Below are positions 1-48,916 of a DNA stretch of 48,916 bases, in pieces. The DNA is taken from the NCBI GenBank assembly GCA_001938485.1, contig MQRK01179932.1, forward strand, positions 1 to 48,916, given 5' to 3'. Positions within the stretch are counted from its first letter, which is position 1. Each line of letters begins with the position of its first letter. Under the pieces are notes generated by a model that saw only the letters and a list, made by a program, of their open reading frames with translations, was not told the origin of the DNA and made no database searches. The position numbers and the translations under genes were made by a program. This DNA is from Girardia tigrina. Lineage: Eukaryota.

Positions 1-647
1 GAATGGTGGTTTAATATGTGATGTTTGGAATACTTTTTCAGACTTAATTTTAGAATAGAATAGAACTTTTAGAATGAAGAACTCTTGAATGAAGACTTGT
101 ATCTCCAATATAGATAGACAACGAATGAGCACAAAGTACCAATCTAAAAGGAAGTATCATCGCATACGAGCAACCAATTCCTCTTTATAAAAGAAAATAA
201 GAAATGTTATTTTTACAGAAAAATATAAGAAATAAAAACTTTAAAATTTCATTTGGTTTTTCATAAAATATAATTTAAAAATAGTACTTATAATTTATTN
301 NNNNNNNNNNNNNNNNNNNNNNNNNNNNNNNNNNNNNNNNNNNNNNNNNTATATATATAGGTGGGATATGATTGAATGGTGGTTTAATATGTGATGTTTG
401 TAATTGAATAGAACTTTTAGAATGAAGAACTCTTGAATGAAGACTTGTATCTCCAATAGAGATAGACAACGAATGAGCACAAAGTACCAATCTAAAAGGA
501 AGTATCATCGCATACGAGCAACCAATTACTCTTTATAAAAGAAAATAAGAAATGTTATTTTTACAGAAAAATATAAGAAATAAAAACTTTAAAATTTCAT
601 TTGGTTTTTCATAAAATATAATTTAAAAATAGTACTTATAATTTATT
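1..647. repeat. Near-identical duplication (1-299 vs 374-647) flanking an N gap; probable uncollapsed haplotypes
   Basis: Both copies start gaatggtggtttaatatgtgatgtttg and end agtacttataatttatt. They differ by a ~25 bp indel and a few substitutions, and a 50-N gap lies between them. Confidence 0.85.
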
Positions 648-1300
648 TTGTATTCTATTATAATATTGCAAAAATATGTGTATTTTTTACTTAATTAGAC
701 CTAATCCTGTCTCTCAAATTATATTTCGGTTCATTTAATGCTGAGATAAATTGGAATAAAACTGTAAGGAAATTCGAGAAATATCTGTTATTTATTTAAA
801 ATACAATAAACTATATTTAATCTACATTTGAATTTCAATCGTATAAACATCAAATATAACTAAAATATTATGAAGGAAATATCTTCTAAAAAATATATTA
901 TTGAGTATATTATTGCTCAATTTACACATAATCTATGTCTCTCACTTTAACATTTTATATCACCACTACTTAATATTTATTCTTTGCTATGGAGGGCTGC
1001 TAAATATATAAATAACTCTTCCTTATGTTGTGTATTATATTTATCTCATGCCTAATTACGTGTTAATGTATCCCTCTTAACCATTCATTAATTGTGCAAA
1101 TTATGTCATACAAACCTTTCAAAGACTTTCCAATACAAAATTGTGGATACATTTTGATGTTCTCCCGGATAGGAGCACTTGTGTTTCAATTATAATGTAA
1201 TTCATTCCATAAAGAATATGGGTAACCCTTTCATATTGGTGTGATTTGAAAGAAATATTAATATAAGTAAATATAATAGAAAATTCTTCTAGGAAAATAA
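1..1300 (-). mobile_element. Highly decayed Penelope-like element remnant
   Basis: Minus-strand translations give ILYGM...VLLSG (~1150-1225, resembling the PLE RT YG.PK.H..RPI region) and SIYIGDTSLHSRV (~75-125, GIY-YIG-like YIG.T). Many stops and frameshifts. Confidence 0.4.
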
Positions 1301-1416
1301 AATATTAATTCAAAATGGCTTTAACTTATTCGCTATGAAAATTTAACTGTTCATTTAGTAATTTTATAAAACACTATTTTCAATTACTATAAATTGATAT
1401 TTTCCACTAAAAATAA

Positions 1417-2182
1417 GGTACCACGTTAAAACGTCGATATGTTAAAACATCGAAAAAAAGTTTGAATAAAACATTTAATGAAATGATATGTTATTAAATA
1501 ATGCTTAAGTGAGTAAATGTATAAATAAGTTAATGAAATTTCTAAATATACTTAAATTATTTTTTTGATCACCGAAAATGAAAATGAACTTACTGGGTAC
1601 GAATTCAGAATTCCACATAATCATCATAGAAAATTTCATCTTTTATTAAATTTCCATTTTATTTTACATTCTCATTTTAACACAATTACTTTAATTAACA
1701 TTGTAACGTACCACATTAATACGTCGAAAAAAACGTTGAAAAAAACATCGAAAAAAAACGATACCGATGGTTACGCGTCTCAAATATGCAACGTGCCTAG
1801 GAATACCATCGACGTCGATCGATGTCTCAGAGTTAACTCGTGATACCACCCATCTTCGCCGGTGCGATGTTCATCGAGCTCCACCCAGTTTCACGTAAAC
1901 TTGGTCATCTGGTGCAAACTCAGTTCCACGGTGCTGTTCATCCCTCTGTCTCATCATGTTGACGAATGGTGAAACCATTAGGAGAAAATAAATATGTGGT
2001 TTTTAACGAAAAATTAATAGCTTTTTTAATAGACCGAATCAATAGAAATCCAGAAACATATGTTTTGGAATTGGCTAGTTTTATTTATTATTAATAAATC
2101 TTTTTCGGCGTTTTTATTTTCGATGTTTTTATTACATCATAATTTTTCGACGTTTTATTTTTCGGTGTTTTAACGTGCCACG
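1417..2182. mobile_element. Non-autonomous DNA transposon with internally repetitive inverted ends (MULE/foldback-like)
   Basis: Left ends ccacgttaaaacgtcga..aaaacatcgaaaaa (~1420, and again ~1708) are inverted relative to the right end ttttcgacgttttattttcggtgttttaacgtgccacg (~2100-2182). The unit aaaac[ag][tc]cgaaaa is repeated. No clear TSD. Confidence 0.55.
1770..1980 (-). mobile_element. Ty3/gypsy-type integrase C-terminal fragment
   Basis: Minus-strand translation TEFAPDDQVYVKLGGAR*TSHRRRWVVSRVNSETSIDVDGIPRHVAYLRRV fits the F..GD.V.VK...VDG.PRH..LR tail of LTR-retrotransposon integrases. GC-richer than the flanks. Confidence 0.6.
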
Positions 2183-2451
2183 AAAAATAAATAATAATTA
2201 AATGTTTCGTAATGATATAGAATAAAATATATTCCGATTCTGGAATATTAATTTGGAAAAATCGTTTGTATAACAAAACCTGTTTATTATAAATCATAAA
2301 TAATTTTTCAAACATCATTTCAATTTTCAATGAATTCTAGTAATTATATCTTTATAGAACTGTATTTACAACCCTATATTTAAAATCGACAGGAAATTAT
2401 TTCTATTAAAATATGAAATTAACAAAACCACATGAAATTTACATATTACAG

Positions 2452-2515
2452 GCAAAACTACATTAGTGATTTGAGGATCCAAATGGTAGATATGTGGGGG
2501 AAGATATGGAGGGAG
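2452..2515 (+). CDS. Candidate small coding exon (QNYISDLRIQMVDMWGKIWRE)
   Basis: ttacag acceptor and a weak gttggg donor. Only one frame is open, and its phase is compatible with the next candidate exon. Confidence 0.35.
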
Positions 2516-2751
2516 GTTGGGTTATGTTAACCTAAAATAATTGTAATGATAACAGATTTAGTAGTTTATCGACCTAGAAATATTATATATTTAGTATTTG
2601 ATTGCTCAGAAAAAGGAATATATAAACATTCGTTGTGAAGTAATAAAGCTACGTACATAATTATATAACTAACGTCCAAATATTTATAATTGTCGTACGA
2701 AATATAGAATATCCATGTTTATATAAAATATTTAATGAAATGAATTGTCAG

Positions 2752-2789
2752 ATCACAATATCGTTATATCGGAATTCAATCATGCCGAG
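2752..2789 (+). CDS. Candidate 38-nt coding exon (ITISLYRNSIMP[R])
   Basis: tgtcag acceptor and a weak AG|gttgtt donor. It keeps the frame between 2452-2515 and 2988-3022. Confidence 0.3.
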
Positions 2790-2987
2790 GTTGTTAATAC
2801 AGTGAAACTTAAGCAGATTTTATGAATATGAAGATGGGCAACTGTAATTTAATTCATATGAAACTTTAAATTAAAATGGTTTTCTTTTACATACTAATTT
2901 TTATTTCGTCATGGGTTATCTTTTCAATGTGAAATTAAATGAGAGATATCTGTTTTATAATTATTTTACTTTTTTCGTTTTTTGTAG

Positions 2988-3022
2988 GGGTCATCCGTTC
3001 TACATTAAGGTTCAATCTATAG
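2988..3022 (+). CDS. Candidate 35-nt coding exon (GHPFYIKVQSI[G])
   Basis: Strong polypyrimidine acceptor tttttcgttttttgtag and AG|gtgaat donor. The phase-1 end joins the exon at 4041 in frame. Confidence 0.55.
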
Positions 3023-3123
3023 GTGAATAACGCCGATTATTTTTACAAATAAAACTTATTAAACTATAAAATATTAACAACATTTTAAATATTTTAAATG
3101 CTTTAAATATTTTGAACTAATAA

Positions 3124-3850
3124 CACTGGGAAATAAATTTTTTGTTGCATCCAAAAATACGTTTTCTTAAGTATCATTTTTGTGAAAACATAATAATTTT
3201 TCTAATTCATTAATCACATTAAGGCCCCAAAAGATATTTTTGCATTAAAATCTGTTTACAATTTTGAAATAAAACACATTAAAACACTTAAAATAATTGA
3301 AATTTATTTAATCATATATTTAGATGAAAAATTGCATTTTGAGTTCGGGTTTTAGTACTTGTTGAGGAGTACCTCGTTTGATATTCCATGAGTAGTCTCC
3401 ATCATAATATTGCCTCATAACCTCTGATAACGTTCTTCAATCGTCTGGATCTTGATGAAATTATTCGCCCAGCTCATCACTAATATCTCCAATATTTTCG
3501 GGAAATTTATCAAGGATGTAAAACTTAATGCTTATATTTCATCCATGTACTGCGTCTTTTACCCATACCCTTTGTATGGATTATACAAAAATATCAGTCA
3601 CGGCTATGGTTCTTAGTTTCACGTCTTTTTCTGCTCTCCTTTACTCCATTCACGAAGCATTTCCCCATAATTATTGGACACAATATGAGGAACCCACTTC
3701 TTTTCATGATCGTTCGAAAATAAGCAATAAATACACGTATCACAATAGTATATATTGTTCCTTTGCCGCTGAAGTGAGAAACGGCTTCAAATATAGCATA
3801 TGTTAAGGATATTCTGACATTTACGTTCACTCGAAGAAACAATGATTAAA
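3124..3850 (-). mobile_element. Internally deleted Chapaev3-like (CMC) DNA transposon remnant, inside the predicted intron 3023-4040
   Basis: Minus-strand translations: RKCQNILNICYI, KKWVPHIV..MLREW, RETKNHSRD*YFC, and LDKFPENIGDISDELGE*FHQD / EERYQ..DYSWNIKR. These match the SDE.GERFHQD..E.RYQG.W..ADYCW transposase motif. A CACTG terminus lies at 3124. The family name is from recall. Confidence 0.7.
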
Positions 3851-4040
3851 TCTAAAAAAAATAAACATTAAATTAAATCAAAAAAACTGTCATTAACTTA
3901 AAAAAAAACAAAAATTACATAAAAACTGGAGTTTGCATAAAAAATTTTAAGATTTTTAAGATTAAAACTTAAAACCAGTTCGTTATGAATTTTATAATGC
4001 TAAAGAAAATACATGATCATTAAAAATTTATGTTATTTAG

Positions 4041-4330
4041 GTTCAAACAACTATGTTTTGCTGCAGGCTATGCGTAATGGTAGCATGGGATTCGATATGA
4101 ATGGACAAGCTTCACTTCTACGCAATCCATTGTATTTATCCTACAGCTTAAACAATCCGGGTATTCAAAATGCAAATTTGATTTATGCTAATGAAGATAC
4201 CCTAAACCTTCGATCAACACATTTAGAAGATCAATTGGGTAGTGAACATTCATACAATTCCAATAGATCCCGCAATATGGGATTTGATCCTCTTCCCCCG
4301 ACTCTTCCAAATTTTGGTAGGTTTAGTTAA
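4041..4330 (+). CDS. Host coding exon, N/S/G-rich and likely disordered; ends either at the donor after 4316 or at the stop at 4330
   Basis: tgttatttag acceptor at 4039-4040 and a stop-free frame of ~96 codons with elevated GC. G|gtaggt donor at 4316/4317. AATAAA near 4476 if used as a last exon. Confidence 0.75.
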
Positions 4331-4559
4331 AATAAAAACTAAGTAGTTGAATTGGATTTCTTTCCTGTTGAATATATATATAATGTATATATGTATATAT
4401 AATGTTTATAGTGATGTGTTTGATAATACTTAAAGTGTTATTGATAAAATGAAATCCGGATTATAATTTTCTATGAATAAAAAAATTCATCCATTTAAAA
4501 ATTGACAATCTATTTCGACAGATCAAGAATCATCTTCACTGATTACTAATTAATTCGCC

Positions 4560-5050
4560 TGTATATAAATACAAAAATGATGATTATGTAATCGATTGCA
4601 TGAAATAACGCTAATCATAAATTCTCAATAAACTGAGACAGTGTCGAAGTTGAGAGTGCCGATTGTACATTGTTTTTAGGTTAAAATTTATGCTTACACA
4701 GAATTTTGGAATTATCAATATTAAAACTACTAAGAACAAAGTGTTAAACGTGTAATAGATTTATTACTGAACATATTTTGAATTTTTTGAGATCGTGATA
4801 TAATTTTTAAATTTAATTCTTTGTTAAAACAGCTTTTAAGAATGCATTTTCAAAGTTTTTAAATTCTTCAGAATAAGGTACAATTAAACAATATTTTGGC
4901 ATATTAATATATAATGACACTTCGATTTCTTTCCTAGATCCATCCAACACTAAACTATGATTTTTCAAATGCATGGAAGTATCAAATATATTTTCAAATG
5001 GATTAATTTTATCAGTGTTAATGTTAATAATTTCCTGGCAAAAGTATATA
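4560..5050 (-). mobile_element. Decayed Penelope-like element 3' part
   Basis: Minus-strand LIVPYSEEFK...KIISRSQKIQNMFSNKS (RT-endonuclease linker-like) and FNIDNSKILCKH (GIY-YIG tail-like). A decayed HHR-like motif follows at 4507-4544. Confidence 0.45.
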
Positions 5051-5066
5051 AATCAGTAATATAGTG

Positions 5067-5068
<2 letters not shown>

Positions 5069-5100
<32 letters not shown>

Positions 5101-5166
5101 NNNNNNNNNNNNNNNNNNNNNNNNNNNNNNNNNNNNNNNNNNNNNNNNNNATATATATATATATAT
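5069..5166. repeat. (AT)n microsatellite spanning an N gap
   Basis: Direct observation. Confidence 0.95.
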
Positions 5167-5559
5167 TAATTTGTTTATTTAAAAGTTCATTTCTTAACAT
5201 TAATTAATACTTTTTTTAATTATCAAACTTTTTTTATTATCTCTATGATTCATAAAATCTTAATTGATTTCCCACAATTTTATCCATTTAATTTAAAATA
5301 ATTTTGCTGAAAAATGATTATATATTTTATTTTTTATATAATAAATATAATTTTTTAATTTTCCAAAAATAAATAATTAATATATTAAAGTGAAATTTAG
5401 TTTTGTTACATTTGGAATCAATGAAATTTTTAGTTTTTGTTTTTTTATAATATAAATATTTTTATCGATTTTTTATATTGTATGTATTGATTTAAAAAAT
5501 AAAAGTATCAAATATTGTTTCCCACACTAGATTAATAGGTCAAAGCTGGCTTAGATCCA

Positions 5560-6200
5560 TTGAAAGTCAAACATTTTTACTCTAAGAATATCATTTTGCT
5601 ACTCTAAAGTTGCCAGAATTTCGAATGGCGATAGTTTAAAATATTGAAGAATCATCACTTTGATATTATTCTTTTCATAGTTTCAGAACTTTTTGTCTTT
5701 CTGTTTTCGTTTTTTATCTTTGCAGATTCAAGTGGTATCGTTAGTTAAATAAGTACGGTTTTCTGTATATTGTGATCTTCAAACTCTTGCACTTATTCGA
5801 CTATTTATGAATAAGTATTGATGCGGATTTAAAACTTAGTGTTCAGAAAATGAATTGATATATTACCAACGACAGATGTAAATGTTTATATATATGATTA
5901 TACTTATATATTCTGTCTATTTTAAGTTGGGTTGTCTAAGTTCATAAAAATGAAGGCTACCAAAATTAGCTATAGAACAGTGCTCTTGATTATTGTCATG
6001 ACATTTTTATTGAAGATGGCTAAAACTCTTTAGTCAGAGTGAAGCATATTTTATCACTAAATGTTATACTTTTTGTGAAAGAAGTACTTTGGCCTTATGC
6101 ACTATTATATAAAGATTTATTATTTATCTGATCCATTTATTGTCGCGTACAAAGGTGACCATTCCAACAATCGAATATTGAAAAAGAAATAATATGCATA
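5560..6200 (-). mobile_element. Decayed Penelope-like element fragment
   Basis: Minus-strand SPLYAT (~6135-6165), NISIHFLN (~5845-5870), LKITIYRKP (~5755-5783, PLE thumb T.VYRKPT) and FEILAT (~5605-5625). Confidence 0.45.
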
Positions 6201-6349
6201 TATGTATAAATAAAATCATTTAAATTAAAAACACCATGTGTTAATGTAAATAATCAATATCGGAAGATTTAAATTAGTAGATATAAAAATTTATTGAAGA
6301 ATAATTTGTCTATCTTCGTATCGCAAGCCTATATGAAAAAAATGATAAT

Positions 6350-7000
6350 ATAATTTTGTCTGAAAATGTCTATTTCAAATCTAAGTTATTCGAATCATTG
6401 TCATATTCTAATACCATTTATTTTTCAACTCCCGAAATCAGCACATTTACAAATATACAGATTGGATCTACAGCACAAAGAAATTTCAACTATTATAATT
6501 TGTGGATTAAAGTACTTCGTTCCATTAAGGTATTATATCTATACCATCATATTTGACGGTTATTTAATACTAATTCGATTTTTATTAATTAATAGTAGAT
6601 TTAATAATAAAAGAGAATAACCCATTTAAAATTTTTATCGAAAACATGGTTCGCCGTTATGCATCATAAGTTCTGAATTCTAATCAACTGCTAATAATTG
6701 TATACTCCATTAAGTCATTCATGTCATACGTTAAAAATACTTTAATATGATTGGATGAATTACTTTGCACATTTTCACTAGGTTCCAAAAACTTAATTAA
6801 CTGCTTTAGTAATATACCCCTCGTAATTATAATCAAGGTTACTGATCAAAGCGCGAAATTACTGTCATGTCCTTTCCTACAATTTCCATGATAACATAAT
6901 TGAGCTATTTTCACTCAATTAAGTCTTTTCAGCAATTCTAATACGGAGATGACTATTTGTTTCTCTGATATACAAGGATTCACACTTGTGATATTTATAT
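6350..7000 (-). mobile_element. Decayed Penelope-like RT fragment
   Basis: Minus-strand VFLTYDMNDL, HNGEPCF...MGYSL (F.FNG..Q..G..MGSPL-like), WYRY and FEIDIFRQ occur in the expected RT motif order. Confidence 0.5.
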
Positions 7001-8823
7001 TGGTAATCATGATCAGTTTTCATACCCATTGTTGTTTTGGTTTTATTAGACAAAAAGTTAAAGATTTTATTAGTTGAAAATAGTAATTTAATTTTAACTA
7101 ATGTAGCATGTTTCTCTAGTACACGTTTGAAATCTTTTGCTCCTTCTGAAAACGGAAATTTTAAAAGTAATTTCGCTGTATATTTCCCTTGCTCTTATTC
7201 TATAAAGGCGAAAAATGTTTCAAAAAAATAAAAATTAAAATTACATTATCTTTTATTATTTACAATTAATGCTGATTTTGACTATTAGGATTTGATTATC
7301 TCATTTCTCTTTTCCTTGTTATAATGATATTATTCCTTCTTTTTTATATATTTTATTGAATTTATTTTTAATTATAAAAACGTTTCTAAATCTAATGTCC
7401 AGTAATCATTTATTTTAGATTTTTTTTGATAAGATAATAATATAAGTTACATAAGATAATAATATAAATCTGGATTATGTTCTTTATGCTTAAAAAAATC
7501 ATTCGACCATATTATTTCTGGAGGACTAACAAAGCCTCTTACACCTTCAAACTACCTGATAAGAGGTTTTTACTAAATTACGTATGAAATCTTTAGAAAA
7601 TAGATGAAACGTCGACATAACGGGATTTTATAATTCCAGTAAAAAATTAGTTGAACAAAATTAACTGTAATATTATGGCAAAGGTGCATAAGATTTGAAG
7701 ATATGTATTTTATACATAAGTTTTTTTCAGATTACTTTTTAAGATTGTGTTTTTCTTTTAAGGATATTAATAATAATTAGAAATTTTCATAATGTTATTA
7801 TTATTATTATTCTTTGTTTAAGATAATTAAATTAAATAATTAATTTTAGATATTATTTAATTAATTAAAATTTTATTTATTTATAACAATCTATAAATGT
7901 AAAAAATACGCAAAATAAAATATATTTAATAAGATAAATTAAATCATACATATTTCAAATATATTTAAAATAAATAAAATTAAATATTTTCTCTTAATAA
8001 AATGTTTTTCGTGAAATAATTTTCCATTAATCGAAAAATAATTTTTTGCGCAGTTTTTTTTCATTCTGACTTCTTTTGTAGAGAACCGTTTGAATTCTCA
8101 GTATAATTATTATTTCAATATAAACATAAAGGGATAATCATTATAATTGGAATTTTTATTCTACTTAAATATTAATGAGTTTCGATTTCTAAACTGTTTC
8201 AAATATCTTTTTCTTACTAATAGAAAACCATTTCTTTTATTTTCAATATTTTGGTAGGAAAAACGGAATTATTTTATTAAATTTGATACTATTTATTTAG
8301 TAAAAATCAAATACAATCGTAAAGCTTCTTTTGAAGAAAAAAACGAACAGAATCATTTATAATTTATTATTTAAGATGTTGATAATTTTATTTTTTTGAT
8401 ACTTTTCTGAATAAAATTTTTTAAGAATAAATAATTTTTAGGTAAAACATTTCAAAAATAGACTTTTGGAACATTTGTGTTAAAACCATTTACTGTAAAA
8501 TTAAAAAAAATTTGAATTCAATAAAGTCATAATTAGCTCAAATGTTTGGTTGCCTTAATGATAACTAATAAATATATAACAAAATATATTATGGTCGATG
8601 AAAGATAAAACTGGATGCAAACCATAACTGTGAAGCTTAAGAGAATTTGAGGTCTTGCAAAGGAAATGTTATTTTTTTGAAAAGATATAATAATTTTTGA
8701 TTTTCATATTTTTTAAGTAATTCTTATATAATTTAAATTAAAACTTTTATGTAATTTCTTTTTTTATTTCAATAATTTATAATTATATTATAACAAATAA
8801 TAATTAAATAATTTCTTTGATGA

Positions 8824-8967
8824 CATGATTATTGAAATATTATATTAGCGTTTATTCATTTAAATATTATCATTTTAAAGGAAAATAATTTGTTTAATCT
8901 TATGCTAATGTCTAGAAAAGAACAAAAAACAGTTACAAAAGAAATATATGATTTAATTATTTCGATG

Positions 8968-9015
<48 letters not shown>

Positions 9016-10166
9016 NNNNNNNNNNNNNNNNNNNNNNNNNNNNNNNNNNNNNNNNNNNNNNNNNNTATATATATATATATATATATCTGAAATTTTGAAC
9101 TTAGGTAGAAACACAGTTCGAAAACACTTCCTAAATCAGGAAACAAGTTGCGAATTTAAGATTCATTTAGATAAACGCATCGAAACTTACCGATTACGCA
9201 ACCCAACACTGTCGGATGTCGAACACTTTTTAACTTAATTTCCTGCAATAATATTCAAATTCAAAAAAGCTAATAATATTCATGAATTAAATTCAGTGCA
9301 ACTTTCCCTATCAACAGAAAACTAGCAAGTATGAAAATTATTCAAAAAAGATTATCATGGGTACCGATTGAGAGAAACACACCGGAAAAAATTAATGCTA
9401 GAGCTATTTCTACAATGGAGCTTTCGAGATTTTCCGATGAAAATCTTGTTTTTCTTGATGAAACGGCGATTTAACGCACACACACAGCGAACAGTTATTC
9501 CATCGAAAATACTAAAGCCTATATCAGTTTGCCGATCAATAAAGGAGTAAATCGCAGTTTGATGTGCACCAATTTTATTATTTTAGAAATATATCAATGA
9601 CGCTTGTAATTCAGAATTGAATTTTTAAGCCAAGGACTTGGCGACTATTTAAATCGTATTCCAAGTAAAATTATTATCATGGAGAATGCGACGTTTCACA
9701 AATCAAATAGCGTGAAACAATATTTAACATCGCGAAATATCTCTTACAAAATTTTGGTTCGTTTTTATCCGGAACTAAATCCAATAGAGGAATTTTTTGC
9801 AATGATAAAAGCTAGGTACAACTCGCAGAAAAATGCACCACCACATTGCACAATCGAGGAAATTTTAGATGCAACTAATCGGTTGTCAATGACGTTTAAC
9901 TACAGTTCCAAGGTTTTTATAGAAACATGAGGAATTGACTGGAGAAAGCAAGAATGAGAGAACCGTTTATATAAAAAAAATTATTCAAAATGAACGCTTT
10001 TTAATATTTTAATGTATTTACCTTTTTTAATAATTCTTTTTCTATGTTATTTAAATAAATATATATGTTTTGTACATTTCTACTTATATTTTAAAATGCT
10101 TGTATTAAATTGAATAAACGCTAATATTAAAATCAATAAACGCTAATATATAATTGAATAACCCTG
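8824..10166 (+). mobile_element. IS630/Tc1-type DDE transposon, defective
   Basis: VFLDET (~9447-9465) and IIMENATFHKS...FYPELNPIEEFFAMIK (9673-9810). The right end aataaacgctaatatataattgaataaccctg|TA matches a degenerate inverted left end catgattattgaaatattatattagcgtttatt at 8824. Confidence 0.8.
8970..9087. repeat. (AT)n microsatellite spanning an N gap, inside the Tc1-type element
   Basis: Direct observation. Confidence 0.95.
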
Positions 10167-11182
10167 TAAATTAAAAAAAATAATGACAATATAAATTTTA
10201 TAATTATTTTTTATAACAAAAAAATATTCATCCTTAAACAAGAAAAACTTTTAATTAAAATATTAAAAAATGGAAATAATAAGAAAAAATATTTTTTATT
10301 CTATTAACAATTTTTTAAATCAATTTTCTATTTTATTATTTTAGTAAAATTTTCGAAAAATGAATATTCTTTAAAAATAATATAATTAATTTATATTAAT
10401 ATTTATCTAAATTATTATAAAATATTCTTAGAATTATTTTCTTTAATTTATTTATTCTTTGTCGAAATGTGATAAATCGACAAACAAACTCGATGTCTAG
10501 ATGAAAAAAGATAAATTTATGCGATTATTCGATTATTTATTTATAACGAGATATCAAATAAATAAAATTATAAAATGTTTTTCTGTAACAAAATACAAGT
10601 GTTTTATATTAGTTATATAAAAATTTGCTAGTAGAACTTATAGTTTTTTTATGTTAAAGTTTTATAAAAAACATTTTGAAGAATAGATTAATAATAATTA
10701 ATTATTTTAATAACAATATGTTATTGTATAAATTATCTATCCAACATCAATTATCATTTATGATTATTAATATATAAATTATTATTATAAAGTTATCTTA
10801 TATATAAAGTAGAAAGTTTGTCTACTTTTTTGTCTCTCTGATAACAAGGCGTCTTTATACCACGTTGCCTAAATGTTCTCCTCGTCAAGAAGAACATCAA
10901 CAGCTACTTTCTTTTAAACAAAAATTAATGTACCACCGAAGAAAAATATGATTTCTTCATACTTTTTAAATTTTGAATAAAACAGAATAAATCAAAATGG
11001 AGATTATTGGAAAAAACTAAAGTGAATTTACATTTTATTTAGCAATTTAAATGCAATTTTAATTATTCAAAAAATTAGGCTGTTCGATCAACTGATTACA
11101 ATTTAAATTAAAATGAACAAAACTATTGAAAATTATGCCTAGAAAAATTGTCTCAGTGTATCTGGAATAAAAACATATTTAA

Positions 11183-11252
11183 CCCTTTCGGTCCTTTCGG
11201 TACATATATGTACCACAAAATTATAGAATATTTGTATTCAGGACTGAAAGGG
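11183..11252. mobile_element. 70-bp piggyBac-type MITE
   Basis: TTAA|CCCTTTCGGTCCT...AGGACTGAAAGGG|TTAA: 13-bp TIRs with one mismatch, CCC termini and a TTAA TSD. Confidence 0.8.
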
Positions 11253-12699
11253 TTAAATATCAGAATTTATTTTAGATGAGACACATAGCTAACATGCAAC
11301 TGTGATGATATATTTAGATCGAAAAACTTTGAGAGGAAGATAATAAACTATATAATTTTGCGAAACTTGTGAAATAAAACATACCTTTCATCAAGGGGAT
11401 TACATACTAAAAATCATTTTTAAGCAATTATTAAAGATTTTTATTTATTATTAACACGTTCTTCTATGTATTAAAGTACATCCAAACGTTATTAGTTACA
11501 AAGTAAATTGAAGTAGCTGAGTCCTGGAAAAGGACTCGTTTGAAAAAAAACATGGCATCCAAAGGATAATTGTTAACATTTTTGTTAATTATACAGTAGA
11601 ATTTTGGTATATATTTGACTACAAAGCTGAAAAAATCTAAGATGTCATTCGTAATTTATTAATAGAGGTGCCTGAGATTTGTACAAGGGGTTACTGATTA
11701 TAGTTACTGTACCTTAACAAAACATTTGTAACATTTTATTGTTTCTATTTTATTAATTATTATAATAACATGTCTTTATTGCCGGAAAATAAAATGGTAA
11801 TTATTAAGTCTCATTATTTACTATTAGACATAAATTATTTACAGTATTAGTATATGCTAATCCTTTTTAATTTCTATAATATAATCAATAGCTAAATTAT
11901 ACAATTATCAAAGTATTATCTTTTTCTTGTCAATAATATAATGACGAGATTTTATTCGTAAAGATAATATTAAATTATTCTGGTTGAAGGTAATTTTCCT
12001 TCAACATTTTCTAGGTAAATGCAATTTACTGAAAAGATGCTGTTTCGACAATAATTATAAGACAGGAATAACGTTTCTTTTAATACATTTTTTTTATTTA
12101 TTATGAGCCAGATTTAAATCTTTCTATGTGAAAAGTATTTATTTTCAATCATAATTTGTCACATTTTATCCTCTCACAATATTTTAATACTTATTTCTCA
12201 GAACAAAATTATCATAAATTGAAAATATAATTATAATGTAAATTAATATTAACCGAAGGAAGTTCTTTAAAAACAATTTAAATTAAAAATGTTCGTTTTG
12301 TTTTGATGAAAAATAGAATTAAAAAGTTCAAATAACTTTAATTTTTATGTAACCCTTCCAAATGTAAGGTAGGGCATTATTTACCCTATTTTAAGTTCAC
12401 AAAATTTAGGAAAGCTTCGGGGAAAAATATTTATATTTTACGATTCTTAATTTTAAAATATTTTAATTTGTATTTAGTGACTTTTTGTAGCCATTATAAG
12501 TTCTGATAGATCCTGTTTCGTGGATGACTGCACATGAAAAGAGCTTCGAGTGACATGTAGTAGAGGTTAATTAATGATAATTATCATTACATAGAAGATA
12601 TCATAAAATAAATTCATATATTAAAAAGAACATTTGATATTAATTCAGAGTTTATTTTTAAATATCTTAAATGATTTTCTTAATGTAAAGTATTTTACT

Positions 12700-13400
12700 A
12701 ATTTTTAAACTAATTTTTGTAATGAACCAATAATTTAAAAATAACTTAGTAAAAAAGTTTCTATAATTCTGTTTTGAAGAAAAGGAATAAGCAAAAAGTG
12801 AGTTGTAATGTAAGCAAACTTTTAAGGAAAGGTAAATAAATATTACTAATTCTTTCCAAGTTACGTCAAACAGGTAAATTGAGGTAATTCTGACCATTTC
12901 TTTGAATGATAATTATGTACGTTAGGTAATTAAAATAATTTAATATATTTTGCAATGAAATTACCACTCTTAAAAATAATTAAAAGCTCACGCGAAAGAA
13001 ATTGGAGCATTGTTAATTCTTTACAAACTAAAGTTTAACTTTCATCATATTGTAAACAATATCTTTTAAATTGTTAAGTAAAGTGAAGGATGAAACTTAT
13101 TGAAAGTCTAGCTTACTGAAGAATAATCCCTAATAATGCGTACTAGGTAAATTATTTATTCACAAATTTCTTAGTATAAAATTGTCGTACCAAATAATGA
13201 TAGTGCAGTATAGTTGTAGATGATAATGACAGTGATCCCATTATAAATCTGGATGTATTTGACCATACGAAGATAATCCGATAAAACCAATTTTAATTTA
13301 TTCCAAGAGCCCTTTCATGAATTTGACCTAGGTCGAGAGTGCCTATTCGATTTATATTGTTAGGCTTAAATAAAATCGTTAAATGTTTTATCATCCAACT
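12700..13400 (-). mobile_element. Decayed Penelope-like RT fragment
   Basis: Minus-strand IMGSLS (~13228-13247) and FNKFHPSLYLT (~13072-13104, LN..H..IKFT-like). An HHR lies just upstream on the same strand. Confidence 0.4.
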
Positions 13401-13515
13401 ATTAATTATTATAACGCTTTATTATTAATTCATTTCATATTTATATTTGTTTTGTGACTAAATTGAAATAAAATTGGCAAGTTATTAAAATCAAAACTTG
13501 AAAGCCAATTGAAAA

Positions 13516-13556
13516 CGTTTATTAATTTCGACGGTTTAACCGTCGTCGTCAGAACA
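13516..13556 (-). ncRNA. Minimal type-I hammerhead ribozyme (PLE-type)
   Basis: Minus strand: TGTT CTGACGA C GACGGT taa ACCGTC GAA ATTAAT A AACG. Intact core, perfect 6-bp stem II, palindromic stem III and a 3-4 bp stem I. Confidence 0.8.
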
Positions 13557-15391
13557 AATGATTTTTCAAACGAAATTTACTTATATAGTGCAGTTAATGA
13601 TTATGCAATCAATATGTAATAAGTATATCATTTAAAAACTCTCAACAAAGTTGTAGAGAGTGCAGTTTGAACGTTAATTTTAGGATCCAAAGATCTTATA
13701 TATAACGCTTCACATGTCACTCTCTCCCAATAGAGTATATATATATATATATATATATAAAATTTATTTATATATAGAATTTCCTATTTATATTTATATA
13801 TAGAAGAAAATTTAAATTAGAATTTACATTTTTCCATTTCTTATAACTTTATGAATTTTTGGTATTTTTTCTTTATAAAAATATTTTTGGACTTCTTACT
13901 AATTATTGTTTATTTGTTATGACATTGTGATGAAAAATGTATAAAAAAATTTACTTACTGCACTCGGGTTAGCAAACGCTCTCCAATTATTTTTCCCATA
14001 AAAACCAAATTTTCATGGTTTCTGACTCGGAAACTGCGTTCTGGAGTCCTGGTTATTCGAATCAGTGATTGTCGTAGTACTAATCAGTCAAATATCTACG
14101 ACTGGGACCTAATAGTACCTTGATCAAATAGATAATAGTAGAAAACTGTTGGAACATACGAAAAAACATACCAAAATATTCACCTTAATGTTGCTACTTC
14201 AACCGGCTCGATTAGACAATTCGTACAAGTGTTGGACCCGAAATCTCGACTTCGAATGAATTAAATTGTTGAAAAGTTCGATCTATTCAGTTTCAGACTT
14301 CAGAAATCGGTACAATTCCATCGATGATGAAACTTCATTTAAAATGGGACTCTGGTCAGCAAAACACCCGCAGAACTCTTTACAAGTAAAATCTTCATCG
14401 ATCTTTGTGATCTCCATAGTTTTCTACCCCAGAATCAATGACATTGTAAACGTTCTTTTTAGAAAGAATTTAATATTTACTTGTTTTTCATTATCTCGCG
14501 AAGCCTCTATAAATCTCTACTATTTCTTCATTTTCACTGAGTTAACTTGTTGTATTAATAACATATTTATTCGTCTTATTATATATATATATTTATTTTG
14601 CAGAATAAATGTTATTTACTAACATTCTAACGATTTTGTATCTTGTATTTAAATAATTATAATTTGTATAATTAGCTTTAACTGTGAATAAAATATAATT
14701 ATTTATACCAAAAAACTGAACTTAAAATTATGCTGATTGGAGAAAATTAAAAGTTTTAACAGAGAGCTTTTACATTTATTGAATTTTCATTTTAATAATC
14801 GTCCTCAAAAGAATATGGCCGGTATTTTCAAAACCATTTAATAACGAATTTGACTTTCAAGCAATTCAGTGAAAAAGACATTAAAGTCTCTAAAATCAGA
14901 ACAACAAAAGTATTAGAAAGAAGCCACCAGACATAATTGTTACATTTTGACAATTGTCGAAACAATCCTCAAATAATCAATGAAAAGAGTATTTGAATGT
15001 CGGCATTAAAAATAAAAAAGAAATTAAAAAAATTCAAAATCTCAAATGTATGATAATAATTTAGAATGAAAATTCATTCTTATGAAATATTGAAATTTTC
15101 CTTAATTTTCTTTTTAAAAATATTAAATATGACTTTATTTTTTGGTTTGTTTATTTTTTTCTAAAAAATGATTTCTTCAATAGAAGATTGTTTTTATTCT
15201 TCGATATCATTCTTCAAACGACCTTCTGAAAGTCAAAGTTAATTTTTATTTTTTATTAATCATTAACTTAATTTGTTATTCTTATTTAATATAAAAAATT
15301 TATAAGAAACCCAAAATCGATTTACTTTTTATATTATTAAATAAAAGATATATTATATCAATTTAACTTTCATTTTTTCAATGGTTTAATG

Positions 15392-15586
15392 CAGTGGTTT
15401 CCAACCTATGGGGCGCGAGACTGTTGCAGGGGGGCATGCAGATCTTTCCAAAATATCATTTTTGAATACAAACCAAAAAAATCGAATAGGTGTCACAAGA
15501 AATGAATGAACAATTTGTTTTTTAAATGGGGGTGCACCAATTTTTTTAAAAGGGGGGCGCCGGTACAAAAAAGTTGGAAACCACTG
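15392..15586. mobile_element. hAT (Charlie/Buster-like) MITE, 195 bp
   Basis: Perfect 14-bp TIRs CAGTGGTTTCCAAC / GTTGGAAACCACTG. The 8-bp TSD gtttaatg / gtttaatt matches at 7 of 8 positions. Confidence 0.9.
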
Positions 15587-18500
15587 GTTTAATTTATTAT
15601 ATTTCTATTATAAAATAGAATTAACGTGCAAATAATCAATTAAATGTAATTATTATCTTTAACTTATAATATTCAAATTTTATTTGACATAAAATCCGTT
15701 AAACTTTCTGATGATTTTTTGCCAAATGCTCATTTTATATTAAATTTAGGCATAATTTTTGCAGCATTTTCCGAAAACTTTTAAATGATTATTTTAGAGC
15801 ATATTTATTACTTAATCAAAGGTACTGTTTCCCATTTACTTGGTTTCCGGTCAGTTACACTAGCAAAGTTGTGTATTTTTTAGAAAATCTATTCTTTGAT
15901 TGCGATCTCCAAGTCATTAAAGTCATTGTAAACTTTGTTCACGAGCTAAATTATCAGTAAGCGATTGACATGATAGTCTTTGGCTCTTCTGAAGGAGAAA
16001 GTTGTGGTTGATGAAGTGATTCTCCATAACGATTGGTGATAGATTCACTGGAGAAATAGAAACACCTGGAGAAACGCAAGTCTTCTTTTTTTGACGTTAT
16101 TAAGGAGAAATCGCGATGCATCATATGTATCGAGATTATTCAGGTACCAAGTCTGTTCGTATCTCTGCTGCAAATAAGTAAAAATCCTTATTAATCTGAC
16201 TATCGTTTTTGGAGTGTTTATGTATGAATATTTTCCTTACTTTTCTCAGCTTTCGAGAGGACTAACAATTGTCAAATGGTCAACATTACAGACTTTTACT
16301 GGTACTATCGTTGTCAGCTTTTCGTTGTCTTCCACAATTGTCAAAAGTTCCGGTTTGTCGGTAATTAATAGGTGACATCTTGCTTCTTCATCTGTAAGGC
16401 TTGTTTTGCAAAAGTTTTATACTGATTACCAGTTGGTCTTAAACATTTACTTGATTTTTGATTTGCATTTTCCTATAAAAAATAATAAACAAAATCCAAA
16501 TTTTTAAGATAAAATTTAATTTTGAGTACCTTTTGAAAAAAGAAACATTCCCTGTACTGGTTACTATATCAATCCGAAACTAATTCTGTCAAGTAAGCAA
16601 TAGTGAGTTTTAATAATAATAATGTCAAAATTATTTAGAAAGGTAATAATATTATATCATCTAATTTAATAATTTTTAAAGATTTTTATCACCTTTTCAT
16701 TAAATGATTTTCACCTAACGTTATTTTTCACCTTTAAAAGTTTTCAATAGAAGAGATTAGATTGTACAAAAGTTTATTAGTCGTTGGACAAATACCAACA
16801 AATGGACAAAAATAATATTTTATCTAAAAATAATTGTTTTTTTTTCTTTATTGACATTAATTTATTGTGGAACGAAATACCAAAGCCGTCAACAAGATAT
16901 CTCATCTCCTTTCAGCACATTTCATTTGATTCTTCTTTCAACGGAAAAATGTTCCATAATTAATCACCGTTTTTGGCAATTCTTCATCAAGATTAGATAT
17001 TTTAGCCGGGCAAATCTGTGCTGTTAATTATTTGCTGTAGCATATTTGTAGAATGCAAAATTCCAGCATTATATTTTCTTAATTGTAAAAGAATAATTCA
17101 TTTTCATTGGAATTTCTCTTATCATATTAATAATAAAATAAATAAGTCAAGTTTTTCATATTATTTATTTACAATATGTTTAAAACAATTATTTTTGTTC
17201 CTTGAAAAACTGAAACTTTGTTGTACACTATTTGAAGGGCTTTTTTGTATTCTATAAACATAACCTCATGAGAGGCATCTCTCAATAACTGCGTTTCTGT
17301 ATGCAAGGTATTGCTTTTTAGGAGGTTCTGTTACATAATTTTAATAGAAAGAACTATTATCATTACTTTCTTTCGCTCGTAGTACAATTTGAATGAACTA
17401 ACTAAATCAGCTCTTGAAATTGCTCTATTTCGGCCTACTGTAATTTAAAGTTGGAAGAAAATATTATAATATTTAAAGCGCGTATGGTAGGAGATCCAAA
17501 CTTGTTATGAGCATTTGACACTTTAAGACTTTAGTATCCATATAAAACCCTTAAATGCTTCATTGAATAACGATGACAGTACTTGAGGCTACTCAATCCA
17601 GAAAACGTGTATTGATTCACAGATTTCGTAAAATAGTTATATCGTAATAGTCCAAATAGTAATAGTCCAAATTTAATCAATGTTAAAGTCATAAATCCCC
17701 TCCTTGAAAATGTATTGAATTCAACGGAATTCAAAAATATTATTGATAATATCATTTTTCAATAGTTTCTAGACATGTTTCCAGTCAATCTCAACATTTT
17801 TAACAGAATAATGTTACTTGCTCTTTCTTTGAACATTTACCTAACATGTAAATTCCACTAAGGTACTATCGCAATAAGACATCAACCTCTGAAAATTGAC
17901 TCATTGTGAAAGAACATGACTTAGTCGAAATTTTATAAATACATGCAATAGAAATCTTAATATCGGCTATATATGTTCAAATTTACTAAAGTCGATTTTT
18001 TTCGTGATTAGATGTCGTTCTCGTTACCAAAAGATAGTAAACAAAATGTTAGTTCATATTAATGTACATTTATTCTTATTATTATATATTTTGCGTTGCA
18101 ATATTAAATAAATGCTTAGGACAAATAAAGTTTCTTAAAAAAAGGTTTTTTCACGACTAAAAGTTTTGTTATGCAATCTTCGAAAGCATTTTGTAGTCGG
18201 AATCATTGGTAGTTGTAAGTAGCGCGTTTATGCCATTTTCATTATCAGATATTTCACAATTCATATTTATCGCTTAAATTTATTAATGATAATAATACAC
18301 ATATATAAACAAATATATATCGCCAAAATCATTCTTTTAAATCTTTCTTCTAATTCAATTTGTAAAATTTAATACATTTTAAAATTTAAATTAATAAATT
18401 TAATTTTTTAAATTATAACAATAAGCCTTTTATCTAAAAAATTATTTCTTAAAATATTATCAAGTTTTATCCTTTTATTATTAATTTTAAAATTCTTATT

Positions 18501-21311
18501 TCAAAACTTTTATCAAAATATATAAATTATTATGACTGTGAGGAATATTTTAAATTTGGTATGTTGAAATTGGTTTGTTGAATTTTGTATGTTGAGTTTA
18601 GTATTTGGAAATGTGTTTCTCCCACCCAGATTGAAAATTGATATTTTGGATGTTCACAATAAATAGTTATTCGAGTATAATTTACATTTTAAATTACAAC
18701 ATAAGATATTTAAAAACATTAAAAATATTAAATCGTTTCAAATTTTCATATTAAAATTTAAATAAAATAAGTAGTTTNNNNNNNNNNNNNNNNNNNNNNN
18801 NNNNNNNNNNNNNNNNNNNNNNNNNNNNNNNNNNNNNNNNNNNNNNNNNNNNNNNNNNNNNNNNNNNNNNNNNNNNNNNNNNNNNNNNNNNNNNNNNNNN
18901 NNNNAAAATAATGAAAAATTTGTTCGAATAATTGTTTATTAACAAACATTAATAAAAAATTATCAATTTAGAACGATGTCGAATGACGAGAGTTTTGCTG
19001 AGAGTTGTACAAAAGACAATTCTGATTGTATTGAAAATAAAGGTTCGAAAACCCATGTTGGTGTTCTTAATAATGACTGTATTTATGTTTTTTTCTTCTT
19101 AATATCATTTTTAATTTAAAAACTTTTTGTATTTATTTAACTTTTTTAAAACTTTTAAATAAAAAAATATAAACTATTTTAACGAAGTGCATAACTCCTA
19201 ATAGTAGTATTTCTAGTTTATAACAAATAACTAATTACCAATTTGCACTTATAGAAAAAGAAACCTGTGTTACATAGGAATAAAGGTTTATATATAAATA
19301 TATTTGTATGGAAAAAAAGAAAACATAGCCATGAAGCAGAAAGTTTTTTTTAATGTTTAAAAAAGTTTGGTTTATAATTCTCTTTAAATATTTCCTTGGA
19401 ACAATATGTATAATTTGATCCTAGTAAACAAATAAACCAGTTGAATCACTTTCTCTTCATTGTGGCGCGTAATTGTGGAACCCTCAAAACCTACTAATAG
19501 TAACTTCTTTCTAAGTTTAAGTTTTTTAAGTTTAATTCCTTTATCCTTAATTCCTTTAAAATTCCTTTAATTCCATAAACAAATTTTCAAAGTTATGAAT
19601 ATCAAGTTATATCAAGTGGGTGTAAATAATACATGATAAAAATAATAATAATAATATCTTCATTATAGTGTTAAGAACTAGACAAAATTTTGGCAAAAGA
19701 CAAGTAAGAAAATAATTAAAGAAATCGATTATAAAAATACTTTTTATTAAAAAAACAACCAGATAATTATTTTTAGTCCAAAAAATAATTACTTAGCCTG
19801 CGATATTATTATAATAATACGAATATTATTTATAAATTATTAAAGCGTAATATCTCTAGTAAATTATTTAATCAAATCGTCCTACTATAACTACTCAAAT
19901 CAGTTTCTATTTCTATAGCTTCAAATAAAATAAATCCCAAAGGAATTTGATGTGTCAAATTTAGTCTTTACTGAACTATAAATGATGAAGGTTCCTAAAA
20001 TACTATTAATTACTATCTAGCTTGAAAATAAATAAATGAATGAATCAGTAAGCATGACTTTATAATAATAATGCATTATTATGGATGAGCAACTTTCTCC
20101 GTTGTAATTTGAGCAATAATATGTTTTATATTAGCTTTTTTGTACAATTGCTTCAAAATTTATGAATTAGTGTTGCTTTAATGCTTTTGAAAAAGTAAAT
20201 TTTAGATTTAAATTCATTTAGAGAAATTAATATTCCGAAATAATTCCTTTACAACTGAAAATATTTTTTAATATTATACGTATTTTATTAATTTTCCAAA
20301 TTTCCATTTTCAATAAGATTTTATATTTACTAAGTATTTTATAATGAATATGTAAAAACAATATTATTGTAATCTGTTTTTAACCATAAAATATCTTGTA
20401 ATTGCTGTAAGCAAAATTTAGTATGTTTTATATCGTTCCTTGTGTTAGGATTTCTGAATCTTACAAAACTTTCCGTGTTATAAAATTAGAACAAGTTTTG
20501 ATATCATTATTTAAATTAATAGAATAATCCAAACCAAACTCTATTCAAGCCAAAAACATTTTTTGAAAAGAAATCTTGCTAAAATAAGCTTCTTAAACTT
20601 AATCTAATCCAGCTGATAGCTGGCAAACAGAAAATGGCAACATTCGGTATTAATTAAGTTATTTTTTAATATATCCTAGTTTATAAGTTCCATTATTTCC
20701 TGGAATCGAAATTCTGAATATTTCAAGTAAAACTATGTCAAAACAAAGTTAAATTTATTTTCCTCGACCAATATTTTGTTGAATATTGAAATTTCATAAT
20801 CTATAATATAATTTATTTAACGTTAAACACATCCAACTAAATTATATTTACATTTTAATATTTTGAAAAAAAAATTTATATAAAATACTTAACAATTTAT
20901 GTGATAAAAAATCCGCAAATATTTTAATTAATTAAATTAATAACTTTTTTAGATTATATTTATTCATTTCAGATAGGAAAAGTATAAAATTAAAGTACAA
21001 ATTGCGAATATTTGTAAGGACAATTAATGTTACTAATAGTTATTATTATTTTATTTCTATCTCATCTGTATAAGTAATATTTTTTTAATTTATAACTTTA
21101 TAAAAATTATGATAAAATTAAAAAACAATTATAATTAAATTTTTATAAAACATGTTTAGACACAAAAAATCAAGTCTAAAATAAATAAAAAGATTAATAA
21201 AATTTGTTTAAAAAAACACAGTATATATATATATATATAACATTTAGATTTAATGGAAATTTATTTATAAAGAAAATAAAGAAAAAACGCCATTCTAAAA
21301 GTTTTTTATTT

Positions 21312-21350
21312 CTCAAAACATGTTTCGCCATTACGACATCATCAGTTGTG
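21312..21350 (-). ncRNA. Minimal type-I hammerhead ribozyme (PLE-type)
   Basis: Minus strand: CAA CTGATGA T GTCG taa TGGC GAA ACATGT T TTG. Intact core and ACATGT palindrome, with two G-U pairs in stem II. The downstream flank resembles that of the 25660 copy. Confidence 0.7.
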
Positions 21351-22960
21351 AAGTAAATTTCAAATTACAAGTCATTTATATGGCACATTGACTATTACAA
21401 TGTTTCAGAATTTCGTATTCAATCATCATCATTTATAATTTTGTATTTATTAATTTTATAAAAGTTAGTTTTAAGGGAATGATTTTTGGATTTATTTTAA
21501 TTATTTAAGATATTGGATAATAATAGAAAAATGTTTTAAAAGATGAAAACATTATTTTTCATATATATATATATATATATTAGAGACAAATATTTTAGTT
21601 AAACGTTTTGAAAATGTTTTGAAGTTTCATACTTTATCATCAGCAAATATAATTTGTAAAATATATAAATATTGTGTTTTTTATGTTATAATATTTAAAA
21701 ACGAAAAATTTTAAAATATATTATTTATTATTTCAAGAATTAATGGCAAATTTATTTCTTTATTTAATTAAGATTTTATATATTATTATATTAAAATTAA
21801 ATTTTTCACATAATTGAATCAAAAAAAATAATTAATTAACTATTTAAAAAGTATTTTAATAAGAATTTTTTCTCAGCAAAATTATTTCTTTTTGTGTAAT
21901 TTAATCATGAAGATAAATGATTTTTCGAGCTAAATCTTTCAGATAAAATCTTTGCTTCAAGAAAAGGAGTGATTTATTTGCAGTTTGAAGCGTGAGACTC
22001 CATTATTAAAATTGAGGATAAAACAGTCGAAATGGGTTATCAAAACATTCAATCATTCGAACGTTTCTTTCTTCCCATTTTATATTCGTGTTTATCGAAT
22101 TCTAAATCGTATAATTAATACCAAACAGTAATTATTTATTTGTTGTTTTTTCCTCCAATAATTTTTCGACATATGCTTCAATTACCGAGATAAGAATAAC
22201 AAAAAATAAATTTTCGCTGAAAATTGACAAAATATATTATCGATAAGCAATAAATTATTTTCTATTTACTTTTGTTTTTTGTAAAAAGAAAAATCAATAA
22301 AATCGGTTTTTTTGTCATTTTTGGTTGTTGGTTATTCTATTTTCGTTCGTGAAAAACGTCTGAAAGAAATACATATTATTTAATTATTATTATTATTATT
22401 ATTTATATTTTTAAAACATTTTCGTCAATATTACCGTAATTAATAAAGTATTGTTTCTTAAATTTAAATAATGATAACTAAAGTTTAACTTAAAATAAAA
22501 GTGAAAAATCTGATTTTTCGACACAAACAAATGTATTCCGTATTGTTGGTACTTCAACATTTTGAGTTGATCACAGTCCCGTTGGAACAGATTTGGGAAA
22601 TGGCTTTTTCTAGAAATTAGGCTCACTACAATACTCATTAAGTGGCCATATATGGCTTGATGACCACTTCTCTTTGAACGATGCATAAGTCATGGATACT
22701 CGAAAGAAAAATATAATTATTCGCATATAGTTCAATTATAAATATTTTAAGTATAAGAATTGAATAACAAAGTTTGCTATTACTTTATTAATAAATAAAA
22801 ATTTATGCATGTAATATTATAGACATAAAGGTAAAAGGTTGTGATCAATAATTTCTACAACTAGACAAACGAAACATTGATATAGAAGACATATTTATAT
22901 TCAATAATAATAATTAATAAAATATCATAATTCTCAATTTATCTTTCAGTGTTTTTCATA

Positions 22961-23337
22961 TATATTATTCTGCATATTTGCATATGTCTTTAAAGTAAAC
23001 CTCTTAACATAGTAACAATATTTTCAACTCACTAGTCTATAAACTTTGAAGAACATTATGATGTAGTTTNNNNNNNNNNNNNNNNNNNNNNNNNNNNNNN
23101 NNNNNNNNNNNNNNNNNNNTAAGAGTAGCTTCTGCCATGTCTACCAGCAAAAATAAAATTATGTAATTATAACACACAAAAAGATATGGTGTCTATATTA
23201 CGTGTTCTCAAATAGCTGCCGCACCCTGTATATTATTCTGCATATTTGCGTATGTCTTTAAAGTAAACCTCTTAACATAATAACAATATTTTCAACTCAC
23301 TAGTCGATAAACTTTGAAGAACATTATGATGTAGTTT
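22961..23337. repeat. 109-bp duplication (22961-23069 vs 23229-23337) flanking an N gap
   Basis: The copies differ at 3 positions. The second copy is preceded by a Tc1-like end (gcaccctg|TA). Confidence 0.85.
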
Positions 23338-25239
23338 AAAACCTTTAGGAGCCAAATACTTTCTAAATATGACCCATTCCATTTAGGATTTTTTGTTATT
23401 GTCTATGATGATGAATAATTCGAAGATTGTTATTCAATTAAAACTAACCGCCACAACTGAATACCGTAATAATGGGAAATGCATTTTTATTTTGTACAAC
23501 ATACAGTACAATATACGTTTTTAATAAGTAAATAAAGTTGTAATAAATGTCTCGTACGTGTACCAGTATTTTGTGACCGATGGAAATACAATCTTTTTTC
23601 TTGGAAAGAACGCAATGAAGATCAACATCGACCAATAGATGATTTTTTTATTCGACTTTAACAGTCGCAGAAGCGATAAGCCAACCGTGCACAAATATAT
23701 TGAGAGGGTGGCACGAAACGTCAATAGTTTATTTGGTTTCTTATATAATATCACTCTTATCCTATTGCTCTCAGAGACCCCTTGAAAAATGACTTTTAAA
23801 CCTACTGTTTGTTATTTAGATGAAACTTAAATTTTAAAGTAAAAAGTTAAAATGAATTTAGTTAATTTTAAGAAATGAAATCCATTATGAAAGTATCAGC
23901 TGTTTTAGTTCCATTTTGAGTCTATTGTTTGTTACGCTCGATTTATATGGAAGTGGACAATAGATGACAATATAATTTATATCAGATGTAAGGTCAAAGT
24001 CTCATAGAAAACGTTAAGTCTCTATTGGTTCACTATATGGCTGCCTTAATTAGACTATCCTACAAGTGTATATTTTTAATGGTAATTATACAATCTTTTA
24101 TATCCTCAATATACTGCAAGTTCTGCATCACAGGAAAAGTTGGCTGAACATGTAATCCTTCTTCACCTATTGTTGTCTCTGGGTATATTTTCTCAGTGTC
24201 TTTTGTTCTATAACAACGGAACTATTTCTAGATGATGGAGTTTATTGTGATGGGATAGGATGAAGTTTCATCTCGAAAACTAACTTCCGTGATAGTGATA
24301 TTACACTGTTTCCATCATGGTTGTAAGTGATAAATTATCTATTCCTACGGACGAACTGATCAAAGTACGAACAAACTTAGAATCCTTTAAATAAGTGGAT
24401 ATTTAATTATCGGGCATTTATCAATTTGAAAGGATAAGTAAAGACAAAAGTTATAAATTTTAAAAAAGTTAAAGAAATGTATTGTTTTTTAGGTCCAGGA
24501 GGACGAGACTAAAAGCATTTAGATAACGGATTTAGAGGTTAATACTCTTTAAAGATGAAATCGAAATAGCACTTTAGATATTATAACAATCATATATATT
24601 AAGATATTTAACAATGATTCCTGAGTTTTTATAGGGTAAATTATTTTAATTATTAATTGTTTGATTAAATTTATATTATTACAATATAACAAATCTGAAT
24701 TAAAAAAAGAAAAGTTGTATTTTTATTTTATCCCATAATTAGATAAACTTCAACCAAATGGTTCTTAATTTAATAACCTTTAGAAACAATCAAATGTTGA
24801 TAATGAATAATAAATCATTAAGTAAAATTGTAAAATATTAATTAATTAATTAAAACTGAAAATATTTTATGAATTTTGCTTGGAATAGAAATCGATTTTT
24901 ACCTTTATTTTCCTTTAGCTAATTTAGCATGTTTCTGTGATTGAAATTAATAAAATAAATAAATAAACTTTTGTCAAGAAAATCTGGTGACGGAAAATTC
25001 ATTAAAGCAACTGTGTTTTTCTTTATACCCAAGAAACAAAACAACCCAAAAATACCCAAGAAAAACAACAAAATTGATATCCGGGATTTTATAAATTATT
25101 ACTTGTAGAATTTAATATATTATTAAGGTCGATTTATAAAAAGATGTTCATCTCAATAGCTCGTACATGTATAATATAAGTAAGAAAGACAAATAAAGTC
25201 ATTTCAATTTTTAATTTTTATTCGAAAATATGCATCACC

Positions 25240-25780
25240 ATTTTTAAAAATTTCAATTATTTTTCAAATAAATCCAAAACATAATTGACTATGAAAGCAA
25301 ATTTAATTTACCAATATAAATGTGACAAATGTGAATCCTTGTACATTGCATAGACAAATAGTCAGCTCCGTATTAAAATTGCAGAACATAAATAATCAAT
25401 CAGGAAAAGCTAAATTTTGAATAACATTGTGAGATGTCCTGGAACTCACTGGAAGGTACCATGATATTGATTTTCAGGTTTTGATTAGTAACTTTGGTCA
25501 CAATTATGAAAGGACAATTACTGAAGCATTGTTATTAAAGTTTTATAAATCTGGTTTTACGTGCAAATTGATTCGTCCTATCGTGCTAAATTATTTGAAT
25601 GTAACGCGTTGTGACGTAATGGTCATCTTAATATATAAATAATTTCATTTTACTTATTTAAAAAACTGATGATGCCGCAAAAGTGGCGAAACATGTTTTT
25701 GAATAAAATTTTAAAATTGAAATGTCTTTATTTTTTTCTTTATTAACTAATTTACCATTTACTACTCAACCATTAATGTA
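25240..25780 (+). mobile_element. Penelope-like element 3' end (GIY-YIG endonuclease remnant plus pLTR with HHR)
   Basis: From 25291: MKANLIYQYKCDKCESLYIA*TNSQLRIKIAEHK, then FQVLISNFGHNYERTITEALLLK. An HHR follows. Confidence 0.85.
25660..25705 (+). ncRNA. Minimal type-I hammerhead ribozyme (PLE-type)
   Basis: AAA CTGATGA T GCCGC aaaa GTGGC GAA ACATGT T TTT, lying ~60-100 bp after the GIY-YIG remnant. Confidence 0.75.
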
Positions 25781-28700
25781 AATAAGTAACAATAAGTTAC
25801 AAATATTAAAAACCAAGAGATTCTGAATATGTTTAGAGATCCATGAAATCGTGATATCATTTTTTACAAAATTTAATTTTAATCTATTATTAGTTAATTT
25901 AATACATATAAGTTTTTAAAGCCTTCAAACTTTCAAATTAAATTTCATTACCCCACTTCACGAATGACGAAATGAGTCTTGTTATCATGATGCTGCATTG
26001 AAGAATTAGAATTTTCAATCATATCAACACAAATTTTTATTTTCAAGAAAAATGTATTAGTATCACAAATACAAATTATGCAATAAAATTAAAAACGAAA
26101 TTTTTTTAAAAAATGTCATTTCGAAAATTTTCTGAGAAAACATTTTATTTTTATGTATATAAATATTTATTATAAGAGTTTGTTTATTTAAATATCTTTT
26201 TTTTTAATTTATTTAATTTAATTGTCTTAAAATTTCTATGAAACGTTTTTAATATTAAAGTTCATTGTATACATGAAAAATTTTAATTTCATTTAAATCC
26301 CTAACAGGTTCAAAGTGAAATCCCAATGATCAAAAATATTTAAATTTAGTTATAAATGTAAATATTTTAATTAAAAACTCAAAGAATCTTTACACCTTAA
26401 GTTCTCAAATTTTACTCAAATTCGTCTTTAAGAATCTTGGAATTCTCAGAATGAAAACTTTTTAAGAACATTATATCTAATTTGTATATAAATATTTATG
26501 CTAACAATCATATATTAAATAATAATTCAAAAATTAATAAAGTTATAATTTGGTTCATATCTGATTTACATAATATAATATATAAATATTCACAAGGTTT
26601 TATAAGAGAAAGTTTTATATTTATTTCGGTAACGTTATGGTAACCTTTACATATTATTAAGTAAGACCTAAATGATGGAATGTCTCTTGGAATGTCTCAT
26701 TCAGATTCAGTTATACAGAATCTTTCAATAATCTCATAGTGTAATTTGATAAATTTTAAATGAGAGAAACATTTTGCTAATAAAAACGGAATTATATACA
26801 TTTTACTACATAAATTTTGTAACTATTAAAGGTAAATTTAAAATTAGGTTATTAGCTGATCTGTAATGATGAACTATAAAATATTGTGAAGTATTGGGAT
26901 TTTGTGTGGTATAAATCGGATTATCCGATTCGGACAATACGTTTTTTAGATGTATTTGAATGTCCAAATTATTTTTGTGATTACTGAAATCATCATTGTT
27001 TTTTTGTTCTGAATTCTTTTTCTTTCTTTGGAATGAATAATTCAGGTAGTTGAACTTATATGATTCGCTTTTAATAATCTGTTTTTTATTTTTCTTTAAA
27101 TTAATTATGTGAAGAAATAAATTATTAAAAATAAAGAAAAATAAATAAAATCTTTGATCTGTAAAACTGATGAACAAATATCATTTTCTACAACTTTTTG
27201 GGGGTATTTAACCCTATGTCAGCACAGTAGAAATATGTAACAATGATAATATTGTTGGATCTAGAAGACCCATAGAAATCTTCTTAATTTTGATATTTAA
27301 AAGAAATTAGTAGGGGTGACTGTCAGCTCCACTTACTGAGTCGTGTGACAACTTGGTACAAAAATCTTAAGAAATACGCTATTTCAAAATGGCGCGGGTC
27401 AAATAGCCCCAACTGTACGATCCCCCGATTAAATAGTTTTGATTGTGGAATTGTATAAGCAACATTTGTTTGATCTTCATCTGATCTGATAATGGCGGTT
27501 AAACTATCGGAATTAATAATCAGTAATAAATATTTTAATAATCCTGATAAATTTGATTTGTTAATATAATCTTTTTTTAGACAAAAGAAAAAAACAGAAA
27601 ATTATTTTAAATGTTAAATTAAATTCAATGATTTATTTTATTATTATATTACATGAAAAAGCGAATTTATTTCCAAAATAAGTATTGTAATAATTGTAAA
27701 CGATTTGTCTTGGCGATACGAATTAATATGAGATTGATGATTATAAACCAATTTGGTTGGAATACATCGAAATTGGAATTTAATCTTTATTTCACAGATG
27801 AATTTCTTTTGATAGTAAAATAGAATAAAATAAGCTCGTTAAACCGATTTTCAATTATTATTTTAATCTTAAACTTTTAGATAAATTTATTCGTTTTCAA
27901 TTATGAAAATTTTTTATGACTTTTGATGAGAGTTTTCATTTTCTTTTAGACTTTTTAAGCCAAATAACAACAAAAAACGTTAAAAAGTTATTATTTTTTT
28001 ATCAACAATTGGATTATTGTGAATGGGTTCGGTTTTTGTTTTCTATTTTATTTTGATTTAAAAAGGAAAATATTACAAATATTTTTAATTTTAAAAGTAC
28101 TTTTCCATTATTTTGATTATTATAATAGCTTTATTAGAAAAATAATAATAAAAATAAATGTGTCCCTCAAACATGTTATTCCAGGCTAAACCTTTTTTGA
28201 TTCCATCCGGGACCACCCGAAATATTATTTTATATTTATAACCATTATTTTATTTGATCTATTTACAGTGTATTGAATTAAATAATTTTAATAATTTATT
28301 TATATTTTATTAACAATATTATTGAATCATTAGAAATTTTAATTATATTAATATCAGAAATTAGTAATCATAAAATATTAAATTCTGGTTAATTCAAAAT
28401 TTTCGGAATTTTTCGATATTGTATTACATGGTTGTTTATAAAAATCTATCTATTAATATAAACACAAAACGATGAATCAATTATTAATAAATTATATTTT
28501 ATTGTTTTTCAAAATTTTTTAAAAACAATGAGTCTTCATTTTGTAAAAAAATATATAAATAATTTAGTAATATTGTGACAATGCTATTTAATTCTTCATA
28601 CATTTTCATATGAATTATTTTAATTAACGTTGATGAACAAATATAAAAAGTAGATTTTTTATAATTTAGATTTATTTGGCTGGGCGCGGTTTTTATTGCG

Positions 28701-30791
28701 CGATTCTCGGAATTGGATTAAAAATATTAATTTAAAAACTTTATAATTTATCTTATGTCTTTTATAAAATATTTTTATTATAAAATAATAAAAAATAATA
28801 TAATATTGATATAAATAGTAATATTAATAATAATAATTACAAACACTTTATTATTATTTCATCATAATTTATGACATCACGATACATGTTTACGTCTCAA
28901 TTTTATTTCGAAATGAAGGTCTAGGAATGATTGTTTTATGATATTCACTTTGTTTACGACTAAGTTCGTAAAAGGTAAAAAATCTTAGTCACATTTTACG
29001 AAATTAATATTTCATAATGGGTGAAGATTTAAATATTTTAAGTATCTAAATATTTTTAAATGTATTTTAAAATATCTTTTTCCTTTAAACAAATAGTAAT
29101 TTATTAAAATAAAAATATTTTTAATATTTTTTTTAAAAAATTCAAATCATTTTTTATTATTTTTATTTTTTTTAATTTATAATGAAATATTAATTTGTAT
29201 TAATTATTTTATTAACAATTAAAATTTTTTTCAGTTATTTTAAATTTAATATTGTTTATTATGTCAAGATATTTTCATTTCTTTGAATAATAAATAAAAA
29301 ATTATTATTTATTTGTTTTATTACAGTATATGTTATCATTTAGAAAAATGGTTTTCTAATTTTACTTTGTTAATAAACAAAATGATAATTTTTTAATTAA
29401 TTTTGGCCTATTTTTATCATAAAAGAGGATATGAAACCACATTTTGTATGGATTAAATTCATAAATTAATTCTTAATTGCAGAAAATAGAAAACTATTCT
29501 TCCATCTCAGATTTCAGAGTTTGATCGAATCGAATTTCTGGGTTTTTAATTAATTTAAATATTAAAAGAAACAAAACAACCATATAGATCCTGGTCAAGT
29601 TTTTATAAGCTGGTTTCTATTATTTTAAAAAATGATTTTAAATTTCAATTAATTTATAAAATAATTATTGTAATTAATTATATTACTTCTCATTAAAATT
29701 GAAATAAATTACAAACGGTGCGGAACAACAGTAAACAAATTGTCACAGTTCAATCTAAATTAAAAGAAACAAAATAATTCCCTTAAACTATTGATTATAT
29801 TAATATTTTTTAATCCGTTCTTTTTATTATAAATAATTCTTTTGGTAAATAGTTATACAAAAATGTCATTATAAATGTTGCCTGGTGGTCTCCTTCGAAC
29901 ACATTTGGACCAGTTCAAATATGCCAGTTAGGATAAATTATCAGTGAATTTAGGAAATATAAAGTTAATCCTTTACATTTTGGTTTTTATTATAAAAATA
30001 ATAAATATATATAATCTATTTCTTAATAAAGCAATAATTGCAATGCACTGGTTATTCCTTTAAAGGCAACATCAATATAATTTATATAAACAAAGATTTT
30101 TTAATACACGTAATTGATTGTCACCTTGTGCATTTCTAAAATTAAAGTAATTTTTCATCAAACTATCAATATGATTAATTATAATTAAGAAAATATAACT
30201 ACGAATCAATGTACACGGAATTCAGAATTATATAAAATAAACGTATTATGTTGAGTGGAAATTAATTTGCAAAGAATCATACTTTTTTAAGATTTTACTA
30301 TCACAGAACTTGACTTGTTGTAGAAAAGGGTGTAAACTTCATTAAAAAGCTCATTATACAGATTAATAAAAGAAATATTCGAAATACCCTTTATTAAATA
30401 TAACCATATCTCGATGTCTTTGCCAAACGTCCTTAAAAGTAAAACCAGGTCTGGTCTGAGAACCATTGAGCCAAACCGCATATTCACTAAAGCTTTCTCC
30501 TTTTGAATGGTATTTTCTTCCATCGATGACATAAATTCACTCTGAACAGCACTTTGAAAATTTTTTGCTTAGAAGTAAAATTTTGGTCTCTGTATGATTT
30601 CCCTCAAGGTAAAAAAAATCTTACATAAAGTAATATTTCCAAATTATTTTAGAGGGATAAATGTGTAGCTTCAAGAGAAATCTTAATTGTGCTTTAATGA
30701 AACTAATATTTGTTAAATATAATATTGAGTTTTGTGAACGCAAGTTTAATATTTTGAAAATATAATTTGATTAAAGCTTTTTTTATATAAT

Positions 30792-30835
30792 TATTGGACA
30801 AGTTTCGATGCTTACATACATCATCATCAGCAATA
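30792..30835 (-). ncRNA. Minimal type-I hammerhead ribozyme (left arm of foldback)
   Basis: Minus strand: TATTG CTGATGA T GATG tatgtaag CATC GAA ACTTGT C CAATA. Perfect 5-bp stem I, 4-bp stem II and a GUC cleavage triplet. The stem III palindrome has one change. Confidence 0.8.
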
Positions 30836-31209
30836 TTTGAAGATTTAGTATTTTAATATTTGTATAGTTCAATATTTTAATTGTTCTTAATAATATGATT
30901 TTAAAAGGTATATTAAGTTTAAATGGAATAATTTAAAAAATATATTATAATTTATTAAAGTATTATTAATTATTAATTTTTAATAATAACATTACTCGAT
31001 CGACTCATTTGCGAGTGCTCACTAATCCGGGTTTTGAGATGACGATTTGTCTCTCCGATGTACGAGTTTAATAATAATTTAATAATACTTCAATAAATTA
31101 TAATATATTTTTTAAATTATTCCATTTAAACTTATACTTTTTAAAATCATATTATTAAGAGCAATTAAAATATTGAACTATACAAATATTAAAATACTAA
31201 ATTTCCAAA

Positions 31210-31253
31210 TATTACTGATGATGATGTATGTAATCATTGAAACATGTCCAATA
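31210..31253 (+). ncRNA. Minimal type-I hammerhead ribozyme (right arm of foldback)
   Basis: TATTA CTGATGA T GATG tatgtaat CATT GAA ACATGT C CAATA. Intact core and palindrome with a GUC triplet, but an A:C mismatch at the base of stem I. Confidence 0.75.
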
Positions 31254-32001
31254 ATTTTATAAAAAAGCTTTAATCAAATTATATTTTCTATATATATATA
31301 ACTTATTAGAATTGAATTAATCACATATAGATTATTAAGAGGTTTCTTACGTTTTATCAGTATTATTAAAAACTTATAGTAAATTTAGAAGAAACTCATT
31401 CTCAAGATAAAACAATATTTAGGCGCGAGAGAATTTTTAAAATGATTTACATAAATTTTTAATATTTCCTTTTTAAGTAAACGCTGATCATCATTGTTTA
31501 ATTTAAATGTAAATAATTAATTTTTCTAGACTTATACTATTATTTTCAATTTTCGGAACGAATAGGAAAAAAATGACAAGAAAATAGGAAAAACTTCAAA
31601 CTTTGTTGTATAAAATGTTATTGAAAGAAATTACAAGTAAAAATTAAAAACTTCATATCAAAATAGATTATATAAATGATTTATTGTTTCAATTCAAAAA
31701 CTTATCGAATTGTATAACATTATATTTCTTTATTCTTCTGAGGAATTATAAAATTCCTCTGGATATTTTCTGTGATATTTAATTTTTACCGTTTAGGGAA
31801 TCAAACAAAAAAACTAAATTAATTGAAAATTTAACATATATCAGGAGCTTGATCTGATCGGGAATAAATATAGATCACTGATCCTCAAATGTATTAGAAA
31901 ACTTCAAACTTTAATAATTTTTTAAAAGCATTGCTTTTGGGCATTAAATTTGATCGAGATATATTAGAAATTGATCTTATATATTACTTTCCTAATTAAT
32001 G

Positions 32002-32003
<2 letters not shown>

Positions 32004-32037
<34 letters not shown>
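32004..32037. repeat. (AT)n microsatellite
   Basis: Direct observation. Confidence 0.95.
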
Positions 32038-32039
<2 letters not shown>

Positions 32040-32099
32040 AATGTATATATATACAAATTTTAAGTCTCTGAAACCATTGATTTTTTTATATTAAATTCA

Positions 32100-33790
32100 T
32101 TTCTGGATAAGAAAAACTTAATAATTTTAAGATTGATAAAGGAACTTAACAAAAAGTTTAGAAATCAACTATTAATAAGAAAAGTTTCAGAACACCAAAT
32201 TCTTTAGCAATTTAATTCGATTAGAATGGTAGGTTTGGATCTAAAATATTATTACTGTTAAGCAATGCCTGATGTTTATCATTATCATCAAATTATAGAA
32301 CGTTACTAATTGCTAACACTTAAGAATATAAATATTGCCATTATAATTTCAATTATAAACATTTAATAAAGTGGTTGCAAATTAGATTGAAAATTGATGT
32401 TCTAAGGTTACTGGGCTCTATAAATTATGATTCAAATGATACTCTTTTAATTATTTCACCGCGCAGAACATTTAGATTAGAATATGAAGGAACCACGAAA
32501 ACCAACCAATTCGAAATTTTATTCTGGTAAGTTAACCTGAAGAACATATTAAAAAAAAAGAAACCAATATGAAAAGAGTAATTTTCACATTCTCAATTTT
32601 AGACATGAATATCATGAATTTCACAAACATGAATTTTTAGACGTTGCAAAAATTAAAAAAAATTGATTAACTAAACCGTCTAACAGTAACACATTTAGGC
32701 CGGATGTCATCAATATAATCTACATGGCATTTATACTCTAGAGGTTTCTTGTCCGGAAACAAATGGAATTTTTCTTCAATATTTCTATCAAGTATAAACG
32801 CTAGCATAAAAACGCTATGTTGATAACATTTTTTCTTTTAAATCATAGGAATATAGATCATTTTTTAAGATTCTTAATTTCTCGGTACCAAGTATTAAAT
32901 TTACAACAGAAACAGAGAATAATAATAAATTATCTTTTTTAGATTTACTAATAGAAAAGAAAAGAAATAATTATGACACCAAGATTCACAGAAAGAAAAC
33001 TGATAAAGGGTTGTATACATTTATAGTATGATTATAGGGTTAACTTATCGACCTTAGTCATTAGCATTAACTTTTTCAAAATTTTTTTGGTTATATTAAT
33101 CGATTTACAAAATTATTGAATACAATGGTTACTAAAAATCAATTATTGAATAATTGACTAAAGAAACAATCGATAAATTAATCAATAAATGATATAAAAG
33201 AACCACCTATTTTAAAATACGTTTTGAGTATTTCAAATTTTCAAGGTTTTGGTTAATTTACACGTTCAATTTCGAAATTTGTAAATACTATTTTTAATTT
33301 ACAAATAAGATTGCAACATTCAAAATCCAAAATGTATTTTATAAAAAATCTCCTACCCACTGTAGTATTGTTTTTGGATCTTGTTTATCGATTTACATGA
33401 AATTCAACATATATTCGAGAGACATCTGATCATCTATTTAGCAGATTCAAAGAACATGCCGTAATGTTGGTGAAGTACTATCACAGAACACATAAAAGTT
33501 TTGGAATTGAATGAAAATATTAGCATAAATAATTTTAAAATTCTGGTTGCTCAGTTTAATAATTATTGGGAGAGAGTGACCTGTAAAGTACTATGTATCA
33601 GATCTTTAGATTACAAGATTAATGTGCAAACGGGTCTCTCGACAACCTAATTGAGTGTATTTAGATGATTCATTGGCTACATAATCACTGCTTGCCTACA
33701 TAAGCAAATTTAAAATTCATAATTTCTTTATGGCCTGTCAATGACAGTTATACTGTTGAAATTAATAGTCTGTAATAATATTTTTTATTT
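32100..33790 (+). mobile_element. Longest Penelope-like element remnant (RT + GIY-YIG + decayed HHR)
   Basis: Motifs in order: KIDKG (~32130); KRYVDNIF (~32810-32833, YVDD site); PSIKFTTETENNNKLSFLDLLIEKKRNNYDTKIHRKKTDKGLY (32888-33016); LVYRFT*NSTYIRETSDHLFSRFKEH (~33380-33457); NFKILVAQFNNYWERVTCKVLCIR. HHR relic at 33732-33770. Confidence 0.85.
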
Positions 33791-35759
33791 TAATGGCATC
33801 TTATTGTTTTCAAAAAAATGCCATTATTTTTTAATTATTTGAATAATTAATATTTTATTATATTATTAATGTTACTGAGATGCATATAACGATTACACAT
33901 CATCTGATATTTTATGGTAGTTCCTCTGAATATGAGATTTATGAGTTTAAAAATAATATTTTAAAAGCTAAAAAGGCATAATTACATATAATGAATATTT
34001 CAGTGAGTAAAATCGATGAAATATTGACCAGTTACTGTTACTTCTATAAATTTTGTTAGAATATTATTTAGGAATATAGATGAAATGACTGCGAGGCTAC
34101 AGACTCATTATACATAAGCGAGTCTAAGAATATAATAAAAATATTGTAAGCCATTTAGTTACAATTTATTAATTGATGTATTTTAATTTATTTGATTAAA
34201 TAAATTAGTAAAGAATTACCTTATTTATAAATAGGTTATTAGACATTTTCAAGGATATAAAATTAATGTTTGTTTTGTCAAAATTAGTTATCTTTAAATA
34301 AATTTTAAAAGAACTTTCAAATTTTCATTTTTATATTTTAACATTTTTTTAAAATATTAATATTTATTTACTTTTATTCTTAAAATTAAGTACACCAGGA
34401 AATAATTTATTAAATCTCTTATAACATAATTATCTTACTATAAATGGAAAGAGAACAATTAACTTAAATTATTAATTTTATTTTTCTTTTTATATAAAGA
34501 ATTTGTAAAATAATCAGTAAAATTGGAAGTCAAATAAATAAATCAAAAAATTGAGAGATTTGGGGATATTTTATTGGAGTTAAAGTTTTATGATAATAAT
34601 AATTACCAATTACAATAACGAATTTAGATAAATTAAAATCTTTGATATGGAAACTTTGGATGATATCTAATGTTCCTAAAGAGGGTTGACTACATTTAAA
34701 AATCGGGAAAAAAATTATATTAAAAAATACCAACCCTATTTGGTTAAAGGAATTTCTGAATGCGCTGCTGAATTAATTACACAATGATTATATAATCATT
34801 ATAATCTGTCAAGTACTTCATTATGATTGGGTGAATCACTTTGCGCATTCAAACAAATTTTCTAAAATAATCGTACCTATATTTTATTTAATTAATTTCA
34901 TACTTCCATTTTAAACAAATTCTTCAATTTCTTCCTTTTTGAAGTATCGTTAATAAATACACAATTAAAAAACATTTTTTTCGATAATTGAATCAAGTAA
35001 CATTTTTATTATCAAATGCAATCGGATTTGTTTATCTTCGTCTTGTTTGTTTATACTTTGACAGCACTGTTAAAATCCAAATGCCAAATATCAACTTTAA
35101 ATGAAAGTGTCAATTTTGTTGTTTGAAACAGAAAAATGTCAGTATAAAAGTATTTAAAAGCATTTCAATAAATATCATTCAATGCTTTAATAACAACAGT
35201 CAATGTTTTTTTATTTTTCTTGAAATTTTTTACAAGAAATTTTGATATAATTTTAAATGGATTCAGTTGAAAGAACTTCAAAGGTATTTTAGAAATGGTA
35301 TATAAAATATAAATGTCATTTAATAGCAATTAATTTTTCAATTTTCTAATTAAACATATTCGATTAATCAGAAATTTTATCGCAATTTCAATATTTAGAC
35401 AAATTATAAAATAAAAAGAATTAATTTCAAATTTTAGAATGAATTAATAAATAAATGATTTATTTTTTGATTATTTTTTCAATATTAAATAATTTAAAAC
35501 ATTTTATTAAAAATAGTGTTTTAAATTTCATGCTAAAAAGGTCAAAGCTAAATTATTAATTAAATAAAATAATATTAAAGTGAAAAAAGAATATAGTATT
35601 AGAAAAATTGATATTCATAAATGAAATAAATTCGTTCAGAGGAACAATGATAGAGAGTAACGTTAGGCTATGTAAGATAAAATCCATCATGACGAGACCA
35701 AGAGGAAAGGTAATGGGGAAGCATGTTGAGATTGTAAAGAAACATAATTTATAAGAATA

Positions 35760-36110
35760 TCGATCATTTCAGAATTGTCCTTGACATCTAAAATGAGACT
35801 TCCTTATAGTTTAATTAAAATACCATCTACAGAAGAAAAGCTTGTTTTGTTTACAAATTGTGACTGGTGTCCAAACTCGTACGATGGAGAGAACAAATGC
35901 CATTTCAAAACAAGAATTAGTGAACATTCACATTCTAGTAGATTGAATAAGATTGTAGATCACTGAGTCAATTTCGAAAGACGACTTTTCTATTCTTCAA
36001 ACGACTTTTGATTATAATTATGATAGGTTGTATTATGAATCATTAATACTTAGTCATATATTATCCGAAAATAAGGAATTTTAATCAGCCTCAAGATTAA
36101 ATATTTTTAA
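35760..36110 (+). mobile_element. Penelope-like GIY-YIG endonuclease remnant
   Basis: ORF 35775-35966 contains CDWCPNSYDGENKCHFKTRISEHSHSSR, clearly related to the foldback core at 30988-31068. Confidence 0.7.
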
Positions 36111-37909
36111 TTATTTTTTTATTTATTATTTTTATCATCAAATAAAATCAAATTAAAGTGTAATTTTGTATTTCCCTATTTACTCGAATTTTAATGCTCG
36201 TTCAAATTTTGTGGTTCAAATCTGCTCAGAAAAGGTTTGCATATTTATTTATTAGTCTTGGATCCTAGGGACTTGTAATACTCAATTTCTACCGTTGTGA
36301 TCATCTTAAAGTGGCTTTTATTAAGAATTTTATGTTATTTATCGCATTTTATTCCATCTTTTTATGTTAAGACTTATTAGAATAATTATGATAAAAAAGT
36401 TTTTTCTAAGTACTGTTGTTTGAACAACAATATTTTGATCTTAGATTTTTTCTTTTAAAGATTTTTTATCCGTTGAAAGTAAATAATATTAAGACTTTCT
36501 AAGATATTATCATATAAAATTATTATTTTTTCCAAAATTTTCAGTAAAAATAGTTTAAATGTTTCTGAAAATTTTAAACATATAAAACCATATTTTGATT
36601 ATATATATATAATTATATTAACTTTGAAAATTGTCTAAATTGGTTTTAATTTAACAATATTTGTATCGAAATTCATTAAAATAACATATTAAAAACATTA
36701 TTTACCTCAAAAATTCAAGGAATAATTCTATTTTTTGTTTTTTTCTATTTAATTATCAAAGGTTTTTTATAAAACTGTTGTATTAATTGTTTCCAAGCGA
36801 CGAATAATAATCATAATATTCATATTCATAATAGTCGTAAATAGTATTTCTTATACGAATTATTTTCTTTCATTTGTTAAATTTTTGAAAAAAAATATTT
36901 CAAAAAATAAAATATATTCACTTTTCTAATTTTAACTCAAATATACTCAGTATAAAATCTCATCAAGATTTTAATAATCTCATTATTTATTTATTTATTT
37001 TAATTTAACGAAAATTGATATTTTAAAGGGAAATTAACAAAAAAAAAATCTTTATAAATATTTTAAAGTTTTTTAAAAAAAATGGTTTTATTGATAAAAT
37101 AATTTCTAAAATATGAGTTAATTTTTATAATATAAATTAATAATTAATATATTAATTAATAATTAATATTTATGTTTTGTTTGAATATTTTTAAGTTTAA
37201 TATTTCAAAGAAACATTTTAATATTTTTTTCAGTTTGTTTTGTTTATTTTAAGAGTTTTAATATTTATAAATATATAATATGATCTTTGATATTTAGTTA
37301 ACTTTTGAATACAATCTGCTTGAGAAAGTATTTGAAATTTATAATTTTTGTTAATAAAATCTGTCTATTTTGTCTATCTGCTTGTCTGAATGTTCGCGTA
37401 GAAAATAGACTCATCTTTGTTATTAACGAAGAATATTACTGTTATTTGTATATAAAGTTAGAATACAAATAGGCTATAGAAAAACGAAAGAAGTAAATTA
37501 AAATGCCTCGGTGTTAATGAAAACTAAAATGGCTTCTTTAATAAAACAAAGGGACCCAATTAAATACCTATTTTCATGCTTACTCATGTTTGGGATAAGG
37601 TTTCGAAAGCCAACTTGTAACTTATCAGATATATTTTTTATCTAATCCTAAATATGTTTGATATAAAATTAAATAAATGATTAGATTAATATGACTAACG
37701 TAATGTACTTTCAACCTTTTTTATCTAACAAGATACGTTATTCATACATTCTCTTTAATCATTTTACTAATGTTTAATGCTGTTCGGAGAAACCTTTGCG
37801 TTGGTAATGACATCGAATTATTAATTTATTTTTATTTTTAAAGTACTTTTATCATTGTATTTATGTAAAATGTATTCGTAAAATAAATTAATTGTTTCAT
37901 GTTTTCCAG

Positions 37910-38490
37910 ACGAGAGTCGTTACAAGATTCTCAACCAAAACTCAGCAGCTATGGATAAGCTTATTCCAAGATATCTAAGGAGTGCATCCGTAGATATGAA
38001 TGGATCTTTGCATTTATCAATGCCAAATAGTGAAGTGATTAATCCCACACCGACAACCACCACAATGAGCTATACTTATGACTCTAATTTTCAAAACTAC
38101 AATAATAGATTTAAACAAATAAATATGTCTGGTAGTCAAATGAGATCTCCAGAAAAGTTTTCGAAACTCAACAAACTTATTAAATCTGGAGAACTGGTTG
38201 ATTTTTCACCAGATGACGAAAGCCAGAAACGAGGCTTTTTGAATGGAGACCCAATTCAATCTTTGGATTCAATCAAACGAGTCGTTAAATCTCCTATTAT
38301 GTTCCAAACTGTAGAGGAAAATGTCGGAGACACTCACCAAACAGAGTCCGATTCACTTCATGCGAAATTCGGAAACACCAGCGTCCTAGACATTGTGTCT
38401 GGATCCTCGACCAACACGTCTTTGAACGATATGAAAAACAACAATGCCACCAGTAATCAGACAAACGACCGGATGTGTAGCCAAGTGTAA
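37910..38490 (+). CDS. Terminal host coding exon; disordered S/T/N-rich tail ending RMCSQV (class I PDZ-binding-type motif)
   Basis: gttttccag acceptor at 37908-37909, phase 1. The frame is stop-free for ~193 codons with elevated GC (ORF track 37951-38490) and shows no TE motifs. Confidence 0.8.
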
Positions 38491-38679
38491 ATAATTGTCT
38501 TCCTCGGTTACCATTATAAAACAAAATGTTGTCTGTAGATATATCAATCACATTTTCTATGTTTCTTCTGATTTTTACTACAGTTTGGAAATTAATGTGG
38601 TTTGATCGAATTATCTTTGTTCTATTTACGATTCCTTATTATATAACCTATTTTTGTTATTTTTTTCTTTTCATTTCTA

Positions 38680-40060
38680 ATTAGGAGTTCTGTTTTTTCT
38701 ATTTCGACAAAGAGAACATAAAGTTTCATGGGGTTTTAATTGTCTTTTGTAAAATATTACCCTTGAGACAAATTGCCTTGACTCGCCATTATAAAATGAT
38801 GATAGTCGGTGTTATCTTGGAAGAAATGTCGTTATTTTTTCGAATTATTTTTCTTTAGAGACGATTTTCATCAAATCAATTTTCTAAAATATCCCGGAAA
38901 AGATTAAGAATTCAGGACGGTTTTTGATGATCTGTATAATTAGAACATTCTCGTTTTCAAGGGTCTACTGTGTAACTCGAGCCTTTTCTAACTGTCCTAA
39001 GAGAAATCATGAGTTTTATTTAATTTATTTTTGCTTTTATTTTTTTTAATGTATTTTGTTGGTGATGTTCTATTTGACAAAAGAAAAGATTTTTCCGATT
39101 GCTACTTCCATACAGTTTTGAAACTTATTCCTTTGCTTTCATATTAAATTGACTTTGACCAGATCTTTGAACAACATTATGTGTTGTTTCTGGTTCTCCA
39201 AGATTGTTTTAACTGACAGAACATTTCGGTATTAAATTAATCAAAAATATATATAAAATATTTTGAGACTAAAAACAACTTTCTGATTCTTGAGAAAGGC
39301 AGCTGCAATAAATTTTTGTTGTGACGATCAACATAAATTTGTACAGTTTTCTTTACCAGACAGTCAATCTTTCTATACTTGGAAACTGATTATAATAGAA
39401 GTTCACCAACCAATTGTAGGTGATGGGAAATATATTTGGGAAATAATGAACTTCTAAAGGGGAGACCCCAAAAAACTCGCTAGTTTAAGTAACAGTAAAA
39501 ACATATTGGATTAGAAACTAAGTAATTGCCTATTTATCCAATGAAATAAAATAGTTTTTACTAGCAATGAACTTTAAGCTATGATGTATTATCGATTTTG
39601 TTCGATGACCTTTTGATCATTTGAAAATTCCACACTCGTAGAAAGTATGATACATTTCGGCCGAAAACTGAGTTAACACTAGAACTCATCGAATGATATT
39701 ATACTCATACATACATACATACATACACAGGTCATCCTCAAAAGTTTGTACATCTGCGGTGTATTTGACTGTGGATGCAAAATCATGGGTTCACACAGAC
39801 TAAAATCGAAGACCTTGTTTTGTTGAAGCATTTGTGAACACTGAATGCAGTTCACGATGCTTCTTCTTGTATTTCTTTTGCTTTTTTCTTCGGAAGTTGT
39901 TTGGGTTTTTGCTGTTGAACACTGAAGCACAATTGTTTCCCGATTCGAAGAATGAATTTTTTCAGGTAGTAGTGGCATCTGGAACTACATCATTGTAAAT
40001 TATCTAAGTGTTGAGCGCTACCTTGTCGAACAGATCGAAAAAATATCACATTATCCACCT
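38680..40060 (-). mobile_element. Decayed Penelope-like element, convergent with the host gene end
   Basis: Minus-strand motifs in order: DK..LD (~40000-40030), IVLQCST (~39915-39935), GSPL..QIY (~39430-39470), YVD (~39325-39335) and FYNGESRQF (~38770-38797, GIY-YIG-like). A (TACA)n run lies at ~39707-39727. Confidence 0.5.
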
Positions 40061-40131
40061 GTATGATGCAGCCTTGAAGCTATATAATCTCAGCATGAAA
40101 TCCAAGCAGTCAACACCCACTTTGTGTTTGT

Positions 40132-40860
40132 TTTACTGGCGGAAAATTTAATGATTTTTGCAGGAAATATGGAATCGAACAAAGATTTAGTAGCCAATTT
40201 CAACATCAATCAAACGGGTTGACAGAAAGAACTATTCGAACAGTGAGATACATGATACTAACAAGCAGAGGAGACCCAGACAAACGATCATGGTGGAAAA
40301 TTGTTCTGAAGATAGAATTCTGTCTAAATGCAACAGTTCAGAATACGACCGGATATTCGCCCTTCGAAGTTGTGTTTGGTAGAAAAATAAACTTACATTC
40401 GGCAGCAGGAATAGCTAAAACGGAAGAGAGCAACGTGATCAAGATGAAGGTAAATGATGGAAAATTTGGAGAGAGAGAAGAGAACAAATTGACATTTCGA
40501 GGATGGTCAGAAAGTTTTGTAAAACAAGATCCTACAAAACTGAGAAAGGTCACTTTCCCATTCGATGGACCGTACCAAATTTTAAGACATATATCGCCAC
40601 ACCAATTGGAACTACAGAATTTGAAAGATGGAAACATAATTCGTCGAAGAATTGAGTGGATTAAGAAAATAAATAACGAATTATAAAAGAGGGGAAAGTT
40701 GTGATTATTATTTGTTTAAGTATTCTAAAAAGATTGTAAATAATTAATAAATTCTACTTGTTGTTATTATGAATCTTAAGTGAAACCTGGAGATTTAACT
40801 AAGAAGAAAGGGATTGTTTGTGATTTTGAGATACGGATAGTTTCAAAAATGTATTCAAAA
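40132..40860 (+). mobile_element. Ty3/gypsy integrase 3' half with PPT and start of the 3' LTR
   Basis: FTGGKFNDFCRKYGIEQRFSSQFQHQSNGLTERTIRT...TTGYSPFEVVFGR...FDGPYQI. The polypurine tract aaaagaggggaaag (40685-40698) is followed by TGT at 40700. The LTR end is not determined. Confidence 0.85.
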
Positions 40861-40899
40861 AATATTTTTGTAAAAACATACTGTAAAATGACATACTCT

Positions 40900-41280
40900 C
40901 ACCTTAATCTAGACCATTCTTTAAACTAGACAGACCCTGTCTTCGCTATATAAACAAATTAAAGATCTTGGAACCCCATAACAAATTTCCTTAAATAAAG
41001 TTAGTCTGTAAGTAAGGTAAAAAGTAATATTAAAGGAAAGATTTAAATTACTGTTCTCAAAATTCGAAAGAAGACTACTTTGAATCTTGGTATCAAACAC
41101 ATTTGAATGTTTAATCAAAATCTCCATTCTACAAATCAGTAATAAATTATAAATTTTGGAATGAAACACGACTCTAACAGGAATATCAAGAATCATTTTA
41201 CAATACGATTTGAACCTTGAAACGGTTGTTTACAACACCAGTAGCGGATTTATCTACGTCTTACGTTTGGTAAATGTCTC
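40900..41280 (-). mobile_element. Possible Penelope-like linker/GIY-YIG remnant
   Basis: ORF 40921-41196 has PVRVVFHSKI and CLYSEDRVCL, a weak resemblance only. Confidence 0.3.
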
Positions 41281-42229
41281 CAAATAATATTAATAAATTT
41301 CATCACATTCTAATAAAATTTTTCTATTTTTTTTATTATGTCTGAATAAAAATTTATTTGATTTTAATTAATGTTCTGTATAAAATTATATTAGTTTGAT
41401 AATTAAGTTCTGGCGTTTTTTTGATTAATCGAAAAACTTAAAACTTAATAATTAGAATTGTATATATACAAATGATTGTCTGTTCGTTTGTTCGATTGAA
41501 GACAGTATGACTAAATGCAACCAAACTTTTCACAAATCTTCTTCATGCACAGGAACAAGTCTATGCCAAATTTTCTTCGAAGAAAATAAGGTACCAACGC
41601 AAAGATTTCAAGTTTTCCATTCGACCTATCATATTGCAGTATTTTAAAACCGTGGAAAAAGTACTGTTTTATAATTTTAGATACAACTAGTGCCTTTTCA
41701 ACTTACTGACTAGTGGGGCTAGTTCCCTTCTCCAGTCTAAGGCAAAAGTTTGAGCCTGGTAAGCAATTTTGAAATAATGTATCTTTAAAACTTTTATATG
41801 TTACTTTTGAAATTAAACATTTGAATAAACTAATATTGTATACTCATCTTTTGTAGCTTGTTTTTCCCTTTCTCGTTGGTCTAACTTTGTTAAGTGGGCC
41901 TCTGTGTGACAAAAACGTAACATTTGAATTTTTATTATAAAAAAATTATGAATAAACGAACGGTTTATCTTGATAGTGCTATGATAAACACCATGTAATT
42001 AAAACGCTCTTAAATGTTTTAAAAGGAAAGCATATGCCAATTCAACAACATAATAATAAAATTATAATAAAAATCCCTACATAAAATCAATATAAAAGTA
42101 TTATTTATTAAATTTATATTATAACAAAACAGGGAGTAACGGAAGGTAAAAACGAAGGTGAATTTAATGAATCACAATATAACACGAAAAGAGTCGAGAA
42201 GAAGTATATACAATGAAAATGTTACTTTA

Positions 42230-42640
42230 GGAAGTTGTAAACCAGTCTAAATAACAGCTCAGTTTTGATAGACGAGAGATTCGGCAACTTTAGATTCTCT
42301 ATCGGATAGAACAAATTTAGTTCGAACTTTCGATTATCAAATTGAATAGGATAGCTCACTTGTCGTCTCTTCAATATTTGTTTACGCTTGAAAGCCCGAC
42401 AAATGGTTATTCAGTTTTGGAGGTATAATTTGACGAAATAAATGTAGGTAAATTTATGGGAAATCTTTTGAACGGTTATTTCGATATTTATAGTTGATGT
42501 CCTGGATAGAAAGTTGAAATCCTGTAAACAGTTGACTGGAAATTTATTTGTATTTTTCGTATCGATAGAATCAAGTAATCTTCTTTATCGTAACTTTTTA
42601 AGTTGATTGTTCTTCAGGATTTGTCGGTAGATAAGTCGTT
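42230..42640 (-). mobile_element. Decayed Penelope-like 3' fragment
   Basis: Minus-strand FQSTVYRISTF (~42510-42543, thumb motif), EETTSEL (~42354-42375) and RESKVAESL (~42275-42302). Confidence 0.5.
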
Positions 42641-43005
42641 AATATGATCTGTTGTTGCTTGAATAAGTACAAAGAAAATAAATGCTTGTAGAATTGGGGT
42701 TGGCTTTGATATTGTTATTTTAAGGATTTGAGATTATGTCTTGAGCTCCAAATCACAGGAAGTCAAGATTAGTATTCTTAAAATAATTCTTAATATTGAT
42801 TTTTAATTTGAATTTCCATTAGTAATATTAATTTGTTAATGGAATTTTTTTAATTTTAAATTTTATTTCGCGTGTCCTTAAAATAAACAAGAATAGATGA
42901 AATGAACGTGAAAAAAAATAAAAAGTAGAAATGAAGTGACGACAAAATTTAATTAGATTACGGGCACTACATTATTTAAAAAAAAACAAAAAACTAAAAT
43001 CATTA

Positions 43006-43334
43006 CCGGGATTTTCTGAAAATAAGCGCATTCAAAAATAGGCACATGCTCCTATTTTTGGGGACAAAAACCTGATTTTTTGCTTCCATTTGAATTGATC
43101 AAAAAATTATTGTAGTGGTTTCAACCTCTATGAAAACCACAACAATTATTTTTTAATTAATTCAACTATTACGAATTTTTAGCTGTTTTTAGCACTTTTA
43201 CACTTGCTGCACGTGAGGTAAAAATGGCAGTTTCCTAAAATAAGCACTTGCGCCTATTTTTGGGAACAAAGTGGAACACATAAAAACATAAAAACTAAAT
43301 ACAAGCTCATGCGCTTATTTACGGAAAATCCCGG
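43006..43334. mobile_element. Tc1/mariner-pogo type MITE, 329 bp
   Basis: TA|CCGGGATTTTCTGAAAATAAGCGCAT...ATGCGCTTATTTACGGAAAATCCCGG|TA: ~26-bp TIRs and a TA TSD. It has an internal hairpin (~43090-43165) and subterminal repeats. Confidence 0.85.
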
Positions 43335-44145
43335 TAACTATTAAAAAATTAAAAAAAACTGTGCATAAAAAATTGTATATAAAGATTTTATTTAAACAGA
43401 GTAAATGAACAGAGTAAATTGAACAAAGACTGTAAACCAAACTTGTTGTTCTTCAATAAAAAAATCTTAAAACACTCGATTTCTTTTTTTTGATTTAGAT
43501 AAATTTCATCCATCTTTTCATTACCGAAGCAAAGCAGTCGACTTTTGATCAAAAAAAATCGACTATCATGTCGGTTACAATTACGCCCGAAACGGATCAG
43601 GTTAAACGCTTACGCCTATTACTTGATTCACTCCACCAGTCATGTGTTGGCATCAATACATACTTTTTATAAAACAAGTCAGATAAATTTGTAAGACAAT
43701 GACATTCCACTATACATTTGTCATAACAATAAATAATTTTTCAGTAACTATAATTAACATTTTTGATCCATCTAAGTGTGCACTATGGAGTGCATCTCTT
43801 GAACTATCCCTTTAGTTGTTTTTAATTTTCTTGTGTTGAAGCAGTGACATTTTAACTTTAGATTCTTTTGTATACTAATACTTTATTTGTAGTTTTGATT
43901 AGCAAACATCAAAAATTTTAATATTTAAATATTAAACATCGAAAACCGCATACATTTTACATAAGATAAAAAATTATATTTAGATAGACATCAAGAAATC
44001 CACTCAACAAAACATAAAGAAGAGGGTAATGGAAAATAAGCAAGTCACGGTATTGCAAAATCATCTTTTATTGTTCTTATTTTCATTAGTAATATATTTA
44101 AACTGAAATATGTCCCATTGACGTTTGGTTTAGACGTCGGTCTAC

Positions 44146-44753
44146 ATAGTGGTTGGACAAAGATGAAGTACCGAAACACTTTCCAAAACCGAAACTAACA
44201 CCCCGTAAGGTTATGGTGACAGTTTGGTGGTGTGATGCTGGAATCATCCACTATAGTTTCTTGANNNNAGGTGAAACAATCACAGCGGAGAGGTACTGTC
44301 ATGAAATTGATGAAATGCATAAGAAATTGAAAACCCTTTGTCCGGGATTGGTCAATCGAAAAAGTCACATCCTTCTTCATGATAACGCCAGACCTCATAT
44401 TTCAAAAGTGACTCTTCAAAAGCTTAATGAGTTGGGCTATGAAACCCTGCCTTATCCACCATATTCACCAGACCTCTCGCCAACGGACTTCTACTTTTTC
44501 AGGCATTTGTACAACTTCCTATGTGAAAAAATTTTCAAAAACCAAAATGATGCTCAAAATGCCTTCCAGGAATTCGTCGTTTCGAGAACCGATGCATTTT
44601 ATGCTGATGGAATAAAACAACTTGCTTCTCGTTGGCAAAAAAATGTATTGATGCCAACGGTTCATACTTTGATTAATAAACTTTTGTTTCTGTGAATTTG
44701 CATGTCTTTGAAGTTTGTGTCCCAAAACCGCCATTATTTTTCGACCAACCTAA
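44146..44753 (+). mobile_element. mariner transposase 3' half with right TIR (cecropia/Hsmar1-like), 5'-truncated
   Basis: KVMVTVWW...LLHDNARPH...PPYSPDLSPTDFYFF. A +1 frameshift in the A run at ~44637-44643 precedes CIDANGSYFD*. The TIR is aaaaccgccattatttttcgaccaacctaa|TA. Confidence 0.95.
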
Positions 44754-45756
44754 TATTTATATATTATAATAATAAAATCCCATATAATTTATTCATCTGT
44801 TCCTTTTTATGTCTGATAAAGTTTGGAATTTAATGGTAAGTTGGCAGGCGTTGGAGATATAACTGAAGTACATCCACCTGATAAGGCGGTAATTAATTGA
44901 ATATTTAATGAAGACACTTTTTAGGATTTTGTGAAAAAGGCGAATTCTTTTTTCAATTAACTTATTAGACAGGTACAATTGTACATATTAAAAAGAAAGT
45001 TTAGAAAAATTAACAAAAGCATTTCGTGTATCCTTTAAATTTGATGGTTAAAAACAGCAAAACAAATAATTATTTTTCTATATTTCACCAACTATGTGTT
45101 ACCAACTGAAAATGTGACAAACTAAATTGAATTATGAGGATTGAATATATCAAAGTAGGTTCAAATGAAATCAATTGAAGATTTTATGAATAAAATAAAT
45201 GTTGGGTTTTTATTTTTTATATTTATTAACCGAATATATCATTTGAGATGGATCTCCGCTGAGTATTTGTAACTGACACTAATCAGGGATCCAAATCGAT
45301 CCCAACTAAAGTCATCTGGCTCTACTATTCGTCTGTGTAGAAACATTTCTACTTATGAAAACAATTAATAATTAAATTATTAATTTTGTTTAAATATTCA
45401 CTGATAGTTAACAGTGTTCGTTGTTACAGTAAATCCCAATTTAAACAAATTCATGTTCTGACTGTTAACTAATTCTTTTTCTTTCTGTCAACTTTTCGCT
45501 TACATTTCAGCGCTCCACTTAGATAAACACGCTTGTCTGACATTTTTATTTCCGATTGATCGATTATCGATAATTTTTTTAAGTAAAGTTTTGTAATATT
45601 AATGTGATTTATCTATTTAATTAATATTTTCTCTTACTAATAAGAACTAGTGATGATGTCATGACGTGACGTATTTATTTTTTAAATAAAAAATCACATA
45701 CTACTGAGTCAGAAAAAATCGGAAATACGAGTTTTTTTTATTTTTTTACATTTTTG

Positions 45757-45835
45757 GGACTGGGTCCAGGGGGCGCCATAATATCTCGGCGCCCTGTGCC
45801 AAGGCACAGTTGACGCAATGGATAATCCAGCCCTA
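45757..45835. mobile_element. Single end of a probable hAT-type non-autonomous element
   Basis: GC-rich ggcgccctgtgccaaggcacagttgacgcaatggataatccagcccta resembles the reverse complement of CAGGGCCGGATTA-type termini. No partner end was found. Confidence 0.4.
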
Positions 45836-46107
45836 GCACTCTCAACTAATTTGTTAAAAGTTTTCGATTATACTTACATAAGTAATTACACAATCATTAA
45901 TTTTTATATAAAAGCAATAATAAAGAACATAATCAGTGATCTTATGATCACGGTTAAACCGTTTTACCGAATTCAAGAGATGAAAACTAATTACAGCCTA
46001 AAAAATGTTTAAAATATAATTTATAAAACAAAAGATACACCATTTCAAGATATTTTTTTGATATTATCTTTCGATGGTTTCATTTATAAATAAACTGATT
46101 TTTAGCT

Positions 46108-46185
46108 TATATATATATATATATATATATATATANNNNNNNNNNNNNNNNNNNNNNNNNNNNNNNNNNNNNNNNNNNNNNNNNN

Positions 46186-46233
<48 letters not shown>
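46108..46233. repeat. (AT)n microsatellite spanning an N gap
   Basis: Direct observation. Confidence 0.95.
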
Positions 46234-46240
<7 letters not shown>

Positions 46241-46762
46241 GATGATTATGTAATCTATTTCTTGTCGGAAACTCTTAACAAACTAGAAGACACTCGTCAT
46301 ATATGATGGGTGAACTGAATTTTCGTCTTTGAAAGTTTTTACTTTAATTTTTAAATCGTAATTATTATAATTTATTGTATAATGTTTCGAATTCTGTATT
46401 GATTTAACAGTCAGTCAATTAAGTTGGCTCCCGGAGCCTTTCGGCGAAGGCGCCGTACAGACAGAACCGTCGTGATGCGGGCTATGCAGATTGACCTCAA
46501 CTTTACGGGATTCACTCCCTGTTCCTCCACTATTTCGCATTAATAAGGGTCACTAGACCTTATTAACAAAGCTTCACACGGCTCTTTCCCAAAAATTTTT
46601 AAAATGCCTGGAATGAATTTTAAAAGCATTTATACTCAAATCACATTTCCAAGTTTTCCTATGCTCAACAATATTACTCTTACCCCTCTATAAGTGTATT
46701 CTTGGAGTCCTTTACAGAGATGACGGTCAGTCTCTCCAATGTAATCAAAAAGCTAACGATCA

Positions 46763-46804
46763 GTGATCGGAAGATGACGTAAAACCGTCAAAACATATTA
46801 TCAC
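46763..46804 (+). ncRNA. Decayed minimal hammerhead ribozyme motif
   Basis: GTGAT CGGAAGA T GACG taaaac CGTC AAA ACATAT T ATCAC. Stems I and II are perfect, but the core carries U4G and G12A changes and the palindrome is mutated. Confidence 0.5.
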
Positions 46805-47233
46805 AAAAAATATATTTTGAAAGGGCGTATCTTTTATTTTATAAAAAAATTGCCATTGATTTTTCAAATTTATTCATAAAGTATAATTTGTTTCTTTTAT
46901 CCTAGAAAACAACTTTTTAGAAAATAAAAATTATCTAAATAGGACTCAATGTGTATTTAATGTGAGATGAGATGCTGATTTGCCAACTCAGCATGGTGGA
47001 CAAAGACAGTCAATCAAGTGTGGGAAGCAGAGCTAAAGGAGATTGACGGATCTATGTTAATTCAATAATAAATAAAATTGATTTTTATTTATTTTTAAAA
47101 TTATTTAAAATCTCTTATTTCATACCAAAAATCACTGTTTTATGAAAATAGTTCAGTTTCAAATCAAAACTATTTAAATTAAAAATAAAATAAATAAAGA
47201 TTTGAAATTTGAATTTTAAATCCAATTTTAGGT

Positions 47234-47235
<2 letters not shown>

Positions 47236-47286
<51 letters not shown>

Positions 47287-47349
47287 NNNNNNNNNNNNNN
47301 NNNNNNNNNNNNNNNNNNNNNNNNNNNNNNNNNNNNATATATATATATA
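47236..47349. repeat. (AT)n microsatellite spanning an N gap
   Basis: Direct observation. Confidence 0.95.
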
Positions 47350-47409
47350 TTACTGAGTCTTGTGAACGCAAGTTTAGTATTTCGAAAATATAATTTGATT
47401 AAAGCTTTG

Positions 47410-48578
47410 AATCCAACCCTTCTTTAAACTGCTAGACCAACCCGAGCCCACGGTAACTCTGGGTGTAGGCACACAACACCGCCGCCAACCGATCACCGTA
47501 TCGCTTATAGACCCGAGCTCCCCAGAAGTTTTCTTTATCGAAGCCACCACCTTCACCACCAAACACCCGAAAATAAACTTTCTCGTAGACTCTGGTTCTG
47601 CAGTATCACTCCTACCACTCTCTTTCCGACCAGATCAGAATTCTCACAATCTTGACGTCCCCAGAGCAGCAAATGGATCCCTGATTCGAACAGCAGGATC
47701 CACAATACTGTATTTTACTCTGCCATCTTTCGAGCAATCTTTTACTTGGACATTTATAATGACAGAAGTCGAATTCCCAATTTTAGGAGCCGATTTTTTC
47801 ACGCATTTCGGCATCCTCATTGACTGCCAAAACAAACAATTACAGAACACCACACCAAAAAACAAAACTCACAAGCACACAGCACCTATACTAAAAACGA
47901 CAATAGTACAGAATTTGGCAAACAACCGTTATTCTAACTTAATAACAAATACATCAAAACATATACATTTTGCCGATGAATTTAACAAACAAGTAAACCA
48001 ACCTAAACATGAAATTACAACAAATAGAAACACAAAAACATGCAAACAAGCACAACACACAACTAACAGCCAACCACAACAAACACTTCCCAACACTACC
48101 GACCACGAAAACATAAAACCATACACGGCAGCACTACCACTAGAACTTATCGACTGCATTAACACTACCTGCAAGAACACAATCACGAAATCAAAGACAG
48201 TCATTTCCAAGTATAACTCGCAACACAACATAATCACCACATGTCACCCTATCAAACAAAAACTACGACCGATACCGCCAGACATACATATTATAGACTG
48301 CTCAACTCTGCCATAGTTCCGATAGCTACCCACTCCCACTAATAACCGATATCTTTCACCGAATTACCGCGTCAACCATTTTTTCAACGATCGACCTTCA
48401 CAAAGCGTACCATCAAGTACCAGTAAACCCGACAGATATCTCTAAAACAGTCTTCACGACACCTTTTGGCCTTTTTGAATACATCCGGATGCCTTTTGGC
48501 CTGCACAACTTCGCACAAACCTTTCAGCGGTACATAGACGAAATTCTCACCGACTTCACTTTCGCGCACCCTTATATC
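47410..48578 (+). mobile_element. Ty3/gypsy pol fragment (aspartic protease + N-terminal RT), truncated
   Basis: Open frame 47423-48316 with FLVDSGSAVSLLP...RAANGS...PILGADFF. It is followed by FSTIDLHKAYHQVPV...KTVFTTPFGLFEYIRMPFGLHNFAQTFQRYIDEIL...PYI, cut just before the YxDD aspartates. Confidence 0.93.
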
Positions 48579-48649
48579 AGCAGTAGTAAATTAGTGCGTT
48601 TACCCCAAGATGCCAGGGGTCTGTGGTATAATTTAATAAATTAAATAAA

Positions 48650-48916
48650 TATCAATATTTTTATCAATATTTTATCAATTTTTATCAATATTTTATCAAT
48701 TTTTTTAATATTTTTCAATATTTTTTTTATTAATAATTTTAATATTATTTTTTATTAATATTTTTTATCAATATATTTTATTAATATTTTATCAATTTTT
48801 CATTATATTTTATCAATTTTTATCAATATTTTATCAATTTTTTTTAATATTTTTCAATATTTTTTTTATTAATAATTTTAATATAATTTTTTATTAATAT
48901 TTTTTATCAATATTTT
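48650..48916. repeat. AT-rich minisatellite (ttttatcaata-like units with a longer ~135-140 bp repeat)
   Basis: The block starting ~48667 recurs at ~48805 and runs off the window end. Confidence 0.85.

Follow-up and report, generated by a model that had tools for sequence, protein, structure and literature searches.

Analysis of a 48,916-nucleotide stretch of Girardia tigrina DNA (contig MQRK01179932.1), hereafter the window, revealed hammerhead ribozyme motifs lying among coding remnants of Penelope-like elements (PLEs), as listed in Table 1. The local density of motifs is high, with 10–12 sites in 49 kb, and in elements B and D a second motif lies in an inverted 5′ copy. The same arrangement has been described for PLEs (PMC8557442; PMC4209133, legend to Fig. 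S4A).

Table 1. Hammerhead motifs (min-HHR) and PLE remnants in the window, with the palindrome read at each motif
Feature	Position	Strand	Remarks
Weak remnant F	about 4507–4540	-	ATAGAT, H17 = U; C/D-like by alignment; covariance model E 2.1
PLE linker remnant	4733–4995	-	Upstream of F
Decayed min-HHR A0	6640–6673 (core 6643–6670)	-	CCATGT; outside the range of the initial annotation
PLE linker + GIY-YIG remnant	6726–7326	-	Ends 56 nt before A0
Min-HHR C1	13516–13556 (core 13520–13552)	-	ATTAAT, H17 = A; stem I 4 bp, stem II 6 bp; no deviation
PLE GIY-YIG C-terminal remnant	13631–13783	-	tblastn E 1.8e-12, HMM; 5′-truncated in (TA)n run; ends 79 nt before C1
Min-HHR A2	21314–21348 (core 21317–21345)	-	ACATGT, H17 = U; no deviation
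Decayed min-HHR E	21607–21647 (core 21611–21643)	-	ACATTT; B-like by eye
PLE linker + GIY-YIG remnant	25087–25596	+	Stops and frameshifts; tblastn E 2e-22, HMM E 5e-23; ends 70 nt before A1
Min-HHR A1	25663–25700 (core 25666–25697)	+	ACATGT, H17 = U; no deviation
Decayed min-HHR C3	27481–27523 (core 27486–27518)	+	ATTAAT, H17 = A; stem I 5 bp
Min-HHR B-	30792–30835 (core 30797–30830)	-	Stems intact, palindrome broken (ACTTGT), H17 = C
PLE GIY-YIG fragment at element B inversion junction	30985–31068	-	HMM E 1.9e-10; Pfam GIY-YIG E 8.9e-4, under curated cut-off
Inverted 5′-truncated copy of element B	31080–31288	+	198/208 aligned bases as in B-; ends in (TA)n
Min-HHR B+	31210–31253 (core 31215–31248)	+	ACATGT; mismatch at stem I base
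PLE RT C-terminus + linker + GIY-YIG remnant	32807–33662	+	Many stops; tblastn E 1.4e-18, HMM; RT end to endonuclease order kept; ends 73 nt before C2
Decayed min-HHR C2	33732–33770 (core 33735–33767)	+	ATTAAT, H17 = A
Weak remnant D2	46063–46090	-	AGATAA; 3′ end of element D, past (TA)n/N gap
PLE GIY-YIG remnant, element D	46474–46746	-	tblastn E 1.2e-8
Decayed min-HHR D1	46763–46804 (core 46768–46799)	+	ACATAT, H17 = U

The open reading frame at 6922–7194 on the minus strand retrieves 35 proteins at E ≤0.001. Fourteen of these were scanned; RVT_1 is present in seven and GIY-YIG in two, and one relative (P0002) carries both domains in the order RT then GIY-YIG, as in the single ORF of an endonuclease-bearing PLE. 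When used in tblastn and HMM searches, 34 of the 35 proteins map back to eight remnants in the window. Word-indexed protein searches with the 6922–7194 frame and with 37882–38487 on the plus strand gave no match, and of 24 short motif-flanking stretches free of stops, one gave a GIY-YIG match in Pfam, below the cut-off. Atlas searches with two putative host exons yielded no usable result. A same-strand motif lies downstream of seven of the eight RT/GIY-YIG remnants (five clear, two weak), at a distance of 56–79 nt from the coding end in the four remnants measured; the PLE remnant at 35714–36111 on the plus strand lacks one. Of the 12 sites, seven are downstream of a same-strand PLE remnant, two are in adjacent inverted copies and three (A2, E and C3) have no detected coding remnant. 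Neither a full-length element nor a partial tandem with two direct pLTRs is present in the window, all copies being truncated remnants. The PLE origin proposed in the initial annotation is borne out by these arrangements, and the motifs are very probably minimal type I hammerheads in the 3′ UTR or pLTR of endonuclease-bearing PLEs of some four lineages.

All eight hammerhead sites listed in the initial annotation were recovered, and the positions reported there correspond to the low-coordinate boundary of stem I to within 3 nt. The five described as near-intact all have full cores, but only three of them (C1, A1 and A2) are free of deviations, and C3, A0 and the weak D2 and F had been overlooked. 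A graded descriptor run over the whole window with up to three deviations matches five near-intact and four decayed motifs. The numbers of matches at 0, 1, 2 and 3 deviations are 3, 4, 5 and 9, against means of 0, 0, 0.007 and 0.11 in dinucleotide shuffles per 1-kb block, and the observed number was reached in none of 150 shuffles. The core CUGANGA, stem II of at least 4 bp and GAA gives five matches against a shuffle mean of 0.265 (maximum 3 in 400 shuffles), and with a perfect 6-nt palindrome and H added, four matches remain against 0 in 400. A loose descriptor allowing four deviations does yield 1.3 matches per shuffle, and neither F nor D2 reaches significance when taken alone; nevertheless, the counts at up to three deviations and the fixed position of the motifs behind PLE endonuclease remnants make it scarcely conceivable that the set consists of chance matches in AT-rich DNA. 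Chance is ruled out for the nine descriptor matches and A0; F and D2 may be chance matches. We conclude that the motifs are minimal hammerheads.

In 10 aligned motifs 89% of cells pair, the corresponding value for shuffles being 62.5%, and changes on both sides are seen in 9 of 11 pairs (4/4 in stem I and 3/4 in stem II), figures that are inflated since the 10 motifs were chosen for pairing and are partly related. They agree with the earlier argument that stems that vary and still pair speak against chance. An unpaired base between A9 and 10.1 is present in all five full cores, the palindrome is perfect in four of the five, and the 10.1–11.1 pair among the 10 motifs is G-C in seven, G-U in two and broken in one. 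The single architecture noted at the outset is that of the minimal type I hammerheads of metazoan PLEs described by Cervera and de la Pena in 2014, with the consensus CUGANGAH–stem II–GAAAN–palindrome–NU–H (PMC4209133). In nine motifs folded, the probability of the A15.1–U16.1 pair in cis does not exceed 0.0004, and stem I within its own motif is 3–5 bp in all nine tested. Folding thus predicts, as had been claimed, that stem III is too short to form in cis and that a dimer would be required. A covariance model built from the 10 motifs finds only those 10 at E <0.09 and no additional site in the window; Rfam covariance models detect no hammerhead at any site at E up to 5, and no tandem array in the window covers any motif core. 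The Rfam scan of the window gave only three low-scoring miRNA-like hairpins.

The motifs fall into about four lineages rather than eight independent families. A single inverted duplication has B- and B+ as its arms; B- extends about 35–40 nt beyond the end of B+ into a stretch common to 47342–47408, in keeping with the tail of 30–40 bp that EN+ PLEs with inverted 5′ copies have at one end. Lying on opposite strands, they are ruled out as an in-cis dimer. The two arms differ at 4/44 positions in the motif and 6/164 in the flanks, so the motif is no better conserved than its surroundings. A2, which ends near (TA)n, is 74% like A1 over 101 nt; the A0 region (6625–7069) has 67% homology with that of A1 (25245–25715); and C2 is 69% like C1 over 216 nt. 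E and A2 share a strand, E lying 266 nt upstream with (TA)n between. D1 sits in a short inverted copy adjoining the 5′ end of element D; its stem II is C-like. D2 was assigned from a flank matching D1 at 81% and from the alignment, and the covariance model does not find it. An endonuclease tree separates the A, B and C lineages but does not settle where D belongs or how A and B are related; it comprises 26 of the 34 library proteins and eight window fragments, seven of these under half filled. The Zn-finger linker of Neptune/Nematis was not seen by eye in P0002.

The palindrome had been given as ACATGT or ATTAAT. Both are present, but three of the sites so described read otherwise (B-, E and D1), and the classes are probably three. 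D1, D2 and F, decayed copies with H17 = U, make a third class beside the other two likely from their sequences and point to ATATAT as its simplest form. The original palindrome of D1 is uncertain, ACATAT being also one change from ACATGT.

The window very probably contains 5′-truncated insertions, now in decay, that stem from about four PLE lineages in a genome rich in AT. In an active parent, a partial tandem (pLTR–ORF–pLTR) transcript would carry two identical motifs, whose palindromes would pair to give a shared 6-bp helix III, with the 5′ stem I arm of each copy pairing with the 3′ arm of the other. Cleavage would follow H17 and would be weak, probably aided by the element's protein; dimer cleavage and protein aid are taken from published work. 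Palindrome and stem I would need only self-compatibility, so that each lineage could drift by compensatory change. There are 16 possible palindromes of the form A-N-N-N′-N′-U, and the sharing of one is therefore expected from descent or chance. We infer that no copy in the window works in cis now.

The state of lineage A bears on whether the ribozyme has outlived the ORF, with A1 and A2 either maintained by selection or dispersed as non-autonomous derivatives resembling retrozymes. The intact A1 adjoins an ORF in which 94 codons include four stops, a combination of joint probability ≤0.0055 at this site and ~0.05 allowing for 8–12 sites, by a rough neutral model in which the mutation model is assumed and the site was chosen after the fact. 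A2 is likewise intact although it has no coding remnant, and a 2026 preprint derives animal retrozymes from PLE pLTRs (10.64898/2026.07.22.740005). With the value for A1 marginal after correction, no tandem units and neutral decay in the B pair, we regard such persistence as unlikely.

The initial annotation had further suggested that a shared palindrome allows active heterodimers between unrelated PLE families. A and B, in separate endonuclease clades as judged from short fragments, do both carry ACATGT, which forms a duplex of −4.6 kcal/mol; ACAUGU and AUUAAU are mutually incompatible, as had been stated, matching at 3/6 pairs with no stable duplex; and A2 and E are close neighbours on one strand. 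It follows from hammerhead topology, however, that U16.1, H17 and the 3′ strand of stem I all come from one partner; both helices must therefore be cross-complementary, and stems I that differ between families block the heterodimer. Stem I between the two ACATGT lineages (A with B/E) amounts to 0 bp in six and 1 bp in six of 12 ordered pairs. In the ATTAAT class, one of six ordered pairs reaches 3 bp, and among all 26 same-palindrome cross pairs the four with at least 3 bp are each within one lineage. Pair counts were used alone, since a junction free energy for a pair that has stem I cannot be compared with one for a pair that lacks it. An in-cis heterodimer of A2 and E is ruled out by stems I of 0 and 1 bp, and the fold of the A2–E region is no more stable than that of shuffles (z 0.21). 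Moreover, the palindrome alone discriminates poorly, because ACGU is common to 29/56 published motifs across animal phyla, according to a count made by eye on the machine-read text of Fig. S3 in PMC4209133. Heterodimers between unrelated families are thus very improbable. No heterodimer or compatibility code was found in the literature searched, to which Lunse et al. and Forster et al. 1988 did not belong.

The same requirement raises the converse idea, that palindrome and stem I form a selected self/non-self address and that a palindrome switch insulates sister subfamilies. The stems I of C3 and D1 cross-pair over 4 bp in both directions and their stems II are similar, whereas their palindromes differ (3/6 pairs), and the third palindrome class fits such a switch. 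No selection for a two-part address was detected, however: competent cross pairs show no deficit, with four observed against 2.5 with permuted palindrome labels (nine motifs, giving little power), drift under self-complementarity predicts the same pattern, and the ancestral palindrome of D1 is in doubt. We consider selected exclusion distinctly unlikely. There is a correspondingly small chance that lineages avoid mutual cutting by changing either part of the address, C3/D1 being a switch, and that a motif could cut a compatible relative in trans (C3 acting on C2, B on E), dead copies thereby acting on live ones. Drift of self-compatible motifs is the reading we retain.

PLEs keep weak, dimer-only ribozymes that vary greatly within a genome (PMC4209133, PMC8557442, PMC11167929). 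The window offers a natural panel separating two variables, A with B sharing a palindrome but having incompatible stems I, and C3 with D1 the reverse. If exclusion is selected, it would constitute an RNA-level self/non-self system among retrotransposons.

Comparison with the minimal hammerheads of PMC4209133 reveals the same type I fold, CUGANGA with one unpaired base, G10.1–C11.1, GAAA–palindrome–U–H and short stem I. Common to both are the multiplicity of variable families in a genome, the predominance of single copies at truncated PLEs, opposite-strand pairs 100–700 bp apart and several palindromes within one species, the last already in print there. The differences are the high local density here and the palindromes ACAUGU and AUUAAU, which the extracted text of Fig. 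S3, with its 56 rows, does not list; 9/56 palindromes in that figure are of 6 nt (AUAUAU, ACUAGU, AGCGCU and AGAUCU). The hammerheads of Lunse, Weinberg and Breaker (RNA Biol 14:1499, cited via PMC6765202), which cleave as dimers, are likewise PLE-linked with a very short palindromic stem III, to judge from title and citation. Poseidon of Anolis (PAc; PMC11167929) is similarly an RT and GIY-YIG PLE with a hammerhead in its pLTR. Cleavage, predicted here, has been shown for PAc; there it depends on the protein of the element, and insertion in vitro can proceed without it. In non-LTR retrozymes (PMC7229834; bioRxiv 10.64898/2026.07.22.740005), too, type I hammerheads occur in animal repeats rich in AT, and some of them act as dimers, but retrozymes are tandem units of 150–450 bp with mostly canonical hammerheads, whereas the motifs here are single, minimal and on PLE coding remnants. 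The window thus adds further examples of a described class, together with two 6-nt palindromes absent from one published list (PMC4209133).

Hammerhead motifs occur in the window at a frequency far above that of shuffled sequence. A descriptor limited to CUGANGA, GAA and, between them, a stem II with 4 bp or more returned five matches against a shuffle mean of 0.265. All five carry A....U-H, which was not part of the query, and four have a perfect 6-nt palindrome. The latter was seen in 0 of 400 shuffles and has a probability of 9e-8 from composition alone, assuming independent matches, which these are not fully. With a graded descriptor tolerating up to three deviations, nine matches were obtained against 0.11 expected in shuffles. 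The stems covary, 89% of paired cells being complementary in ten aligned motifs versus 27–50% with the partners slid. The eight sites of the initial annotation are all present, and to these can be added 27486–27518 + and 6643–6670 −, together with two weak remnants (46063–46090 − and ~4507–4540 −), giving 10 solid and two weak sites. Only three motifs, 13520 −, 21317 − and 25666 +, are free of any deviation; the site at 30792 −, initially listed as near-intact with an ACATGT or ATTAAT palindrome, reads ACTTGT. We conclude that the motifs are real. Their median distance to (TA)n is 327 nt, compared with 1342 nt for random points (p 0.004, post hoc test).

Analysis of the neighbouring coding sequence points to Penelope-like elements (PLEs). 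The reading frame at 6922–7194 − retrieved 35 proteins; a domain scan of 14 of them identified RVT_1 in seven and GIY-YIG in two, and in one, P0002, the two occur together in PLE order. With 34 of the 35 serving both as queries and as the basis of an HMM, eight PLE remnants were marked in the window. A same-strand motif lies downstream of seven of these (two being weak sites), the core starting 56–79 nt past the coding end in the four remnants where this end is mappable; no recognisable hammerhead follows the remnant at 35714–36111 +. This placement and the published definition of the minimal hammerhead sustain the earlier identification as PLE minimal hammerheads.

PLE remnants and motif lineages in the window
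Feature	Position	Strand	Basis or palindrome
PLE remnant	4733-4995	-	protein queries + HMM
PLE remnant	6726-7326	-	protein queries + HMM
PLE remnant	13631-13783	-	protein queries + HMM
PLE remnant	25087-25596	+	protein queries + HMM
PLE remnant	30985-31068	-	HMM
PLE remnant	32807-33662	+	protein queries + HMM
PLE remnant, linker + GIY-YIG, lineage B-related	35714-36111	+	protein queries + HMM
PLE remnant	46474-46746	-	protein queries
Lineage A	6643-, 21317-, 25666+		ACATGT
Lineage B	30797-, 31215+, probably 21611-		ACATGT
Lineage C	13520-, 27486+, 33735+		ATTAAT
Lineage D/F (C-like stems, H17 = U)			ACATAT, AGATAA, ATAGAT

In a tree of the endonuclease, built from short fragments, A, B and C form separate supported groups and D is unplaced. 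The D/F palindromes would derive most simply from ATATAT.

The window has a G+C content of 25%, many transposon remnants, and (TA)n runs accompanied by assembly gaps. A mariner-type transposase remnant (44150–44695 +; Pfam Transposase_1, E 2e-21) was noted with a hairpin and short inverted repeats at 43003–43337. A DDE_3 remnant (9610–9927 +, E 6e-9) is flanked by inverted repeats, 8787–8875 and 10116–10204, that are 76% alike; 8787–10204 is a decayed Tc1/mariner-like DNA transposon. LTR-retrotransposon-like remnants lie at 47411–48644 + (RVT_1 at E 7e-11 plus a weak match to aspartyl protease) and 40099–40686 + (integrase and SH3, both weak). Stop-free frames rich in S, N and P, at 4004–4330 + (108 aa) and 37882–38490 + (202 aa), gave no Pfam, homolog or usable Atlas match and are possibly host-gene exons; were both to belong to one plus-strand gene, the plus-strand motifs would be intronic and sense. 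Direct duplications around 50-N gaps, at 1–647 (91% over 299 nt) and 22961–23337 (97% over 109 nt), are probably assembly artefacts. The window ends (48650–48916) in an AT-rich tandem repeat with units of ~10–11 bp and a higher-order period of 139 bp. Upstream of the orphan motif at 27486–27518 + is a GC-richer stretch, 27200–27480, with no PLE protein match; a stop-free frame of 92 aa runs along the minus strand at 27323–27601.

Neither a full-length element nor a direct tandem is present in the window. The motifs at 31215 + and 46768 + lie within short inverted copies adjoining the 5′ ends of two truncated PLE copies, B and D, so that each motif pair is on opposite strands. The minus-strand B arm runs ~35–40 nt past the end of its partner, an overhang resembling a PLE tail. 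At 47342–47408 − a family-B 3′ end stands alone (91% to 30714–30780); it terminates in (TA)n, includes the tail missing from the plus-strand arm and retains no hammerhead. The two B arms differ at 4 of 44 motif positions and 6 of 164 flank positions (Fisher p 0.22), with separate lesions in each, as neutral decay predicts. One result runs counter to this: the lineage A motif at 25666 + is intact beside an endonuclease remnant (25087–25596 +) with four stops in 94 codons and frameshifts. The joint probability is ≤0.0055 under an assumed AT-biased model, or ~0.05 allowing for site number, a weak lead that this motif is preserved marginally better than neutral decay predicts. Its spread as a non-autonomous derivative would account for this.

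Predicted folds give stem III a pair probability of ≤0.0004 in cis, so that it cannot form within one unit. In a dimer, the two palindromes would pair with each other, setting A15.1 of one unit opposite U16.1 of the other. On this second unit U16.1 would be followed by H17, the cleavage-site base, and then by the 3′ side of stem I, so stem I would have to form between units, its 5′ arm coming from one and its 3′ arm from the other. This is reasoning from established hammerhead topology; the literature examined yielded no statement on such exchange. With stem I formed between partners, a matching palindrome would be necessary, not sufficient.

The palindrome had been proposed as a code permitting heterodimers of unrelated families. 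The incompatibility of its two classes is borne out, the computed duplex energies being −4.6 kcal/mol for ACAUGU and −0.2 kcal/mol for AUUAAU homoduplexes, with no mixed duplex. The permissive part of the proposal fails. Lineage A with B and the motif at 21611 − (E) is the only case of distinct lineages with a common palindrome, and across its 12 ordered pairs stem I has 0 bp in six and 1 bp in six (31215 +, with the base of its own stem I broken, was omitted); self stem I has 3–5 bp in all nine motifs. Among same-class ordered cross pairs, 4 of 26 reach 3 bp, every one intra-lineage. The best candidate for a cis heterodimer, 21317 − with E on the same strand 266 nt away, was rejected at 0 and 1 bp. 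The motifs at 27486 + and 46768 + cross-pair over 4 bp of stem I in both directions and differ in palindrome. These pairings suggest that the palindrome can exclude relatives but would not admit strangers. Permuting palindrome labels over the nine motifs revealed no deficit of competent pairs (4 versus a mean of 2.5), and selection for exclusion is thus not shown; we consider it unlikely that palindrome and stem I serve as a two-part address under selection, keeping related PLE lineages apart or connecting them.

Reports of PLEs carrying the GIY-YIG endonuclease at the C terminus come almost exclusively from animals (PMC8557442), which makes an animal the likely source of the window. Inverted 5′ copies like those of B and D are described for PLEs generally (PMC8557442); they also match a wasp element with a second minimal hammerhead on the opposite strand (PMC4209133). 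Cleavage of the Anolis Poseidon element requires the element's protein, and its insertion in vitro does not require cleavage (PMC11167929). The motif itself was already defined by Cervera and de la Pena in 2014 (PMC4209133), with an unpaired base between 9 and 10.1, a G10.1-C11.1 pair, and 15.2-16.2 and loop 3 palindromic. It acts as a dimer of low activity, a model upheld in a review citing Lunse et al. (PMC6765202), and each genome holds numerous families of it that covary, for the most part as single copies beside truncated PLEs (PMC4209133). By-eye counting in the machine-read text of Fig. S3 (PMC4209133) gave ACGU in 29 of 56 motifs and 6-nt palindromes in nine, with ACAUGU and AUUAAU absent from the 56. 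Several species there have more than one palindrome: ACGU and AGCU in S. mansoni, ACGU and AUAU in Nematostella, and ACUAGU and AGCU in Adineta (PMC4209133). The motifs of the window are a new set of members of this described class.

Follow-up and report, generated by a model that had tools for sequence, protein, structure and literature searches.

A hairpin-shaped fold-back of two Penelope-like element ends around an endonuclease scrap in Girardia tigrina

A contig of Girardia tigrina contains two tail ends, placed head to head, that belong to a Penelope-like element (PLE) and flank a scrap of its endonuclease gene, forming a hairpin-shaped fold-back of 563 bases. Very probably, this unit is the remnant of one truncated insertion into (TA)n by an endonuclease-bearing PLE, in which two 3′ ends of the element enclose an 82-nt scrap, and it has been inert since. 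The observed parts of this explanation are how the unit is built, its tail on one side, the way the family carries on normally beyond the ends of the endonuclease stub, and the private hammerhead lesions. Judged by its sequence, the unit appears to be a fragment of an EN+ PLE and not autonomous. All coordinates refer to the window, the whole stretch of 48,916 nucleotides that was analyzed.

Anatomy of the unit

The left arm is a sense pseudo-LTR, or 3′ end, of 220 nt (30756–30975, minus strand), and the right arm is an inverted, tail-less copy of 217 nt (31072–31288, plus strand). Aligned from 30755, the arms match in 206 of 222 columns, differ in 10 and have gaps in 6, which bears out the original prediction of two inverted arms of ~215 bp. 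The arms are unequal, since the left one carries an extra outer tail of ~30 nt (30726–30755, minus strand) that constitutes the 3′ end of the element and is missing from the right arm. This tail recurs in a second, 55-nt copy of the family's tailed 3′ end (47354–47408, minus strand), which lies beside a (TA)n gap and abuts a Gypsy-like relic (47411–48644, protease/RT). The tail and arm end on the 30726 side match this copy at 52 of 55 positions.

Both arms stop at a common inner point and have a linker of ~8 nt in common. A 19-nt micro-palindrome with an 8-bp stem and a 3-nt loop occupies the inner end of the left arm (30969–30987), and an 11-nt direct repeat surrounds the stub (30979–30989 and 31067–31077, both on the plus strand), its left and right copies overlapping the stub ends by 2 and 3 nt, respectively. 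For a palindrome like this one, which was chosen post hoc, the probability by chance per 25 nt is ~0.016 across the window and rises to 0.059 in its most AT-rich bins. For the repeat, whose windows were likewise picked post hoc, the observed length was reached in 75 of 5000 shuffles and in none of 506 real arm-window pairs. In DNA this rich in A and T, neither the palindrome nor the repeat is more than modestly unlikely. The tail-less end abuts a short (TA)n run (31289–31299), the likely target site, and neither arm-stub junction has a second copy within the window.

A short spacer between long inverted arms could also suggest a MITE or Foldback DNA transposon that ended in long terminal inverted repeats and had picked up a piece of a PLE. 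This reading is hardly credible and is largely refuted by the unit itself: the arms bear PLE-type hammerheads, the ends are unequal by the tail, and the flanks contain no target-site duplication (the longest common flank word is 6 nt of AT). In addition, most of the family's sequencing depth falls on the stub and on the arm ends separately.

The endonuclease stub and its family

Between the arms lies a GIY-YIG endonuclease stub of 82 nt (30988–31069, minus strand) whose 27 codons (30988–31068) lack a start codon; the upstream codons and ~60 downstream codons are gone. It is identical at 25 of 27 positions to residues 132–158 of P0002, a 219-aa metagenome protein that came from an exhaustive search with seven matches at E ≤ 0.001. 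The Pfam GIY-YIG profile scored the stub at 19.9 bits (E 0.00089), under its cut-off of 22.6. P0002 extends ~60 residues past the stub and has a cysteine pair immediately before the matching part. Both zinc-finger cysteines and the second histidine fall outside the stub and are present in P0002 and in the loose ends of the family described below. The spacer had been described as an endonuclease core. Its 27 codons and their resemblance to P0002 support that description for part of the core only, because the first half of the GIY-YIG motif, both zinc-finger cysteines and the C-terminal catalytic region are missing. The stub encodes no working enzyme.

The match to P0002 and the PLE-type, hammerhead-bearing pseudo-LTR arms support the Penelope origin proposed earlier. 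The unit combines three features of EN+ PLEs, namely a PLE-type GIY-YIG domain, pseudo-LTRs with a hammerhead motif and a one-end tail of the 30–40-nt class. No reverse transcriptase (RT) occurs within the unit, and one is present in the relatives P0007 and P0013–P0022. Full-length relatives of 757–818 aa (31 matches, 10 inspected) have an RT followed by a C-terminal GIY-YIG domain with CCHH; they are 33–42% identical to P0002 and are not the parent. By inspection, the CX2-5CxxC zinc-finger linker is missing from P0002, P0007 and the 10 inspected relatives, among which P0018 had been missed by the motif search. By the definition in the cited section of PMC8557442, CCHH without a linker suggests the Penelope/Poseidon type, a clade with a C-terminal EN that P0002 and its relatives resemble in both respects, even though the true parent is not among them. 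Membership of the Hydra clade was ruled out by the presence of CCHH. Targeting of (TA)n is described mainly for linker-bearing clades, whereas the unit's family targets (TA)n though its relatives lack the linker to which the guidance of such targeting is attributed.

Searches of viral and prokaryote genome contigs gave no locus for P0002 and no match, in either set, for the tail pattern. A scan of metagenomes for the 19-nt motif returned 18 loci, none of which had an arm or endonuclease match. At two of the 18 (L002 and L010), the motif continues into a loose hammerhead-like second box.

A search of sequencing runs listed 24 runs, of which 20 share part of the stretch and two share half or more; no RNA run is listed as a holder, which says nothing about expression. 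We compared contig sets from four of these (X1, X2, X3 and X5, the RNA label of X5 being a guess), which contributed 14,182, 12,498, 1,377 and 775 records, respectively, on the 1.2 kb around the unit. In X1 and X2, contig depth summed over the stub and over the arm ends reached 1–7 million, compared with 62.5 and 42.8 on the left flank; these values do not translate into a copy number. X3 and X5 cover the repeated parts of the element and not the flanks, and so represent the family rather than the locus. The PLE family of the unit is very abundant.

Among the 24 groups of loose contig ends listed of 1,152, those at 31069 comprise 233, 231, 50 and 35 contigs and those at 30988 comprise 150, 128, 21 and 23 (X1, X2, X3 and X5). 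Inspected by eye, these listed ends continue as endonuclease in the manner of P0002, with VYKFNCHGC before the stub and LDHWLYCKNR after it. Loose ends at 30717–30722 and 31300, from the same 24, enter (TA)n and mark two recurrent family termini, one tailed and one tail-less; 65 X2 contigs continue into (TA)n at 31300. Among the 15 joints listed of 38, seven connect endonuclease to arm at breakpoints other than those of the window, each with at most one contig per run and a depth of 37–173; three of the seven have a short side below 30 letters. One further endonuclease-arm joint has 21 letters between the parts. From these varied joints, many similar fold-backs are likely to exist in the genome. 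The window's own junctions match the reference and are never listed as joints, so the joint table cannot count them.

Family letters at arm positions were taken from X1 only (18 of the 40 variant positions listed, of 96 in total). At 30835, 30935, 30936 and 30938, the same minority letter occurs in both arms, as it would if they came from a single template or a single subfamily. A summed X1 depth of ~6,400 with the window's letter at 30935 hints that this arm subtype is itself repeated.

These data bear on the idea of a non-autonomous mini-PLE family, in which the arm-stub-arm unit (or a deleted stub-plus-arm master) is copied in trans by an intact PLE and recurs with the same junctions at many loci. 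We consider it unlikely. It would account for the common inner end of the arms with their linker and for a depth of arm-subtype letters well above that of the flank. It also has precedents in the cited portions of the literature: in a rotifer, pLTRs alone suffice for mobilization in trans (PMC3846280), and non-autonomous PLE derivatives are known (PMC8557442; 10.64898/2026.07.22.740005). However, every loose end listed at either boundary of the stub reads on into endonuclease, the other listed joints are single-contig with varied breakpoints, and the window offers no second copy of either junction. The arms also differ by 10 substitutions, three of which harm the ribozymes, and a perfect 220-bp stem would presumably be a poor template for RT. 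A bolder version, to which we assign a similarly small probability, envisages a self-complementary, MITE-like Penelope family: a fixed unit whose tail is its only unpaired handle, spread in trans to numerous (TA)n sites, with each copy acting as dsRNA against the family's end and, via the loop, against the endonuclease message. Among the titles listed by searches of an open-access library, we found no non-autonomous fold-back PLE family and no retro-mobilized hairpin parasite.

The contigs also address the concern that repeat reads were mis-joined into a palindrome, which we judge very improbable. Contigs break at repeats, and no piece among the 32 listed of 28,982 spans the unit or bridges its junctions; coverage of the right flank is thin in both X1 and X2, which leaves the assembly as the source for the right junction, and the assembly is gapped at TA runs. 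Against an artefact, the 10 substitutions and several indels between the arms exclude a mirror copy, and the tail asymmetry known from published elements is present. Moreover, the first X1 record (4,913 nt) connects the left flank with the tail (30400–30749).

Hammerhead motifs and the predicted hairpin

Hammerheads were called by inspection of motif and helices against the published minimal motif (PMC4209133). A motif scan of both strands found four hammerhead-like cores in the window, two of them inside the arms. The arm cores begin at 30830 (minus strand) and 31215 (plus strand), 385 nt apart and facing outward. The two outward-facing hammerheads that had been predicted are recovered as motifs by inspection; Rfam is silent: the window gave no match at the gathering score, and no hammerhead model appeared among six weak matches up to E 10.

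In both arm motifs the core boxes are intact, stem I spans 5 bp, A9 is followed by an additional U and loop III consists of two bases; in each copy one or two helix features fail. The left minimal type I motif (30792–30835, minus strand) retains an intact 5-bp stem I, the bulged U after A9 and G10.1–C11.1, with its loop III palindrome broken at 30801. The right one (31210–31253, plus strand) keeps the palindromic loop III and has a stem I mismatch at 31214 and a G-U at 10.1–11.1 (31238). The two lesions initially noted, in loop III and in stem I, are both real and differ between the copies, but the G-U in place of the conserved G10.1–C11.1 pair had not been listed. At 30801, the other letter makes up 99% of the summed X1 depth and is also found in the right arm; at 31214 and 31238, it makes up 91% at each position and is found in the left arm. 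Since each altered letter is a minority letter in the family and is opposed by the majority letter in the partner arm, we interpret these lesions as decay.

The motifs agree with the minimal type I hammerheads of metazoan PLEs, as the cited parts of Cervera and De la Pena (2014, PMC4209133) present them, in their stem I of 4–5 bp, G10.1–C11.1, the extra base between positions 9 and 10.1 and the palindromic loop III. They differ in the private lesions of both copies, and stem II is 4–5 bp in the unit compared with the 7–8 bp reported for S. mansoni. The same source describes dual minimal hammerheads on opposite strands, ~100–700 bp apart, a spacing that includes the 385 nt of the unit, and ascribes them to truncated PLEs. 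It also reports that minimal motifs of this class were inactive as monomers. Non-LTR retrozymes (10.64898/2026.07.22.740005, in the part cited) are likewise short, non-coding, hammerhead-bearing PLE derivatives, but they are arranged head-to-tail with ribozymes on the same strand. The unit is head-to-head and inverted with one motif per strand, which sets it apart from a non-LTR retrozyme.

The two cores outside the arms, at 25666 (plus strand) and 21345 (minus strand), belong to another family and have a bulged U and a palindromic loop III, but a GUU triplet. The first lies just behind an endonuclease relic, and the second ends at (TA)n.

The unit is predicted to fold into one long stem of −260.6 kcal/mol (z −33.3; none of 100 shuffles was as stable). 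The initial proposal that a transcript would form a long hairpin carrying a ribozyme holds for the stem; the ribozyme, in contrast, is predicted to be fully paired within the stem of a read-through RNA and not displayed. On either strand, such an RNA is predicted to have its antisense arm transcribed first and its ribozyme buried, and release from the stem would cost roughly 55–62 kcal/mol by a crude constraint estimate. The ribozymes would be both stem-masked and without a same-strand partner.

A stem of this stability could be seen as a co-opted hairpin locus, in which read-through transcription yields a stem of ~220 bp that is Diced to siRNAs, silences the PLE family and is kept by the host. 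We regard such co-option as quite improbable. In transgenic D. melanogaster, siRNAs match inverted regions of rearranged Penelope (PMC3681739, PMC3136932), but according to the cited part of the former they did not silence Penelope efficiently. At the locus itself there is no sign of selection and the arm mismatches are uncompensated; with many similar fold-backs likely in the genome, the locus would also not be special. The searches for a host gene around the unit identified none, a result that speaks neither for nor against read-through transcription. Any siRNA arising incidentally from a transcribed locus would suit a single truncated insertion too, and siRNA from inverted Penelope copies, already published for Drosophila in those two papers as cited, would not be new here.

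Origin of the unit and its genomic setting

The fallback in the original prediction, a one-off truncated insertion, fits the evidence best: the layout matches published insertion units, and the listed loose ends continue as endonuclease. In the cited portions of the literature, PLE insertions often come with an inverted, 5′-truncated copy next to them and bear a tail on one side (PMC8557442, PMC8969392), with a tail of 30–40 bp in such units (PMC8557442). For the rotifer studied by Arkhipova et al. (2013, PMC3846280), inverted pLTRs of 181–218 bp and a 31-bp tail are described; palindromes occur where pLTRs have their 5′ ends and at inverted junctions, which were read as self-priming, and there are internal microhomology deletions and copies lacking a TSD. 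As had been stated, inverted pLTRs are known for Penelope and are in print. The further suggestion of an undescribed system is not supported, because every part of the layout is covered in the cited sections of PMC3846280, PMC8557442 and PMC4209133.

Set beside the EN+ PLE insertion units of PMC3846280 and Craig et al. (2021, PMC8557442), as far as the cited sections describe them, the unit shares inverted pLTRs of ~200 nt, a ~30-nt tail on one arm, a palindrome at the pLTR 5′ end, a microhomology-associated internal deletion, 5′ truncation and the lack of a clear TSD. It differs in its extreme reduction to 82 nt of ORF and in a deletion that ends where the inverted arm starts.

The following sequence of events could have produced the unit. 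The element's protein may have nicked AT-rich DNA, with reverse transcription proceeding from the tailed start. Synthesis would then have stalled in an AT-rich tract at the 5′ boundary of the pseudo-LTR and snapped back on the 19-nt palindrome. Jumps at microhomologies of 2–3 nt could have carried it to the endonuclease region, where 82 nt were copied, and the inverted, tail-less arm may finally have been synthesized on that same template, with self-priming or a second priming as its start. According to the cited part of PMC11167929, a PLE protein introduces nicks into both strands of AT-rich DNA, the tail corresponds to the distance between two internal RT start sites, and ribozyme cleavage was unnecessary in vitro. 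Stalling at the palindromic pLTR boundary together with short-homology jumps would explain why both arms end at one point.

If the fold-back copy had at first been longer and had lost sequence later by a microhomology deletion, the outcome would look just like that of this route. Another variant of the one-off reading would have the stub inserted only once the palindrome was complete, duplicating 11 nt. Both copies of the repeat overlap the stub's own ends, however, so that microhomology already explains part of it. For the common inner stop of the arms and the 11-nt repeat around the stub, a single truncated insertion needs the assumption of a template switch or of a fixed boundary.

By inference from the rest of the window, the surroundings are a repeat-rich eukaryotic genome. 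G+C content is 19–33% per 2 kb, assembly gaps occur at TA runs, and the repeats include mariner, Gypsy-like elements and many PLE relics. Seven further decayed PLE protein relics lie within the 49 kb (4751–4881, 6735–7173, 13634–13777, 25225–25549, 32813–33641, 35714–36057 and 46693–46752); they represent several families, and one has a remnant of the RT catalytic motif. Tc1/mariner-type DDE relics were found at 8787–10204, flanked by a 76%-identical inverted repeat, and at 44150–44695, and a MITE-like 29-nt inverted repeat (93%) with its copies ~300 nt apart spans 43003–43337. A G+C-richer patch 160 nt from the unit (30390–30565) contains two overlapping open minus-strand frames and is possibly a host exon; neither Pfam nor the protein search, PDB or Atlas gave a match for it. 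An open frame of 202 codons (37882–38490) likewise yielded no homologues when these were sought. Near-identical local direct duplications at 49–299 and 397–647 (98%) and at 22961–23069 and 23229–23337 (97%) are perhaps assembly or tandem duplicates.

On the favoured reading, the unit is a fresh example of a published PLE by-product. Its import is slight, as one more decayed PLE fold-back among many PLE relics. It may nevertheless serve as a fossil of an unresolved step in PLE integration, since the palindrome, the 11-nt repeat and the microhomologies of 2–3 nt found at the turn are consistent with a snap-back and a switch of template. If its junctions proved to be multi-copy, the unit would instead be a retro-mobilized hairpin parasite.
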